Assembly: GCA_963724765.1 (NCBI GenBank)
Contig: CAVRVY010000002.1
Location: 256,001-320,000 of the forward strand
From: an uncultured delta proteobacterium
Lineage (GTDB): Bacteria; Desulfobacterota; Binatia; Binatales; Binataceae
DNA length: 64,000 nucleotides
Direction of reading: 5' to 3'
In this document: in pieces, positions 1 through 64,000 of the stretch
Layout: every line of letters begins with the position of its first letter
Position numbering within the stretch: the first letter of the stretch is position 1
Program-made: the position numbers and the translations under genes
The notes under the pieces: model-generated
Told to the model about the DNA's origin: nothing
The model's database searches: none
What the model saw: the letters and a program-made list of their open reading frames with translations, nothing else

Positions 1-142
1 GAATGCCGCGCGCCGCAGCGGCCTCGATTCCCTCGGCGACCACTCCAGGTTCGGCCACCACCACGCCGACCAGGTCGGCGCCGGCCTCTGCAGTCGCTAT
101 CGCGTCGGCGATCGAGGTCATGCTGTAAATTTGAATGATCAT
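1..142 (-). CDS. N-terminal part of a phosphoribosylanthranilate isomerase (TrpF)-like TIM-barrel protein, running off the window edge
   Basis: Manual translation from ATG 142: MIIQIYSMTSIADAIATAEAGADLVGVVVAEPG..., resembling the TrpF N-terminus (xKICG.T..DA..A...GAD.lG.V). Confidence 0.55.
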   Translation of the reverse strand, partial: MIIQIYSMTSIADAIATAEAGADLVGVVVAEPGVVAEGIEAAAARGI

Positions 143-171
143 TTTTTCACCCGCCCTGGAAAAATCTCGCT

Positions 172-1956
172 CTACAGTGGACGGACGATCTGGCGCTCGA
201 ACGCCTCGGCCATCGCGGCCAGCGTGTCGGCCTCCGCAGCCGTTTTGTCGTCGCGGATGCGCACGATGCGCGCAAAGCGCAGCGCCATACCGCTCTCGTA
301 CTGCGGGCTGCGCTGAATATCGCTGTAGGCGACCTCGACCACGACTTCGGGCCGCACGAACACGGTGGCGCGCGTCTCGTCGGCCTTGAGCGCGAGCAAC
401 CGCGCCGTCATCTGCTCGAATTGATCGTCGGTCAGCCCCTTGAAAGTCTTGCCGACCTCGACGAAGCCGCCGCGTTCCGGATCGCGCGCCGCCAGATGAT
501 AGTTCGAGAGCCATCCGTGGCGCCGCCCATAGCCCCAGTCGGCGGCGATGATCACGAGGTCGAGCGTGTGCGCGTGTTTGACTTTGAGCCATCCTCGGCC
601 GCGTACGCCGGGCGTGTAGCGGCTCGCGAGCGCCTTGGCCATCACGCCCTCATAACCCGCGGCGACCGCGGCCGCATAGAAGCGCTCGGCCTCTTCCAGA
701 GCGGCCGGCACGATTCGGTCGGCGAGCCCCAGGCCGGCGTCGCCGGCGAGCCGGGCTAGTTCGCCGTAGCGCTCCTGGTATGGCCGATCGATCCACAGAT
801 TACCATCGAGCGCGAGCAGATCGAACACGAATAGCCGTACCGGCTGCTCGACGCGCAGTCGCTCGACTTCGCGCACGCGCCCGAACCGTCGCATCACCTC
901 CTGGAAGGCGAGCGGCCGGCCGGCCGGGTCGACGGCGATCACTTCGCCGTCGAGGATGGCGTGGCGGTCGCCGATGCGCGATGCTGCCTCGGCGACCTCG
1001 GGCAGGCTGGGCGTGATCTCGTTTAAGCGGCGCGAGAAGATTCGCACGCCGCCGGGCGCGTGATGGATTTGCACGCGCGCGCCGTCGATCTTGTGCTCGA
1101 GAGCGAAGCGCGGGCCGAGAATCGCGAAGGCGTCGGCGACCGCGCGCGCCGGCTGCGCAAGCATCGGGCGCAGCGCGCGCGCGTGCGCGACGCTGTTGGC
1201 GGCGGCGGGCGCGAATGCGCGCGCCGCCGCCAACGCTTCGTCAGCCGCGCGATCGCCGGGGCGGGCGGCTTCGCCGTCCGCCCCGGCGACGCTTTCCGCT
1301 GCGGCGCCGGCCTTTGCCCCGGCGCCGCGCGCGGCGACGTTGGGCGGCTGGCGCAGTCCCTGCGCCAGCCGCCCAACGTCGCCCTCCAGCATGTGCATCC
1401 GGCGCACTTCGTCCACCGGACGCCCGCCCATCCTGGCCAGCGCTTCCAGCATCAGGCCCTCGCTCATCCCGTGGCGCATCTCGCCGATCAGCACCTTGGC
1501 CGCGTACTTCGCCTCAAGCGGGGTCATCCGCGCGAACAGATCGCTGAGCCCCTCGAGCTTGCGCCGCCGCGCGCCGCGTCCCTCGACGTCCGCGATCTCC
1601 TCGAAGGCGCGGCTGACCTCGGCGAGCGTGAGCGTCGGCGCGGGCTCGTCGCGCCGCAGCCGCATCACCATCTCGATCGCTTCGCCGAAGTCGGAGGCGG
1701 CAGTGAAGATATCTTCGCCCTGGTCCTCGCCACCGCCGAGCGCGGCGGCGATTTTCCACACTGCGCGGCCGCTCACGTGCAGGCGCGGTTCGCCGCCCTG
1801 CTCGAGTGCGCGGCCGACCATGAAGCGCGCGGCGATTGCGGCCTCCGCGGGCGCGAGGCGGGCGAGAAAGTCGGCGGCGAGCGCGGCTATCTGGAGGCGG
1901 CTATGGGTCTGGCTGAGCGACTGGCAGACCTCGGCGAAATCGAAGAAGGAACCCAC
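172..1956 (-). CDS. lig: ATP-dependent DNA ligase
   Basis: Motif I EHKIDGARVQ, LDGEV, FDLL, EGVMAK, WLKVK, OB-fold LRFARIVRIRDDK; N-terminal DNA-binding domain. Confidence 0.95.
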   Translation of the reverse strand: MGSFFDFAEVCQSLSQTHSRLQIAALAADFLARLAPAEAAIAARFMVGRALEQGGEPRLHVSGRAVWKIAAALGGGEDQGEDIFTAASDFGEAIEMVMRLRRDEPAPTLTLAEVSRAFEEIADVEGRGARRRKLEGLSDLFARMTPLEAKYAAKVLIGEMRHGMSEGLMLEALARMGGRPVDEVRRMHMLEGDVGRLAQGLRQPPNVAARGAGAKAGAAAESVAGADGEAARPGDRAADEALAAARAFAPAAANSVAHARALRPMLAQPARAVADAFAILGPRFALEHKIDGARVQIHHAPGGVRIFSRRLNEITPSLPEVAEAASRIGDRHAILDGEVIAVDPAGRPLAFQEVMRRFGRVREVERLRVEQPVRLFVFDLLALDGNLWIDRPYQERYGELARLAGDAGLGLADRIVPAALEEAERFYAAAVAAGYEGVMAKALASRYTPGVRGRGWLKVKHAHTLDLVIIAADWGYGRRHGWLSNYHLAARDPERGGFVEVGKTFKGLTDDQFEQMTARLLALKADETRATVFVRPEVVVEVAYSDIQRSPQYESGMALRFARIVRIRDDKTAAEADTLAAMAEAFERQIVRPL

Positions 1957-2019
1957 GATTGCAGATTAGACTCGCCCACCCGCGCCCAGCGCAAGAGTCT
2001 TTTTCACTAACACTCGCTC

Positions 2020-2041
2020 CGCCGCTCCGAGGTCGCGGCTG
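2020..2041. repeat. Dispersed 22-bp intergenic repeat CGCCGCTCCGAGGTCGCGGCTG (copy 1; others at 19857-19878 and a variant at 19104-19125)
   Basis: Exact 22-bp match seen at 2020 and 19857; the 19104 copy has 2 mismatches. Confidence 0.75.
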
Positions 2042-2123
2042 GCTGCGTTGGAGTGGCGTCATCGCTGTGGCCTTGCGTTACTGTTGGCGAGGCCTCAAGC
2101 GACAGGCTGGTGGCAGCTTCATG

Positions 2124-2945
2124 CTACTCCCGCGGGTGCATCGGATGCGCTTCAAGAAAGGGCAGCAGCGCGGCCACGAACGCCTCGCGTTCCTGGTTGA
2201 AGAACATATGGCTCGCGTTGGGGACGAGCTTGAGCTGCGCGCCGGGGATGCGCTCGGCGATGATCTCGGAGTTGCGCGCCGGCAACAGGGCGTCGTCGGC
2301 GCCGGTGATGACGAGCGTCGGCGCCTTGATTTCCGGCAGGCGATCGTAGGTGTTGAACTTGAAGGTCGCGGCGAGCTGGCGCTTGTAAGCGTGGGCCGGC
2401 GTGGGATGGGTGAGCACGCGGACGATCGCCTGCTCGAGTTCGGCGCGATGGCTTTGGAGGTAGGCCGCGGTGTAGTTGAGCGGCCACGCGCGGCGGATGA
2501 GGTCGGCGTCGGAGAGGCCGTCGCGCGGCCCGATCAGGATCGCCATCGCCGCGGGCGGCGCCGCCACCGCATTCCGTCCGCCCGCCGTGGTGCATCCGAG
2601 CGTCAGCGTCTGCACGCGCGCCGGATAGTGCAGCGCGAACTCCTGCGCGATCATCCCGCCCATCGAAACGCCGAAGATGTGGGCGCGTTCGATGCCGAGC
2701 GCGTCGAGCAGCGCGGCGGCGTCGGCGGCGAGGCCGTCGATCGAGTACACCTCGTCCGGCTGGTCGCTGCGCCCGGTCCCGCGATTATCGTACACGATGG
2801 TGCGCAACGATCGCGCAAGCCCGGCCACCAGCGCCGGCTCCCACGCCAGCGCGCTGCCGCCGAGCCCCATGATCATCAGCAGCGGATCGCCGTCGCCGTG
2901 GCTTTCATAATAGAGGTTGACGTCGCGGAGGCTGACGGTGGGCAT
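2124..2945 (-). CDS. Alpha/beta fold hydrolase
   Basis: DNRGTGRS, nucleophile elbow GVSMGG, Asp in GADDAL, His in ASHMFF. Confidence 0.93.
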   Translation of the reverse strand: MPTVSLRDVNLYYESHGDGDPLLMIMGLGGSALAWEPALVAGLARSLRTIVYDNRGTGRSDQPDEVYSIDGLAADAAALLDALGIERAHIFGVSMGGMIAQEFALHYPARVQTLTLGCTTAGGRNAVAAPPAAMAILIGPRDGLSDADLIRRAWPLNYTAAYLQSHRAELEQAIVRVLTHPTPAHAYKRQLAATFKFNTYDRLPEIKAPTLVITGADDALLPARNSEIIAERIPGAQLKLVPNASHMFFNQEREAFVAALLPFLEAHPMHPRE

Positions 2946-2968
2946 CGCTTTCTCTCGCTTGCGCGCGC

Positions 2969-4285
2969 TCAGGCCGTAGCGGTACGGGCCGGCGCCGGCG
3001 CGGTGACCGGCGCGCTCTCGGCCTCGGGTTTGCGAAAGCGCATGATCAACTCGCTCTTGAGGATGTAGGCGGTCTCTTCATAGATGAAGCCGTGGCGCTC
3101 GAGGATCTCGGCCAGGCGCACGCGGGTATAGTGCGTGATGTGCTCGTCCTTGTAGCCGCCGGGCTGCAGCAGGCCGTAGAGCGGCTCGATCGTGCGCCAT
3201 CCGACGGTGTCGTAGTCGGGCGTGCCGATCACCAGCATCCCGCCTGGCCGCAGCACGCGCTTCATCTCGGTGAACAGCACTTCGTCGTACGGTATGTGCT
3301 CGATCACCTGCGAGCTGATCACACAATCGAAGCTCTGGTCGCGAAACGGCAGCGCGAAAGCCGACCCGCGCACCAGTGGAATCCCGTAGCGCCGCAGAAA
3401 CCTCACCTTGTGCGCGCTGTAGTCCATCCCGACCGCGTTGTTGAGGCTCTGGATGATGATGCTCGAGCCGCAGCCAGCGTCCAGGATGCGCCCGGCGTTG
3501 CGCGTCCACGAGACCGTGATCGCGTGGCGGCGGCGCTGCCAGTAGCGCTGCAGCGGGATGACGCTGTAGAACGCGCGCTCGTCGTAGTCGGCCGACGCGA
3601 TCGAGTTGCGCAGCCGCCACAGGCTTATCGACGCGCGCAGGATGTCGATCCCGAAGCGCAGCATCCGTGCGTGCGAGCGCCCGGCCTCGCGCGGGAAATA
3701 AGTGAAGGGAACTTCGGCCACGCTAAAGCCCTGGGCCCAGGACTTGACCAGGATTTCCTCCTGGACTTCGAAGTTGCGGCTGGTGAGTTCGAGATTTTCG
3801 ACCGCCGCGCGCCGGTAGAGCCGAAAGCCGCTGGACAGATCGCCGATCGGCACGCTCAGCAGCCGGCGCAGAAACCCATTGAGTACGTAACTCGAAAAGC
3901 GCCGGCTGAGATCGGTGTAGGCGACCCCGCCGCGGACGTAGCGCGAGGCGATTACGATGTCGGCGCGCTCGCGCGCCCGCCACATCTTGGCCACGAAGGC
4001 CGGGTCGTGCGACATGTCGGCGTCCAGCGTCAACAGATACTCGCCGCGCGCTTCGGCGAAACCGGTGGTCAGCGCCCCGGCGTAGCCGCGCCGCCGTTCG
4101 GGCACCACGCGCGCGCCCAACTCGGCGGCGGTCTCGCGAGTGCCGTCGATCGAGCCGCCGTCGACGACGATGATTTCGTACTTGAGATGAAACAGTTCGG
4201 CGATTTCGCCCAGGCGGGGAATCAGCGCGCGCAGGTTATCGCGCTCGTTCATCACCGGCAGAATCACCGATAGATCGATAGCCAT
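2969..4285 (-). CDS. GT2 (DPM1-like polyprenol-phosphate sugar transferase) fused to a class I SAM methyltransferase
   Basis: LSVILPVMNE, VVDGGSIDGT, LDADMSHDP, SGFRLYRR; C-terminal ILDAGCG, SFDCVISSQVIEH. Start set at MAIDLSV. Confidence 0.9.
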   Translation of the reverse strand: MAIDLSVILPVMNERDNLRALIPRLGEIAELFHLKYEIIVVDGGSIDGTRETAAELGARVVPERRRGYAGALTTGFAEARGEYLLTLDADMSHDPAFVAKMWRARERADIVIASRYVRGGVAYTDLSRRFSSYVLNGFLRRLLSVPIGDLSSGFRLYRRAAVENLELTSRNFEVQEEILVKSWAQGFSVAEVPFTYFPREAGRSHARMLRFGIDILRASISLWRLRNSIASADYDERAFYSVIPLQRYWQRRRHAITVSWTRNAGRILDAGCGSSIIIQSLNNAVGMDYSAHKVRFLRRYGIPLVRGSAFALPFRDQSFDCVISSQVIEHIPYDEVLFTEMKRVLRPGGMLVIGTPDYDTVGWRTIEPLYGLLQPGGYKDEHITHYTRVRLAEILERHGFIYEETAYILKSELIMRFRKPEAESAPVTAPAPARTATA

Positions 4286-4410
4286 GGCACAATCCAATAG
4301 TCGGAATCGGTGGCGAATGGAACCATCCACCGCCAGCGAAAAGCGCCGTTTGCCTTGATTATCAAGCGCGTCACGCCGTAGTTTTAAGTACGCGGAGGCG
4401 GCGGCAGTCG

Positions 4411-5658
4411 ATGGACGTGCGGGGTAATTTTCGATTCAGCTTAGCGATCGTTGCGATGGTGATGGCGGCGGCGATGCTCGCGCTTGGTGCATCGCCAGCG
4501 GCCGCGGCGGCGCGGCGCGCCCGGCATGCGGCGGCTGCGGAGCCCTCGGTACCGCTCGATCAGATCCACGTGCTCGGCGATCGGCCGGCGCCATTCGGGC
4601 TAAACGCCAAGGCCGCGATGATGATCGACGCGCGCTCGGGCGCGACCCTCTACGCCTACAACGAGCACGTCAAGATCCAGCCCGCCAGCCTGGCCAAGCT
4701 GATGACCTTCTACCTGACGCTCAAGGCCTTGCATCAGGGGCGCATCACGACCGACACGATGGTGACGGTGAGCGAGCAGGCGTGGCGGCTCTCGATGAAC
4801 AGCACGGTGTCGCGGATGTTCCTGCAGGTCGGACAGCACGTCTCGGTTCACGATCTGCTGTTCGGCCTGATGGTCTCGTCGGGCAACGACGCCGCGGTCG
4901 CGCTGGCCGAATACCTGGGCGGCTCGAGCCAGGCGTTCGCCGATCAGATGAATCAGCAGGCCAAGGAATTGGGGCTTGACGAGACGCACTTCGAGAATCC
5001 CGACGGCCTGCCGGTGCCCGAGATGTACACCACCGCGTTCGACATGGTGAAACTCGGCCGCGCGATCACCCAGCGCTTTCCCGACGCTATCACCTACACC
5101 TCGGCCAAGGATTTCACCTTCGACAAGATCCATCAGCCCAATTTCAACTCGCTGCTGTTCTACGACGCGCGGGTCAACGGGCTTAAGACTGGCCACGTCG
5201 AGGAGGCCGGCTACCATCTGGTCGCCAGCGCCCACTCGGGTGGGATGGACCTGATCTCGGCCGTGCTCGGGACGCCGTCGTCCGCGGCCCGGCGGGTCGA
5301 GACCGAGAAGCTGATCGATTGGGCCTTCCGCACTTTCGCGAGCGTGCAGCCTGACTGGCATAAGACGCTGCCCGACAAGATGCGCGTGTACGGCGGCGCC
5401 GCCGACACGGTCGCGGTGGCGCCGGCCGAGGTCCCGTTCGTCACCGTCGAGCACGGGCAGGAGGGCAAGGTGACGCTCGCAGGGTCGCTCAGCGAGAAAT
5501 ATCTTGTCGCGCCGGTAAGCAAGGGACAGCAGGTGGGGACGCTGACACTGATGGTGGACGGCAAGCCGCAGTCGACGATTCCGATGCTGACGAAGACGGC
5601 GGTCGGAAGCGGCGGATTGCTCAAGCGGATGGTCGATCGATTGCGGATGCGGTTGTAG
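4411..5658 (+). CDS. dacA: D-alanyl-D-alanine carboxypeptidase (peptidase S11, PBP5-like)
   Basis: SLAK (SxxK), SGN (SxN), KTG triad; signal peptide; PBP5 C-terminal domain. Confidence 0.93.
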   Translation: MDVRGNFRFSLAIVAMVMAAAMLALGASPAAAAARRARHAAAAEPSVPLDQIHVLGDRPAPFGLNAKAAMMIDARSGATLYAYNEHVKIQPASLAKLMTFYLTLKALHQGRITTDTMVTVSEQAWRLSMNSTVSRMFLQVGQHVSVHDLLFGLMVSSGNDAAVALAEYLGGSSQAFADQMNQQAKELGLDETHFENPDGLPVPEMYTTAFDMVKLGRAITQRFPDAITYTSAKDFTFDKIHQPNFNSLLFYDARVNGLKTGHVEEAGYHLVASAHSGGMDLISAVLGTPSSAARRVETEKLIDWAFRTFASVQPDWHKTLPDKMRVYGGAADTVAVAPAEVPFVTVEHGQEGKVTLAGSLSEKYLVAPVSKGQQVGTLTLMVDGKPQSTIPMLTKTAVGSGGLLKRMVDRLRMRL

Positions 5659-5808
5659 GAGAGGAGCGGCGCCACGCTCCTGATTTGCGGGAGCGAGGTT
5701 GTTTCTTCGCTCATCCTGAGAGTTTGTGAATTTGGCGATTATCCGATTGTTGACAGAAAGTACGATTACGTCCAAAATCGGGATCGACGTGACAGACCGC
5801 AAGTATTC

Positions 5809-6585
5809 CTAATTCTGTATGTAGTATTTCTGATACTCGTCGGTCAGATTGTGGGCGGTACAGGAACCAGCGCGGTAAGTGCGATTAGCTACAAAACCTT
5901 GCCAGCCGCAAAAGCTTACCCAATGAGACTGCTTGAACACGTCATAATACACAGCGATGCCGTGGACCATAAGCCACGCTTTGCCAGAGTCGAGAGAATC
6001 CTTTTGGACTTTTGTCAGTGGGGCGACGCTAGTTACCTCCATCGGATATGCGACGGCATTGGGCGTTACCTCACCCGCAAAAACTCTGGACACATTAGGC
6101 ATTCCCAACTCAGGATCGTCGAGTTTGAGCTTAAACGCTGGAGTGTCGTTTTCTTTGACTACATCAATAGTGGCTCTACAGGTCACAAAAAATGCTGGCG
6201 TCTTTCCGGTATTGGCAATCTTTACTTGAGCCGACATCTGCTTTCCGATGATGAGGTCTTTTTGGCTTACGCTGGTAAGAGTTGTGGTCAACCAGGCTCT
6301 CTCATCTTGGCGCATAACATCCAACTGCCCGTTCAAGAGAATGAATTGATAAATGGCGGTGGCGAAGAGGCCAGCGGTAAAGAGGGCCAAAAGCCAATCA
6401 GTAGCGCTGCTTTGTTTGAAAAATTCCCACAATCTCACCCATTGGTTATCTGTGTCGTGAACATCGCTGTTGTGTGCCTCGGATTTGGCGTCGCCTTTTT
6501 TATCCGAGAGCAGAGTCTGGGCGGTATCATTTTGTGTCTCTTGTTTGCTGTTTGCTGCTTCGCGGTCGTCTTTGTCCTTGCTCAT
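5809..6585 (-). CDS. IS passenger: single-TM hypothetical protein (TM, then ERAW...N.GKTPA...Y.DVF...FC)
   Basis: ORF track; lies inside the TIRs; shares motifs with 25518-26369. Confidence 0.75.
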   Translation of the reverse strand: MSKDKDDREAANSKQETQNDTAQTLLSDKKGDAKSEAHNSDVHDTDNQWVRLWEFFKQSSATDWLLALFTAGLFATAIYQFILLNGQLDVMRQDERAWLTTTLTSVSQKDLIIGKQMSAQVKIANTGKTPAFFVTCRATIDVVKENDTPAFKLKLDDPELGMPNVSRVFAGEVTPNAVAYPMEVTSVAPLTKVQKDSLDSGKAWLMVHGIAVYYDVFKQSHWVSFCGWQGFVANRTYRAGSCTAHNLTDEYQKYYIQN

Positions 6586-6736
6586 GTTTCTCTGGCTTCA
6601 CCTTTAGCAGTGCCTTGGCAATTTTCGATGCAAGCGAATGCGTCGTATGTTCATTCTTCTTGTCAGCCATGACATTGGCCTCACAGATTGAAAATGAAGT
6701 TGTTCCGGCCTACGCGCCGGTCCGCCGCTGGCCTCA

Positions 6737-7309
6737 TCAAGCCGCTGAGCACGACGCCAACTTTTCGTGCTCAGCGCCCTTACGGGAGATCGCGCCGATA
6801 ACTGCGGTTTTATCGGACGGGCCACGCCCGCGTTGCTCTTTGCGCTTGTTCCAGTGGCGATTGCGATTGAGGCCACCAACATAAGTTTCGTCCACTTCGA
6901 CAATGCCCATCAATTGCGCGAACTCATCGTTGTTCATCGCGGCGCGGATGCGAGTGCACATATACCAGACGGTTTCGTAGCTCGCCTTGCCGTGAAAGAC
7001 CATACGCTTGATCTGAAGCGCGCTCATTCCCTTTTTGGAATGGAGCATCATGAACGCGACTGTGAACCAAGTCTTGAGCGGGTACTTTGTATTCTCGAAA
7101 ACGGTTCCCGTAATCAGCGAGAACCGGTAGCCCTTCTTTGCGCATTGATGGCACTGCCAGTGCCAAGGCCGATGCGTCAGCTTGTAAACCTTGTCGCTGC
7201 CGCAACGCGGGCAAGCGACTTTGCTTTCCGGCCAGCGGTGCTCAAAAAGGAACTGTTTGCAGGCTTCTTCGGTCGGGAAAAGGACGTTGAGTTCGCTCAG
7301 CTTGATCAT
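6737..7309 (-). pseudogene. C-terminally truncated IS1595 transposase
   Basis: Zn ribbon CPRC...CHQC and VEVDETY present; breaks after AVIGAISRKG, where the intact homolog at 23511 continues NVVCKII; second Asp and Glu absent. Confidence 0.88.
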
Positions 7310-7403
7310 CCATGAGAAATAACAATGCCAAGGGTCACTGTCGACAATCGGATAATCGCCAATTTGAGCCATGCGGGTCCGCTTCTTCGATAGAGCTCTT
7401 TTG

Positions 7404-7463
7404 TTCGGTCATCCTGAACGAAGGTTACCGAAGTGAATGATGACGCGGAGCGATTTTTGTGCT
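7404..7463. repeat. ~60-bp REP-like repeat TTCGGTCATCCTGA(A/G)CGAAGGTT...GACGCGGAGCGATTTTTGTGCT (copy 1)
   Basis: Near-identical copy at 12434-12494; fragment at 5703-5720. Confidence 0.8.
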
Positions 7464-7541
7464 TTTCGCCACCCGCAAATAATGCGCGTGAGGCCTTAGA
7501 AATAGAGCACAAATAATGCGCGCGAGGGTCGGGGGCCGTTC

Positions 7542-8792
7542 TCAGTAGGCGAAAAACGGCCCCACGCCGGCGCCGGAGGTGGTCTGTCCGTCGATTCCCG
7601 TGTAGACGTTGCGCCCGAAGAAAAACGGCAGACCGAAGTCGAAAAAGTCGCCGCCATAGGTTCCCGCCACGTCGTAGAAGGCCTTGTTGCCGGTGTCTGC
7701 CAGCGCAAGTGCGTTAGCCACGCTGATTGAAACTTCCCCGCTAGCGCTGCCCAGCCGGCCGCTGTTTATCGCGCCGAGGACCAAAAGCCTTGACGGGCAG
7801 TAGAAGCCTGGCGCCAGCGACGGATCGCATTGCGGGATCGATTCGTTGTCGAAGAACAGCGCGTTGGATCCGCTGTCGAGGAAACCATCCATCGTGACGC
7901 TGTCGTAGGTGGTGCCGATATTGCCGGCGTCATCGGTCTTGTAGACAAATGCTCCAGCCAGTTGGTTGTTGGCGCGCGTGTTGATCCCGAGCACGAGCTT
8001 GCCCGAGACCAGGGTCGTACCGAGAAACGGAATCGTCGGCAGCTCGAGTACTACACCGTTGTTGTCGCCGGCGAGCAGCGGCACCGGATTCTGCACCTGT
8101 TTGGCGTCCGCCACCGGGGTGACGCCGCATCCGGCCCCCGAACACTGAAAATACATCGAGGGGTTCTGCGGCCCCAGCGTCGCGCAGACATCGCCGCAAT
8201 CGGCGCCGAACGGTCCCACGCCCAGGATTCCGTTGTAACCGATTTGCGCCGGGCTTTTGGCCACCGGCGGACCAGTCCTGCACACCGACGGCATTATCCC
8301 GTAATTCGGATTGATGATCTGAATCGGCAGCTTCGAGATAGCCGGCTCGCCGCCCAACTTCACGTCGGCGTACGCAACCCGGCCCCAGGTCGAGAGCGTA
8401 CCGAACGGCGCGCACTCCACGACCGGATTGCCGTTGGACGCGGTCTCCGTCGCCAGTTTCAAATGATTTACCTGACTGAAAATTCTCAGCCCGAACGAGC
8501 CGGTATCGACGAGTATGCCGCTGATAGTCTCGCAGGAGGTAGTGCCGCTTTCACAAATCGTCACACTGGTGAATGGACCGTTGAAGTAATTCCCATACAT
8601 CCCGGCCCATACGTTGGCTTTCATCACGTTGGGTGCAGCCGTGGGCGCCGCCGCCGGCACTGGCGACACCGCCGTTGGCACCCTCATCGCCACGCTTTCG
8701 TCCGCCAGGCCTTGGAAAGGACCGCACGCGGCGAATATCGCCAGCACCGTCATCAGTGCGGCGGCCAACTTGTACCCCTTCAGGCGCATCAT
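7542..8792 (-). CDS. DUF3443-family exported (lipo)protein with pepsin-like aspartic protease motifs
   Basis: LVDTGS, NGILGVG, QNPV, DNNG, FLDSGS, FDFGLPFFFGR; lipobox-like IFAAC; ATG overlaps the upstream stop (ATGA). Confidence 0.85.
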   Translation of the reverse strand: MMRLKGYKLAAALMTVLAIFAACGPFQGLADESVAMRVPTAVSPVPAAAPTAAPNVMKANVWAGMYGNYFNGPFTSVTICESGTTSCETISGILVDTGSFGLRIFSQVNHLKLATETASNGNPVVECAPFGTLSTWGRVAYADVKLGGEPAISKLPIQIINPNYGIMPSVCRTGPPVAKSPAQIGYNGILGVGPFGADCGDVCATLGPQNPSMYFQCSGAGCGVTPVADAKQVQNPVPLLAGDNNGVVLELPTIPFLGTTLVSGKLVLGINTRANNQLAGAFVYKTDDAGNIGTTYDSVTMDGFLDSGSNALFFDNESIPQCDPSLAPGFYCPSRLLVLGAINSGRLGSASGEVSISVANALALADTGNKAFYDVAGTYGGDFFDFGLPFFFGRNVYTGIDGQTTSGAGVGPFFAY

Positions 8793-9295
8793 CGTATCTC
8801 CGACTGCTCGACGCCACGCGGCAGCATCGCGGGCAGCAGGGCGCGTCCCCGCATGTCGCGCATATGGCCCGCCGTCTCGACCAGCACGTCGCTTCCGCGG
8901 ACCGACGCATGATGGAGTCCGTGCGCGGTTAACCCGCCCGTGTTGGCGGCGTCCTGGTATTGCGTGAAGTAGGGCCCGAGCAGAATCGACAGATCGGGCG
9001 GCCTGCGCCCGCGCCACGTCACCGCAAAGACCTTGCGGTCGGGGCCGACATATTCGTTGACGGCGATTCCGGACGCGGTCGTGATCTGCTCGACCGTGTA
9101 GGCCGTAAGCGCCGGTGCATTGAGGGCCGGATGGGCCACCGAAGTGGTAGCGCTGGCCGCAAATGAAGCGGCGTCGGCAGCTATCGAATCAGCGGTCTCG
9201 CCCAGGGCCGCGCTCGCGGTCGGCGGGGAGGCTACGACAAGGAGCAGCGCAAGTCCGATGAAAGCGGAAGTTGCGGTTTGTAGCGGTGCGCTCAA
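8789..9295 (-). CDS. DUF2844-family exported protein
   Basis: Signal peptide ending ...ASAALG; EYV...VFAVTWRG..PPDLSILLGPYF; ETAGHMR; paired with DUF3443. Confidence 0.85.
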   Translation of the reverse strand: MSAPLQTATSAFIGLALLLVVASPPTASAALGETADSIAADAASFAASATTSVAHPALNAPALTAYTVEQITTASGIAVNEYVGPDRKVFAVTWRGRRPPDLSILLGPYFTQYQDAANTGGLTAHGLHHASVRGSDVLVETAGHMRDMRGRALLPAMLPRGVEQSEIR

Positions 9296-9755
9296 AGCAA
9301 AGTTTCCTCACCAGAAAATATGTTACGCATGATTAGACAAGTCAATTTATTTTTACAGATGTTTATGCTACTCTGTGCTTGTGTGTTCTATTTTACGTGC
9401 TGTTTGGCGACGTTTGGCGGATTCGCGCTTGATCGCCGTCGAACTCAAATGATTAATGCGCAAAAGCCGAGCCAGCTCGCTGAGGGAGCTTTTTCCATTC
9501 TTCCCGTGGGGATTTGCGCTTCGGTGGGACTGTTGTTCACGGGCGTGGATAGCCTGGAAGGCAGTTAACACTACAATTGGTTAACCTGCGGCGACAGTCG
9601 GGCGTTTACGGAATCGGGCTCGCAAATGAGACGGCTGCGGTCGTTCGAGACAATACCCGATGTTATTCTGATCCGCGAAAACGCAGCTCATGGCGGTTAA
9701 CGAAAAGATGTAATCGTAAGCGCGTTTGAATGTGCTCAGCTAACTTGAACATTCG

Positions 9756-12329
9756 GTGCTGTCCTATAGGACAGCACCGAATGTTCAACCTCGGATAATT
9801 CAATGCGGGAGGCCGCGGTATCGTCACGTGGAATCGGAACCAATCATTGAGCTGTTATGTGAACTGGCGCTCGACCTCGGCGTAACCTGGAACCGTTACA
9901 GCGACGACATTTGGCGGCAGATAGATCCTGAGGTCTGGAGGATCACCCGTAATCCCTGGCTGATGCTGCAACAGGCGTCGGACAAGATGCTGAAGTCGAT
10001 GGCTGAGGACCGTGACCTGCGCCGTCGCCTCGAGCAACTGGTCGGAGCGAGGCGCAAAGCCTTACAGGCGCCAGGATGGTTCCAGAAGGCCCATCCCGGC
10101 TCGGCTCTCAACCACGTTGCGTACTTCAGCATGGAGTTCGGCCTGAGTGCGGCGCTGCCAATCTATTCGGGCGGTTTGGGCAACGTCGCCGGCGATCAAC
10201 TCAAGGCGGGCGGCGATCTGGGGGTGCCGATCGTGGGAGTCGGCTTGCTTTATCAGCAGGGCTATTCCAGGCAGGCGATCGACCATAGTGGTCAGCAACG
10301 CGACTTGTTTCCCTACAATCCGCCTTCCTGGCTGCCGATCACGGCGGTGCGCAATGCGGATGGCGAATTGATGCGGATCGAATTGGACCTTCCGGATTAC
10401 CACGTGCGGCTTCGAATATGGGAGGCCAAGGTCGGCCGCCTCAAACTCTATCTGCTCGACAGCAACGACCCTGGCAATATGCCGATGCATCGCGGAATCA
10501 CCAGCGAACTCTATGGTGGCGGCCCGGAGTTGCGGCTTCAGCAGGAACTCGTGCTGGGGATCGGCGGCTGGCGCCTGCTGAGAAGACTGGGGCACAACCC
10601 TGAAGTTTGCCATTTGAATGAGGGGCATGCGGCGTTCGCAGTTTTGGAGCGCGCGCTCGCGTTCATGAATGACTACAACCAGCCCTTTGACGTCGCGATC
10701 GCCGCGACCCGCGCCGGCAACGTGTTCACGACGCATACTCCCGTGGCGGCGGGTTTTGACCGATTCTCTCCCGCGCTCATTCAGCTTTACCTCGCGCGAT
10801 ACGCCCTCGAGCGCCTGCACATAAGCTTCAAGGAACTGATGGCGCTCGGGCGGGCCAATCCCGACGATGACGACGAACCATTCAATATGGCGTATCTGGC
10901 GGTTCGCGGCGCTGGAGCGATCAACGGCGTTAGCAAGCTCCACGGTAAGGTCAGCCGATCAATCTTCGAGCCGCTTTTCCCAGGGTGGCCAGTCGAGGAG
11001 ATTCCCATCGGCAGTGTCACCAACGGGGTGCATACGGCGAGCTGGGAGTCGGAGTTCGCCAACCGGCTCTGGACCGAGGCCTGCGGCACCGAGCGCTGGC
11101 TCGGCACGGCGAAGGGAATCGCCGAAAAAATCATGGCCGTCAGCGACGAGGCACTTTGGGATCTGCGGAGTAAGAACTGTCAGGAGTTGGTGCGTTTTGT
11201 GCGCTTGCGATCCCAGGTTCAGATGGCGGCGTATGGGGCGCCGAGCGAAAGAATCCAACGCGCAAAAACAATGTTCGATCCGAACGCGCTAACAATTGGC
11301 TTTGCGCGGCGGTTTGCCGCCTATAAACGGCCCGACCTGCTGCTCAACGATCCGGATCGCTTGGCCAGGATTCTTACCAACTCGCAGTATCCGGTGCAGT
11401 TGGTGGTCGCCGGCAAGGCGCATCCGGCGGACCAGCCCGGCAAACAGATGATCCATCAGATGATTCAATTCATTCGGCGCCCCGACATCGCCCAGCATGC
11501 CGTATTTCTGGTCGACTACGACATGCTCCTGGCGCAGCGCATCGTCGGCGGCGTCGACGTCTGGATCAACACTCCGCGCCGCCCCTGGGAAGCCTGCGGG
11601 ACCAGCGGAATGAAGGTGCTCGTCAACGGAGGCTTGAATCTTTCGACGCTTGATGGCTGGTGGGCTGAAGCCTACGAGCCGCAAGTCGGCTGGGCGATTG
11701 GTGACGGAAAAGGGCATGACGATGACGCCGCACGGGATGCGATCGAAGCTCGGCAGTTATACGACATCCTGGAGCGCGAGATCATTCCGAAATTTCACCA
11801 TCGCGACGCCGGCGGAGTGCCGCGCGAATGGATCGCCATCAAGCGCGAAAGCATGGCGCGCCTGACGCCGGAGTTTTCAGCCAACCGCGCGGTTCGCGAA
11901 TATACTGAGAAGTACTATCTTCCTGCCGCAGCCGCGTATCGCAAGCGCGCAGCGTCTCAAGGCGCGCTGACCCGAGACCTCGTGGATTGGCGCAAGTCTA
12001 TCGCGGAGCACTGGCCCGAGCTCAAGTTTGGTTCCGTCCACGTCGAGACCGCAGGCGGCTTTCACCAATTCCGCGTCCAGGTTTTTCTAGGGAGCCTCGA
12101 GCCGGAGGTGGTGCACGTCGAATTGTACGCAAATTCTCAAAACGGCGGTCACCCGTTGCGCCAGCCGATGGTCGTGGCCGAGGCTTTGGTCGGGGCGGCC
12201 GGCGGTTTTATCTTCGCCGCGCAGGTGCCGTCGAGCCGGCCCATCGGCGACTACACGGCGCGGATTATGCCGACGCATCACGACGTTAGCGTTCCGCTCG
12301 AAGAGATGGAGATCCTTTGGCAGCGATGA
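9756..12329 (+). CDS. glgP: Alpha-glucan (glycogen/maltodextrin) phosphorylase
   Basis: YFSMEFG, YSGGLG, HLNEGH, FARRFAAYKR, PLP-lysine motif EACGTSGMK; start uncertain. Confidence 0.95.
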   Translation: MLSYRTAPNVQPRIIQCGRPRYRHVESEPIIELLCELALDLGVTWNRYSDDIWRQIDPEVWRITRNPWLMLQQASDKMLKSMAEDRDLRRRLEQLVGARRKALQAPGWFQKAHPGSALNHVAYFSMEFGLSAALPIYSGGLGNVAGDQLKAGGDLGVPIVGVGLLYQQGYSRQAIDHSGQQRDLFPYNPPSWLPITAVRNADGELMRIELDLPDYHVRLRIWEAKVGRLKLYLLDSNDPGNMPMHRGITSELYGGGPELRLQQELVLGIGGWRLLRRLGHNPEVCHLNEGHAAFAVLERALAFMNDYNQPFDVAIAATRAGNVFTTHTPVAAGFDRFSPALIQLYLARYALERLHISFKELMALGRANPDDDDEPFNMAYLAVRGAGAINGVSKLHGKVSRSIFEPLFPGWPVEEIPIGSVTNGVHTASWESEFANRLWTEACGTERWLGTAKGIAEKIMAVSDEALWDLRSKNCQELVRFVRLRSQVQMAAYGAPSERIQRAKTMFDPNALTIGFARRFAAYKRPDLLLNDPDRLARILTNSQYPVQLVVAGKAHPADQPGKQMIHQMIQFIRRPDIAQHAVFLVDYDMLLAQRIVGGVDVWINTPRRPWEACGTSGMKVLVNGGLNLSTLDGWWAEAYEPQVGWAIGDGKGHDDDAARDAIEARQLYDILEREIIPKFHHRDAGGVPREWIAIKRESMARLTPEFSANRAVREYTEKYYLPAAAAYRKRAASQGALTRDLVDWRKSIAEHWPELKFGSVHVETAGGFHQFRVQVFLGSLEPEVVHVELYANSQNGGHPLRQPMVVAEALVGAAGGFIFAAQVPSSRPIGDYTARIMPTHHDVSVPLEEMEILWQR

Positions 12330-12433
12330 CTTGACCAGCCCTCACGCCGCGCCTTGGCTGTCGGCGCTTGTGCCGCTGCCATAATTCGCGCGGCGCAAAG
12401 CCGTTGCGCTCTGGCCCATTTCGCTCCGGCTTC

Positions 12434-12494
12434 TTCGGTCATCCTGAGCGAAGGTTGCCGAAGTGAAGGATCGACGCGGAGCGATTTTTGTGCT
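12434..12494. repeat. ~60-bp REP-like repeat (copy 2)
   Basis: Matches 7404-7463. Confidence 0.8.
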
Positions 12495-12559
12495 CATCGA
12501 TGCCCGCGGCGCTGAAAGGACTGTGTCGCGATCGGCCGCGAAATAGTCCGCCGCTATAT

Positions 12560-13726
12560 CTACTTATAGGCCCATAGCGGCGTCGATTCGGCTACCCCGC
12601 TGATGCTCTTTCCTTCCATCCCGATGAACACCTTGCGGCCGAGAAAAAACGGCAGTCCCCAATCGAAGATCGATTCGCCGATATTGGCGCCCAGGTCCGA
12701 GAAGACCGCGTTGGGCGTTGAGAACAGGGTATTGGCGTCGGCGATGTCGAAGTCGACCACGCCCGAGACGAGATCGTCATAACTGGTGTTGGTCGCGCTT
12801 TGAGCGGACAGCGCCCCCGGGCAGTACCATCCCCCAGGGCATACCGGCAAATTGGGGTTGTCATAGAAAAAGCCGTTGGAGCCGCTGTCGATGAAACTGG
12901 GAATACCACTTTCGCCGTGGAAGGTGGTCGTGAACATGAGAGTGCTGGGGTCGGCGGTATAGACACTGAAAGTGTCGGGGATCTGATTATTGCTCTCGGT
13001 ATTGACCCCGAAGATCAATTGTCCGGTCAGCGTCAGGGCGCCGCCAGTCGGCGGCAGCTCGAAGTTCAGCATTACGCCATTATTATCGACCGGGAGCAGC
13101 CCGACCGGGTTCTGTACCTGGTCGGCGAGCGCAGGTGGGGTGTTCAATTTACTGCACACGTTGGCCGAGTTGCAGCTGTAGTAGTCGGTGAAGGCGCCAT
13201 CGTACTGGAGCAGCCCCACGCCGAGGATGCCGTTGAAGTTCGACGCCAGCGGCGCCCAGGCGATCGGCGTGCCGTCGTAGCATTGCGAGGGACGATGTCC
13301 CGCGGAGGGGAAGCTAGCATTGATGACCTGCACTGGCAGATTCTGGATTTTTGGTTCGCCGCCCATCTGCACGTCGGCCGTCGCGACCCGTCCCCAGGCG
13401 GTCATCGAGCCGAAATAGGCGCACTCCGCGATCTTGTCGGAACCCGAGGTCTGCACCGGCAGCGCCACGGTGAGCGCCTTCGCAAAGATCCTCAGCCCGA
13501 AGGAGCCGGTGTCGATCAGGAGATTGCCGACGGTCTGGCATTGCGTCGTGCCGGGCACGCACACCGTGATGTGGCCGTAGGGGATATCAACGCCATCGCC
13601 GTTTAAGCCGGCGTTGATGTTGGCGTTCATCTCATTGCTGGCCGCCGCGAAACCCGGCGTCGCGGAGGCCAGCGTCGCCAGCACCATCGCCACAATCGCG
13701 AACATCGTCACGTTGCGCAGCTTCAT
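12560..13726 (-). CDS. DUF3443-family exported protein, pepsin-like (paralog 2)
   Basis: LIDTGS, NGILGVG, QNPV, DNNG, FIDSGS, FDWGLPFFLGR; signal peptide. Confidence 0.87.
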   Translation of the reverse strand: MKLRNVTMFAIVAMVLATLASATPGFAAASNEMNANINAGLNGDGVDIPYGHITVCVPGTTQCQTVGNLLIDTGSFGLRIFAKALTVALPVQTSGSDKIAECAYFGSMTAWGRVATADVQMGGEPKIQNLPVQVINASFPSAGHRPSQCYDGTPIAWAPLASNFNGILGVGLLQYDGAFTDYYSCNSANVCSKLNTPPALADQVQNPVGLLPVDNNGVMLNFELPPTGGALTLTGQLIFGVNTESNNQIPDTFSVYTADPSTLMFTTTFHGESGIPSFIDSGSNGFFYDNPNLPVCPGGWYCPGALSAQSATNTSYDDLVSGVVDFDIADANTLFSTPNAVFSDLGANIGESIFDWGLPFFLGRKVFIGMEGKSISGVAESTPLWAYK

Positions 13727-14238
13727 TTGATCTCCGAAGGATTAACGCCCGCAGGCATCGCTGCCGGGAGATATGCGCGTCCCCACATGAAGCCCATATG
13801 GCCCGCCGTCTCGACCGTCACGTCGCTCGCGTGCACCGACGACGTATGAAGTCCGAACGGGCTTGGCGCGCCGGTGTTGGCGGCGTCGCTGTACTGTTTG
13901 AAATAACTACCGAGCAGAGTTGCGACGTCAGGCGGTTTCGGCCCGCGCCAGCTCACCGCGAACACCGTCCCGTTCTGGCCAACGTATTCGCTCACCACGG
14001 TGCCGTCGGGAGTCGTAAGCTGCTCGATGCTGAAATTGCCCGAAGCGGGAGCGTTTTGCGCCGGCAGTCCAGGCAGCGGCTGCGCAGTATTCGCCCCAGC
14101 CGTCGCATTCATTTGTGATGCGTCGGCGGCGACCGACGCGGCCGGCTCACCCAGCGTGGCGCGCGCGCTAGATGGCGCTCCTATGAGAATAAGGCCGCCC
14201 GCCAGCAGCGCCAGATTCAGGAAAGGTAGAATTTTCAT
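13723..14238 (-). CDS. DUF2844-family exported protein (paralog 2)
   Basis: VFAVSWRGPKPPDVATLLGSYF, ETAGHMG; ATGA overlap with DUF3443. Confidence 0.87.
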   Translation of the reverse strand: MKILPFLNLALLAGGLILIGAPSSARATLGEPAASVAADASQMNATAGANTAQPLPGLPAQNAPASGNFSIEQLTTPDGTVVSEYVGQNGTVFAVSWRGPKPPDVATLLGSYFKQYSDAANTGAPSPFGLHTSSVHASDVTVETAGHMGFMWGRAYLPAAMPAGVNPSEIK

Positions 14239-14544
14239 TGATTTTGGCCCCTCAAAAGTCTAACGGCTCGGCTATAGCCTTGCAACGTGAAGTGATGCCA
14301 AGAATCGCCAATCATCGAGAATGAGTCTTACGTCATCGTGCCTATATGAAGCCTAGAACGGTCGATTCAGTCAGCGATAACAAAATTACTCGATCTGCAT
14401 GTTTATTAGATGCTCAACGATGAAAATCAGAAGTACGAGCATTTTAATAGCGTTTAACAGTTGCAATAGATGCTGAAACATGTTTAGATTGTGTCCATGA
14501 TGTTTCACATCGAGACATCACGGAGGCCGGGGATCGATATCGCC

Positions 14545-14721
14545 GCGTGACCGGCGTGAGAAATGAAACGAAGGGTGGGACACCGAGTAATGCGAACCAT
14601 CGCGCTCAGCTTCCATGCCTCGACGCCCATGCCGGCCTGATGGAGGACTGGCGTGGTGCTCGGTGGAGCCGCGAGGTGATCAGGACCGCCAGCGGTGGCC
14701 CTTGATGACACTCACACGCGC
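14545..14721 (+). ncRNA. Candidate structured non-coding RNA, family unknown
   Basis: Nested stems GTGAG/CTCAC, AAGGGT/GCCCTT, CACCGAGTA/TGCTCGGTG, ATGC/GCGT, CCATC/GATGG; G-U wobbles fit the + strand; CC-GCGA-GG tetraloop. Confidence 0.4.
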
Positions 14722-15040
14722 TGAAGATACCGCGCCCCCGCCCGTATAGTTTCCCGTCCTTTACCCCCGTGGCGCAGTCCGCTGACCCCGGCCGCGCCAC
14801 AACCCCAGACCCGCCGCCGCGCGCCCCCCGACGCGCGGCGGCGGGCACCCCCTCGCTAGTTCCCTGCATCAGCATATTCGCTTTCTATCGCGCCCGCCCG
14901 ACCCCTGCGCCGACACGCCCGGGCCTCCGTTTATGTCGTCCGCCAGCCCGAAGTTGTACGATGGAAGCGGCCCTTGGGCCGCCCCTTTAGCGGGTGTTCA
15001 TCCGGGCCACACAATCCTTCCGCCATGAAAGGGGCAAAAG

Positions 15041-15661
15041 ATGATCAATAAGGACCGTTGGAGCAATTTCGCGATGGCAATCGCAGGTGGCGTGGTCGGT
15101 GCGATAGTGGCCGGCTCGGGACTGCCCGGGCGGCTATGGCCTGCGGCCACCGCCGAGGCCGCCGCGACGCATCATCATGTGCGCGCGATCGAGGCTCAGC
15201 AGTTTATCCTGGTCGATCAGTTGGGGATTAAGCGGGCCGAACTCGTGATGGACCGTGGCGAGCCGCTGCTCGAGTTTTACGGACCGACCGGCAAGACCCA
15301 GCGCGCCTCGATCGGCGTGGATATGAAGGGCACGGCGCGAGTGCGCTTTTATTCCAGCACCGGAGTTTCACAGGCTGCGCTCGGCGTGACCGGCGAAGGA
15401 CGCGCGGGACTGGCGCTGCTCGACCGCTCGGAGCATCTGCGCGCCACCTTCGACGTGGCGATCGGTGGCGAGCCGACACTGCGGCTCTATGACGAAAAGG
15501 GCGCCCGCATCGGGCTGGACATCACCGAGGCCGGCTCACCCGGGCTCGCGCTGCTCGCCCCTGACGGCAAGACGCGCGAGGCGATGGTGCTGAGCAACGA
15601 CGGCAATCCGTCGCTGACGCTGTATGGTGCCGACGGCAATCCCATAAAAGCGCTGCCGTAG
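15041..15661 (+). CDS. Exported hypothetical protein with ~22-aa beta-hairpin-like repeats
   Basis: N-terminal hydrophobic segment; repeats L.(L/F)YD..G..RA.l.v...G.P; purine-rich RBS-like AAAGGGG upstream. Confidence 0.8.
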   Translation: MINKDRWSNFAMAIAGGVVGAIVAGSGLPGRLWPAATAEAAATHHHVRAIEAQQFILVDQLGIKRAELVMDRGEPLLEFYGPTGKTQRASIGVDMKGTARVRFYSSTGVSQAALGVTGEGRAGLALLDRSEHLRATFDVAIGGEPTLRLYDEKGARIGLDITEAGSPGLALLAPDGKTREAMVLSNDGNPSLTLYGADGNPIKALP

Positions 15662-15692
15662 CGTCTCGCCGCGACCCTCCACCCCCCAGGAC

Positions 15693-15739
15693 GCGCGGAT
15701 GGCGCCGGGGGGCGACGCGCCCCCCGGCGCCATCCGCGC
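15693..15739. terminator. Perfect 22-bp GC-rich hairpin between convergent genes (terminator or REP-like); left boundary of the Mu-like module
   Basis: GCGCGGATGGCGCCGGGGGGCG-acg-CGCCCCCCGGCGCCATCCGCGC; no U-tract. Confidence 0.55.
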
Positions 15740-15813
15740 TCGCACCATCGCCCGCACGCGCGAGCGCCGCGGCGCTCGCGCGTGCGGGCATCCGCGGCGG
15801 CGGCGCGCCCGCG

Positions 15814-17229
15814 CTACGCGCGGCGCGCCGCCGCCGCCGGCTCCAGCAGCGGCTCGTCGGCTGCCGGCTCCGGCAGCCCGAGCCGCCGCAGCACTTCGCG
15901 CTGGCCGACCCGCAGGCCGCGGTCGGCCAGCTCGGACACCATATCGGCGAACAGCTTGACGTCGTTGTCGGCGCTGAGGCCCAGCGCGATCTGCGGATAG
16001 CGGCGCTGCGGTCCCAGGTTGAGATCGACGATCGGCCGCACCAGATCGCGCGTGAGCGTCGCCCCCAGGCGGCGCGCGTCGGACTCCATGATGTCGCGGC
16101 GCACCGCGTCGTGCACCTGGGCCGCCGCCCGCGAGCCGCCGCCCTCGCGCGGCGTCTCGGTGGTCAGCGTCTGCCCCAGCACGGCCTTGCTCACCTGCTT
16201 GTCGAGGTACTCGCAGAAGCGCTCGTAGACTTCGGCGCCGCCGCCCTGGCGGGTCTCGACGAATTCGATCAGCATCGACTCCGGAATTATCGCGGCCGCA
16301 TCCGTGCCGATATTCGCGACCGCGCTCAGCAGCGCCTGCTTGTCGGCTTCGGTTGCGCCGGGGCTGTATTTGCCCAGACGCAGCGGCTGGCCGAAGACCT
16401 CGGCGAACGTCACCCAGTCCTTGAGCACGTAATTCTTGAACAGGTAGGCCCATCCGGCCGCCCGCGCAATTCCGCCGCGCACCGGCAGTCCGGCCTTGGC
16501 CTTGGCCGTGTGCACGATAAACTTGAACGGCGCGAGCGGCGCCGTCAGCGGCTGGATTCCAATTCGCGCCTCCCCGCCGGCCCCGGCGTACCATCGCGAT
16601 CGCCCGTAATGCGGCGCGTGCGCCGCCGGCGCATCGGGCGACAGTTTCGCGGGCGAGACCGCCGCGGCGTCCGCCGGCACCAGCGGTCCTTCGTCGCGCA
16701 GCGTGCGCACCAGCAGTTCCTCGCCCGAGATCCAGTCGAACATGAACCAGCGCGGGTCGCGCCACAGCAGGCGCTTGGGGATCCATTCGCGGCCGCTCGT
16801 GTCCCAGATTATTTCGGTTGCGGAGAAGCCCTTGCCGACCGCGTCGAGGATATCGTAGAGCGCGCTTTCGAGGTCGAACGCGCCGCCGCCGACGAAGTCG
16901 CGCACCAGGTCGGCCGCGCGCCGATCTTCGGGCGCAGCGGAGGCCGGCGTGACGATCAGCTCGGCCCCGGCGACGGCCTGTTTGCGGGTGCTGATCACGG
17001 CCAGGTAATGCAGGTCCTTCTCTTCCATCTCCTCGGCCAGTTCGAGGTAGAGATAAGGATCGCCGGCTTCGGCCTCGCGCTGGATCGCGATCAGCTTTTC
17101 GGGCGTGAGCCCGACCGACGGATGCATCATCGAGTAGATATTGCGCACGCCGGCCATGGTGGGCGCGGCCTGCTCGCCGCGCAGTTGTGCGGTATCGACC
17201 TCGCGCCCGTACGCGTCATACAACTTCAT
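15814..17229 (-). CDS. Mu gp29-like portal protein (DUF935)
   Basis: EMEEKDLH, DAVGKGFS, YLFKNY..KDW..FAEVFGQPLRLGKY, SKAVLGQTLTT, VH..VR.DI. Confidence 0.92.
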   Translation of the reverse strand: MKLYDAYGREVDTAQLRGEQAAPTMAGVRNIYSMMHPSVGLTPEKLIAIQREAEAGDPYLYLELAEEMEEKDLHYLAVISTRKQAVAGAELIVTPASAAPEDRRAADLVRDFVGGGAFDLESALYDILDAVGKGFSATEIIWDTSGREWIPKRLLWRDPRWFMFDWISGEELLVRTLRDEGPLVPADAAAVSPAKLSPDAPAAHAPHYGRSRWYAGAGGEARIGIQPLTAPLAPFKFIVHTAKAKAGLPVRGGIARAAGWAYLFKNYVLKDWVTFAEVFGQPLRLGKYSPGATEADKQALLSAVANIGTDAAAIIPESMLIEFVETRQGGGAEVYERFCEYLDKQVSKAVLGQTLTTETPREGGGSRAAAQVHDAVRRDIMESDARRLGATLTRDLVRPIVDLNLGPQRRYPQIALGLSADNDVKLFADMVSELADRGLRVGQREVLRRLGLPEPAADEPLLEPAAAARRA

Positions 17230-17306
17230 GCTTTCTCACCAACCTGGTTCTTATGCTTTCTTCTTTTAAGCAAGGGGGCAGCGGCGCAATTCTCCCGGCC
17301 CCCCCT

Positions 17307-18839
17307 CTACATCCACGCCCACGCGCGCGCGCGGCTCCCGCGCGCGGCCAGCGGCGCCGCGTCCTCGTCCGGCGGCCCGAACGGATCGCGCTCGCGGCGC
17401 GCGGACGCCGTCGCCGCCGCGCGCCGCGGCGCGGGCGTGTAAGCGGGTTCCTGGGCGCGGATACTGCTCGCATAGTAGGCGAGCGCGCCGGCGATCGCCG
17501 CGTCGCCGTGGCGTCCCTTCTGATCGCGCCGCTCCGACACATGGGCGTAGCCGTGCTCGATTTCGAGTGCGCGATGGTCCGCGAGGATTTCCGCGTCGCA
17601 CGGCAGCTCGACCATCCCGTCCTCGAACGCCGCCTTGTAGCGCGGCATATTCTCGCGGTACCACTGCGCCGAGAGCATCACCTGCTCGACCCGTGCGCCG
17701 TAGCGCTGGCGCGCGGTCTCGGCCAGGTATTGCCCGTTGCCGCGCGCGTCCAGCGCGCCGCCGATGAGGCGCGGCAGCCGGTCCACGATATAAAACAGAA
17801 TCTGTTCCTGCTGGCGGAAGGGCACCCGGCGCAGCTCGACCACGAACGGCGTGCGCCGCACCAGGTTGGGCTGAATCTGCAGCGGCCAGAAGACGCTCAG
17901 GTCGCCGTTGCGCCCGAAGTCCTCGCCGAAGCAGCTCATCAGGTTGTCCAGCCGCTTGAGCGCCGGGTCGAGGTTGCGCTCGCACCATTCGCGCGCCGCG
18001 CCCACCCGATACTCCTCGGGCCGTTCGCTGAACTCCTCCGCCACTTCCCAGCGCAGCACCGGCACGCCCGCGCGCATCCGGCTCTCGACCAGCATCGAGC
18101 TCAAAAACGCGCCCGAACTCGCGCGCGGCACGCACAGCAGTTCCTCGCTCGCGGCGTCGCCGTACTCGGCGAAGATCCGCGCGCGCCACTCGCGCTCGGC
18201 CGCCGCGCTGAAGCGCCGCCCCGCCTTCTGGCACATCCGATGGTACAGCCCCTCGCAGAGCGCGTCGTCCAGCGTCACGCGATGGAGCGAGAACGGACGG
18301 CGGCCGGCACGGATGTCGTTGACCAGCTCGTTGAACGGGTTCTCGGCCCCGTTGTGAGTCGAGATCACGCGCACCAGCCCGCCCCACATGGTGAACGCCA
18401 TCGCGGCCTTCATCAGTTCGGGGAGGTTGTCGTGGAAGGCGGCCTCGTCGATCACGGCGCGGCCCTGTTTGCCGCGCAGGTTGGAGGGGCGCGAGCTGAG
18501 CGCGACGATTTTGTGTCCGGAGGCGAAGCGGATTCGATAGGCGAGCAGGTCGCGGCGCTCGTCCTCCAGCGCGATCTCTTCGATCGCGTGCGCCGCCTTG
18601 TTGAACTGGCGCGCCCACGCGGCCGCCGTCTCGACAAACTCGCGCGCCATGTCGCGGTTGTAGCCGAGGTACCAGGTGTCCATCCCGGCCGTGGCCGCGG
18701 CCGAGAGCGCGGCGTCGGCGGCCTCGGCCCAGGTGATCCCGACGCGGCGCGATTTCTCGGCCACCTTGACCGCGGCGTTGTCGGCGATCCAGCGCACCTG
18801 GTAGGGCAGGAGGACGTCGCGCGCGACGGTGTGAATCAT
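17307..18839 (-). CDS. Mu gp28-like terminase large subunit
   Basis: LLPYQ..W, Walker A KSRRVGITW, NLRGKQG, Walker B VIDEAAFH, STHNG, nuclease GEDFGRNGD, HGDAAIA. Confidence 0.92.
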   Translation of the reverse strand: MIHTVARDVLLPYQVRWIADNAAVKVAEKSRRVGITWAEAADAALSAAATAGMDTWYLGYNRDMAREFVETAAAWARQFNKAAHAIEEIALEDERRDLLAYRIRFASGHKIVALSSRPSNLRGKQGRAVIDEAAFHDNLPELMKAAMAFTMWGGLVRVISTHNGAENPFNELVNDIRAGRRPFSLHRVTLDDALCEGLYHRMCQKAGRRFSAAAEREWRARIFAEYGDAASEELLCVPRASSGAFLSSMLVESRMRAGVPVLRWEVAEEFSERPEEYRVGAAREWCERNLDPALKRLDNLMSCFGEDFGRNGDLSVFWPLQIQPNLVRRTPFVVELRRVPFRQQEQILFYIVDRLPRLIGGALDARGNGQYLAETARQRYGARVEQVMLSAQWYRENMPRYKAAFEDGMVELPCDAEILADHRALEIEHGYAHVSERRDQKGRHGDAAIAGALAYYASSIRAQEPAYTPAPRRAAATASARRERDPFGPPDEDAAPLAARGSRARAWAWM

Positions 18840-18985
18840 GCTGGGGGGGGCGCGGTTTGTTCGCCGGCTTTTTCCGCACTCTGGGCGGCACCGGCGCCGC
18901 CAGTTTTGTCGCTCTTGACCCGCCGCGGCTGCGCCTGGGGAGGTGCGTCGCCGTCCGTTTGCGCTCGCGTAGTCCTGCGATTCAT
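18836..18985 (-). CDS. 49-aa low-complexity ORF coupled to terL, or a frameshifted terL N-terminus
   Basis: RBS GGAGGTG before ATG 18985; ends CCC CCC CCA GCA TGA overlapping the terL ATG; C8 tract at the junction. Confidence 0.45.
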   Translation of the reverse strand: MNRRTTRAQTDGDAPPQAQPRRVKSDKTGGAGAAQSAEKAGEQTAPPPA

Positions 18986-19012
18986 CGCGTCACCTCCCAT
19001 TTTTTCATTGAC

Positions 19013-19079
19013 ACTCGCGACGCCCCTCCGATGTCGGCGCTTGTGCGATGCTGGGCGTTCTGTTTGCTGGCTCGCGCAA
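19013..19079 (-). repeat. ~67-bp conserved leader element (copy 1), 28 nt upstream of ATG 18985
   Basis: Aligns with 22746-22813, with identical ends and a variable centre. Confidence 0.8.
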
Positions 19080-19138
19080 ACGTCTTACTCACAAATCCCT
19101 CGTCGCCGCTCCGACGCCGCGGCTGATAGCGTTGCCAC

Positions 19139-19837
19139 TCATCCCTCACTCCGCGTCAGCTCATCGCTCGGCGCTGGGGCCGCCTCGATCGCTTCGCCCG
19201 CAGGCGGCGCCATCTCCGCGCGCCCCGGCGCACCGGCGCCGGCCGCCAGGCGATGCGCCGCCGCGGACGCCTGATCGTTGCTCGCCATCGGCATCTCGAC
19301 GATTTCGAGCAGCGCGGCGCGGATCCGCTTCTCGGCCGTGGCCGACAGTCCCCCCTGCGCCCCGCGGCGCGCCGCCGCGACCACTTTGCGCTCGGCCGTC
19401 ATCACCCGCCGACCGATCCCGCTGCGCATTTCCTCGGCCGCCCGCCGCATATGCACCGCGGAGCGGCAGATCGAAGCGACGTTGCGCGCGAGCGCATTGA
19501 TGTCGATCTTTTTGGGATCGACCTCCTTGAGTTCGACCAGCACGCGGAAGAGATCGCCCTGCACCAGGCGCATCAGGCCCTCGTTGACCGTGTCGTCGGC
19601 GCCGCCCGAGGCGTCGACCACGGCGCGCGCCTGCTCGGTTGCGAGCTTGAGCGCGTTCAGCTTGCGCTCCAGCGCATTGCCGTAACGCTGGAGCGCCGAA
19701 TGCGTGATCTCGCATCCATGCTCGCCGAGCCATCGCGCCAGCCCGCGATAGTCAGAGAAGGAGCCCGCGACCAGACGGCGGTCAAACTCGGCCCGCAGCT
19801 CAGGCGCCAGGCTCTTGATCTTTCCATTGCGCGGCAT
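19139..19837 (-). CDS. Mu gp27-like protein (DUF3486), probable small terminase
   Basis: MPR..KI..L..ELR..FDRRL....FSDY..LA.WL...G.EIT.SAL.RYG; position before terL. Confidence 0.85.
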   Translation of the reverse strand: MPRNGKIKSLAPELRAEFDRRLVAGSFSDYRGLARWLGEHGCEITHSALQRYGNALERKLNALKLATEQARAVVDASGGADDTVNEGLMRLVQGDLFRVLVELKEVDPKKIDINALARNVASICRSAVHMRRAAEEMRSGIGRRVMTAERKVVAAARRGAQGGLSATAEKRIRAALLEIVEMPMASNDQASAAAHRLAAGAGAPGRAEMAPPAGEAIEAAPAPSDELTRSEG

Positions 19838-20086
19838 GCTTTACCGATCCTCGCGGCGCCGCTCCGAGGTCGCGGCTGTTCGCATTGAGCAACGATGATT
19901 TCCGTGGCCTCGCATTCTCATTCCCGCGCATCGCGCTTTTTTCACCATCACTCGCACTGCCGCGTTTTTTCCTCTCCCGCTTTTTTTCAATGCCCTCGCC
20001 CGCAAAACGATGCGGGCGAGGGCTCAGAAAAGATGCCGCGAATTCCTCCCTTGGCCGTTCTCCTCAACCCGGCCCATCGCCCGTCC

Positions 20087-20407
20087 TCACCAATACTTGC
20101 GCGGGCGCGCGATCCCGGCGGGCGCCGGCGCGGTGTACTCGACCACGTCGACGCCGCTCGCGGTCATCCGCGCATACCAGGTCTCGTTGTCCTCGCCCTC
20201 GATTTCGAGCAGGCCGCGGTCGCGCAGGTAGGTCAGCTCGCGGCGCAGCGCATTGAGCGTGATCGCGAGCTTGATATCGGCCAGCACGCGCCACACGATA
20301 GTTTCCGAAACCGCGATCGGGCGGCCGGCGTCGAGCACGCGCAGGATCCGCCAACGGGCCTCCTCGCGTTGCTTCTGCTCCAGGTTCATCACATCCATCT
20401 GCTTCAC
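20087..20407 (-). CDS. Mu gp26-like winged-helix protein
   Basis: RWRILRVL...LRRELTYL.DRGL...A.MTA.GVDVVE.....PAGIARP. Confidence 0.8.
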   Translation of the reverse strand: MKQMDVMNLEQKQREEARWRILRVLDAGRPIAVSETIVWRVLADIKLAITLNALRRELTYLRDRGLLEIEGEDNETWYARMTASGVDVVEYTAPAPAGIARPRKYW

Positions 20408-20475
20408 TCTTTCACCGTTTCGCTTTGACGCGAGCTGCGCTCGCTGCCGTCCGCCGCGCGGCGGCCTGCGCGCCG

Positions 20476-20811
20476 CTAGAGCGCGTCGATACGTTCGCCG
20501 ATACGCTCTTTGAGTTCGGTGATTTCGGCCCGCAACTCGGCCCGCATCGCGTCCAGCTTGGCGTCCAGCGTGCTCGAGAAACGAATCCAGTCCTCGCGCC
20601 GCACGTACTCCAGCGGCAATTGCGCCTTGAGCTTCATCACCTGGCGCTCGACCTCGTGCGAGAAGTCGCTGCCCTCGCGCTTGAGCGAGGCCATCTGTTC
20701 CGCGGTCGCGCCTTCATGCCGCTCGAACAGCCATCGCAGCGTCCCCGCGTTGAGCGCGATGAAAGCCATCAGCGCCGCCGCCATCGTCCCCAGCGCGTTC
20801 CAGCCCATCAT
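20476..20811 (-). CDS. Mu gp25-like membrane-anchored coiled-coil protein
   Basis: N-terminal TM; LPLEYVRREDW motif; position in the gene order. Confidence 0.75.
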   Translation of the reverse strand: MMGWNALGTMAAALMAFIALNAGTLRWLFERHEGATAEQMASLKREGSDFSHEVERQVMKLKAQLPLEYVRREDWIRFSSTLDAKLDAMRAELRAEITELKERIGERIDAL

Positions 20812-21044
20812 TTGCGTTCGGGCTCCGTACGCGACTTGATTGCCAGCGCCCCCGCCATCGCCAGCAGCACCATTCCGAGCCCACGCCCGTACGCGTCCGC
20901 GTCGCCCGGCGTGAAGCGCCAGGTCGCCAGCACCTGCACCACCCAGAACACCACGTACATCAATGCGCCCAGCACACCGATCACCCGGCCGGCGTCGTAG
21001 GTCAGGTTGTCCTTGCCGGTCAGGCAGTCACTCACGAACTTCAT
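20808..21044 (-). CDS. Small two-TM protein, putative holin
   Basis: MKFVSDCLTGKDNLTYDAGRVIG; two hydrophobic segments; basic tail; in the lysis cassette. Confidence 0.6.
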   Translation of the reverse strand: MKFVSDCLTGKDNLTYDAGRVIGVLGALMYVVFWVVQVLATWRFTPGDADAYGRGLGMVLLAMAGALAIKSRTEPERK

Positions 21045-21418
21045 TGCGTATTCTCCGCCTGCGGCTGTGCCGCCGGATGGCCGGCGTGCGTGCATCCCGC
21101 AAGCACCGCATCGCGCTCGCGTACCGCACCCTTCAAAATCGCCACCGCGGCCGCGTACGCGCGCATCGTGTCGGCGGGCGGTGAGTCGGGCTTGAGCGAG
21201 GCCAGCGGCAGCGCCGGATCAGTGAGCGTTGGCGCCGGACAGGCGGTCTCGTGCAGCACCGGCACCTGCACCATCAGCGGACGTACCGCGGGCGCGGAGC
21301 CCGCGCCGGCGGCGCATCCGGCGATCGTTACGGCGGCGCTCGCAGCGATCGCAGCGAGCATCGCAAGCGCGCCGAAAGATCCCGCGCGGCGCGAGGTCTC
21401 GCTGGCAACGGCCAGCAC
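21041..21418 (-). CDS. Rz1-like o-spanin lipoprotein (start uncertain)
   Basis: Lipobox TIAG-C followed by Pro-rich VQVPV...CPAP...P.LP and a C-terminal helix ending LAGC. Confidence 0.65.
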   Translation of the reverse strand: MLAVASETSRRAGSFGALAMLAAIAASAAVTIAGCAAGAGSAPAVRPLMVQVPVLHETACPAPTLTDPALPLASLKPDSPPADTMRAYAAAVAILKGAVRERDAVLAGCTHAGHPAAQPQAENTQ

Positions 21419-21708
21419 ATTCGCGCCCTGTTCTTTTTCCTGCTCTCGCCCGCGCGACTTCTTATGTCTGTGCGCGGGAGCGGGCAGGGTGAGGTCCCCC
21501 CCTTCGTGGCGCAATCGCACGCTCCAAAGTCGAGCGCGTTGAAACGATGGACTCTCACCCGCACCCGCTCCCGCAAATAAGGCGGGCGAGCGCTCAGACC
21601 GCAACGCCGCGTGCGAGAGATCGCGCGCGCCTGGAGTGTCGAGGGCGCTCTCCGGCTCCCACTCCTTGTCCAAGGAGAGGATTGGAGAGAGGTTCATTGC
21701 CTCGCGTA

Positions 21709-22110
21709 TCACCATCGGCCGAGCTCCGCCGCTTGCGCGTTGCCCCAGCGGACCGCCGCCGCGCAGCCGGCGTCGATCCGCGCGCCCTCCAGCGTTTGCG
21801 CGCCGCTCGTCGCCGTGCGCATCGCCGCCGTTGCTTTCTCCGTCGCCGCGCGCTCGCGCGCCGCCGCCTCTTGCACGCCTTGCTCGAGCTGCGCGCGCAG
21901 TTGCGTCACCGCCGAGTTCTGGGTCGCGATCGCGCCCTGCAGTGCCGTGTTGCTCGCCTCGGCGTCGGCCAGCGAGGCGCTCAGATGCGTGGCTTCGGCG
22001 CGCGCGGCGTCGCGCTGATGAAGCAGCAGCGCGCGGTAACCCAGCGCCGCCGCGATCACCAGCGCGATCGCCGCCGGCCGCCAGAGCTTCGCCGCCAATA
22101 GAGGAAACAT
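21709..22110 (-). CDS. Rz-like i-spanin
   Basis: N-terminal TM + Ala-rich coiled coil + C-terminal Cys; lies downstream of the endolysin. Confidence 0.7.
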   Translation of the reverse strand: MFPLLAAKLWRPAAIALVIAAALGYRALLLHQRDAARAEATHLSASLADAEASNTALQGAIATQNSAVTQLRAQLEQGVQEAAARERAATEKATAAMRTATSGAQTLEGARIDAGCAAAVRWGNAQAAELGRW

Positions 22111-22133
22111 CGCCTTGCCGTGCGCCTGCCGGC

Positions 22134-22721
22134 TCAGCTCTGCGGCGCGGCCGCGACCGCTGCGGCCGCCACCGGCGTCACGCTCGCGCCCATCGCCGCA
22201 CCAGCCGCGTGCAGCGGCGTGGCAAACGTCGCCGCGGACATCGTGGCAGGCGCCGGATGCGATCCCATCTCGACCGCCGCGGCCACTGTCGCCGCGCCGT
22301 GATCGTCGACCGCCTGCGCATGCTTATCGACCGCCGCCGCCAGCTTCTCGACCGCGCTGGCATGATGCTCGAGCGCGACGGCCTGCGCCGCCGCTGCGCT
22401 TGCGGCCGTGGGTGCGGTTGATGCCGCCGGCGCGGGCTGAAGTGCGGCAGCCGGTTGCATCGCCGCCGCCGTCGACACCGCCGACACCGTCGACACCGTC
22501 GATCGGACCGGTGCGGCCGAGTTGCCGTTGGCCGCGGTCGTCGAGCCAGCCGTGGTGCTGTGGCCGAGTACCAGTTGTTCGAGCGAAGACAGACGCGTCT
22601 GCACGGTGCTCAGCGCGGTGCCCACCTCCGTCATCATCCAGCGCCCGACAAGCGCGCCGATCGCAAAGCCGCCCACCGCGACCATCATGTAGCCTGCTGC
22701 CATTCCTGGATCGATATTCAT
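22134..22721 (-). CDS. Ala/Thr-rich membrane-anchored hypothetical protein
   Basis: ATG 22721 after AAAGGTGA; TM YMMVAVGGFAIGALVG; repeated H(A)..AV heptads. Confidence 0.6.
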   Translation of the reverse strand: MNIDPGMAAGYMMVAVGGFAIGALVGRWMMTEVGTALSTVQTRLSSLEQLVLGHSTTAGSTTAANGNSAAPVRSTVSTVSAVSTAAAMQPAAALQPAPAASTAPTAASAAAAQAVALEHHASAVEKLAAAVDKHAQAVDDHGAATVAAAVEMGSHPAPATMSAATFATPLHAAGAAMGASVTPVAAAAVAAAPQS

Positions 22722-22745
22722 CTTTTCACCTTTTTTTTCACCGAG

Positions 22746-22813
22746 ACTCGCGACGCCCCTCCAATGTCGGCGCTTGTTCCGCCGCCGGACGTTCCGTTTG
22801 CTGACTCGCGCAA
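22746..22813 (-). repeat. ~68-bp conserved leader element (copy 2), 25 nt upstream of ATG 22721
   Basis: Aligns with 19013-19079. Confidence 0.8.
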
Positions 22814-22872
22814 CTTTTTTCACCAACGAAAAGCCGCCGCCGCTGCCGCTGCTTCTGTGATGCGGCCGCGCA

Positions 22873-23406
22873 CTACTCATACGCTCGATTCAACCATCCA
22901 CTGAGGAAGTCTCGATCGCCGTCGACGCGCCGCCCGCGCTCGAGCGCCGCCAGCGCGCGGTAGTATCCGGCTGCCTCGGAGCGCAACGCCGCGAGCAGCG
23001 CGAGTTGGTTGGCAGCGGCCGCCGCCGTAATCGTCGCGCGGCCCAACGCTCCGTCCTCCGTGACCCGGCGACCGCACGCGCGCAGCGCGCGCTGGACGCA
23101 TCGGACCGCATGATCGGGACCGATATTCACCGCCAGGTCGAAAACCTTCGCCGCGATCGGCCCCGGCAATTCGCTGTAGCGGTAGCGCTGCCACCAGTCG
23201 CGGAAGTAAATCGCGATTGCTGCGGTCCGCGTCAGCGCCGCGATATCGAGGTTGGGATACTCGCGCTTGGTGATGCCGAACTTGGTTTCGCCGCCGGGGT
23301 CGGCCGGATTATCGACGTAGCCGCCCTCGTCGCCGAGCAGCCGGGCGATCGCGCGCTCGAAGGCCGGCGGATAGTTTTGTGTTTGCGTGCTGTCTTGCGG
23401 GTCCAT
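22873..23406 (-). CDS. GH108 endolysin with C-terminal peptidoglycan-binding domain
   Basis: EGGYVDNPADPGGETKFGIT, FDLAVN.G, DG.LG..T, FL.GWLNR. Confidence 0.92.
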   Translation of the reverse strand: MDPQDSTQTQNYPPAFERAIARLLGDEGGYVDNPADPGGETKFGITKREYPNLDIAALTRTAAIAIYFRDWWQRYRYSELPGPIAAKVFDLAVNIGPDHAVRCVQRALRACGRRVTEDGALGRATITAAAAANQLALLAALRSEAAGYYRALAALERGRRVDGDRDFLSGWLNRAYE

Positions 23407-23474
23407 CGCAGGTGGGATTCTCGCAGCCCCGCCGGCTTCGCATAAGGGTGAAATATTTGGCGAGTATGCTGGAC

Positions 23475-23503
23475 TTGACTCCAACCCCGCCGTGCGCTAA
23501 GTT
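23475..23503 (+). promoter_or_regulatory. Sigma70-like promoter starting in the left TIR (transposase, probably near-leaderless)
   Basis: TTGACT-17bp-TAAGTT, ATG 7 nt downstream. Confidence 0.55.
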
Positions 23504-23510
23504 AATTTTC

Positions 23511-24416
23511 ATGAGCAACACCCCCGAACCGAAAATCACGCGTCAGATGACGCTTGCGGAGTTTGACCGGCTGTTCCCGAACGAGGACGCCTGCAAGACC
23601 TACCTGGTCGCCAGCAGGTGGCCGAAGGCTGTCAGTTGCCCGCGCTGCGGCAACGAAAAGGTCTGGGCGCTCAAAACCCGCCCGTTCAATTGGGTCTGCA
23701 AGAAATGCGGCGATACGCCCTATCGGTTCTCCGTGCTGGTCGGAACCATCTTTGAAAACACGAATTACAAACTGCTCGTGTGGTTCAAGGTTCTGTACCT
23801 GATGCTCACCAGCAAGAAGGGCATCAGCGCGCTTCAGATTCACCGCATGATCGGATCTGGCTCGTACCGCACGGCATGGTTTATGTGCCATCGGTTGCGC
23901 GCCGGTCTGGCCGATCCTGATTTCCGCAAGCTGATGGGAATCGTCGAAGTAGACGAAACCTACATCGGTGGTTTGAACCGCAATCGCCACTGGAATAAGA
24001 AACAGCCGGGGCGCGGCCCGTCCGGTAAGACTACAGTCATCGGCGCGATCTCCCGCAAAGGCAATGTGGTTTGCAAAATCATCGAAGATACTTCGATGGA
24101 GACTATGAGCCGCTTTGTCCGCAGCGCCGTGTCCGACAAGGTTAGCTTGGTCGCAACCGATGAAGGCGCGGGATACCAAAAGCTTCATCAGGCATTCAAG
24201 CACGACACCGTGGATCACAAAGCACACGAATATGTGCGCGGCGAAGTGCATACCAACAATATCGAATCGTTCTGGTCGCTGCTCAAGCGTGGCGTAATCG
24301 GCACCTACCACAACGTCAGTAAGAAGTATCTGCCGCTGTACTTGAATGAGTTTCAGTTCCGCCACAACAATCGCAAGAATCCCGATATCTTCGGGGCGGC
24401 GGTAAGAGGATGCTGA
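23511..24416 (+). CDS. IS1595-family DDE transposase
   Basis: CPRC...CKKC Zn ribbon; VEVDETY, ATDE, HTNNIESFWS, YLNEFQFRHN. Confidence 0.95.
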   Translation: MSNTPEPKITRQMTLAEFDRLFPNEDACKTYLVASRWPKAVSCPRCGNEKVWALKTRPFNWVCKKCGDTPYRFSVLVGTIFENTNYKLLVWFKVLYLMLTSKKGISALQIHRMIGSGSYRTAWFMCHRLRAGLADPDFRKLMGIVEVDETYIGGLNRNRHWNKKQPGRGPSGKTTVIGAISRKGNVVCKIIEDTSMETMSRFVRSAVSDKVSLVATDEGAGYQKLHQAFKHDTVDHKAHEYVRGEVHTNNIESFWSLLKRGVIGTYHNVSKKYLPLYLNEFQFRHNNRKNPDIFGAAVRGC

Positions 24417-24508
24417 AGCGTCCGAACTGGCGGATGCTTCTGCATCACGCGTCCAGTAGGCCGGTTCAATTGAAGTTGAAATTCTAAGAGGCTGCATGAG
24501 ACGATCTA

Positions 24509-24664
24509 ATGCCCAAACAAATCAAACAGACCCCGCCACAACCCGTCCCTGTCAAATCACCACCGCCGCTGACAATTCCGCCGAACAAGACTTCGATACA
24601 CACTCAAGAAAGTCCGCCGCCACTAAGACATCCACCCCACAAAGAAGTGAAGAAAGGCGGTTAG
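24509..24664 (+). CDS. 51-aa Pro-rich basic peptide (below ORF-track cutoff)
   Basis: Manual translation MPKQIKQTPPQPVPVKSPPPLTIPPNKTSIHTQESPPPLRHPPHKEVKKGG; convergent overlap with 24623-25246; positional analog at 27957. Confidence 0.5.
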   Translation: MPKQIKQTPPQPVPVKSPPPLTIPPNKTSIHTQESPPPLRHPPHKEVKKGG

Positions 24665-25246
24665 CTGCGGGCCAGCACCCAAACTCCAAATCTCAACTAA
24701 AGGCGGGATGAGCACGACGACCAACCCCGCCAGCAGAAGATAATGGCTCCAACGAACATACAACGCTTTTCCAAGATTGATCTGGTCTGCCGACTTGACC
24801 GCGCGGTACATGGCAATGAGATAAAATCGCCTCAATTGATCGGGGAAATCCAAGAAATCCTCAGCAAACCAAGTGTCCTTTTCTTGGATGCCCTCAAAGA
24901 TTCGAACGCGGAAGGCGAGAACCGCAAGCCCTGCGGCAACCATCAGCATGATAAGTCCAAGGAATATAAATATTCCGCCTCCAGTAACCTCGGTTATCAA
25001 TCCTTTCCAGTACGAAAAGGTCGAAATTAGAAGAGCGACAATGCCACCCACGAAACTGGCGGACAGTTGGGCTTTCGAATCAAGCACATCCGTTATCTTG
25101 TTTGTCTGTTCGAGCAGCAAAGAACCGAAATCGTACAGGACTGGTGTGCTTTCTTTGTTCGAGTGGCGGGTAAGTCTACAGAGCACCTCTCTCTCTCCTG
25201 GCACCGGCGTTCCGTTTGAATGTTGTTCCGTCAAAAGGCTTTCCAT
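24623..25246 (-). CDS. Multi-TM cargo protein resembling Pycsar-effector-type membrane proteins
   Basis: LDSKA before a TM hairpin; N..KA.....S..LL before the last TM; similar to 28053-28667. Confidence 0.65.
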   Translation of the reverse strand: MESLLTEQHSNGTPVPGEREVLCRLTRHSNKESTPVLYDFGSLLLEQTNKITDVLDSKAQLSASFVGGIVALLISTFSYWKGLITEVTGGGIFIFLGLIMLMVAAGLAVLAFRVRIFEGIQEKDTWFAEDFLDFPDQLRRFYLIAMYRAVKSADQINLGKALYVRWSHYLLLAGLVVVLIPPLVEIWSLGAGPQLTAFLHFFVGWMS

Positions 25247-25362
25247 CGGTTTTATGACCTCACTTCAATCACGACCCGATCTTAATCGACATGCAATATA
25301 AGTTTATCAAACAGGGTAGGCGTGCCTGAAGATGCTTCCTGTCTGCTCTTGTGGAGGCCGTT

Positions 25363-25521
25363 ATGTCTAAGGAAGGCGAGGCCAAAAAGAAGATCATTCA
25401 CTTCTACTGCCACACCTGTAAGGCATACGAACTGAAAACCAGTCCGCACTATCGCGCTCAGAAGGTGCGCTTCGCAAAGCGGCGCAAGGCGGAAAAGGCG
25501 CAAGCAGAAATGCCGAAATGA
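25363..25521 (+). CDS. 52-aa basic peptide with H.YCHTC...H putative Zn site
   Basis: GGAGG RBS; MSKEGEAKKKIIHFYCHTCKAYELKTSPHYRAQKVRFAKRRK...; TGA overlaps the next ATG. Confidence 0.6.
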   Translation: MSKEGEAKKKIIHFYCHTCKAYELKTSPHYRAQKVRFAKRRKAEKAQAEMPK

Positions 25522-26369
25522 AGCATTCATCGATTCTGATTGCAGCAACAGTTCTGCTCCTAGCCGCCGCAAACAGTAGAGTGCCAAGCGGTCCACAACA
25601 AACACCCCAAAGCGAAGCAACAACCAAAGATAGCAACGGCAGCAGCCGTCCAAGGCGAGTTGCCGCTCAGAATGAGCCAACAATAAACAGCGCCGCTCCC
25701 CATAGCGACCACGACACCTATAACTATTACGGCGACCTCAAGTATGTTTCCTATAATTCCGCACTCAAGGGCTTCTGGGCTAAAATTGGGCAAATAGCAG
25801 ACGCAATTTCGGCGGTATTGATAGCCTTTTTTACGGGGGCTCTGCTGTGGCTCACCAGAATGCAGTTTGTTGCCGAACACCGGCCAAGGATGCGGCTCCG
25901 TAGAGTGAAATTGTTGACCGATATCTCTAATCCCGACGATTGGATCGACACGACCCTTGAATTTGAGTTGCTGATTACAAATCAAGGCGGGACTAAGGCA
26001 ATGTTCACTAGCAGCAATATAGCCATCGGCATAGGTCGGAGGACTGAACCAGACCCGACGACATTGTTTACCATTGAGCCCGCAAATATCCTCAAAGGAT
26101 ATAAATTGAATCCAGGGGTCGAGTACACCCACAAATTCACTGCCAATAAATGTCAGTCTTTGTTGGATATCTTGGTCAGAATGAGAGTTCGGAATGATAT
26201 GTTCCTTTATGTTGTAGGAGACTTCTGGTATCGAGATCGCCTGAGACAACGGTATTACAAGACGGCTTTTTGTAGACGCCTGACCGAAGGTGAGAAAGTT
26301 TTGAACATACAAAAGACGCTCCCGCGATTTATTGTCGTGAACAACCCCGAATATGAGTACGCCGACTAA
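25518..26369 (+). CDS. IS cargo: signal/TM hypothetical protein related to 5809-6585
   Basis: TM AVLIAFFTGALLWL, then HRPR...ITNQGGTKA...G...YRD...TAFC. Confidence 0.75.
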   Translation: MKHSSILIAATVLLLAAANSRVPSGPQQTPQSEATTKDSNGSSRPRRVAAQNEPTINSAAPHSDHDTYNYYGDLKYVSYNSALKGFWAKIGQIADAISAVLIAFFTGALLWLTRMQFVAEHRPRMRLRRVKLLTDISNPDDWIDTTLEFELLITNQGGTKAMFTSSNIAIGIGRRTEPDPTTLFTIEPANILKGYKLNPGVEYTHKFTANKCQSLLDILVRMRVRNDMFLYVVGDFWYRDRLRQRYYKTAFCRRLTEGEKVLNIQKTLPRFIVVNNPEYEYAD

Positions 26370-26623
26370 AATCAGGGCCAGCGCCAGCGGCCACGCTACG
26401 TAGCCCGCTTGATGCGGGCATCTTAACGGCGGATCGTCGCCCCCGTCCGACGAACCCCCTGAGTCAGAATCCGGCCTGTCCCTGCCTACGGTAGGCGAAC
26501 CGGACATTGGAGTCAAGTTCAGCATACTCGCCAAATATTTCACCCATAGCCTTGCGCAAGGCGGCGCTTCGCACGCTCTGCATCGTGGCAGCCAAAGCGA
26601 AACAGCTACCCCCGCAAATCCGA

Positions 26624-26739
26624 CCGCCGGGGTCGGCCGGATTATAGACGTAGCCGCCCTCGTCGCTGAGCAGCCGGGCGATCGCGCGCTCGAAGGCCGA
26701 CGGATAGTTTTGTGTTTGCGTGCTGTCTTGCGGGTCCAT
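26624..26739 (-). pseudogene. Duplicated 5' fragment of the endolysin gene
   Basis: MDPQDSTQTQNYPSAFERAIARLLSDEGGYVYNPADPGG, then diverges at the duplication junction. Confidence 0.9.
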
Positions 26740-26850
26740 CGCAGGCGGGATTCTCGCAGTCCCGCCGGCTACGCATAAGGGTAAAATATTTAGGGATGAT
26801 TCACTTGACGAAGGGATATGGGTTTGCTAGTATCCCCTAAATGCAGCGGT

Positions 26851-27009
26851 TCACTTCTTCTTTTTGGCCTCGTCTTCAAGCTCTCTGCGGCGCTTGTCCG
26901 CTTGCTCGGCTAGGGTCTTTCGTATCGAGCGCACAAGGTCTTGCGTTGGCACTTTCTCGATATTGGGCGTGCGCGGTTCGTCTGTCTGTTTACGGCTCGG
27001 CTTTGACAT
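26851..27009 (-). CDS. 52-aa charged peptide divergent from the transposase
   Basis: GGAGCGGGG RBS-like; MSKPSRKQTDEPRTPNIEKVPTQDLVRSIRKTLAEQADKRRRELEDEAKKKK. Confidence 0.45.
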   Translation of the reverse strand: MSKPSRKQTDEPRTPNIEKVPTQDLVRSIRKTLAEQADKRRRELEDEAKKKK

Positions 27010-27031
27010 ATCCCCGCTCCGGAGAATCGTT

Positions 27032-27916
27032 ATGAATCTGTCCGCCATCAACCATCTGTTTTCGACTAAAGAACAGTGTCGCGAACTGCTCAAGCGGCTG
27101 CGTTGGCCCAAAGACGTTAGCTGCCCGCGTTGTAATCACGACGCCGTTTGTTGGCTCAACACTCAGGAAAAATTTGAATGCTCTAAGTGTTCCTATCAGT
27201 TCAGCGTCACTGCTGGGACCATTTTTCACGATTCCCATTTGCCGCTCGAAAAATGGTTCTTCGCTACCTTCCTCATGTGCGAGGCCAAGAAGGGCATCTC
27301 GGCTCGCCAGATGCATCGGATGCTTGGCGTCGGTTCTTACAAAACCGCCTGGTATCTCTGCCATCGCATACGCGCCGCGATGAAAGAGGAATTGCCCGCG
27401 CGGCTCAAGGGCGTTATCGAGGCTGACGAAACCTATGTCGGCGGACGCGCGCGCGGCGCTGGCAAAGGCCACTATCACGATACCAAGGCAATCATTCTTG
27501 GGGCAGTCCAGCGCGGCGGCCCGATCCGTCTCAAGGTCGCGAACGACAATCGCAAAGCAACCTTGCACGAATTCATCCGGAGTAACGTTGATCCAGAAAG
27601 TAAGCTCTACACTGACGAATGGCCCGGCTATAACGATCTTCCTAATCGCGAGACCGTCAATCACCGCGCGAAGGAATACGTGCGCGCCGATGTCCATACC
27701 AACTCGGTTGAGTCTGTATGGAGCTTGTTCAAACGCTCGATTGTCGGTCCGTATCATCATCTGAGCGAGAAACATATGCAGTCGTACTTGGATGAAATCA
27801 GCTTCCGGTTTAACCGTCGCAAGAGCGATGAATTGTTCATCGAGACTTTGCGCGCATTGGTACAAACGCCAGCATTAACGTTTAGCCGTCTGACGCGCGA
27901 GCAGGTGGCTGTTTAA
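27032..27916 (+). CDS. IS1595-family DDE transposase
   Basis: GGAG RBS; CPRC...CSKC; IEADETY, YTDEW, HTNSVESVWS, YLDEISFRFN. Confidence 0.95.
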   Translation: MNLSAINHLFSTKEQCRELLKRLRWPKDVSCPRCNHDAVCWLNTQEKFECSKCSYQFSVTAGTIFHDSHLPLEKWFFATFLMCEAKKGISARQMHRMLGVGSYKTAWYLCHRIRAAMKEELPARLKGVIEADETYVGGRARGAGKGHYHDTKAIILGAVQRGGPIRLKVANDNRKATLHEFIRSNVDPESKLYTDEWPGYNDLPNRETVNHRAKEYVRADVHTNSVESVWSLFKRSIVGPYHHLSEKHMQSYLDEISFRFNRRKSDELFIETLRALVQTPALTFSRLTREQVAV

Positions 27917-27956
27917 GTTATCTGGTGCTGATTTTTCCTTCATAGGGGGATTCTTG

Positions 27957-28133
27957 ATGGCTAATGACGATCAATCAAAATCTACCGGTACCGGTAGCAC
28001 TGGCTCTTCTGGCTCCAACCAAAGTGGTGGTGGCGAATCATCACAAAAACCATCATTGCATCCTTCCCGCGATGCCAAGCCTCGGCCAAACATTGCCATT
28101 AAGAGCAACCAAGGTGGGAACGTGAAAAAATAG
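27957..28133 (+). CDS. 58-aa Ser/Gly-rich peptide (below ORF-track cutoff)
   Basis: AGGGGG RBS; MANDDQSKSTGTGSTGSSGSNQSGGGESSQKPSLHPSRDAKPRPNIAIKSNQGGNVKK; convergent overlap with 28053-28667. Confidence 0.55.
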   Translation: MANDDQSKSTGTGSTGSSGSNQSGGGESSQKPSLHPSRDAKPRPNIAIKSNQGGNVKK

Positions 28134-28667
28134 AGTTAGTACGTGCACGACCAATCCACCAGCTAGAAATGCTGCTGCGAAGAGCAGCAAACGTTGACTG
28201 GATAGCAGGAGCCTGCCCTTCTGCTCGGCTAAAGCATTTTGCGATTTGCGCACTCCGTGCCAACAGCGAATATGGAAGCGCTTCAATTCGTCTCCATTGA
28301 CTAGCGCGCTTTTCTCAAACCAATCTGCATCACTCGGACATTCCCATGCGTAACGCGCGCGCAACGCCCGATACGCCTGGATCGCTGCAAATAAGGCGCA
28401 GAGAGCGCCCAGCACGATAAATCCTAGGCTTAACGTAACACTATGGGGAGGATCAAGAAGAAAAGCTAAGACCGCAGTGGACCAGCCAAGAACCATCGCC
28501 GCTTTGGAATCAATTTGGCTACTGCGCTGCTGAACTTCTGCCATTAACATTTGTCCGAACGATGCCAATTCGTCAGTCACTCCCTCCTCTTCATATGAAT
28601 AGACAAGTTCTTGTACTTCCTCACTAGAGAGGTCGTTCTGCTGAACAGTAAATCTAGCCATCATCAA
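28053..28667 (-). CDS. Multi-TM cargo protein resembling Pycsar-effector-type membrane proteins
   Basis: IDSKA before a TM hairpin; W(F)E...DELKRFH; N....KG..L..S..LL. Confidence 0.65.
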   Translation of the reverse strand: MMMARFTVQQNDLSSEEVQELVYSYEEEGVTDELASFGQMLMAEVQQRSSQIDSKAAMVLGWSTAVLAFLLDPPHSVTLSLGFIVLGALCALFAAIQAYRALRARYAWECPSDADWFEKSALVNGDELKRFHIRCWHGVRKSQNALAEQKGRLLLSSQRLLLFAAAFLAGGLVVHVLTLFFHVPTLVALNGNVWPRLGIAGRMQ

Positions 28668-28673
28668 GCTCCC

Positions 28674-29567
28674 TTAAAATGCCTCAACTTCGCCGCTTAA
28701 CGCTTTCAAAACTAAAGGTAGCGAAGGTGTCGTTTCTTTTAGCTCGCAGGCCATGGCTGTTATCGCACTTTTACAAACGTCGAAGAGAACTAGGGCCTTG
28801 TCTTCGTCCAAATTGTCTTCAGGGTGAATAATAGGATTCCTGTGCATCTCTCTAATCTGGTCAATGAGGGCAATAGTCTTGACGTCTGGCCTCAGAGTCT
28901 TGTTTGGATCGTTGGCACATTTGGTCAAAATCTTTGTATAAGCTCCCCAATTGCGCATCTTCGGTTTTGGTTTAGTGCCGACAAAGCGCTCATAGTAGAT
29001 ACGCAAGACAGCATCTGTCGCGCGAAGAATGTGAAAGCCAGTGGCGGTGAACAGATCGAATGCGAGGCATTTGCCAGCTTGTCGAAAATCATTGACAGCT
29101 TGACCTGAAATTTCAGCGCGCAGACTAGCTGACAAAGCATTTTCGGCACGTTCAATCAGATCGGCTGTGGAGTATATACCTTTTTTTGAAACCGTATATG
29201 TATCCGCCGTACTTAACTCAGCGGACAATACGGTCTGAAATTCACTAATGGCATCGCGCACATAATACGATGCCATGACGTCTAGTGTCGGCGGGTCGGT
29301 TTCGTTCGTACCTTTGTCAATGGCTTGGCGTATAATTTTGGTGGCTTCGGCGTTTTGTTCGTTGACCAACTCCTTGAGCTTAAGCGTAGTTGCACGAACG
29401 ACCTGAAGGGTCAGCGCCTCTACCTTGAGAAGAGCGCTCAACCAACGAGACGCATTGAAATAATCATAAGTCAAATCCTGAAGCGGGGTGCCGCTCTCAG
29501 ACTTTAGCCCCAGCGCACGAATAATCGCCCCACCCTCGTAGAAGAAAAATGAATTTAGACGCTCCAA
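28674..29567 (-). CDS. HEPN-domain protein (putative RNase effector)
   Basis: Helical protein with A..CLA...TA.GFH.LRA and Rx4H motif RNPIIH; TTG start inferred after GGGGAAAG inside the IS. Confidence 0.7.
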   Translation of the reverse strand: MERLNSFFFYEGGAIIRALGLKSESGTPLQDLTYDYFNASRWLSALLKVEALTLQVVRATTLKLKELVNEQNAEATKIIRQAIDKGTNETDPPTLDVMASYYVRDAISEFQTVLSAELSTADTYTVSKKGIYSTADLIERAENALSASLRAEISGQAVNDFRQAGKCLAFDLFTATGFHILRATDAVLRIYYERFVGTKPKPKMRNWGAYTKILTKCANDPNKTLRPDVKTIALIDQIREMHRNPIIHPEDNLDEDKALVLFDVCKSAITAMACELKETTPSLPLVLKALSGEVEAF

Positions 29568-29603
29568 TTTACTTTCCCCCAAAGGCACTATGGCCCATTG
29601 GGC

Positions 29604-29632
29604 AGCATACGGTTCGGTTGTCCCTTCGTCAA
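29604..29632 (-). promoter_or_regulatory. Inward sigma70-like promoter from the right TIR of IS element 2, positioned to drive HEPN + TM genes
   Basis: TTGACG-17bp-TATGCT on the minus strand. Confidence 0.55.
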
Positions 29633-29784
29633 GTGAATCATCTCGAGATTTTTCACCCATAGCCTTGCACAAGGCGGCGCTTCGCACGCTCTGCGTCGTG
29701 GCAGCCGAAGCGAAACAGCTACCCGCGCAAATCCGACCGGCGATTGCGATCAGCGATTGAAGGACCGCGCGCTGCTGCGATTCG

Positions 29785-30126
29785 TCAAACCGAGCGCGGG
29801 TCCGCGCAAATCTCGCGGCGTGCGTCGGCCAGCACCTGGAATACGCGCCGGCGCGTGCAGCTCAGCGTGCGCGCGATCTCCTCGACGCTGCGGCCCGCGG
29901 CGCGCAGCGCCAGAATCTGCGTGCGGCGCGGCGGCGGCTTGGGCAACTCCACTCGCTCGCCGCCAAACATCTCGGCCAGCTTCATTGCCGCTCCCGTGCC
30001 GACCGCGCGCGCCAGGGCGTCGTTGGCGCTCGGGCTATGCGGGACATACAGGCGGGTACCTCCGAAGCTGGCGATCAGCTTGGCGGCCGCTTCTTCGCCT
30101 ATGATCTCGACGATGAACCCCAGCAT
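29785..30126 (-). CDS. Mor/C-family phage transcriptional activator
   Basis: IG..AA.KL...FGGTRLYVP, FGGE.V.LP, C-terminal HTH; GGAGG RBS. Confidence 0.82.
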   Translation of the reverse strand: MLGFIVEIIGEEAAAKLIASFGGTRLYVPHSPSANDALARAVGTGAAMKLAEMFGGERVELPKPPPRRTQILALRAAGRSVEEIARTLSCTRRRVFQVLADARREICADPRSV

Positions 30127-30416
30127 GGATATCTACCTCCCCCGGGTTTCGCTTCGCCTGCGGCTCCGCGCCATCCTCTTCCGCCACCTTTGGCAGTGCG
30201 AAATGGTCCTCTTTGATGGGCTGTGCTTCGACCGTCCGCTCGCGCCGCCCAGCGACGGCCGCGAAAGGTTCGGATTGAAGCGGAAATGTTCCAGATTGTG
30301 ACAGCGGCGTTACAGTCGGAGCGCGCGGATGAGATGCCGCCGCATTGCGACGAGCGTCGACAAATTGGCGCGCGACGCCATCGAATTGTCGCTCCGATCG
30401 GCATACGCATAAGGTC

Positions 30417-30776
30417 TCAGGCGGCTTGCGCGGGTTTGTGTGCCGCCGCGGTTAGCTCGTGCGCGATACGGTCGAGCAGCCCGGCGAAGTCGGCGTCGGC
30501 CAGCCGGCGGCGCGCGACCACGTTGCAGGCGTGGATGACGCTGGTGTGATCGCGCGCGAAAGCCATGCCGATACGAGGAAATGAGGCCGCCTGGCGCCGC
30601 CGTCCCATCCATCCGCCGCCTGCCAGCTCGCGGCTGAGATACATCGCCACCTGGCGCGCACCGGCGACGCGATGGCGGCGCTTACGCGAGAGCATCTCGC
30701 TGATATTGAGGCAAAACGCACGCGCCACGGCGTGCTGGACATCGGCGATCGATATGCAACCGGGACGGTCTTCCAT
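30417..30776 (-). CDS. Stand-alone DnaA C-terminal (domain IV) DNA-binding protein
   Basis: I.DVQ.AVA..F......LS..R...VA.ARQVAMYLSREL...SFPRIG..F.RDHTSVIHA. Confidence 0.85.
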   Translation of the reverse strand: MEDRPGCISIADVQHAVARAFCLNISEMLSRKRRHRVAGARQVAMYLSRELAGGGWMGRRRQAASFPRIGMAFARDHTSVIHACNVVARRRLADADFAGLLDRIAHELTAAAHKPAQAA

Positions 30777-31078
30777 TGCAACGGTCCTCCTGTCATTGGC
30801 GCGCCTGGCGCATGGCGCGAACACTTGTTGGATAATGCGAGGCACGCTAATTGCGTATTCCGGGTGATCGAGTCGTGAATTGGGAATCCATGGCCGGCGC
30901 TGCGCGCCGTGCGCGCGCGTAGTATCGGACAGACCGCGCTGGCGGTGAGGATTTAACACTTGTTTGAAGATCGAGACCGAAAAGCTTTGTGCGGGCGACG
31001 AAAATAGCCCATAAAAATGGTTCAACGAGCGAATCCAGCAAACATAGCCACGGGCATTTATCCCACAGTGGGAGGAAG

Positions 31079-31735
31079 ATGTCAACTACAGTAGGAGAAG
31101 AGGAGTTCCGCCGGCGTCTGCGCCTGATCATGCAACAGTTTGGATCGGTCGCGGATCTCGCGCGGGCTGTCGGAGTATCGGACAACGCCATCTACAAATG
31201 GGTTTCCGGCCGCGGGCAGCCAAGTATGATCAGTCTCGTTAATCTGGCGCGTGCCGCGCGGGTCTCGATCGAGTGGCTGGCGACCGGACAAGACGCCCCC
31301 AAGGGCGAAGTGCGGGGAGCGGAATCCGGCGAGTACGTATATCTGCCGCGCAACTCGGTGCGCAGCTCAGTTGGCCGGGGTACTGTGCAGAGCCACCAGA
31401 TTGTCGACTACCTGGCGCTCAAGGCTGAATGGCTGCGGCGCCGTATCAATATCGATCCGAAGAGCCTGATGCTGATCGAGGCGGTGAGCGACTCGATGAC
31501 GCCCACGATCGAAGAGGGCGATCTGGCGCTGGTTGACTTGCGGGATCCGCGTTTTCGTCATGACGGAGTTTACGTACTGCGGACGGGCGGAGATCTGTCG
31601 ATCAAGCGTATCCAGCGCCGCCCCGACGGCAAGCTGATCATCCGCAACGACAACGCCGCCTATGAGCCGACGGTCGTGACCGCCGACAGCGTCAATGTCG
31701 TGGGTCATGTAATATGGATCGCTGGACGGCTGTGA
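31079..31735 (+). CDS. CI-like repressor (XRE HTH + S24 peptidase)
   Basis: GGAGG RBS; HTH LARAVGVSDNAIYKW; WLATG; DSMTPTI and IKRI catalytic dyad. Confidence 0.9.
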   Translation: MSTTVGEEEFRRRLRLIMQQFGSVADLARAVGVSDNAIYKWVSGRGQPSMISLVNLARAARVSIEWLATGQDAPKGEVRGAESGEYVYLPRNSVRSSVGRGTVQSHQIVDYLALKAEWLRRRINIDPKSLMLIEAVSDSMTPTIEEGDLALVDLRDPRFRHDGVYVLRTGGDLSIKRIQRRPDGKLIIRNDNAAYEPTVVTADSVNVVGHVIWIAGRL

Positions 31736-32168
31736 AAGCACGCTGTGCGGGGAGGGTGGCGGCGATCGTCTGACGCGGCGCACGCTGACGGCGGAGGCGG
31801 AGGCCGTCCCGCGCGAGTTTCGCGAATGGCCCACGCGAATGGCCCAATTGATTAGTTCGTAGAAAAATCCTACAAAACGTAATGGCTGGCGTTGCTAAAG
31901 ACGCTTCCACGGCCTCTTCGGCGTATCCTCCGGTCGGTTTCTTCTGAACGGTCCTTTTTCAGAGTCGCTCCGCCTGCGGTGCAATTTCTCGCCTGAGGAA
32001 TTGCCAAAGCGTTCGCTGAAGCGGGTCCCTATAACTTATAATCCGATAGTGGACTGAATCCGGTCCTTGCGTCTCGACCGGGACTCCGCCGCTTGGAGGC
32101 GGGGGGGGGGCCAGGTGCGCCGCAAGCGAATCAGGCGGAGTTGAGACGGCGCAACAACTCGGAGCGCG

Positions 32169-33449
32169 ATGACCGCACGCGAACATCGCTATGTTCCCAG
32201 CTTCGATGGCCTGCGCGCGATCTGCATCACGGCCGTGCTCTTCATTCACATGCCGCCGCCGAGCGGCCATCCGTGGCTCGAGGCGATACGCAGCCGCGGC
32301 TGGTACGGCGTGGACATGTTCTTCATCCTGAGCGGATTCCTGATTACCTGGATTCTCGCCGTCGAGGTCGAGACCACCGGCACGGTTGATCTCGGGCGTT
32401 TCTATCGCGCGCGAACGTTGCGACTGCTGCCAGCCTACCTCTCGACCATCCTGCTGGTGCTGGCGGGCGCGCATCTGTTTGAAATCGCGCAGGGCAACGA
32501 ATCCTACCGGCTCGCAGATCTGTGGCCGCTCTTTCTTTCCTACACGCTCAACATCTGGATGGCGGCGACCGCTATCTGGCCTTGGGGAGTCAGTCATTTC
32601 TGGTCGCTGTGCGTGGAGGAGCACTTTTACCTCTCCTGGTCGGCGGTGATGAAACGCTGGGGATTGCGACGCGTTTTGCGGATGTCGCTGATCGCGATTC
32701 CGACGGTCGCGGCGTATCGAATCGGATGGTACCTGTGGATGAACCGCGGGCATCTCGCCGCGCCCTCGCGAGCGTCGTTCTTCAGGATCTACTACGCAAC
32801 CGATACGCGGATCGACGCGATCCTGGTGGGATGCGCGCTGGCGCTGCTGATGCGCGAGGCGCGTCTGCAGGGGCTGTGGCGCCGGCTGGAGTCCGCCGCC
32901 TGGTTTCCCTCGCTCGCGTTACTCGCCACGCTCGGCACTATCGCGTGGTCTACGCAGTATCGATGGCGCACCGAGACGTTCGGTTACACCGTGATGGCGA
33001 TGGTGTCGAGCACGCTGCTGCTCGCGATCTTTCTCCAGCCGCAGTGCAGGATTGCGCGGGTGCTGGCGGCGCGGCCGCTGGTCCATCTCGGACGCATCTC
33101 CTACGGCATCTATCTGTTTCACGCGCCGCTGCTGACGGGATTGGAGGTCAAGCTGCGATTCTCCGCACAATATATCGAACCCGCCCGCTACCTTCCCGTG
33201 CTTGGGCTTCTGGTGCTTGGCTCGGTGGGCGCGGCGGCGTTGCATTATCGCGTCGTTGAGCGGCGGTTTCTTGCGATGCGCGGGCCGCGGACATTTCTTG
33301 CGAATTCGAGCGTGGCTCTTGCGAATTCGAGCGTCGCGCCATCCGTTGCGCACCCGACAAGCGAGTCTCCAGAGAAAATTGGCTCCCTCGCCGGACCCGC
33401 GCGGCGCGGCCCTGCACCCATCCGTGGCCCTGGCGCGGGCGCGATTTGA
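32169..33449 (+). CDS. Acyltransferase-3 (OafA-like) membrane O-acyltransferase
   Basis: DGLRA, GVDMFFILSGFLI, HFWSLCVEEHFY, GRISYGIYLFH. Confidence 0.92.
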   Translation: MTAREHRYVPSFDGLRAICITAVLFIHMPPPSGHPWLEAIRSRGWYGVDMFFILSGFLITWILAVEVETTGTVDLGRFYRARTLRLLPAYLSTILLVLAGAHLFEIAQGNESYRLADLWPLFLSYTLNIWMAATAIWPWGVSHFWSLCVEEHFYLSWSAVMKRWGLRRVLRMSLIAIPTVAAYRIGWYLWMNRGHLAAPSRASFFRIYYATDTRIDAILVGCALALLMREARLQGLWRRLESAAWFPSLALLATLGTIAWSTQYRWRTETFGYTVMAMVSSTLLLAIFLQPQCRIARVLAARPLVHLGRISYGIYLFHAPLLTGLEVKLRFSAQYIEPARYLPVLGLLVLGSVGAAALHYRVVERRFLAMRGPRTFLANSSVALANSSVAPSVAHPTSESPEKIGSLAGPARRGPAPIRGPGAGAI

Positions 33450-33798
33450 GGTCGCCTCGGATGCGAGCAGCGGCGGTGTGATCTCGTGCATCGGCAGTTC
33501 GGAATAGATGGGAGAAGATCCTGCGGTTGCAAGTCAGGACTGGAAAGATGGGCCGTTTCCGATTAATAGCCTTGTGAGGCTGGGAGACTTCAATTCCCGC
33601 CGAAAGCAGGCGACGCGATTCGCCACCCTGGACCACGGCGTTACGCCCGCGGGCGTAACGGCTGACAGGAGCGAGGGTTAAAGCTCGCACACCCCGGCAT
33701 CAGTTTCCGGAGGAGCTCGATGAACTGCCCTTGAACCGCGATCGAGGGGCGGTCGCGATGTTCAGGGGGCGCGCACAACGCAAAGCAGGAGAACTGGA

Positions 33799-34965
33799 AT
33801 GGCTAAACGGTTGGGGCTGCTTATCATCGCAATCCTCGCGGCAATCCTCACGGGCATGATGCCGCAGGGCGGTTCTGGCGCGCTCGCCCAGATGCCGCCC
33901 AACGAGCAAGTTACCGTGCTCCAGTTGCCGGATGTGTCACCGCATTGGGTAGCGGCGACGGCGCCGCTGGCGGGCTCGATAATGATCACGCCGATAGTGC
34001 TGATTAACGGCGACACGCGGCAGGTGATCGGAAATCTCACCGGGGGGCTGGCCGCGATGTTCGCGGCGTCGCCCGATCATAAATTTTTCTATACCGCGGA
34101 CACTTTCTATTCACGCGCGGTCCGCGGCGATCGTACCGATGTGGTCACCATCTACGACGCGCACAAGCTCGAGCCGGTCGGTGAAATCCAGGTTCCGACC
34201 AAGCGCCAGCTCGCGATTTCCGACCCGACCTCGATGCAGCCCACGACCGACGGCCGTTTCCTGCTGATGCTCAACCTCACTCCGGCGACCTCGGTCACCG
34301 CGGTTGATCTCCAGAATCGCAAGGTCGCCGGCGAGATTCAGACGCCGGGCTGTTCGGAAGTGCTGATGCTCGGGGCGCGCGAGTTCGCCTCTGTATGCGC
34401 CGACGGCTCGATGCTGACCACGGAGTTCGATGACAACGCCAAGGCGACTTCGCAAAAGCGCACGGCCAAACCGTTCTTCGACGTCGAAAAAGACCCGGTC
34501 TTTCAGCTACCGGCGATGATCGACAAGAAGGCCTACTTCGTCAGCTACCACGGCGTAGTCTATCCGATGGACCTGAGTGCCACTCCGGCGGAGCCGGGAG
34601 ATACGTGGTCGATGCTGAGCGACGCCGAGAAAAAGGATGGATGGCGACCGGGAGGATGGGAACCGGTATCGGGCTACGCGCCGGGACATCTGATGTTCGT
34701 ACTGATGCATCAGGGCGGCGAGTGGACGCATCAGATGGCGGGCCCCGAGGTCTGGGTGTACGACGTCAACGAGCACAAGCGGGTGGCGAAGATTCCGATG
34801 CCGCTGAAGGCCAATGCGATCCACGTCACCCAGGACGACAACCCGCTGCTCTTCGCGCTGGTCACGCAGTCCTCACAGTTGCAGATCTTCTCGGCGCTCA
34901 AGGGCCGGTACATGGGCACGATCAACGAGATCACCCAGAATCCTTACGTCCTGTTCGGGCTGTAA
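33799..34965 (+). CDS. mauB: Methylamine/aromatic-amine dehydrogenase heavy subunit
   Basis: TFYSR..RG.RTDVVTIYD, N.TPATSV, PGC, WRPGGW, VLMH....H....EVWVYD; signal peptide. Confidence 0.88.
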   Translation: MAKRLGLLIIAILAAILTGMMPQGGSGALAQMPPNEQVTVLQLPDVSPHWVAATAPLAGSIMITPIVLINGDTRQVIGNLTGGLAAMFAASPDHKFFYTADTFYSRAVRGDRTDVVTIYDAHKLEPVGEIQVPTKRQLAISDPTSMQPTTDGRFLLMLNLTPATSVTAVDLQNRKVAGEIQTPGCSEVLMLGAREFASVCADGSMLTTEFDDNAKATSQKRTAKPFFDVEKDPVFQLPAMIDKKAYFVSYHGVVYPMDLSATPAEPGDTWSMLSDAEKKDGWRPGGWEPVSGYAPGHLMFVLMHQGGEWTHQMAGPEVWVYDVNEHKRVAKIPMPLKANAIHVTQDDNPLLFALVTQSSQLQIFSALKGRYMGTINEITQNPYVLFGL

Positions 34966-35119
34966 GGTGCGATAATAGGCGACCGCGGGCCCGCGGGGCC
35001 GCGTGGCGGAGCAACTGGCATCGCGGGGCGGGCGATGCTACTGGAAACGCTGGCAGGAGCGCAGCGGGAACCGGCCTTGGGGATTCCGGGCGCGCGCCTG
35101 GCGAAACAGGAGACGGCGA

Positions 35120-35641
35120 ATGGACGCACTGGTGGAACGTCTTTCACGAACGGTGGCGCAGCGGACCTCGCGGCGCGGCTTTCTGGGCTACCTGGGCAAG
35201 GCGCTGGTGGGCGGGATGATGATTCCGCTGCTGCCGATCAACCGGGTGGTGGAACAGGCGCAGGCGCAGATGAGCGAGGGGCCCACGGCGGAGGGCGAGG
35301 GCGGCGATATCACGAGTTGCGACTACTGGCGCTACTGCGGCTTCGACGGCTATCTGTGCAGCTGCTGTGGAGGCGCGCTGACCTCGTGCCCGCCGGGGAC
35401 GGTGGCGTCGCCGACCTCGTGGGTGGGGACGTGCCAGCATCCAACCGACGGCAAGGAATACATCATCGCGTACCGCGACTGCTGCGGTAAGGACGTATGC
35501 AACCGCTGCTTCTGCGACAATAACAAGGGGCAGGTGCCGATTTACCGGCCGCAGTTGGATAACGACATCATCTGGTGTTTCGGGGCGAAGAATTTCGCCT
35601 ATCACTGCACCACGGCGATCCGGCTGGGGGTCAAAACCTGA
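35120..35641 (+). CDS. mauA: TTQ amine dehydrogenase light subunit
   Basis: Tat motif SRRGFL; CDYWRYC..DG.LCSCCGG, SWVGTC, YRDCCG, DIIWCFG. Confidence 0.93.
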   Translation: MDALVERLSRTVAQRTSRRGFLGYLGKALVGGMMIPLLPINRVVEQAQAQMSEGPTAEGEGGDITSCDYWRYCGFDGYLCSCCGGALTSCPPGTVASPTSWVGTCQHPTDGKEYIIAYRDCCGKDVCNRCFCDNNKGQVPIYRPQLDNDIIWCFGAKNFAYHCTTAIRLGVKT

Positions 35642-36004
35642 CCGAAGCTTGGCTCACTTTCGCGCGTCCTCCTAGCGTTGGTTTTCATTCGCTTCGCGCC
35701 GCGTAATCGCAGCACGCCAGCGCGGTTCACATAATATTTCAAGCGTCCGTTAGGAACCCGCGCGGGTGCCTGCCTTACCCGCCGGCGCTTGGCGCACCCT
35801 TCGGAATCTTCCGTGTTCGTCGCGGAGCCACCAGTATAGCGCTGGATGGTGCGGATGGAGACAAAGGTTCCTGGTCCCTTCGGAGTCAAAAGGGGGGGAG
35901 GCTTTTATTAGATATCCTCATTTCAAATGTCAACCCTGCTGAATTAATGGAATGTCTTATGCGTTCCTTTTAGGCGAATCGGATGCTCTATGAGGAGGCA
36001 TGTC

Positions 36005-36342
36005 ATGAAGAAGCTAGCCATGCAATTTTCTCGCTTTGCTTCTTTGGATGCAGCGCAGGGTCTCAGCAGACAGCGTTTGAGTCGCCGGTCGCGGCACCGA
36101 GCTTCGCGGCACCGGCGACGCAGGTTGACACGATTTGCCAGGGTGCCACGAATTGTTGGAAGCAGGTCTTGCAAGGTCAAAAAGAGGCATTAGCGGCCGC
36201 GAATGATGCCTATCCACCGGGCGAAAAACGTGAGCATCGCCGGGACGCAATTCGGAGTGATACGTTGCAGGAGTTGCGGAACTGCGGAGGTAAAGCCGAG
36301 CACGATTTCGACCAACTTGAGATGCTTTTGATCACTAAATAG
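36005..36342 (+). pseudogene. Probable small lipoprotein with a frameshift in its signal peptide
   Basis: GAGGAGG RBS then MKKLA in one frame; AIFSLCFFG-C and the mature part in another frame. Confidence 0.5.
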
Positions 36343-36562
36343 CGGCGTCGGCCGCGTGAAGGAACGTCCTCTCAACCGGCGCGCCTCGGCATTCGACCAA
36401 AGTTGCTGAGACGGGCGGCGTGCCACGAGCCGGCGGGCGCGGCACCCACGCACCGTCTTCCAGCCGTCTGCGCGTATCGGGAAAAACAACGGGAGCCGCG
36501 CATCGCGCGGCTTTCGCTGTCTTTTCTGGCTGGTTCCGATACGCGGCAAACGCGGCGCGCCT

Positions 36563-37290
36563 TCAGGCGCGGCCGTTGCGCAGCAATCGCCCTGGCGTCG
36601 CGCCCGTGGCGCGGCCGTCGGCGAAGGTCATCTCGCCGTTGACGACGATCGCGCGATACCCCTTGCGCGCTGCACGCGGCGCCATTCGCCGCCCGGAAAA
36701 TCGTGCGCGATCTCGCCCACCCACTCGGGCTCGATCGCCAGTTCCTTGAGGTCGTAGACGACCACGTCAGCCGCCGCGCCCTCGCGCAGCACGCCGCGGC
36801 CGCGGAAGCCCGCGGCGTGCGCGGGAAGCGCGGAGAGCCGGTAATGCGCCTCTTCCAGCGTGACCTTCTGTTCGTCGCGGACCAGCCAAGACAGGAAGTC
36901 GGTGGTGAAGGCGCCGCCGCAGAAAAACTTGGTATGCGCGCCGCCGTCGGAGACGCCCGGGATGGTGTAGGGCGAGTCGTTGGTCATCTCGGTCATGAAC
37001 TCGGCGTTGAAGCCCTTGTTGGGGCCGAGGAATTCGACCTTGAGATCGCCGGCGATCGAAAGATCGAGCATCACGTCAATCGGATGGCGGTTGTCTTCGG
37101 CGCCGATCTGACCGAGCGACTTCCCGACGTACTTTTCCAGTTCCGGCCGGTCGTTGACCCATTGCACTATCAAGGTGTGAACCGCGCCGCCGACTCCGGC
37201 CTGGATCGCGCGGAGCTTGCGATCGGCAGCGTCGGTCTCGCGCTTGACCGCCTCGCGCAGCGCCGGGTCCTTCATCTTGGCGAGCCAGCA
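36563..37290 (-). pseudogene. C-terminal fragment of an N-acyl-D-amino-acid deacylase-type amidohydrolase, frameshifted near the end
   Basis: SDGGAHTK, LEEAHYRLS..PA...G...RG.LREG.AADVVVYD; tail YRAIVVNGEM...TGATPGRLLR is in another frame; N-terminus absent. Confidence 0.8.
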
Positions 37291-37387
37291 TCGGCGCCGG
37301 CGCGAGCCAAAGGAAAAGGATCCGCGCGCGGGATGCGCGCGGATCCACCCTCGCCGATCAGACTAGACGCGCGCCTGCCGGTGCGAC

Positions 37388-37436
37388 GCGCCGTGCAAGG
37401 CGCGCCGTGCAAGGCGCGCCGTGCAGGACGCGCCGC
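37388..37436. repeat. 14-bp tandem repeat GCGCCGTGCAAGGC, about 3 copies
   Basis: Seen directly. Confidence 0.7.
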
Positions 37437-37442
37437 GCGGCG

Positions 37443-37961
37443 CTACTCGTTCGCGGTCTTGGTTCCCGGACGAGCGAGCGGAACGATCTGCGCGATATCG
37501 CACTGGATCATTGCGCTCAGCTTGTTATCGATCTGGTAAAACCGGGTGGTGTTAATCGAGGAAACCGCGGCGCGGAACTTGGGCACGAACTCCTTTTGCA
37601 CGTCGAGACGCGCCTGCTTGATCGCGATCACCTCGTCGAGCTTGCTCGTCGCGTCCGCGTCTGTGAGGGTCTGGTAGTGCTCGGCGTAAGCCTTGACCTC
37701 GGCGGCATGGCGGTCGTCGAGCTTATCCATCCTGGCTTCGTAGGCGTCGTAGAGCGGCCAGAATGCTTTGGCCTGCGCCTCGGTCAGATTCATATTCGCA
37801 CCGACGATTGCTTTACGGTCCGCGCGCGCGGCCGCGATGTCGAGTTGGCGTTGCGTCTTGCGTGGGCTCGAGCTGGTTTGAGCCGCGGCAGAGTGAACCA
37901 CGCCGAGCGTGCAGAAGATCGCGACTGCCGCGCCGGCCGCGAGATATTTGATAACGTGCAT
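37443..37961 (-). CDS. Exported helical protein (Spy/CpxP-like)
   Basis: Signal peptide; RKAIV..NM.LT..Q..AFWPLYD.Y. Confidence 0.7.
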   Translation of the reverse strand: MHVIKYLAAGAAVAIFCTLGVVHSAAAQTSSSPRKTQRQLDIAAARADRKAIVGANMNLTEAQAKAFWPLYDAYEARMDKLDDRHAAEVKAYAEHYQTLTDADATSKLDEVIAIKQARLDVQKEFVPKFRAAVSSINTTRFYQIDNKLSAMIQCDIAQIVPLARPGTKTANE

Positions 37962-38124
37962 CAGAAATTTCCTCCCTCGAAGCGGCCTGCCGCTGGCTTC
38001 GGCAAAAATCGGCACAAGCCGTCTGGGAGAAGCTATCCGAAGCGCCGACGGTGCTCAAGCGCGCGCCGAAGGCGGGGCGCTTATGAAGTGGAGTTCCGGC
38101 CGGTCGCCGCGGAAGCGGCGGCGG

Positions 38125-38484
38125 CTATTTCTTTTTGCAAAAGGTATGGACGAAAGCGACCAGGTCGTGAATTTCCGGGTCGGAGAGCCCGTCGCTCCAA
38201 CTCGGCATGTCACCCGGCAGGCCGGCCGCGGCGCCGCCGCCCTTGATCACTTTGAACATCGTATCGTCCGAGATTTTCTGCATCGCAGCGCAGTCGCTAT
38301 AGTCCTGCGGCTTGGTGGCCAGTGATCCTGCGGAAGGTCCGTCGCCGCGTCCGTCGACTCCGTGGCATTTCGCGCAGTAGGCGGTGTAATTGGCCTGAGC
38401 ACTGTCGGCCCGCGCCGGCGCCCTGGTCAGCGCAACAATCGCCGCAACGCCCATCAAGGTAATCAGGATCTTCGTTCGCCGCAT
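38125..38484 (-). CDS. Monoheme class I cytochrome c
   Basis: Signal peptide; CAKCH; distal Met in DMPSW. Confidence 0.92.
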   Translation of the reverse strand: MRRTKILITLMGVAAIVALTRAPARADSAQANYTAYCAKCHGVDGRGDGPSAGSLATKPQDYSDCAAMQKISDDTMFKVIKGGGAAAGLPGDMPSWSDGLSDPEIHDLVAFVHTFCKKK

Positions 38485-38520
38485 ACTGTTCCTTTCGTTG
38501 CAATTGAGCGGTTGAGCCCG

Positions 38521-38802
38521 TCAGTGCGAACGCTTGAGGTATTCGGTAAGCGCCCGCGCATCCTGGGCCGGGAGGTTTGCCTGGGTCCGCATATGCATCA
38601 TGATGACGTCCCACTGAGCCGGTGAGAACTCCGAGCCGGGGCGGGCGTTATGGCATTGTGAGCAGTACACGGGCCATAGACGCGCGCCGTCCAGAAACAA
38701 CTTTTGCTTTTCGGCTTTGCTTTCTTCGGCCAGGGCGGCGACCGAGATCGTCAGTCCAACGATTGCGAGCGCGAGAATTTTCACAAGATAGGTTCTTTTC
38801 AT
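38521..38802 (-). CDS. Small monoheme cytochrome c
   Basis: Signal peptide; CSQCH; W..IMMHMR. Confidence 0.88.
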   Translation of the reverse strand: MKRTYLVKILALAIVGLTISVAALAEESKAEKQKLFLDGARLWPVYCSQCHNARPGSEFSPAQWDVIMMHMRTQANLPAQDARALTEYLKRSH

Positions 38803-38815
38803 GGCGCTCGTTCCT

Positions 38816-40348
38816 CTAGAAGCCGACCGCGAATTGGGTCAGGATCGCGTGGTCGTTAGGCGTCGCGCCGACGCTGCCCACGGTCGGTGTGCTCGCGCCG
38901 TTGAAGGTGTAGGAAGTGCCACCCGCGCGCGGCAATTCGAGGTCGAATTCCGTCTGCCACACGATCGATGGCGCGATCCAATAATCCAGGCCAAGCGCGA
39001 CCTCGCGCGCGTGCGGCGCGTAGATCGACGGCGAGCCGCTGAAGCCGAAGCTGGGACTGGTCGCAATCTCGTCGGTGACCACGGCGCGCTGGTTGACTCC
39101 TGAGTAGCGCACCAGCGGCTCGATTTTGGCCAGGTACTGGTCGAATTCGCTGAGGCCGGGAAGGTGCAGACCGGTGAGAAAATAGCCGGCCTGGAAATAC
39201 CATCCCTGCCGATTGTCGGGGCCGGATCCGGCCGGCATCTGCCGATAGGCGGAAAGCCACTCGCCGCGCGTCTGCAGGTTGCCGCGCAGGTATGCGAAGT
39301 CAACGCCCCAGGTATATAGCCAGAGGCCGTTCTGCCATTTCCCGTCGTAGGTCGAAGCGCCCAGCTCCAACCGTCCCAGGTTGCTGTCGAGCGGAAATGG
39401 ATAAATGCGGAACCGCCCTCCGTATGCCTTGCCGTTGGTGTTGATGTCGATATTGGTCGAGCCGTTGAGCTCCTGACCGACGACCGGCTGCGGCAACGAG
39501 GAATCATAGCTCGGCCCGTTGGCTACCCAGACCGTGTAGTCAGCGTCCTGTCCAAGTTGTCCCCACTGATACGCGCCCCGCAACTGCATCCCGATATCGG
39601 ACGGCGGCACCAGCGCCGCCGGTCCATAGGGTAACGGCGCGGTGATGAAGCGGTTGACCCAGAACGGTCCTTGGGTTTCGTAGAAATCGCCGAAAGGCTG
39701 GTCGAAGATGCCCAGCACGGCCTCCATGTAGTCATTGAGAAATATCTGCGCGGTGACGACCGGGGCGTCGAATGAGGCGCCGGAGCCCGGTTCGTACCCG
39801 GCTTCAAAGGTGCCCTCGAACGCCAGCCAATCGTTGAGGCGGAAGAGCATGATCGGTTCGAAGTCGAGCGTGAAGGTGTTCTGGCCCAACTTGTGATCAT
39901 AGATGTAGTCGACGGAGGCGCCGCCCGCGATCGTGAATTGATGCGAGCCCCAGTAGCCGCCGAGCAACCTGGAGATTTGGGGTTCTGTCGGCCCGGCTGC
40001 CACCTGGGCCTGGATTTCCTTCAACTCCTGGTCAGTTTTGGTCTGCAACTGCTGATTGCTGCTCTGGAGCTGTTGGGTGGTGTTTTGGAGTTGCTGGTTG
40101 GTCGTGCGGACCTGGCTGTCCTGGGACTGCACCTGGTCGAGTTGTTGCTCGAGCTTTTCGATCAGCCGACGGTCGCGGGCGCGGTCCGCGCGCAATTGGC
40201 GCAGTTCCCGTTCGACCTGCTTGAGCGCTTTGGCTTGCGCGTCAGCGTCATCCGCCAGCGCCCTGGGCGCAGACGCAAAGGTAACCGTCGCGAAGACCAC
40301 CACCGTCGAGGCGATCAACGCCAGGAACCCAGCCTTTGTAGAGCCCAT
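38816..40348 (-). CDS. Outer-membrane beta-barrel (porin-like) with N-terminal coiled coil
   Basis: Signal peptide; Gln-rich coiled coil; amphipathic aromatic strands; C-terminal QFAVGF. Confidence 0.8.
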   Translation of the reverse strand: MGSTKAGFLALIASTVVVFATVTFASAPRALADDADAQAKALKQVERELRQLRADRARDRRLIEKLEQQLDQVQSQDSQVRTTNQQLQNTTQQLQSSNQQLQTKTDQELKEIQAQVAAGPTEPQISRLLGGYWGSHQFTIAGGASVDYIYDHKLGQNTFTLDFEPIMLFRLNDWLAFEGTFEAGYEPGSGASFDAPVVTAQIFLNDYMEAVLGIFDQPFGDFYETQGPFWVNRFITAPLPYGPAALVPPSDIGMQLRGAYQWGQLGQDADYTVWVANGPSYDSSLPQPVVGQELNGSTNIDINTNGKAYGGRFRIYPFPLDSNLGRLELGASTYDGKWQNGLWLYTWGVDFAYLRGNLQTRGEWLSAYRQMPAGSGPDNRQGWYFQAGYFLTGLHLPGLSEFDQYLAKIEPLVRYSGVNQRAVVTDEIATSPSFGFSGSPSIYAPHAREVALGLDYWIAPSIVWQTEFDLELPRAGGTSYTFNGASTPTVGSVGATPNDHAILTQFAVGF

Positions 40349-40726
40349 GAGTACTCCCCCTCGTGCGATACGGCCGTAACGGAAAAGTCGTGGCGCAGCC
40401 GAATGGAGCAATGAGCATGCCCGATGATGCTGCGCGCCCGGCTCGCCCATGCGGTGTTTTCGTTGGCACCGCAAATCTACGTTTGAGAGGCATCGATGTG
40501 GAACCGGCTGAAGATTAAGAGCGTAAAAATCGTTCCGCAAAGAACCAAACTGAACTCCGTCAACTCTCACGGGTCCTTGGTCCGTGCCGTCGGCGCCAAC
40601 TATGTGTATCCATCGGCGCCATCAAGGGCCGCGCCAAGGCTCATCGATGAGGCGTTTCGAGGCAGGGCGACGAGCGCCATCCACGCTGGTTTGACTCTTG
40701 CGCTAAACTTGGAGTCGAGGCGGAAC

Positions 40727-41188
40727 ATGAAACTGTTCGACAAAATTTTATGCGCGGTGGACTTTGACGAATCCTCGGCTGTGGTGCTGCACTTCGCGCT
40801 TGAAATCGCTCACCAGAACGGAGCGACGCTTTGCGTGTTGCACGTCGCGCCGCTACCGCTCAGCGCCACCGAGTTCGCACCGATTCCGATGGACCCCTAC
40901 CCGGTGTGGGAGAAAACCGCACGGGCCGAGCTGGAGAAGCTGGCGGCGGCGCATCTCGAAGGCCGCGGTGTTGCTTACAAGATCGAAACGCGCAGCGGCG
41001 AGGCCGCCGACGGCATCCTTGGCCAGAGCCAGGAAATGGACGCGGACCTGATCGTGCTGGCAACGCATGGGCGCAAAGGAGTGAGCCGTTTTCTCCTCGG
41101 CAGCGTGGCCGAACGAGTGATCCGACAGTCGCCGCGGCCGGTGTTGGTGGTCAGACCGAAGGAGGCCGCGCCGCCGGCGCATTACTAA
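40727..41188 (+). CDS. Universal stress protein
   Basis: KILCAVDF; DLIVLATHGRKG...LLGSVAERVIR. Confidence 0.93.
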   Translation: MKLFDKILCAVDFDESSAVVLHFALEIAHQNGATLCVLHVAPLPLSATEFAPIPMDPYPVWEKTARAELEKLAAAHLEGRGVAYKIETRSGEAADGILGQSQEMDADLIVLATHGRKGVSRFLLGSVAERVIRQSPRPVLVVRPKEAAPPAHY

Positions 41189-41642
41189 GTCGCGCTCGGC
41201 GTCACTGAAGCTGAGCGTAGAAGCGGAGCGTCCATGAGGGGCTGGTTTGTCCGATGCTCTTTAGAGTGGCGCACGCGCCTGCGCGACCGAGGCGTGCGTC
41301 AGCCATCGTTTGACGCGCATCGGCCTGGCCGCTCCCCGCGATATTGCTGTTGCTTTGGTCCAATTCTGATGCGTGGCAATTTGACTGTCAGAGACGAAGC
41401 GCCCGCAAGTGGGACAATCTCCCGCCAGCTCCTGTATTTCGCCCCGCAGATCGTTTCTTTCGCTACACCGTCGCAGGTCTGTATCCATCGGAGACAGTAG
41501 CTTCTAGTTTGGGCTGCCGGGCACGCCGCTGGAACCGTGCCCTTGGTTCGCGATGCGTTGCGGTCTCGCTTGGCACGGCTATAGCTATGAATATATCGAT
41601 GCGTGTCGGCCAGTGTCGGCGAGCATCCAGGAGGCAATTCAA

Positions 41643-42449
41643 ATGGCTTATCCATACCGGCGGATTCTGGCCCCGATTGAGTTCGATGAAACTGCGCAAG
41701 CAGTATTGGAATCCGCAGTGCGGATAGCGACGGAAACCGGCGGCACGGTATTCCTGGTGCACGTGGTTCCGCTGGTCGTAGCGCCGACCGGGATGCCCAA
41801 CTACGTGGACATCTACAAGGACCAGGAAAAAATCGCGCAGCAGAAGCTTGAGGCTATCGCTGAACGCCATCGCGCGCAGGCGAAGTGCGAGCTGCTGACC
41901 CGGATTGGCGACCCGTCCCACGAGATCTTGAACCTCGAACGGCAGTTGGCGGCTGATTTGATCGTGCTCGCGACCCACGGCCGCAAGGGTTTTAGACGGA
42001 TGCTGCTCGGCAGTGTGGCCGAGGCCGTGTTGCGTGATGCCACCTGCCCGGTGTTGACCGTGCAGCGCCAGGAAGCTGACGTGCACATGGTCGCGAAGTG
42101 GATGACGCCGCATCCGATATGCGCTGAGCCGGCCGAAAAACTTTCGGCTGTGCGCGCCAAGATGTTCTCGGGCCACTTCCGCACCATGCCGGTCTTAAGC
42201 GGCGGCAAGCTCGCGGGGATTATCACCGACCGCGACCTGCGCCGCCACGAGGGCTACCTTGACCACACCGAGGCCAAACTCGCGATGACCACGGAGGTTG
42301 CTACGGTCGGCCCCGCCACGCCTGTGCATGAGGCGGCAAAAACCCTGCTCGAGCATAAGATAGGTGCGCTGCCGGTGGTCGAGGGTGAGCGCTTGGTCGG
42401 CATCATTTCCATCAGCGACGTACTGCGTGCCTTTCTGGAAGCAAATTGA
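41643..42449 (+). CDS. USP domain + CBS-pair protein
   Basis: DLIVLATHGRKG..LLGSVAE; MPV...KLAGIITDRD; LPVV....LVGIISISD. Confidence 0.92.
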   Translation: MAYPYRRILAPIEFDETAQAVLESAVRIATETGGTVFLVHVVPLVVAPTGMPNYVDIYKDQEKIAQQKLEAIAERHRAQAKCELLTRIGDPSHEILNLERQLAADLIVLATHGRKGFRRMLLGSVAEAVLRDATCPVLTVQRQEADVHMVAKWMTPHPICAEPAEKLSAVRAKMFSGHFRTMPVLSGGKLAGIITDRDLRRHEGYLDHTEAKLAMTTEVATVGPATPVHEAAKTLLEHKIGALPVVEGERLVGIISISDVLRAFLEAN

Positions 42450-42487
42450 ATAAGGCGACGCAGCGGGCGTAAGTCTGGTGTCGGTTT

Positions 42488-44134
42488 ATGGACCCTTCGA
42501 CTACGGCGCGAACGCAACCCGCCGGTTCGCATCGCGCTTTGCCGGCTACGGTCAGCGCGATGATGCGTCCGCAGCTCTATCCGAATCATCCTGTATGTGT
42601 GGAATTGCGTCAGACGCATGTCTCATACGCCTTCCTGGCGGGCGACTACGTTTACAAGATCAAGAAACCGGTGCGGTTCGCTTTTCTTGACGCCTCCACG
42701 CTCGCCCGCCGGCATCAATTGTGTCTCGACGAGGTGCGGCTCAACCGGCGGCTCGCGCCGGACGTCTATCTCGACGTCGTACCGATTTTAAGGCGCGGCA
42801 GTGATGAGCTGGCGTTGGGCGCGGCGTCCGTCGACGCGGCCGAAGCGAGTGCCGCGGTGGAGTGGGCGGTCAAGATGCGCCGGCTAGGGGAAGCCACGAT
42901 GCTCGATCGGATGGTGGCCGACGGCAACGTGAGCGTTGCGCAGATTCGCGCGATCGCGGCTCGACTCGCCGTCTTTCACCGCACAGCCGCCGCCGACAAG
43001 GGATGGAAGTACGGCGCGGCGGCGTCGATATGGCGGCTGGTGCACGGAAATCTGGAGGAATTCGCACTCGATGGTGCGGACACGATCGCGCAGGCGGAGC
43101 TGGACGAGCTCGAGCGCTTCGCCCATCGCGTGATCGAGTCGCGCTGGAGCCTGCTCAACCGTCGCGCACTCGGCGCCCGCGTATGCGAGGGGCACGGTGA
43201 CTTGCGCTGCGAACATGTTTCGTTCGCCGGCGATACGATCGCGATCATCGACTGCGTCGAGTTCAGCGAGGGGCTCCGCTACGTCGACGTTGCCTCGGAC
43301 GTGGGGTTTCTCGCGATGGATCTCGACCGGCTCGGCGCCCGTGGGCTCTCTGATGAGTTGGTGGGAGCGTATCGCGAGGCCTCCGGTGACGCCGATCTTC
43401 CGCTGCTGATTCCCTTGTACAAATTCTATCGCGCGCTGGTGCGCGCCAAGGTGGAGAGTCTCACCAGCCGCGATCCCGAGATTGCGGCCGACCGGCGCGC
43501 TGCCGCTACCGCCGCCGCGCGCCGCTACGTCGCGCTGGCGCTCGATTTCGCGCGCGAGTCGCGCCCCGCAATGGTGGTGGTCTGCGGACTCTCGGGCAGC
43601 GGCAAGTCGACCGTGGCGCGCCGCCTGGCCGACCGGCTCGGATTCGAATGGCTGCGCTCCGACGAAATCCGCAAGCGGCTGGCTAGCGTCCCGCCGGTCG
43701 AGCGTGTGTCCGATGGCTACGCGACCGGCGTCTACAGCCGCGAGTTCACCGAGAAGACTTACGCCGCCCTGCTCGGCGAGGCCGCGGCCCGGCTGCACGA
43801 CGGCGCCGGCGTGATCGTCGACGCCACCTTCGCCGCGCCTGCCTACCGCGCCGAGGCGCTGGCGCTCGCGGGGCGCGCCAGGCTCCCGCTGCTGTTCGTC
43901 GAATGTACTGCCAGCCACGACGAGATCGTGCGCCGCCTCACCGCTCGCGCACGTCGCGCCGACGAAATCTCCGATGCCGGCGTGGCGACTTATCTACGTC
44001 AGCGCGGCGAGTTCGTCATGTTGAAGGAGGTCCCGCAATCCCGGCACCTGGCTGTCGACACGGAGCAGGGCCTCGAAGCGGTGTCAGCGTCGATCACCGA
44101 GCGGCTTAAGAGCCTCGGTGGCACCAATGGCTAA
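42488..44134 (+). CDS. Bifunctional aminoglycoside-phosphotransferase-like + P-loop kinase (Rv2004c-like)
   Basis: QTHVS, YKIKKPV, HGDLRCEH, DCVEF; GLSGSGKS. Confidence 0.9.
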   Translation: MDPSTTARTQPAGSHRALPATVSAMMRPQLYPNHPVCVELRQTHVSYAFLAGDYVYKIKKPVRFAFLDASTLARRHQLCLDEVRLNRRLAPDVYLDVVPILRRGSDELALGAASVDAAEASAAVEWAVKMRRLGEATMLDRMVADGNVSVAQIRAIAARLAVFHRTAAADKGWKYGAAASIWRLVHGNLEEFALDGADTIAQAELDELERFAHRVIESRWSLLNRRALGARVCEGHGDLRCEHVSFAGDTIAIIDCVEFSEGLRYVDVASDVGFLAMDLDRLGARGLSDELVGAYREASGDADLPLLIPLYKFYRALVRAKVESLTSRDPEIAADRRAAATAAARRYVALALDFARESRPAMVVVCGLSGSGKSTVARRLADRLGFEWLRSDEIRKRLASVPPVERVSDGYATGVYSREFTEKTYAALLGEAAARLHDGAGVIVDATFAAPAYRAEALALAGRARLPLLFVECTASHDEIVRRLTARARRADEISDAGVATYLRQRGEFVMLKEVPQSRHLAVDTEQGLEAVSASITERLKSLGGTNG

Positions 44135-44173
44135 CGGCGAAAGCGCGGCTGCCCCGACCGCCGCCGGCGCAGG

Positions 44174-45103
44174 CTATGCGGCGGCGCCCATAAGTATGTG
44201 GAAGATTTGGATAATCGCCGGGCCGAGAATGATGATCATCATGGCGGGCAGAATCAGCAGTACCAGCGGCAGAAGCATTTTAACCGAGCTTTTTTGCGCC
44301 GCCTCTTCAGCCATCAGACGCCGCTTGGCGCTGAGCAGTTCGGCGGCCGCGCGCAATGAAGGCCCCAGGCGCCCGCCGATCTCCTTGCTCTGGATGAATA
44401 CCGCGCCGATTGCCTTGAGGTCGTCCACCCCGGTCCGTTCGCTGAGGTTGCGCATGCTGTCCTCGAGCGAAACGCCGGCGCTCATTTCGGCCGCCGCGGT
44501 CGTAAACTCCTTGCCCAGCACGCGGCCCTGCCGCGCGGTCTCGCGGCCGACGACTCTGATCGCTTCGAGCAGTCCCTGTCCGGCCTCCAGCGTGACCACG
44601 AGCAGATCGAGTATCGCGGGCAGTTCGTGCAGGATGGTGTGTTGACGTTTTCGTCCCAGGCGCTTGACGATATTGCCGGGCAGCAGATAACCGATCACCG
44701 CACCGCCCAGCAGCGCCGGAATCCGCCATCTTGGATAAAAGTGCGAGATCACCAGGCCCGCCGAAATTACCAGTACGAAGGAGGCGACTCGTGCCGCGCG
44801 GTATACTGCCAACTGCTCCACCTGGTTGAAGCCGGCCCGGGTCAGCGCGATGTGGGTTTGCCGTACCTCGGGCGCGTTCTGATCGACGGTGTCGGTCTTA
44901 TTGACCCACCACGCGAGCAATTGCCCGGGAATGCCGCTCCACTGCAGCGATGACCGGGCGAGGGCGCCGGAGCCGCTGTACCTCGCGACGGCGCGCTCTC
45001 GCGTCCAGGAACTTTGCGGTTGATCCCTGGTAAAGCCGAAATACAGCGCCATCACAGTAGTCAATCCGAGGAAAAAGACAGTAATGGCGATCATGTAAGA
45101 CAT
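44174..45103 (-). CDS. tadC: Tad pilus inner-membrane protein TadC
   Basis: LP..LDLL...LEAG; AEEAAQKSSVKMLLPLVL.ILPA. Confidence 0.9.
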   Translation of the reverse strand: MSYMIAITVFFLGLTTVMALYFGFTRDQPQSSWTRERAVARYSGSGALARSSLQWSGIPGQLLAWWVNKTDTVDQNAPEVRQTHIALTRAGFNQVEQLAVYRAARVASFVLVISAGLVISHFYPRWRIPALLGGAVIGYLLPGNIVKRLGRKRQHTILHELPAILDLLVVTLEAGQGLLEAIRVVGRETARQGRVLGKEFTTAAAEMSAGVSLEDSMRNLSERTGVDDLKAIGAVFIQSKEIGGRLGPSLRAAAELLSAKRRLMAEEAAQKSSVKMLLPLVLLILPAMMIIILGPAIIQIFHILMGAAA

Positions 45104-45104
45104 G

Positions 45105-46043
45105 CTAATAGTTCACCCGCGCGATTCGGCGCATCACGAAGAACGCGACTATGTCGAGCACGACCGCGGTCTCGAGCATCTTTTGCCCGTACTCGTTATG
45201 GAACAGCGGGCGCGTATAGTCCGGGTTGATGAGGCTGAAGGCCAGTAGCACGATGAACGGGAGCAAAGTGACGATGATCGCGCTCGCCCGCGATTGCGCG
45301 GTGAGCGCGCGCAACTGATGCTCTGCGCGCTGCCGATTGCGCATCCCCTCCGCGACGTGTTGGAAAACCTCAGCCAGGCTGCTCCCAACGTCGGTCTGGA
45401 CCCGCACGGCGGCGACCAGGAAGCCCAGCTCTTCGACCGGCGCCCGCCGGTACATCGCCTCGAGCGCCAGCGGCAGGGTCATCCCAAGCTGGACCTGCTC
45501 GACGATCAGGCGCAGCTCGCTGGAGACGGGCTCGGGCAGATTCTGCCCCGCCATTTGAAGCGCGCGCAGCATCGTATGGCCCGACTCGAGCGCCGACTTG
45601 AGCAGGTCGATGAGATATGGCAGTTGCTCGCCGAGCAGCGCGAGCCGTTGTTTGCGCATTCGACGCGCGTAAAACACCGGCAGCATGGCGGCTGCGATAC
45701 CGAACAGCAGCGCGCCGGTGACGCTCAGCCAGTAACCCGAGATGACGGTGCCCGCAACCAGCAGCGCCGGTATCGCGAGCATTAGCGACGCGGTCGCCTG
45801 ACGCATGGTCTCGCTGAGGTAGCGGCCCACCCACGGCACCGTGCTCAGCCGCGCAAGCACGAGCGTCATCTCGTCCTTGGGCGCAGCCCACCCAGGCTGC
45901 GCGCGCGGGCTCGTCGGCGAATTTCCGAGCCGCCGCTGGAGAACCCGTTCCTCAGCGAGCCGATGTTTTTGCCGGATCGTGTAGTACGCGGCCACGGGGC
46001 TTATCAGCAGGATAAAGCAGACGAATGTGACCAGCTCGGTCAT
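45105..46043 (-). CDS. tadB: Tad pilus inner-membrane protein TadB
   Basis: QLP..IDLL...L.SGH; RALTAQSRAS. Confidence 0.9.
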   Translation of the reverse strand: MTELVTFVCFILLISPVAAYYTIRQKHRLAEERVLQRRLGNSPTSPRAQPGWAAPKDEMTLVLARLSTVPWVGRYLSETMRQATASLMLAIPALLVAGTVISGYWLSVTGALLFGIAAAMLPVFYARRMRKQRLALLGEQLPYLIDLLKSALESGHTMLRALQMAGQNLPEPVSSELRLIVEQVQLGMTLPLALEAMYRRAPVEELGFLVAAVRVQTDVGSSLAEVFQHVAEGMRNRQRAEHQLRALTAQSRASAIIVTLLPFIVLLAFSLINPDYTRPLFHNEYGQKMLETAVVLDIVAFFVMRRIARVNY

Positions 46044-46047
46044 CGCG

Positions 46048-47436
46048 TTAGTGCAGCTCGCGCGAAGCGAGCATCGAGTGCGGAAGCGCGAAACCGGCGG
46101 CCTCGAAGCGCTCGGTATAGAAAGGGCGTGTGCCGGTGCTTCTGAAATGGCCCAGCACCTTGCCGGTCGGATCGACCCCGGTGCGCACGTATTCGAACAG
46201 GTCCTGGGTCAGCACGGTGTCGCCCTCCATCCCGGTAATCTCGGTTATCTTGATGATCTTGCGGGCGCCGTCGGAGTGGCGCGCGAGCTGGATGATCAGG
46301 TTGATCGAGTTGGCGACATACTGATGCATCGCCTTCTCCGGCAGCGCCACGCCCGACAACAGCATCATCATCTCGAGCCGCCCCAGTGAGTCGCGCGGAG
46401 TGTTGGCATGGATGGTGGCCATCGAGCCGTCGTGGCCGGTCGACATCGCCTGCAGCATGTCGAGCACTTCGGCGCCGCGCACCTCGCCGACGATCACGCG
46501 GTCGGGACGCATCCGCAAGGTATTGCGAAACAGCTCGCGCTGCGTGACCTCGCCCTTACCCTCGACGTTGGGCGGGCGGGTCTCCAGGCGGAAGACCTGG
46601 GGCTGCTGCAAGGCGAGCTCAGCGGCGTCCTCGATCGTGATGATGCGCTGGTTTTCGGGGATATAGGTGGAGAGGCAGTTAAGCAACGTGGTTTTGCCGC
46701 TGCCGGTGCCGCCGCTGATCAGGATGTTGAGCCGGGTGAGCACCGCGATGCGCACGAAGTCGGCCACCTCCTGGGTGCACGTGCCGTTGATGATCAGATC
46801 TTCCATCCGGTAGCTATGGCCGCCGAAGCGGCGGATGCATAATCCGGGGCCGTCGATCGCGAGCGGCGGTATGATGGCGTGCACACGCGAGCCGTCGGGC
46901 AGCCGCGCATCAACCATCGGCGAAGCCTCGTCGATCCGCCGGCCGACGCGCGACACGATGCGGTTGATGACGCTCATCAGATGCCGATCGTCGCGAAAGC
47001 GCACGGTGGTCTTGTAGATTTTGCCGTTGCGCTCGATCCATACCCCGCGGTAGCCGTTGACCAGGATGTCGGAGATGTCATTGTCCTGGAGCAGCGGCTC
47101 GAGCGGGCCGAGCCCCAGCATGTCGCTGGTGGTGGCTTCGATCAGGCGTTCGCGATCGGCTTCGGCCAGCAGCAGATGCTCTTCGTCGACCAGTTCGTCG
47201 ATGACCGCGTTGACCTGCGCCAACAGCGGCGCGTAGCCCGCATCTTCGAGCTTGGTGACGTCGATTTTCTTGAGCAGCAGATCCTGGATCCTGCCCTTGA
47301 GCGCCTGGAAACGCTCCTTGCCCACGTCCTCGCGGGACGAGGTCATGAGTTGGCGCGTGTCGATGGCAAAGAGCGAAGGCCCGGCCGCTGAGGGCGCTCC
47401 CTCTCCGTCGCCTTGCAGACGATCAATTAGACCCAT
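46048..47436 (-). CDS. cpaF: Tad pilus ATPase CpaF/TadA
   Basis: [45 protein letters not shown]. Confidence 0.95.
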
Positions 47437-47451
47437 CGGCGGCGTGTCTCC

Positions 47452-48687
47452 CTAATGACCCATCGCATTCATCAGCCTGGAGAAAACGCCGGGCTTGAGC
47501 GCGCCGTTGCTGGCGTCCGGAGCCCCAATCAGAGTTTTGGCCAATTGCTCGACCGCGAGCAGTAGCGGCGACCCCGCCGGCAGCGTGGAAAGCCCGTCGC
47601 CCTGCGCCTCGGTGGCAGCCAGCGCCGCGTCGTCGTGCGGAACGCAAAAGGCCACCGGCCGATGCAACGCGGCCTCGATCTTCTCCAGCGTGACAGCATG
47701 TGAAGGGCGGCAGTGGTTGAGCAACAGGTCAAGCGAGACGTGTTTGAGTTTGAGCCGCTCGAACAGGTCAAGGAAGCGCTGCGCAGCCCGCACTCCGGTG
47801 ATCGACTGATCGAGCACGTATAGCACGTTACCGGCGCGCTCCCACGCCGCCACCGTGCCTTCGTTCACATGATGGCCGCAATCGATGAGTACGTAGTCGA
47901 ACAATTGCAGCATCACTCCGATGGTCGCTTCTATAGTGCCTGGCGAGACCATCTCGCCGTCCTCGATCCGTGCCGGCGCGCTCAAAAGGTACAGCCCGGA
48001 GGCATGTTTACTCGCCGCTGATTCCAGGCGAATCGAATCCACGCTGGTGGTCGGGTCGGCGAGCTCGCCGATCGAATGGATACTCTCGAGGTCGAGAATC
48101 GCCGCGAGCGAGGCTGCCTGAAGGCCGAGGTCGACCAGCGCGACTTGTTTTTGCGTCAAGCGGCGCAGCGCGAGGCCCAATGCGACCGTCAGGCTGCTGA
48201 CGCCAACTCCGCCCGATACGCTGACCAGTGCGTAGGCCGCTTTGCTCGCCCGCCCGCCGCCGCGGCTGATTTCGCTGACCGTCCACAGCGAGCGCGCGAG
48301 GTCCACCGGATCAACCGGCATGAACAATACTTCATTAGCGCCGGCGCTTAACGCGCTGCGCACCGCTTCCGGCGTGCGCCGGCTGACCACCGCCGTCACC
48401 TGCGACCAGTTGCCGCTCTCGATCCACGGCCGCAGCTCCTCGTGCCACAGGTCGAGGTCCTCGTCGAGCAGTATCATCAGGATACGCACCGCATCGCCTT
48501 GCGCGGGCGCCTGTCCGGCGGCTGAAACCTCGGCAATCTCCATCCTGAGGTCGGTGAGCGCGGCCAGCAATTCGCGCAATGCGGTACGCTGCGCGGGCGT
48601 GCCTCCAGCCAGCGAGATGTTGAGGCTGCCGCGCCGCTTGTGCTGAGCGGTATTGAGGCTGTTGCCGTTGTGTTGCGCTGAGTTCAT
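47452..48687 (-). CDS. cpaE: CpaE/TadZ (receiver-like + MinD-like domain)
   Basis: SGGVGVSS deviant P-loop, LVDL, YVLIDCG; upstream of cpaF. Confidence 0.85.
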   Translation of the reverse strand: MNSAQHNGNSLNTAQHKRRGSLNISLAGGTPAQRTALRELLAALTDLRMEIAEVSAAGQAPAQGDAVRILMILLDEDLDLWHEELRPWIESGNWSQVTAVVSRRTPEAVRSALSAGANEVLFMPVDPVDLARSLWTVSEISRGGGRASKAAYALVSVSGGVGVSSLTVALGLALRRLTQKQVALVDLGLQAASLAAILDLESIHSIGELADPTTSVDSIRLESAASKHASGLYLLSAPARIEDGEMVSPGTIEATIGVMLQLFDYVLIDCGHHVNEGTVAAWERAGNVLYVLDQSITGVRAAQRFLDLFERLKLKHVSLDLLLNHCRPSHAVTLEKIEAALHRPVAFCVPHDDAALAATEAQGDGLSTLPAGSPLLLAVEQLAKTLIGAPDASNGALKPGVFSRLMNAMGH

Positions 48688-48991
48688 TGCCCCTCCGGCT
48701 GACTCGCGGCGGCGTCCGCGCGAACGCGCCTATTCACTGGTCATGGTCTGGGCTCTATTGCGATATGTCTCGCGGACGATCCATCCGACGTCCGTTCGCG
48801 ATACAGCGTGTCCCTTCTGCACATCACTTATCTTCAGCAATGTAGGCAAAGCTCGCATCAGCCAAAAAGTGGAGCATGATCCATACCAGTGACGCGATTA
48901 GTCAATTTACACTCACTTGATTTGATAGCCATTTGGACCGCGATATTGGATCGCTCCTTGCGTGATCGCGCCTTGGGGAAAGCAGTGCGGT

Positions 48992-49960
48992 ATGGGATTG
49001 ATCCAAAACTATAGGCGCACGCGGCGCGGAAGACGGGGTCAGATCATGGTCATCCTCGCGCTGGCGATGGTCGGGCTAGTCGGAATAGCCGCGCTCGGAA
49101 TCGACGTCATTTATATCTACTGGAATAAAAACCAACTGCAGGGCGGCACCGACGCTGCAGCTTTGGCAGGCGCTACTTACTTCAACAACGTTACCTTCTC
49201 CGGGAAGAACGCCCTATGCCTTTACGCAACCGACGCACAAAACGCGGCCTGCACCTATGCGCTCAACGACGGAGTCTTGGCGAGCGAACTCACCAGCGTG
49301 GTCGCCAACTCGAGCAATCAGTCGATGACCGTGAGCGCGACGCGCAAGATATCCACCCTGCTGGCCAAGGTCGTAGGTATCCAAAACTTTACCGTGAGCG
49401 CCACTTCCGTGGCGGTGTTGCAGGGTCTGGCTTCCGCCACTGACGTCGCGCCGATAGGGCTCGACTCGACCACCACTTATATCTATGGAAAGTCGATCAC
49501 GCTGCACAATGGAAATTGCGGTGCGGGATGCTGGGGCGGGCTCAGCCTGATGGATTCGAACGGCAGGAGCAACGGTGGTAGCGCATTCAGCCAGAATCTT
49601 GGTTCTGGATGTACTTGCATAGTCAATCTCGGCGATATTCTGTCATCCGAGCCGGGGGCGAAGGTTGGTCCGATCGGCCAAGGCGTAAGCGCCCGCGTGG
49701 CCGCGGGAAATGCCTCGGATCCCAGCGGCACCTGGTCCTCGCATACCTTGAGCGACGCACGGGCTACGGTGGTCCCGGTGGTCAAGTGGAGCGGCTGCAA
49801 CGGCAACTGCTCGGTTCCGGTGAGCGGGTTTGCGGAAGTGTGGATCTCGGGCTCCAGCGGCGCGGATATCAGCGCGGTATTCATTCGCCAGGTCGAGCCC
49901 GGAACTGCCGGCACGGGCGGGACGAATATGGGCGCGGTTTATGCTCGGCTTACGCAGTGA
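48992..49960 (+). CDS. TadG-like pilus-associated protein
   Basis: RRGQ pilin-like cleavage site + TM; LQ...DAAALAGA; Cys-rich C-terminal domain. Confidence 0.82.
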   Translation: MGLIQNYRRTRRGRRGQIMVILALAMVGLVGIAALGIDVIYIYWNKNQLQGGTDAAALAGATYFNNVTFSGKNALCLYATDAQNAACTYALNDGVLASELTSVVANSSNQSMTVSATRKISTLLAKVVGIQNFTVSATSVAVLQGLASATDVAPIGLDSTTTYIYGKSITLHNGNCGAGCWGGLSLMDSNGRSNGGSAFSQNLGSGCTCIVNLGDILSSEPGAKVGPIGQGVSARVAAGNASDPSGTWSSHTLSDARATVVPVVKWSGCNGNCSVPVSGFAEVWISGSSGADISAVFIRQVEPGTAGTGGTNMGAVYARLTQ

Positions 49961-50091
49961 GTAACACGCCACTACGGAAGAATCGAAGCGCATAACGATT
50001 CCCGCGCCGGGAAAAAGGCGCTCACTGGAAAAGCAGTCGCAGTGGCTTCGAGTCCGCTGCTGTCAGTAACGACGTTTGAGGCGAATCAGCT

Positions 50092-50484
50092 GTGACCGTA
50101 CCAGCGTTGATAATCGACGACTCGCCGTTCGCGCGGAAAATCATCCGCCATCATTTAACCAAGCTCGGCTTCCATATCGTGGGCGAAGCCGAGACTGCCG
50201 CGCACGGGCTGCGGCTCTTCAGAGAGCTCAAGCCCAAGCTGGTCACGCTGGATGTGATGATGCCCGAGCGTGAAGGCATCGACAGCCTGACGGCCTTCCG
50301 AACGATGAGAAAAGAGGCTCCGGAGACTGCGATCGTGGTCGTGAGCGCGGTGCCGTTCGAGAAGACGCGCGATACGTTCTTGAATGAGGGTGCGACCGCT
50401 TATGTGATCAAGCCATTTAGCCAGTTCTCGTTCGAACCGGTGCGGCAAAAGTTGCAGCGGGCTTTTCCCGCCTGGACCGCATAG
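50092..50484 (+). CDS. Single-domain response regulator (CheY-like)
   Basis: IIDDS, LDVMMP, VVSA, IKPF. Confidence 0.92.
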   Translation: MTVPALIIDDSPFARKIIRHHLTKLGFHIVGEAETAAHGLRLFRELKPKLVTLDVMMPEREGIDSLTAFRTMRKEAPETAIVVVSAVPFEKTRDTFLNEGATAYVIKPFSQFSFEPVRQKLQRAFPAWTA

Positions 50485-50615
50485 CCGCTGAACCTGAATG
50501 GCCGGAGCTGGCCCCCGCGCGGCCAGGGTCTTTCGAGGATCGGGGATTCAGATCGCGGGAGACTAAGGCGGCGGGTGATTAATGCTGCGGGACAGCAACG
50601 CTTCTGGAGAGCAAT

Positions 50616-50978
50616 ATGAATACGGACTCGCACGACACGGCCAATGACGCTCCGATCGATCAAAAAGCTATTCAGGATCTGCGCGCCGAAGGCGAGAACC
50701 TGCTGAGCGACCTGGTGGATATGTTCATCGGCGAGGTTCCGGGCCAGTTGGCGACGCTCGAGGCGGCACTGGCAAAGGGAGACGCCGGCGCCACCAGGCT
50801 GACCGCGCATACGCTCAAAGGCACGGGCAGCAACTTTGGCGCTTCGCGGATGCAGGCGCTTGCAAGCGCGATCGAGGAAAAGGGCCGCAACGGCTCGCTC
50901 GACGGGGCGTCCGCGACCTTCGTCGAGTTATGCGCCGAGTGCGCTCGGGTTCGCGAGGCTCTCAAAGCCGTGCGCTGA
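50616..50978 (+). CDS. Hpt phosphotransfer protein
   Basis: AHTLKGTGSNFGA. Confidence 0.9.
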   Translation: MNTDSHDTANDAPIDQKAIQDLRAEGENLLSDLVDMFIGEVPGQLATLEAALAKGDAGATRLTAHTLKGTGSNFGASRMQALASAIEEKGRNGSLDGASATFVELCAECARVREALKAVR

Positions 50979-51011
50979 GCGGGACCGCCCGTGGCTAAGC
51001 GGCCCTCAGTT

Positions 51012-52001
51012 CTAGAAAGTTTTCAGTTCCAGGAAATCAGGGACTTCAGAGCCGATACCGAGACGGCGCGCCTCCTGGTAGACAGCGTATCCCGAAGCTA
51101 CGTCCTGAACCGCTGTGCCGACGGACTTGAACAGCGTGATCTGATCGTCCGCCTCGCGGCCCGATGCCCGTCCAGCGACCACTTCCTGCAGTTCGATTAC
51201 TTTGCCGCGGTCGTAGCTGCCGTTGGCGAGCGCGTCGATAACGTCGCCCGATTCTTCTTCGATTTGTCTGGTCTGGCAGTCAATTACTATTCGCCCTGCA
51301 CGCGCGAAACTTTCCGAATCAATCTCGCGCAATTTCGGCATCGTCGAACCAATGGCGTTGACGTGCATCCCGGTGTGCGCCCACCCGCCACGAAAAGCGA
51401 TTCCATCTCCCTTGCCGGTCGTATTTGTGGCGACCACTGCGATGTCCGCCCATTCCATGCAGCTTTCCGGGCTTTCGCAGGCGTTAACTTCGATTTTCAG
51501 CTCCCGGCCCATGCGCTCTGCGAATGCAGCACGCCGCTCACGATTCGGACTGAACACTGTCACCCGCTCGACCTGGCGCACCGCGCAAACGCCGAGCAGG
51601 TTGGTGCGGGCCTCGAGCCCGGAGCCAATAACCGCCACGCGCCGTGCATCACGCCTGGCCATGAACTTTGTCGCGACGCCAGTGGTGGCGCCGGTCCGCG
51701 CCGCGGTTAGATAGTGGGCGTCCATCATCGCCAGCAACAGTCCGCTCGCCTGTTCGTAGATCGCGATAAGATAACGGACGCCGTCCTGCACGGATCCATG
51801 AAAAGCCTTGAACCCCATGATGCCGCTGCCGTTCATCACGGTGGGCATGAGACGGAAAAATCCCCGCCCATTGGGCAGGCTGAGACGCGGTGGCAGCACC
51901 ACCTGTTCCGCGGCTTGCTCGCGTAGGCCGGCTTCCACAGCCTCCACGAGCCTTTGCATGTCGGCCAGGCGTTCTACCTCGCGTGCGTTCAAAAGCAGCA
52001 T
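51012..52001 (-). CDS. Ornithine cyclodeaminase/mu-crystallin family protein
   Basis: LTAARTGA, VIGSGLEA, HVNAIGS, TLFKSVG.AVQD. Confidence 0.9.
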   Translation of the reverse strand: MLLLNAREVERLADMQRLVEAVEAGLREQAAEQVVLPPRLSLPNGRGFFRLMPTVMNGSGIMGFKAFHGSVQDGVRYLIAIYEQASGLLLAMMDAHYLTAARTGATTGVATKFMARRDARRVAVIGSGLEARTNLLGVCAVRQVERVTVFSPNRERRAAFAERMGRELKIEVNACESPESCMEWADIAVVATNTTGKGDGIAFRGGWAHTGMHVNAIGSTMPKLREIDSESFARAGRIVIDCQTRQIEEESGDVIDALANGSYDRGKVIELQEVVAGRASGREADDQITLFKSVGTAVQDVASGYAVYQEARRLGIGSEVPDFLELKTF

Positions 52002-52015
52002 TGGAGGCCGTGGTT

Positions 52016-53032
52016 TCAGCCCGGATTGCGGCCTACGAAGAAATCGCCGTCCGGCTCGGGCCACGGATTGAGCCCGCATTGTTCGAGCGCGTTGCGCAAT
52101 GGCCGCAACTGCCGATCCACCAGGCGCATCGTAGGCTGCCGCAGCGGGCCGCCGTTGAAGCCCTGCAGCCAGCCCTGATATTTCCAAAGCATCCGGTGGA
52201 GAAAATTGGAGCCCGCCAGCAGCGACATCGCCTGGAGGTTCGCCAGCCGTGCCGGATGAATTTTCCAGAATAGCTTCATGGCCTCGGTGAACTCGCCGTC
52301 GTGCATCAAGGCGAACATTTTCGGTATGGTCGGGCCATAAAATTCGTAGTTGCTGGTGCCCATGAACTGGATTGGCACCAGCGATGCCAGCGGGATGCCG
52401 TCCCATTCCAGCGGCGAAGTTACGATCACCCGCTTGCCGAGCGTCTTATACACTTCGACGAATCCGCCGATAGTCGGCATGCCGCCTTCAGCTTTGATTG
52501 CGACGATGTTGGGTACGTCGTCGACCAACTTACGGATCAGATCGATCTCCATGCCGGCGGGATGAATCCGTTCGAAACCCCACAGCGGCACCGGGAACAA
52601 GATTACTCCCATGTCGGTCCCGTCGCAGAAGGCCCTGGTGTAGTTGTAGATGTCCTGGCTGGTGCGCGCGTAAAAGTTGGCCGGATATCCAAGCAGCACC
52701 AGTTCCGCGCCCGCCTCGTGCGCCGCGCGCGCGACCGCGATGTTCTGTGCCAGCGTGTTGAAGGACGCATGAAATATCAGATGCAGTCTGCCGCGCGCCT
52801 CATCCGCCGCCCACTGCGTAAATCGTATGTACTCCTCGGGGGTGGTCGCGGTTTCAGCGATCAGCAGGGCGCCCCAGAAGCCGTATTCGATCTCCTTGCG
52901 AATGTCGTAGCGAATAGCCTTTTCGTTGAGCGCGGTGAGATCCTCGGTAAACGTGGGATTCACTACGTTAGCCACTCCGCGCATGTTGGCCCACGCCCAA
53001 TCGCGCGCCTGCTTCTTGCTATAGTTTGCCAC
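52016..53032 (-). CDS. DHDPS/NAL-family hydratase-aldolase
   Basis: TIM barrel with Schiff-base IVAIKAE; in the ring-cleavage operon; GTG start inferred. Confidence 0.82.
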   Translation of the reverse strand: MANYSKKQARDWAWANMRGVANVVNPTFTEDLTALNEKAIRYDIRKEIEYGFWGALLIAETATTPEEYIRFTQWAADEARGRLHLIFHASFNTLAQNIAVARAAHEAGAELVLLGYPANFYARTSQDIYNYTRAFCDGTDMGVILFPVPLWGFERIHPAGMEIDLIRKLVDDVPNIVAIKAEGGMPTIGGFVEVYKTLGKRVIVTSPLEWDGIPLASLVPIQFMGTSNYEFYGPTIPKMFALMHDGEFTEAMKLFWKIHPARLANLQAMSLLAGSNFLHRMLWKYQGWLQGFNGGPLRQPTMRLVDRQLRPLRNALEQCGLNPWPEPDGDFFVGRNPG

Positions 53033-53052
53033 CCACTTATCTCCGTCGGCGC

Positions 53053-53943
53053 TCAGGCGCCAGTTCTGTGATGCCCCCAGATGCTGCCGGTGCGATGCAA
53101 TCGCACCTGCCAGTCGCGATCGTCGACCGTCCGTGCGCCCCATCCGTACTCGACGCTGAAGCCCGAGGGTGTGCGCACGTAGAACGACAACATCCGGTCG
53201 TTGGTGTGGCGGCCCAGCGTGAGCTCGAGCGGCACGCCGCGCTGCTGGCAGAGGTCATAGGTCGCGCCTACGTCATCCAGCGACTCGAGCTGAAGCATGA
53301 AATGATGCAGCCGCTTAGGCATCCGCGCCTCCCAGAATGCAAGCGAGTGATGGCGCGGGTTGCAATGCAGGAAAGCGATGTTGAAGCGCGATTTAACGTC
53401 GCGCTCGGGCTGTGGCTGCACCCAGTCGCTCATTCGCATGCCCAAAATGTCGCGGTAGAACTGGAGGCTGCGCTGCATGTTGTCGACACCCATGGTGATG
53501 TGCCCAAGGCCCATACTCGAGGCGACAAAGCCGCCGATCGGCCGCGCCGGCTTAAATGGGATATCGATCCGGGTCAGCGGTCCGTAGAAAGCTTCTGACG
53601 CGATTCCGCTTGGGTCGCGGAATTTGATCAGCTCCACCACGCGGCGCGCCTCGGCTTCATCCGCCGTGCCGCGTTGCACTTCAATCCGGGCCGCGGTCAG
53701 CTGATCCGCCACGGCGCCCAACGCCCGTTCGTCGTCGACTTGCCAGCCGATCAGGTCGAGGTCGTCCTTGGCCCCTTGCTCGAATACGAAGCGGTATTGA
53801 TATTCATCCATGCGAAGCATCAAGGCGCCGTTTTCGTTGCTGCCCACGCTTTCGATTCCCAAAATTTGTGTGCCGAAGTTTTCCCACGCGTCAAGATTTG
53901 AGACCTTGAAGCCCAGGTATCCGAGTTGTGAAACGCTTGTCAT
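53053..53943 (-). CDS. Extradiol dioxygenase (BphC/HsaC type)
   Basis: LGYLG, LRMD, GLGH, FLHCNPRHHS, HHFML, LGRHTND...SFY..TPSGF.VEYGWG. Confidence 0.93.
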   Translation of the reverse strand: MTSVSQLGYLGFKVSNLDAWENFGTQILGIESVGSNENGALMLRMDEYQYRFVFEQGAKDDLDLIGWQVDDERALGAVADQLTAARIEVQRGTADEAEARRVVELIKFRDPSGIASEAFYGPLTRIDIPFKPARPIGGFVASSMGLGHITMGVDNMQRSLQFYRDILGMRMSDWVQPQPERDVKSRFNIAFLHCNPRHHSLAFWEARMPKRLHHFMLQLESLDDVGATYDLCQQRGVPLELTLGRHTNDRMLSFYVRTPSGFSVEYGWGARTVDDRDWQVRLHRTGSIWGHHRTGA

Positions 53944-53979
53944 GATAGCCTTCCGCGATCGTGCGGAGAGCGGCTTCGC

Positions 53980-54777
53980 TCAAAACCCGAGCATCAAGCC
54001 GCCGTCCGCATAAATAATCTGCCCGGTAATATAATCGGCCGCTGCTCCAGTGAGGCACAGCACCGCGCGGCCGATGTCTTCGGGCTCGGCCCATCGCCCC
54101 ATCGGAATGCGTTTGGCGAATTCCGCGTCCGCGGCCTCGACCGAACCGCCGCCCAACTCGCTGCGTACCTTGAGCGAGCCCGGAGTTTTGACCGCGCCCG
54201 GCGCGATCGCGTTGACGGTGATTCCAAACTGCGCGTACTCAAGGGCGCTCGCTTTGGTTAATGCGTTGAGTCCGTATTTGCTGGCATCATAGTGCGCCAT
54301 ACCCAGATAGGTGCGCGCAGTATTGATAGTCGAAATGTTGATAATCCGCCCGCCCGCATTCCCCGCGATGATTCGCTCGGCGGCGTGCCGTGTGCAGAGA
54401 TAAGCGCCGCGAAGATTGACCCCCAGCGTGCGGTCCCAGGTCGCGGCATCGAGTTCGCGCAGGCGCTTCATGGGAAAAATTCCCGCGTTGTTTACCAGGA
54501 TGTCCAGCCGCTTGAAATGCGCGTAGACCCCGTGCACCAGCGCTTTCACCGATTCCTCGTCGGCCACGTCGGCCTGGATTGCGATCGCCCCACGGCCCCG
54601 CTTGCGCAACGCCTCGGCCACGGAATTCGCGCCCTCGAGGTCCATGTCCGCAATGGCGATTGAGGCGCCCGCCGCCGCCAGGGTCTCGGCGATACCGCGT
54701 CCGATCCCCTTGGCGCCGCCGGTAACCAGGGCGACCTTGGAAGTCAGATCGAACAGTTGCCCTACGCTCGGGTCCAT
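53980..54777 (-). CDS. SDR oxidoreductase (possible dihydrodiol dehydrogenase)
   Basis: TGGAKGIG, NNAG, YDASK, VNAIAPG. Confidence 0.92.
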   Translation of the reverse strand: MDPSVGQLFDLTSKVALVTGGAKGIGRGIAETLAAAGASIAIADMDLEGANSVAEALRKRGRGAIAIQADVADEESVKALVHGVYAHFKRLDILVNNAGIFPMKRLRELDAATWDRTLGVNLRGAYLCTRHAAERIIAGNAGGRIINISTINTARTYLGMAHYDASKYGLNALTKASALEYAQFGITVNAIAPGAVKTPGSLKVRSELGGGSVEAADAEFAKRIPMGRWAEPEDIGRAVLCLTGAAADYITGQIIYADGGLMLGF

Positions 54778-54817
54778 CGCCGATTCTCCGTGCCAATCCA
54801 ATTCAGCGGCAAGGCGT

Positions 54818-55372
54818 TCAGAAGAGCACCGTGATGTTCTCGATCACGTTATGGTCGAGCAGAATCATTCGTTCTTCGAGCTTCCACTCAGCGCCGTTTC
54901 GCCGCCAGGTATCCTCGCGGCAGCCGACGAACAGATTCTCTTCCCGGTTGCGGCGGCTTTTGAACACCAGGAAATTGGAGGCGGCTTTCACCGTATCCGC
55001 GTCCGGCGTTTCCAGCACCTGAACGTTGGTTATCAGATGACGCACGCGCGAAGGCGGTTCGTCGGCATGCGCGGCTCCGGTGCGAATCCGTGCGACGCGA
55101 AGTCTAAGGCCGTCCTTGTTGTCGTCGAAAAATGCCAGCCTGAGCGGCGGGCTGAAATCCTCTTTGCCCCGATTCATGTCGGCCCGCACCGGCGCCCAGT
55201 AATGAATGTTGTCACCGAGCAAATCCAACCACTGTTCGAGGCGGTCGTGATCGAGTAGCCAGGCCTCGCGATAGAGCAGGTCTTCGAACTGCTGTCGCAA
55301 ACCGACGCGGTCCACGGTTACGGTTTCTCCTTGCCCCTTTGGTCCGCCATCTGCCGGCGCCATCGTTCCCAA
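54818..55372 (-). CDS. Aromatic ring-hydroxylating dioxygenase beta subunit
   Basis: LYREAWLLD, W..L, Y.AP, PPSRVRHLITNV, G.RED. Confidence 0.92.
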   Translation of the reverse strand: MGTMAPADGGPKGQGETVTVDRVGLRQQFEDLLYREAWLLDHDRLEQWLDLLGDNIHYWAPVRADMNRGKEDFSPPLRLAFFDDNKDGLRLRVARIRTGAAHADEPPSRVRHLITNVQVLETPDADTVKAASNFLVFKSRRNREENLFVGCREDTWRRNGAEWKLEERMILLDHNVIENITVLF

Positions 55373-56592
55373 AAGCCGAACACGCTGATCTCGGTCGGCG
55401 GCGGATGGATCAGGCCGGGACGATCGGCGTCGGCCCGCTCATGCCCCGCGCCCATCTGATAGTTCAGGGGAAAACGCCGGCGGTACGCGCCTGCCGACGC
55501 TTCGGTGCAATACGACCACATCTCGCCATCGTCCTGCTCGAAAATTCCTCCCGGCGAAAAAGTGCGTATCTGGATATCGCGCGCGAGCTTCATTATTTCC
55601 GCCGGCGCGTCACGTTCGACCATCCCCCACGACCACGCATCAAGCCGCGTAGGCCCGCGCGGATTCCAGACTCGCACGGTCAAAAATCCCAGGAACGAAA
55701 GTACGGAGAAATTCGGGAACACGGTGCCCACGTGTACGCATCCGATTTGCTCGACCTGCGTGGGCGTCAGGCGGGTGCGCGCCTGTTCGCGCAGCCACGC
55801 CGTGTATGGGCCGACGACTTCCGCGATTCCCGGAGGGTCCGCGAAGGCAAAGTTTATCCAGCCATGACCTTCCCTGGTCTTGGCCTCCCAGTCGTTGGTC
55901 CATGGATGCTCACCGCCGAATTGTTGAGCAATCGAAGTACGTATACCACTCTCGTGCGCCCACATCGCGTGATAGTTATCGCCGCCAAATTGTTCGGCGG
56001 CAAACTTCCAGTTCGCCTTGAGCGTCCATTTGTGCGTACCCGGCAATGTCATCATCCCGCTCTCGGTGCGGTTGAACTGCATATCCAGGTACCAGCGAAA
56101 ATCCCCCAGGTACTCATCCAGCGTGACCGCATGCTCATCGAGGCAGGCGAAAATCAACCCGTGATAGGAAGCGACCTGTGGCGCCTGCAGCAAGGGCCAC
56201 TCCTCGCGTTCAAGATCTCCGTGGTAGGCCTTGCGGTAGTCAGGTACGCCAGTCAGCTTTCCCTCGAGATCGTAGGTCCATCCATGGTAGGGACATCGAA
56301 AGAATTTTGCGTTGCCTTCTTCTACCCGGCAGACCAGCATCCCGCGATGCCGGCAGGAGTTGAGGAACACGCGTATCTGTCGATCGGCGCCGCGACATAC
56401 AATAACCGGCTCCTCACCCATGAAGCCGGCAATGAAGTCGCCCGGGTTCGGAACCTGACTTTCATGCCCGACGTACAGCCAGCATCGCGTGAAGATCCGC
56501 TCCTGCTCCAACTGATGGACCTCAGGATCGGAAAAAACCCGCGGGCTGACGGTCTTGCGCTCGAGGTCTATTAATTTTTCTGAATCGATCAT
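55318..56592 (-). CDS. Rieske aromatic ring-hydroxylating dioxygenase alpha subunit
   Basis: CRHRG...CPYHGW; NWK.AAEQF.GDNYH....H; EQDDGE. Confidence 0.95.
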   Translation of the reverse strand: MIDSEKLIDLERKTVSPRVFSDPEVHQLEQERIFTRCWLYVGHESQVPNPGDFIAGFMGEEPVIVCRGADRQIRVFLNSCRHRGMLVCRVEEGNAKFFRCPYHGWTYDLEGKLTGVPDYRKAYHGDLEREEWPLLQAPQVASYHGLIFACLDEHAVTLDEYLGDFRWYLDMQFNRTESGMMTLPGTHKWTLKANWKFAAEQFGGDNYHAMWAHESGIRTSIAQQFGGEHPWTNDWEAKTREGHGWINFAFADPPGIAEVVGPYTAWLREQARTRLTPTQVEQIGCVHVGTVFPNFSVLSFLGFLTVRVWNPRGPTRLDAWSWGMVERDAPAEIMKLARDIQIRTFSPGGIFEQDDGEMWSYCTEASAGAYRRRFPLNYQMGAGHERADADRPGLIHPPPTEISVFGFWERWRRQMADQRGKEKP

Positions 56593-56888
56593 CGCATGCG
56601 AACCAGGGGCTTGACTGAGATGCCTGCGAAAATGCCGCAAACTCGTCGCAGCATGTTACGCAAGGTATTGGATGATGAGCTACTTCCTTATCCGCCTGTA
56701 GTCAACCGCGCTATGGTGCTGCGCTTCGGCCGTCCCGCCGCCTCTTTGGGGGTAGGCGATTTTTCTTCTCGTTGCGTCCAAGGGCATCGCGCCGTGCGAG
56801 GTTGCCAGCGCGCGGCGAAGGCGTCATGCTTTGCGCCGCCTGGACGCGCGACCGCGTGCCCGCCACTTCGAGCGAGGAGGGATGCACG

Positions 56889-57923
56889 ATGAGCGAACGA
56901 ATGCTTCTGCCGACCACGGTGGTGGGCAGCTATCCGCAGCCCGACTGGCTAATCGACCGCGAAAATCTCGCCAAGCGCGCGCCGCCGCGGGTGCGTGCGC
57001 GCGAGGTTTGGCGAATCCCGCAGGCATGGCTCGAGCAGGCCCAGGACGACGCGACCATCGTTGCGATTCACGAGATGGAAAGCGCCGGTGTCGACATCAT
57101 CAGCGACGGCGAAATGCGCCGCGAGAGCTACTCGAACCGGCTCGCCAACGCGCTCGGCGGTGTCGACCGCGAGCGTCCGGGCAGCGCGATCAGCCGCAGC
57201 GGACGCGCCGACGTCGTGCCGCTGGTTTCGGGCCCGATTCGCAGGCTTGCGCCGGTCGAGTTGCGCGACCTCACCTTTCTGCGCGCGCACACCAAGCGCC
57301 GGGTGAAAATCACTCTGCCCGGGCCGTTCACGATGACCCAGCAGGCCGAGAACGCTTATTATCCCGACGAGGAATCGCTCGCGATGGCCTACGCGGAGGC
57401 GGTCAACGAAGAGATCAAGGACCTCTTCGCGGCCGGCGCCGACGTGGTGCAAATCGATGAGCCCTACATGCAGGCGCGTCCGGAGTTGGCGCGACAGTAC
57501 GGGCTCAAGGCGCTCAATCGCGCGCTTGCGGGGGTTACCGGGACGACCGCCGTGCACTTGTGCTTCGGCTACGCCTACATCATGAAGGACAAGCCAACCG
57601 GCTACTCGTTTTTGCCGGAACTGGAGAGCTGCCTCGCCGGCCAGATATCGATCGAGGCCGCGCAGCCCAAGCTCGATCTGTCGATTCTGAAGCAACTGCC
57701 CTCCAAGACCATCATCCTGGGCGTGCTCGATCTTAACGATCCGGCGGTCGAAAGCGCCGCGACGGTCGCCGGCCGTATCCGCGCGGCGCTCGAGTTCGTC
57801 GCGCCCGAGCGGCTGGTGATCGCGCCCGACTGCGGGATGAAATATATCCCGCGCGACGTCGCATTCGCGAAGCTGAGCGCGATGGTTGAAGGGGCGCGAA
57901 TCGTCCGCGCCGCTCTTGGCTGA
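56889..57923 (+). CDS. Cobalamin-independent methionine synthase II-like (single barrel)
   Basis: TTVVGSYP, DGE.RRE, QIDEP, HLC, APDCG. Confidence 0.9.
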   Translation: MSERMLLPTTVVGSYPQPDWLIDRENLAKRAPPRVRAREVWRIPQAWLEQAQDDATIVAIHEMESAGVDIISDGEMRRESYSNRLANALGGVDRERPGSAISRSGRADVVPLVSGPIRRLAPVELRDLTFLRAHTKRRVKITLPGPFTMTQQAENAYYPDEESLAMAYAEAVNEEIKDLFAAGADVVQIDEPYMQARPELARQYGLKALNRALAGVTGTTAVHLCFGYAYIMKDKPTGYSFLPELESCLAGQISIEAAQPKLDLSILKQLPSKTIILGVLDLNDPAVESAATVAGRIRAALEFVAPERLVIAPDCGMKYIPRDVAFAKLSAMVEGARIVRAALG

Positions 57924-57952
57924 CGCCGCGTGATGAGCGTGCTTGAGGAGGA

Positions 57953-59098
57953 ATGCCGATGAATCGCCGACTACTGCTCGCGGCCGCGATGCTGCTTAGC
58001 GTATCGTCAGCCTGGGCCATCCAGTTGCCTTCGGAACACACGATCGGTCGGATCGAAGCGGTGTTCGAGTTTCAGGGCGCGATGCCGACGGGTGTGAGCG
58101 TCGCGCCCAACGGACGCATCTTCGTAAACTTTCCGCGCTGGGGCGACGACGTGCCGTTCACGGTCGGTGAAATCCGCAACGGCCGTCTCTTTGCCTATCC
58201 CGACGCGGAGGTGAATCGCGCGGACAAGGCGCGCCCCGCCAAGACCTTCATCAGCGTGCAGAGCGTGGTGGCCGACGCGCGCAATCGGCTGTGGGTCCTG
58301 GACACCGCGGCGCCGAATTTCAGCGAACCGGCGCCGGGCGGCGCGAAACTCGTCGCCGTCGATCTCGCGACCAACCGGATCTCCGAGACGATCGTGTTTC
58401 CACCCGACGTCGCCCTGCCCAAAACCTATCTCAATGACGTGCGCTTCGACCTGCGCCAAGGCAAGGAGGGCGTCGCCTATATTACGGATTCCGGAACGGG
58501 AGCGCTGATCGTCGTGGACCTCGCCTCGGGCGAAGCCTGGCGCCGCCTCGCGAATCATCATTCGACCAAGGCTGATCCCGCATTCGTGCCAATCGTAGAG
58601 GGAGAGACGCTGATGGTGCGGCCGCCGAACGGTCCGCCGCAGCCGTTCGCCGTTCCTGCGGACGGAATCGCGCTGTCGGCCGACGGCGCGACACTTTACT
58701 ATTGCCCGCTGTCGAGCCGCCATCTGTTCAGCGTGCCCACGGCATACCTGCGCGATCGCTCGGTGCCGGAAGAGCAGGTCGCGGCGGCGGTGGCGGACCT
58801 CGGGGAAAAAGGAGCCTCCGACGGACTCGAGGCCGACGCGCAGGGCCGCATCTATGCCGGCGACTACGAGCACGACGCAATCCGCCGGCGTTTGCCTGAT
58901 GGGACCTGGGAGACGATCGTGCACGACCCGCGCGTGCTATGGCCGGATACGCTTTCGGTCGGGCCCGACGGCTGGCTCTACTTCACCGCTAATCAGTTGG
59001 AGCGCGGGGTGCGCTTCCACGGCGGCCACGACCTGCGGCAAAAGCCGTATACGCTGTTCCGGGTGAAGATCGGTGGGAGCCCGGTCGCTCTGAAGTGA
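57953..59098 (+). CDS. Major royal jelly/yellow family beta-propeller protein
   Basis: GRIFVNFPRW, SVQSVV, LWVLDT, YLNDVRFD, DGIALS, WPDT. Confidence 0.88.
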   Translation: MPMNRRLLLAAAMLLSVSSAWAIQLPSEHTIGRIEAVFEFQGAMPTGVSVAPNGRIFVNFPRWGDDVPFTVGEIRNGRLFAYPDAEVNRADKARPAKTFISVQSVVADARNRLWVLDTAAPNFSEPAPGGAKLVAVDLATNRISETIVFPPDVALPKTYLNDVRFDLRQGKEGVAYITDSGTGALIVVDLASGEAWRRLANHHSTKADPAFVPIVEGETLMVRPPNGPPQPFAVPADGIALSADGATLYYCPLSSRHLFSVPTAYLRDRSVPEEQVAAAVADLGEKGASDGLEADAQGRIYAGDYEHDAIRRRLPDGTWETIVHDPRVLWPDTLSVGPDGWLYFTANQLERGVRFHGGHDLRQKPYTLFRVKIGGSPVALK

Positions 59099-59139
59099 TG
59101 GCGCCGCGCGAGTCGCGATGAGCCGTCGCGCGGCTTCGC

Positions 59140-60591
59140 TCAGCCAGCGGCCAGCACCGCGCGCGCCTCCTGCTCGACCGCCGTTCCCTTGAAGAAATCG
59201 GGATTGTTGGCCGCCCACAGCCTGACCGGGTTGGCGAATACGAAATCGCGGAAGTCCGATTCACTTATCAGTTCTTCGTCCACCAGCTCCCAGGCCTCGG
59301 TCAGCACCTTGGTCATGTCCGGGACGTCGAAGTGGCCGATATCGGAGCCGAAGACCGCATTGAGCCGGGCGCGGTACGGGTTGGCCTTCGTATTGAAGGC
59401 CCATGCGTTGGCCGCGTCGTCCGCTTCGCAGCCGAAGTAAAAGTTGGGAATGAACAGATCGCGGATCTGGTCGGCGCGCTCGATCGCGCAGGCCTCGAAG
59501 TCGTCAAGCGACGCGGTGGGGTCGGCAGTCCGCGGGGAGTACGCCTCACCCTCGATTTTCCAGCGCTCCAGCTTGTCGGCGAGCGCCTTGCCGCCGTAGC
59601 GCTGGAACAACTGGGCCAGCATCTCGCGGTTGAGATTGGCGGGGTCGATGTCCTCGAGCGCCTTGGGGTTGCGTTTTTTCCAATGGCCGATCAGATCGCT
59701 GTAAAGCCCGCAGGCCCATCCCACGCCGCCCTCCAGGAAGGCGAACTTCAACTTCGGAAAGCGCCGCGTCACGCCGCCCAGGAACAGCGCCTTGCAGATA
59801 GCCTCGCCAGCCACGCCGAAGTGCCCGATATGGTTGTACACCGCGTTCGACGGCGAGATGCGCGTGCCGACGCCCTTGGAAACCGTGTGAAAGGTGGGCG
59901 CGACGCCAAGTTCCTGGCACTTCGCCCACACCGGGTCGTAGTCGTATTCGCTGTCAAGCGCGAGCATGTCGAGCCACAGCGCGTATGGATTGGGCTCGCC
60001 GCCGGGACCGACCGCCGCGCGAATCGGGCGGCGCAGCAGGCTCGGCATCATCGCGACCTTGAGCCCCAGGTTCTTGACCGCGTACTCCAGTTCGACGATC
60101 GCCTCCTTAGGCGTGTACATCGGAATCATCGCCACCGGCGTGAGCCGATCGCTGAACTCGCGGAACTGCTCGGCCGAGAACCGGTTAAACGCGCGACAGG
60201 TCGCCTTGCGCGTTTCCTCGTCCGCGATGAACGGGATGCGGAGCGCCGCGGTCGGATAAAGCACCGCGAAATCCATCCCCATCTCGCCGAGCCGCTGGTA
60301 CAGCAGCTTCGGCAGCATCGCGGTCGCGCGGTCGAGCGTGTTCCTGGTCGGCACGCCCCACCATATCGGCTGGTCCAGCCGGCGCTCGCGCCGTTCCTTG
60401 AGCGGGACGGTGAGATGCCATCCTTCGTAGGGCCGGTTCTTGAAGCCGTCGGCAGCCCGCGAACCTCCGACCTCCTTGAGGTAGTCCATCAGATCCGGTC
60501 CGAACTCGACCCAGTGGCCGTCGGAATCGATCACTGGATGTTTTAGACGAGCCCGCAGGGCAGCCGATTCGGAACCTTGATTCGTCGACAT
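59140..60591 (-). CDS. Amidohydrolase family protein
   Basis: IDSDGH, LYPT, FAFLEGGVGW, FGSDIGHFD. Confidence 0.88.
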   Translation of the reverse strand: MSTNQGSESAALRARLKHPVIDSDGHWVEFGPDLMDYLKEVGGSRAADGFKNRPYEGWHLTVPLKERRERRLDQPIWWGVPTRNTLDRATAMLPKLLYQRLGEMGMDFAVLYPTAALRIPFIADEETRKATCRAFNRFSAEQFREFSDRLTPVAMIPMYTPKEAIVELEYAVKNLGLKVAMMPSLLRRPIRAAVGPGGEPNPYALWLDMLALDSEYDYDPVWAKCQELGVAPTFHTVSKGVGTRISPSNAVYNHIGHFGVAGEAICKALFLGGVTRRFPKLKFAFLEGGVGWACGLYSDLIGHWKKRNPKALEDIDPANLNREMLAQLFQRYGGKALADKLERWKIEGEAYSPRTADPTASLDDFEACAIERADQIRDLFIPNFYFGCEADDAANAWAFNTKANPYRARLNAVFGSDIGHFDVPDMTKVLTEAWELVDEELISESDFRDFVFANPVRLWAANNPDFFKGTAVEQEARAVLAAG

Positions 60592-60741
60592 CGTGGCGTC
60601 CTCCAGTTAGACCACGTCATCTAGCCGCAGCCGGGCCACGCTGTCCAGACTAGCGGGCCCTCGTGGAACTCCACAGCGAGCGCAAGCTGTGATACATGGA
60701 GCTCACGCGGCAAACGCGAATCGGCTCGGGAGAGGACAAGC

Positions 60742-61968
60742 ATGACTGGCGCAGATTCAAATTCCGCGATGCTCGCGGGATGCCGGGTTCTCGATTTTAC
60801 CCAGTACCTGGCCGGGCCCACGGTGACCCGGCTGATGGCCGAGATGGGCGCCGACATCATCAAGGTGGAGCTGGCGCCGCTGGGCGATCCGTCGCGGCTG
60901 CTGCCGACGATCAAAAGCGGCCGCAGCGGTTATTTCGTCCAGCAAAATCGGGGCAAGAAAAGCCTCTGCCTGGACCTCAATAAGCCGGAATCGCTCGAGA
61001 TCCTTCGCGCGCTGGTAGCCAAAGTGGATATCGTGGTCGAGAACTTCGGCCCCGGCGTGATGCAAAAGCGCGGCCTGGACTACGATTCGCTCAAGCTAAT
61101 CAATCCGCGCCTCATAATGGCTTCGCTCTCGGCCTTCGGGCGCAAGAGTCCACTCGCGCACAAGACCGGCTACGACATGATCGCGCAGGCTTTTTCCGGC
61201 ATGATGCACATGACTGGCGAGCCCGACGGGGCTCCGACTTTCGTCGGAATCGGCGTCGCCGACACGGGGAGTGGAGTACATACTTTCGCCGCACTGGGAT
61301 ACGCACTGTATAATCGAGAGAGAACCGGCGTCGGACAGTATATAGACATCGCGATGGTCGATACCCTCTACCACATGCACGATTTTGGCTTGCAGAGCAA
61401 TTCCATCACCGATGGCGAGTTCATTCCCAAACGGATGGGCCGCTATCACAACCAGATTTGCCCCGCCGGAGTCTATAAGGGGCCGCAGGGCTGGATATTC
61501 ATCCTGGTGCTCGATCGCCAGTGGGCGAGTATGACTAACGCGATGGGCCGGCCGGAGCTTCGCGACGATCCGCGTTTCGCCACTGGCGCGGATCGGGTGA
61601 AGAACCGCGACGCGCTCAATGCGATCGTCGAGGAATGGCTGGCGTCGCTGCCCAGTGACGATGCCGCGGTGGCTGTGCTCGAGGAAAACCGCGTCGCCTG
61701 CGCCCCTGTGCTCTCGGTCACTGACACGATGAAGCATCCGTACTTCAAGGCGCGCGACATGGTACGCAAGGTGCGCGATCCGATCCTAGGGGAGGTGACG
61801 ATTCCCGGCTTTCCGTTGAAATTTTCGGCTTATCCGGATTTGCCGGACATCCAGGCTCCGCTTTTGGGCGAGCATGGCGCACAGGTGCTCAAGGAAGTGC
61901 TGGACTACTCCGACGAGCGGATTGCCAAGCTCAAGGAGGGCAAAATCCTATTCAGCGGTAATCGATAG
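60742..61968 (+). CDS. CaiB/BaiF class III CoA-transferase
   Basis: VLDF..YLAGP, GADIIKVE, NRGKKS, VENF.PG, GYD. Confidence 0.93.
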   Translation: MTGADSNSAMLAGCRVLDFTQYLAGPTVTRLMAEMGADIIKVELAPLGDPSRLLPTIKSGRSGYFVQQNRGKKSLCLDLNKPESLEILRALVAKVDIVVENFGPGVMQKRGLDYDSLKLINPRLIMASLSAFGRKSPLAHKTGYDMIAQAFSGMMHMTGEPDGAPTFVGIGVADTGSGVHTFAALGYALYNRERTGVGQYIDIAMVDTLYHMHDFGLQSNSITDGEFIPKRMGRYHNQICPAGVYKGPQGWIFILVLDRQWASMTNAMGRPELRDDPRFATGADRVKNRDALNAIVEEWLASLPSDDAAVAVLEENRVACAPVLSVTDTMKHPYFKARDMVRKVRDPILGEVTIPGFPLKFSAYPDLPDIQAPLLGEHGAQVLKEVLDYSDERIAKLKEGKILFSGNR

Positions 61969-62029
61969 CTTCACATCATACGATGTTTATGGAGTCGTGA
62001 ACCAAGAATACACTTTCGACTTGGAAGAA

Positions 62030-63190
62030 TTAGATTGTGTTGGGAGCGACCTTGCCCGCCAGGATGTGGAGCGCCTCGAATAGGTAGTAGCTGCCGAATA
62101 TCAACTCATGCAAGGCTGCTGCGTCGTGACCGCGCGAGTCCGGCCGCTTGTTGAAACATCCTTCGGTGAGAATGCCCGGCACTCTGCGATCGGACGGGCT
62201 GACCGGCGTCAGGTAGCGTTCGACGACTGCGCTTACGGTCGCCTCGCCGTGGCGGCGATAGCCGTGACGCCTTGCCGGATCGGCGAGCGCCGCAAGCTTA
62301 AGCATCGCGCAAGCCATCGCGGCGGTGGCCGCGGTGTCGCGCTCGATCTGTGGGATGCGGGAGTCATCGAAATCCCAGAACGCGACGCGGTCCGACGGGA
62401 CGTGGGCGATCCACCAATCGGCGCCGCGCTCGGCCGCCTGGAGCCATCGCGTCTCGCCAGGCTCGCGGGCATAACTCATCACCGACAGCAACGCGCCCCA
62501 ACTCTGCGCGCGTCCCCAGGTGCTGGTGTCGCTGTATCCCTTGTGAGTGTAGTGCCGAATCATCGCGCCGCTTAGCGGGTCGAGCGAACTTGACTGGATG
62601 AACGATCCGTCGTCGCGCAGATGCAATTCGATGACCCGGCTGGCGTGGCTTCGTGCGGCCTCGCGCATCCTGCCGTCGCCGGTCTCGCGCGCGGCCCACA
62701 GCAGGAAGGGCGAGGCGAAGAGACTGTCGATACTGCTCTCGGCCGGGCCGACCTGCGAACCCTCTTCGGCCTCTGCGCCGAGCGGTATAAGTCCGAGCGC
62801 CGGATTGTACAGGCGCATGAGACTGGCGGCGGCCTCGAGCGCCATTTGTCGTGCGCCGGCGTCGTTCAGCAGAAGGTGGCCGACACTGCCGCCGTAATAA
62901 AAGGGTATCGCCTTGAAGACGCTCGCCGAACCGATCCGCGGGCGCAACCGGGACATCCACTGCCGCGCCCATCGATGGTAACGTTCGTCACCCGTGCCAT
63001 GGCAGGCGAGCCACAGCATCGCGACCCAGAAGCCGCCCGTCCAATCGCCGTCCGCGGTCACGGTCCATTGGCCGCTTGCGGGATCGGCCCAGTGCGGAAA
63101 GCCATCGCCTACGCGCGCGGCCGTGTCGCGCACGCGTGTCAGCATCCTAGCGATCGCCTCGTTCCAAGCTTCGGGTTCCATGCGGGCCAT
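62030..63190 (-). CDS. GH88 (unsaturated glucuronyl hydrolase)-like protein
   Basis: WTGGFW, IDS, H.GY...STW.RAQSW, WDF, D..A.A, FGSYYLFEAL. Confidence 0.8.
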   Translation of the reverse strand: MARMEPEAWNEAIARMLTRVRDTAARVGDGFPHWADPASGQWTVTADGDWTGGFWVAMLWLACHGTGDERYHRWARQWMSRLRPRIGSASVFKAIPFYYGGSVGHLLLNDAGARQMALEAAASLMRLYNPALGLIPLGAEAEEGSQVGPAESSIDSLFASPFLLWAARETGDGRMREAARSHASRVIELHLRDDGSFIQSSSLDPLSGAMIRHYTHKGYSDTSTWGRAQSWGALLSVMSYAREPGETRWLQAAERGADWWIAHVPSDRVAFWDFDDSRIPQIERDTAATAAMACAMLKLAALADPARRHGYRRHGEATVSAVVERYLTPVSPSDRRVPGILTEGCFNKRPDSRGHDAAALHELIFGSYYLFEALHILAGKVAPNTI

Positions 63191-63225
63191 CCTGGTTGCG
63201 ATTGCTTAAGCTCCCGGCCGCGGCG

Positions 63226-63591
63226 CTATTGGCCGAGCAGCTTGCGCAGGACGTCGAAACGCAATTCCTGCTGCGCGCCGAGCCATAGCGCATGCTCGGC
63301 ATGGTCGCGGAATCCGTCGTCGGTGTTGGGATGGATCAGGATTGAGAGCCCGTCGTGATTGATCATCAGCCACGGCACCACCCGTGCGAACTCGCGGATG
63401 GCGAAACTGATCTGGTACATCGGTAGCGGATGCGGTCCGATCGGTTTGTCATGCCAACTGCCCATCGCGACCTCGAATCTTTGCTGGAGCGCCTCGCGCA
63501 ACGCGGCGGCGGCGGCGCGCGAGTCTGCGCCCGAATAATAGACGTGGGCGTGATAGCTTTCGATTTTTGCCGTATCGCTTATGGCTTCCAT
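63226..63591 (-). CDS. DOPA 4,5-dioxygenase family protein
   Basis: YHAHVYY, PIGPHP, LSILIHPNT...DH...ALWLG. Confidence 0.9.
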   Translation of the reverse strand: MEAISDTAKIESYHAHVYYSGADSRAAAAALREALQQRFEVAMGSWHDKPIGPHPLPMYQISFAIREFARVVPWLMINHDGLSILIHPNTDDGFRDHAEHALWLGAQQELRFDVLRKLLGQ

Positions 63592-63617
63592 CGTGTTGTC
63601 TCCGCTTTTCGCGGTTC

Positions 63618-64000
63618 CTACGCGCGCACCTCGATCTCGACGCGGCCGAGCGCGCCGAAATCCGCGACCACCGCCGCCGGCTCCCGCACGAAATGCAATC
63701 CGGTCCAGGTGCCGGTCGCGATTATATCGCCCCCGCCAAGACCGTAGCCGCGCCGCGAAAGCTCGTTGGCGATCCATACGAGCCCGTCGAGCGGATGGCC
63801 GAGCAAGCTGGCGCTCGCGCCGCTTGCGCGCAGCACGCCGCCGATTGAGAGCGTGACTTTGTGCCGGGCCAGGTCCAGGCTCTCCCATTCGTTGACCGGC
63901 GTGCCGGCGACCAGGCCGCCGTGAAAGCCGTTGTCGGCGATAATTTCCTCGATCCGCGCGGCCTTCCAGTTCTCAAGCCGCGTGTCGCAAAGTTCGATCA
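63618..64000 (-). CDS. 2-keto-4-pentenoate hydratase / FAA-hydrolase family, C-terminal part (5' end beyond window)
   Basis: ELCDTR...IADNGFHGGLV.G...LGHPL...W.AN...G...ATGT. Confidence 0.85.
   Translation of the reverse strand, partial: IELCDTRLENWKAARIEEIIADNGFHGGLVAGTPVNEWESLDLARHKVTLSIGGVLRASGASASLLGHPLDGLVWIANELSRRGYGLGGGDIIATGTWTGLHFVREPAAVVADFGALGRVEIEVRA

Follow-up and report, generated by a model that had tools for sequence, protein, structure and literature searches.

The window analysed here, a 64-kb stretch of DNA, lies within a 561-kb contig (C2) of a 5.4-Mb genome, with no assembly break. G numbers denote individual genomes and g numbers genera; the studied genome is G000 of genus g1. 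A block of phage-type genes was assigned by Pfam and PHROGs profile matches, with host genes on both flanks (Pfam). All block genes are on the minus strand, the repressor alone being on the plus strand. The features are as follows (positions in the window):

15693-15739 and 15751-15788, minus strand, two perfect GC-rich hairpins with 22-bp and 18-bp stems, read from the sequence
15814-17229, minus strand, Portal_Mu portal protein, 471 aa (Pfam PF06074, 8.5e-106)
17307-18839, minus strand, terminase large subunit TerL, 510 aa (phrog_2, 1.1e-35)
19139-19837, minus strand, Mu gp27, small terminase subunit TerS (Pfam PF11985, 3.6e-29; phrog_426)
20087-20407, minus strand, gp26-like protein, 106 aa (phrog_436, 2.8e-28; BcepMu gp26, 40%)
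20476-20811, minus strand, gp25-like protein, 111 aa (phrog_462, 2.3e-13; BcepMu gp25, 33%)
20808-21095, minus strand, 95-aa protein o95 at the lysis-cassette position, candidate holin, conserved both within the genus and in further genera
21709-22110, minus strand, weak Rz-like spanin candidate, 133 aa (phrog_214, 6.4e-4)
22134-22880, minus strand, 248-aa ORF between lysin and spanin, partial tblastn matches only, partly conserved in the genus
22873-23484 (ORF), minus strand, GH108 and PG_binding_3 endolysin (PF05838, 3.3e-24; PF09374, 4.5e-10)
29785-30126, minus strand, Mor/C-family transcription activator, 113 aa (Pfam PF08765, 2.2e-10)
30417-31085 (ORF), minus strand, small Bac_DnaA_C protein (DnaA-domain-IV, HTH; Pfam PF08299, 4.2e-19)
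30989-31735 (ORF; gene 31079-31735), plus strand, CI/LexA-type repressor, HTH_3 and Peptidase_S24 (PF00717, 3.2e-18; PF01381, 5.6e-9)

Profile matches recovered the genes that a sequence-only reading had named (S24 repressor, DnaA-domain-IV protein, Mor, GH108 lysin, gp25/26/27, TerL and portal), the spanin weakly. The holin of that reading was not recovered: the 95-aa ORF, which matched no family in Pfam or PHROGs, is a candidate with an N-terminal transmembrane segment seen by eye. The spanin candidate has an N-terminal hydrophobic stretch, also seen by eye, and its gene order is kept across genera; the 248-aa ORF gave no match in Pfam or PHROGs. TerL gave no match in Pfam and is 57% identical to BcepMu gp28, and BcepMu gp25, which the gp25-like protein resembles, is annotated as a lipoprotein or putative inner membrane protein. 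The key motifs had been described as kept, and indeed the ATPase and nuclease motifs of TerL (KSRRxGxTW, AVIDEA, STHNG, GEDFxRxGD and RHGD) are invariant in 26 genomes and the lysin keeps EGGY. The likely true start of the lysin is the ATG at 23406 (gene 22873-23406), and that of the DnaA-domain-IV protein is at 30776 (gene 30417-30776). The latter gene opens the early transcript, occupies the Ner/Cro position and adjoins the repressor in g1, g13, g15 and g17. The repressor is transcribed divergently and has the motifs SDSM and IKRI. Directly 3' of the portal stop, the hairpins mark the end of the lysis-packaging operon, in agreement with the proposed end at a 22-bp hairpin. TerS spans the entire Pfam gp27 profile (positions 1-172 of 173), which is a counterpoint to the gene transfer agent reading given below.

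The host-like GC content that had been claimed was not borne out. GC3 of TerL and portal is at the 99th-100th percentile among the 3318 long ORFs of the genome, away from the genome average, whereas GC1 and GC2 are not raised. This pattern is the opposite of that of RcGTA-like clusters, as described in PMC7360931, and is another counterpoint to the same reading.

The enlarged spacers, previously thought to hold host-type repeats, were traced to the 6.3-kb lysin-Mor interval (23459-29645), a low-GC island (GC 51-53%) with two IS1595-family transposases and four passenger ORFs. The transposons and the sequences bordering them are:

23443-23458, minus strand, lysin-proximal half of the late operator (CACCC and AAATATTT, then TTATGCG towards the lysin)
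23459-26532, plus strand, IS1595-family transposon E1 (Pfam PF12762/PF12760, inverted repeats, flanking repeat)
26541-26791, minus strand, duplicated promoter-region copy, post-Mor sequence fused to the lysin 5' end (self-blastn)
26792-29645, plus strand, a second, different IS1595-family transposon, E2 (Pfam, tblastn, inverted repeats, PADLOC, BLASTP)

E1 is bordered by the 8-bp repeat AAATATTT and carries a transposase at about 23511-24416 (plus strand), two passengers at 24623-25246 (weakly PycTM-like) and 25560-26543 (both minus strand), and a PADLOC match of 7.9e-4. The transposase of E2 (about 27032-27916, plus strand) is 40% identical to that of E1, and the E2 passengers at 28053-28667 (weakly PycTM-like) and 28674-29687 are both on the minus strand. 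By reference to the intact GGGTGAAATATTTCACCCTTATGCG in G001, G009 and G014, E1 severed the remainder of the operator at 23443-23458. The duplicated copy is 89-92% identical to 29628-29742 and 23291-23479, and its operator is split between E1 and E2. Since both lysin-side operators of the studied genome are split at the centre, Mor-dependent induction of the lysis-packaging operon may be impaired there. A related IS sits at the same operator site in G013.

The palindrome GGGTGAAATATTTCACCC(TTATGC) starts 55-57 nt 5' of the ATG of the lysin in G001, G009 and G014, and of protease I in G000 and G005. Only two such sites were found in the 5.4-Mb genome at ≤3 mismatches. The operator also precedes both lysin and protease I in G018, G157, G133 and G149, and a variant, TGAAC..GTTCA, occurs in G036, G120 and G130. 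The operator type co-varies with the recognition helix of Mor, which reads CT[RSAV]RRV[FY]QVL in 12 sequences of g1, g3, g13, g15 and g17, and C[TS]ERYVYKVL in 12 sequences of g14, g16, g21, g45, g46, g49 and g50. This covariation probably reflects a single switch between two clades, and therefore is weak as statistics.

Head and tail genes had been predicted to lie elsewhere, unaccompanied by MuA/B. They were found so, on the same strand at a distance of 21 kb (C2:232467-250602), behind host genes. This half encodes protease I, scaffold, capsid gpT, adaptors, sheath, tube, tape measure, baseplate and fibres, with single gpT, protease I, gp36, gp37, sheath, tube, gpU, gpD, V, W, J, I and fibre genes on one strand (C2:232467-250714). 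The sheath, tube and baseplate genes define a contractile tail. The stretch that parts the two halves contains:

1-15692, and on to C2:250715 beyond the window, host-gene stretch (Pfam, tblastn)
172-1956, ATP-dependent DNA ligase (host)
2969-4330, GT2/methyltransferase (host)
4411-5658, PBP5-type carboxypeptidase (host)
about 6776-7306, IS1595 transposase fragment
7542-9017 and 12560-13726, two DUF3443 genes (host)
9756-12329, phosphorylase (host)
13723-14238, DUF2844 (host)
15041-15661, o206 ORF

In G001 and G005 the same host genes separate the portal from protease I, with the head-tail half behind.

The Mu early block is absent between repressor and activator, as had been noticed: the interval holds no gene besides that of the DnaA-domain-IV protein. 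The studied genome as a whole yielded no transposase of Mu or BcepMu type, and BcepMu transposase gp09 had no tblastn match in it. PF02914 (Mu-type transposase) matched none of five genomes and none of 16 in the genus; its matches in 9 of the 165 family genomes double as a positive control. PF09299 gave no match in the one genome searched, nor did its positive control. In all eight genomes with MuA as well as the conserved portal, these genes are on different contigs. MuF and MuG were not found in the element, MuF occurring only in an unrelated remnant on another contig of the genome (C1), and their loss could harm virion assembly. Because it has no transposase, MuB, MuF or integrase, the element cannot replicate or move as Mu does. 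It retains a phage-type repressor and activator and we saw nothing to suggest that a host regulator controls it, another counterpoint to a gene transfer agent.

The truncated block was found at the same locus in relatives from five species of the genus. Gene order, truncation after the portal and flanks are all the same in G001, G009 and G014, and in G013 as far as the contig end; in G005 the fetched stretch holds the portal-to-o95 part, and Mor lies 28 kb further on. The portal is 83-94% identical in 12 of the 16 genomes of the genus. For the element genes most dS values fall within 0.2-0.5, against about 0.27-0.47 for the flanking host genes. Within the genus, dN/dS is 0.10-0.13 for TerL, 0.12-0.20 for portal, 0.09-0.18 for Mor, 0.11-0.15 for the repressor, 0.04-0.17 for the gp26-like protein and 0.30-0.40 for TerS, the most relaxed of the set, and the head-tail genes have 0.02-0.32 compared with 0.03-0.61 for the host flanks. 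It is similarly low in six other genera (portal 0.07-0.23, TerL 0.07-0.30, gpT 0.05-0.07). The element is thus under purifying selection. The fibre region diverges quickest, with fibre900 at 69% identity in G005 and scarcely detectable in other genomes.

These data bear on whether the locus is plain debris, the functionless remains of a Mu-like prophage, stripped of its early region and fragmented by IS and rearrangements. Such decay would fit the missing MuA/B, MuF and MuG, the three IS1595-family elements within or beside the element, both split lysin-side operators, and the broken genes of some relatives (an internal TAG in the portal and a split gpT in G001; the portal is broken in 12 of the 116 genomes that have it, and gpT in 9 of its 121). 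However, about 90% of portal and gpT copies are intact at ≤40% protein divergence, and the share of rpoB genes that look broken is similar (split in 3 of 28 genomes examined in detail). Core-gene dN/dS is 0.05-0.2 in seven genera, and the matching flank dS opposes recent horizontal spread as an artefactual source of these low values. A real phage remnant in the same genome, C1:460-469 kb, looks different: it is both scrambled and cut short, and none of the 60 relatives searched had a match to it. With dN/dS, intactness, the remnant comparison and a tree congruent with RpoB (below), the debris explanation is already contradicted, and we regard it as highly improbable.

The family set (record titles Candidatus Binataceae; uncultured soil bacteria) comprised 165 genomes, 96 of high quality, from 30 genera. 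The portal was found in 116 genomes (71 high-quality; 21 genera) and gpT in 121 (77 high-quality; 22 genera), with the same genus-by-genus pattern, and both are nearly always single-copy. None of 24 genomes of other families in the class had the portal. No copy of the element was found in 8-9 of the 30 genera, which, like the broken portal and gpT copies, is a counterpoint to the gene transfer agent reading. In 26 genomes of 13 genera, the portal+TerL tree was congruent with the RpoB tree: each of the seven genera represented by two or more genomes is monophyletic in both, three deep clades are common to both, and pairwise distances of the portal are correlated with those of RpoB (Pearson 0.91, 325 pairs). 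The element has co-diverged with its host; together with synteny and dS this bears out the vertical inheritance first suggested from the window.

The halves are joined in some genera. In G133, G136 and G149 a compact form runs from repressor, DnaA_C, Mor and lysin through TerL and portal to protease I, gpT and fibre in 24-26 kb, and G028 has this order up to gpJ, the end of the fetched stretch, with no lysin match. Most other genera have host DNA inside the element, in amounts between 4.5 kb and 1.25 Mb; in G083 the packaging genes lie 1.25 Mb from the head-tail genes and are still intact. The o206 ORF is inserted 3' of the portal in g1, g16, g21, g45, g46 and g49. G000 (g1) shares its tail-end flank, MscS-glnA-acyl-CoA dehydrogenase-h117-h142, with G133 and G136 (g15), the only flank synteny seen between genera; the flanks of G149 had no match among the fetched stretches. 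Among 18 IMG/VR contigs, 17 hold element genes in the element's order, many as short fragments, and none of the 17 has a transposase match. The eighteenth, which has GemA, MuF and MuG, is from a true BcepMu-like phage.

A still self-propagating temperate phage, at least in the compact-form genera, could co-speciate with its host, relying on homologous recombination or functions of the host to become established. In favour of this, the compact form is complete, colinear and below the Mu headful, the repressor/activator switch is kept, and the 17 IMG/VR contigs are listed as viral. Yet its 24-26 kb hold no transposase, integrase or replication gene, and the element is single-copy at the same locus within genera, has the dS of its host flanks, contains host genes in most genera and shares a tail-end flank between g1 and g15. 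We consider this explanation improbable.

On the sequence evidence, the element is ancient, vertically inherited, selected and Mu/BcepMu-derived, and GTA-like or PBSX-like, with putative particle production and DNA transfer. PBSX particles are contractile-tailed killer particles from lysed cells whose packaged DNA is not delivered. The same domesticated element could be kept as such a device, released by lysis, with DNA as an undelivered by-product. The contractile tail, the SOS-type repressor with S24 motifs, the fixed locus under purifying selection and the fast divergence of the fibre region, expected of a targeting device, agree with this. But a pure killing device would need no TerL, TerS, portal or capsid. 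These are constrained as much as the tail, and the packaging genes are intact even in G083; tailocins have lost terminase, portal and capsid, whereas the element retains them. We therefore find a killer particle rather unlikely, though the least so of the alternatives.

A Mu-type gene set without transposase, inherited and intact family-wide, is instead a strong candidate for a new, independently evolved gene transfer agent, and the sequence-only reading, which had proposed this or a programmed-lysis device, is supported overall. The block would be the regulation-lysis-packaging half of a chromosomally fixed Mu/BcepMu-type myovirus element whose function is most likely, with slightly better than even probability, that of a gene transfer agent. 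Its induction, particle assembly, host-DNA packaging and delivery are predicted as follows. In the ancestor both halves would have formed one contiguous 24-26-kb unit, and they would have drifted apart because host DNA accumulated exactly between the two late operons. The S24 repressor would lose its activity, most likely because DNA damage triggers its RecA-stimulated self-cleavage, and the early transcript would then yield the DnaA-domain-IV protein and Mor. Mor would bind the 18-bp palindrome, centred about 44 nt 5' of the inferred starts of the lysin and protease-I operons, and activate both in trans. The TerS/TerL/portal motor would then fill capsids by the headful with chromosomal DNA, since there are no amplified element copies to fill them. 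Tails would join heads, and endolysin and spanins would free the particles. As a further counterpoint, a Mu-sized head holds about 39 kb; the compact 24-26-kb form would fit it, so particles in those genera could carry the whole element.

The stretch lies inside a 561-kb contig of the genome under study (G000), which comprises 5.4 Mb in four contigs. Searches against Pfam and PHROGs families bore out the gene list, from repressor to portal, that had been read from the sequence alone. The key motifs named in that reading, i.e., the ATPase and nuclease motifs of the terminase large subunit (TerL) and the EGGY motif of the lysin, were also found, and the SDSM and IKRI motifs of the repressor were likewise present. 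The genes of this lysis-packaging half and its host flanks are listed below.

Genes of the lysis-packaging half and its host flanks
Host flank, portal side: DUF2844, DUF3443, phosphorylase, PBP5, ATP-dependent DNA ligase
15814-17229, minus strand: portal (Portal_Mu, Pfam)
17307-18839, minus strand: TerL (phrog_2, 1.1e-35; no Pfam match)
19139-19837, minus strand: Mu gp27/TerS (Pfam, profile PF11985)
20087-20407, minus strand: gp26-like (PHROGs)
20476-20811, minus strand: gp25-like (PHROGs)
20808-21095, minus strand: ORF of 95 amino acids (o95)
21709-22110, minus strand: Rz-like spanin, weak match (PHROGs)
22873-23406, minus strand: lysin with GH108 and PG_binding_3 (Pfam)
29785-30126, minus strand: Mor (Pfam)
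30417-30776, minus strand: Bac_DnaA_C protein (Pfam)
31079-31735, plus strand, divergent: repressor with HTH and Peptidase_S24 (Pfam)
Host flank, repressor side: acyltransferase, methylamine dehydrogenase

TerL gave no family in Pfam and no match in a sequence search of the PDB, and its identity was then settled by PHROGs. The gp27 protein is not truncated, because it covers positions 1-172 of the 173 positions of the PF11985 profile, and all ORFs of the element are open in G000. Two perfect GC hairpins, with stems of 18 bp and 22 bp, lie 3' of the portal stop codon. The genes had been described as having a host-like high GC content; instead, the GC3 of portal and TerL falls in the 99th-100th percentile of 3318 long ORFs in the genome, unlike their GC1 and GC2, which are ordinary.

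At the repressor end, an Acyl_transf_3 acyltransferase gene (32169-33449, plus strand) adjoins the repressor in G000 and in three relatives of the genus (G001, G009 and G014). The right end of BcepMu also carries an acyltransferase, which had no tblastn match to this one, and the gene may be either a host gene or an old gene for lysogenic conversion. At the other end, an ORF of 206 amino acids (o206; 15041-15661, plus strand) is convergent to the portal, has no family match and looks hydrophobic by eye at its N-terminus. Its insertion after the portal is common to six genera (31-41% identity), several paralogues occur elsewhere in G000, and o206 may either have been recruited by the element or belong to the host.

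Neither the Mu-type transposase core PF02914, in a profile search, nor a BcepMu-type transposase was found in the G000 genome. The PF02914 search works, because it gave matches in 9 of the 165 family genomes; PF09299 had no match in G000, a search without weight since its control likewise matched nowhere. MuB was not found in G000, and GemA and the rest of the BcepMu/Mu early region had no match in the element. MuF and MuG were also not found in the element, and the only MuF in G000 belongs to a separate remnant. Nothing but the DnaA_C gene was observed between repressor and Mor in five genera. Eight genomes have a Mu transposase in addition to the conserved portal, and in all of them (8/8) these genes are on different contigs. 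As in a gene transfer agent (GTA), structural, packaging and lysis genes are thus present in the chromosome without replication, integration or excision genes of their own. Of the marks of a Mu-like prophage, the element has the Mu morphogenesis genes and Mor/C (Portal_Mu, gp27, Mor, Mu-like_Pro, gpT, Gp36 and Gp37), and it has no DDE transposase of the MuA or rve type with a MuB-type ATPase.

A second, unrelated and scrambled BcepMu-like prophage remnant was found on another contig of G000 (C1:460085-469289; loci L002 and L005). It contains GemA, Mor, lysin, gp25, gp26, gp27 and TerL on one strand, with a portal fragment and MuF inverted alongside, and had no match in any of the 60 relatives searched. 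This remnant provides a contrast, showing what real debris looks like.

The sequence-only reading had placed the head and tail genes elsewhere in the genome, and they were found on the same contig (C2). A whole-genome search gave a single Mu-like gpT (C2:247605-248522), 23 kb below the portal on the same strand. Pfam searches on the ORFs from C2:250714 down to 232467 identified Mu-like protease I, gpT, Gp36, Gp37, sheath, tube, tail assembly chaperone, P2 gpU, gpD, V, W, J, I and fibre proteins. Host genes (21 kb) and a third IS1595-family element separate the two halves, and the whole element in G000 spans C2:232467-287735 (55 kb). The genes encoding a GTA are expected not to fit together into one particle; a Mu head takes about 39 kb, and the 55-kb span of G000 is to be set against a compact form of only 24-26 kb in other genera (see below). 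The split point corresponds to the boundary between the lys and I late operons on the Mu operon map.

Two origins of the split were rejected. Recombination between identical IS copies does not fit, as the three IS1595 transposases are only 40-62% identical. A composite transposon bringing in the 21-kb host stretch was also discarded, since there is no IS at the portal end and the same host genes occupy this place without an IS in G005. Within the host genes that separate the halves, a low-GC patch (53.5%) was observed at 6001-8000, with a fragment of a fourth IS1595-family transposase at about 6776-7306. A Methyltransf_24 gene lies 3' of the portal on the opposite strand in genus g45 (L076:11052-11858 in G083, and homologues), and in a noisy flank comparison it also followed the portal in g16, g21, g49, g3, g46 and g50; it is another early passenger of the gap between portal and protease I.

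Within the genus, the portal was found in 12 of 16 other genomes with 83-94% identity. It was present in 14 of the 20 genomes sampled from other genera of the family (61-73% identity) and in none of 24 genomes from other families of the class. Synteny was read on 40-60-kb stretches from seven relatives. As predicted for a vertically inherited block, G001, G009 and G014 share the gene order, the end after the portal and the host flanks, and G013 does so up to its contig end. In G005, the part from portal to o95 is present and Mor lies 28 kb from the portal. The head-tail half is found behind the same host genes in G001 and G005 as in G000, and exactly one gpT was found in each of G009, G012, G013, G014 and G036, at 19-35 kb or on another contig. 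The element occupies the same locus in five species of the genus, and a fixed site was also observed within g15, g45, g3, g21 and g49; the varying insertion typical of Mu was not seen.

Against five species, the dN/dS values (Nei-Gojobori) were far below the value near 1 expected of debris, at 0.10-0.13 for TerL and 0.12-0.20 for the portal. The values were 0.09-0.18 for Mor, 0.11-0.15 for the repressor, 0.12-0.34 for the lysin and 0.02-0.32 for the head and tail genes, with gp27 (0.30-0.40) being the least constrained core gene; flanking host genes gave 0.03-0.61. The dS of the element genes is mostly 0.2-0.5, and that of the host flanks about 0.27-0.47. Since dS equals that of the flanks and dN/dS is low, the divergence of the element has kept pace with that of its surroundings, and purifying selection has acted on it. 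Within six other genera dN/dS was 0.07-0.23 for the portal, 0.07-0.30 for TerL and 0.05-0.07 for gpT, so that the purifying selection expected of a GTA is seen in these three genes in seven genera (0.05-0.3).

The distribution was then tallied over 165 genomes of the family Candidatus Binataceae, including seven unpublished ones; the relatives are all metagenome-assembled genomes. The portal was found in 116 of them (71 of 96 high-quality genomes; 21 of 30 genera) and the capsid gene gpT in 121 (77 of 96; 22 of 30); outside the genus, almost every full-length gpT match is 77-88% identical. With few exceptions, either gene occurs once per genome, and the two follow an identical pattern genus by genus. 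Apparent breaks were seen in 12 of 116 portal and 9 of 121 gpT genes. Much of this breakage is assembly noise, because rpoB, too, is divided between two frames in 3 of the 28 genomes studied closely (L120, L122-L125: G083, G123 and G014). Frameshift errors are so frequent in these assemblies that one broken gene is no ground for calling a pseudogene.

The architecture was read from twenty further loci and four extended ones. In g13, g15 and g17 the element is one colinear unit, with no MuF after the portal and with the order repressor-DnaA_C-Mor-lysin-spanin-o95-gp25-like-gp26-like-gp27-TerL-portal-protease I-scaffold-gpT-...-fibres, which spans 24-26 kb in G133, G136 and G149. The stretch of G028 ends at gpJ and had no lysin match. 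In the remaining genera, host DNA lies between portal and protease I, with portal and gpT 4.5-43 kb apart, and in G083, a single-contig genome, they are 1.25 Mb apart. In IMG/VR, 17 of 18 contigs hold element genes in the same order, many as short fragments, without a transposase match; the remaining contig is that of a true BcepMu-like phage, which has GemA, MuF and MuG.

The trees cover 26 genomes from 13 genera and omit G026 and G034, whose TerL lay outside the fetched stretch. The comparison with the species tree that had been proposed as a check was made with RpoB and showed agreement. In the portal plus TerL tree, as in that of RpoB, all seven genera with more than one genome are recovered, along with the deep clades g13+g15+g17, g45+g21+g16+g46+g14 and g21+g46; the only disagreement is the placement of g1, on a very short branch of the RpoB tree. 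The pairwise distances of portal and RpoB gave a Pearson correlation of 0.91 and a Spearman correlation of 0.63 (325 non-independent pairs). The flank past the tail fibres (MscS-like, glnA, acyl-CoA dehydrogenase and two small ORFs) is identical in gene order and orientation between G000 (g1) and the g15 genomes G133 and G136. Other flanks compared between genera gave no match, and that of G149 (g17) matched none of the other fetched loci. The all-against-all flank comparison contained noise from incompletely masked shadow ORFs within element genes, and it was used only for within-genus counts and for the g1-g15 signal, which was checked separately. The long vertical inheritance expected of a GTA is seen in the same locus, the dS equal to that of the flanks, the congruence with RpoB, the g1-g15 flank and the presence across the family. 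The vertical inheritance and selection of the element are well supported.

The two halves share a putative operator. In G001, G009 and G014, a perfect palindrome of 18 bp, GGGTGAAATATTTCACCC, lies upstream of the lysin with TTATGC behind it, and it begins 56-57 nt from the ATG. The same motif begins 55-56 nt ahead of the start codon of protease I in G000 (C2:250584-250602, where it has one additional A) and in G005. Only two sites in the whole G000 genome match the operator with three or fewer mismatches, and no third copy was found in the tail region of G000. The operator precedes both lysin and protease I in G018, G157, G133 and G149, so that the compact elements also keep it between portal and protease I. 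In G036, G120 and G130 these positions are taken by a TGAAC..GTTCA variant, of which G029 has an imperfect copy, and no type-B palindrome was found in four windows of g45.

The recognition helix of Mor is of two kinds, CT[RSAV]RRV[FY]QVL in 12 sequences of g1, g3, g13, g15 and g17, and C[TS]ERYVYKVL in 12 sequences of g14, g16, g21, g45, g46, g49 and g50. The genomes with the first-type palindrome all belong to the first helix set, and those with the variant to the second. This covariation of operator and Mor probably reflects one evolutionary switch, and therefore it agrees with such a pairing but does not prove it. With GAGAAT (in the conserved TGCGAGAAT before the lysin) taken as the -10 element, the palindrome would be centered near -44, around which Mor and C bind in Mu. 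Mu has the late promoters Plys and PI. Since the palindrome precedes both late operons, the element would thus have had two activator-dependent late promoters from the start, like Plys and PI. Host DNA would then have accumulated exactly between these promoters, and Mor, acting in trans on a private operator, may have let the operons of the element scatter over the chromosome. The element would illustrate how a unit can fall apart without loss of function, with up to 1.25 Mb of host DNA exactly at an operon boundary and the same putative activator-binding palindrome retained by both separated operons.

Among cultured phages, BcepMu is the closest. TerL is 57% identical to BcepMu gp28, the tail genes are 29-52% identical and in the same order, and the order lysin-Rz-gp25-gp26-gp27-TerL-portal...protease-capsid-gp36-gp37-sheath-tube-...-U-X-D-V-W-J-I-fibre is shared. 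The portal, gp27, protease I, gpT and gp36 match Mu Pfam families, and a Mor/C activator is present. Unlike Mu and BcepMu, the element has no transposase, MuB, MuF or MuG, sits at a fixed rather than random locus, contains host genes and co-diverges with its host. PBSX-like elements are phage-like bacteriocins of Bacillus, and PBSX is not Mu-derived. From their generally known properties, they resemble the element as conserved, non-propagating, contractile-tailed prophages at a fixed site, with capsid and terminase kept and a repressor expected to respond to DNA damage; the S24 motifs of the repressor suggest that the element would be induced by the SOS response. Unlike PBSX, the element appears to have a Mor-type activator with its own operator driving two separated operons. 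An R-type tailocin, which consists of tail genes only, was rejected, since the element has capsid, protease, portal, TerL and TerS genes, and these are under constraint.

RcGTA descends from an HK97-like siphovirus and is under host CtrA/quorum control. Unlike RcGTA, the element has a Mu/BcepMu-type myovirus ancestor with a contractile tail, keeps a phage CI/LexA-type repressor and the Mor activator, and is found in another phylum. Both are phage-derived head-tail-packaging-lysis sets without replication or integration genes, inherited vertically over a whole higher taxon, evolving slowly under purifying selection and distributed over more than one locus, the RcGTA genome being multilocus (PMC5026251). 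The GC pattern is a further difference, as GC3 is raised in the element and GC1 and GC2 are not, the opposite of what RcGTA-like clusters show (PMC7360931). The TerS of the element is full-length, unlike that of RcGTA; known GTAs have a small terminase without a detectable DNA-binding domain, according to PMC11841831. VSH-1 of Brachyspira, a prophage-like GTA with a divided genome (Stanton et al. 2009, cited in PMC11841831), has an unrelated host and presumably an unrelated phage ancestor.

Judged from its genes, the element resembles GTAs and PBSX-like defective prophages in function. We put forward, as a possibility that falls somewhat short of an even chance, that Binataceae carry an independently evolved GTA, the first derived from a Mu-type phage and the first in Binatota, which packages the chromosome in situ and whose operons Mor has allowed to scatter. 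The ancestral phage would have packaged itself together with flanking host DNA, and loss of the transposase would have turned it into such a machine. Should packaging still begin from a pac site close to the repressor end, the element would be a built-in lateral transducer of the neighboring chromosome region. We know of only a handful of independently evolved GTAs, and each one bears on a debated question, namely whether gene exchange is a reason for bacteria to retain phage particles; the present one would add a transposable-phage origin, a contractile tail and a host phylum without a cultured member. To our knowledge, Binatota have no cultured member and their mechanisms of horizontal transfer are unknown. 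No Mu-derived GTA, Binataceae prophage or element of this kind was described in the titles and abstract openings of the literature searched, and the main text of the Binatota genome paper contains no occurrence of phage, prophage, viral or gene transfer. The 17 IMG/VR contigs with its genes are a warning for annotation, as virus-prediction tools class as viral an element that is inherited with the host.

The 6.3-kb gap that separates the lysin from Mor had been read as an enlarged spacer holding host repeats. It turned out to consist of two different IS1595-family transposons in tandem (E1 and E2), with a GC content of 51-53% compared to 62% for the genome.

The two transposons and the operator pieces beside them
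23459-26532: E1 body, transposase on the plus strand, two passenger ORFs on the minus strand
26792-29645: E2 body, transposase on the plus strand, two passenger ORFs on the minus strand
23443-23458, 26533-26545, 26779-26791 and 29646-29658: operator-side pieces flanking E1 and E2

The two transposases are 40% identical to each other. E1 and E2 each sit in the AAATATTT center of one copy of the lysin-side operator. The promoter region and the first 50-60 lysin codons are tandemly duplicated in G000 with a microhomology junction. A genome-wide site search found no intact operator left between Mor and lysin of G000. Single metagenome pieces span the lysin/E1 junction (X4) and the E2/Mor junction (X3) without differences; the pieces were contigs of 200-640 nt from four DNA metagenome runs over 14500-32500, and joints with sides shorter than 30 nt were unusable. 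None of the RNA runs listed contained 15814-23484. The dN/dS between G000 and G013 is still 0.13-0.14 for TerL and portal. A related IS occupies the same operator site in G013, and G014 has a decayed IS beside an intact operator.

The IS1595 family makes an 8-bp target duplication. AAATATTT may be such a duplication inside the operator; alternatively, GGGTGAAATATTT could be the tip of the IS. When the other IS1595 copies were searched automatically for inverted repeats, the scores did not rise above noise, and because this was uninformative, the choice of the target duplication rests on the intact palindromes of IS-free relatives and the 8-bp duplication of the family.

Different IS1595-family elements thus lie at the AT-rich center of the Mor-type operator in G000 (twice), G013 and G014, and further ones were found upstream of protease I in G000 and G001. 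This suggests a target preference of the family for the Mor-type operator palindrome or its surroundings. Other genes were also observed in the gap between Mor and lysin. G001, G009 and G014 (L025, L028 and L038) have a gene for a 432-441-aa protein where G000 has the IS island; by its sequence it resembles an MFS transporter, and it is apparently frameshifted in G014. An aldolase-like ORF in G014 and a small DUF559-like ORF in G001 were recognized by eye. The junction between Mor and lysin is thus a hot spot of foreign genes.

The cargo of E1 (24623-25246 and 25560-26543) and E2 (28053-28667 and 28674-29687) lies on the strand opposite to the transposase, in the order of an ORF of about 330 amino acids without a family match, then a protein of about 205 amino acids. 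The two larger ORFs have no similarity to each other. The two smaller proteins are homologous (26% identity, E 6e-9) and weakly match the Pycsar transmembrane effector PycTM (7.9e-4 and 2.4e-3), and the pairs may be sensor-plus-membrane-effector defence pairs of an unknown kind carried by insertion sequences.
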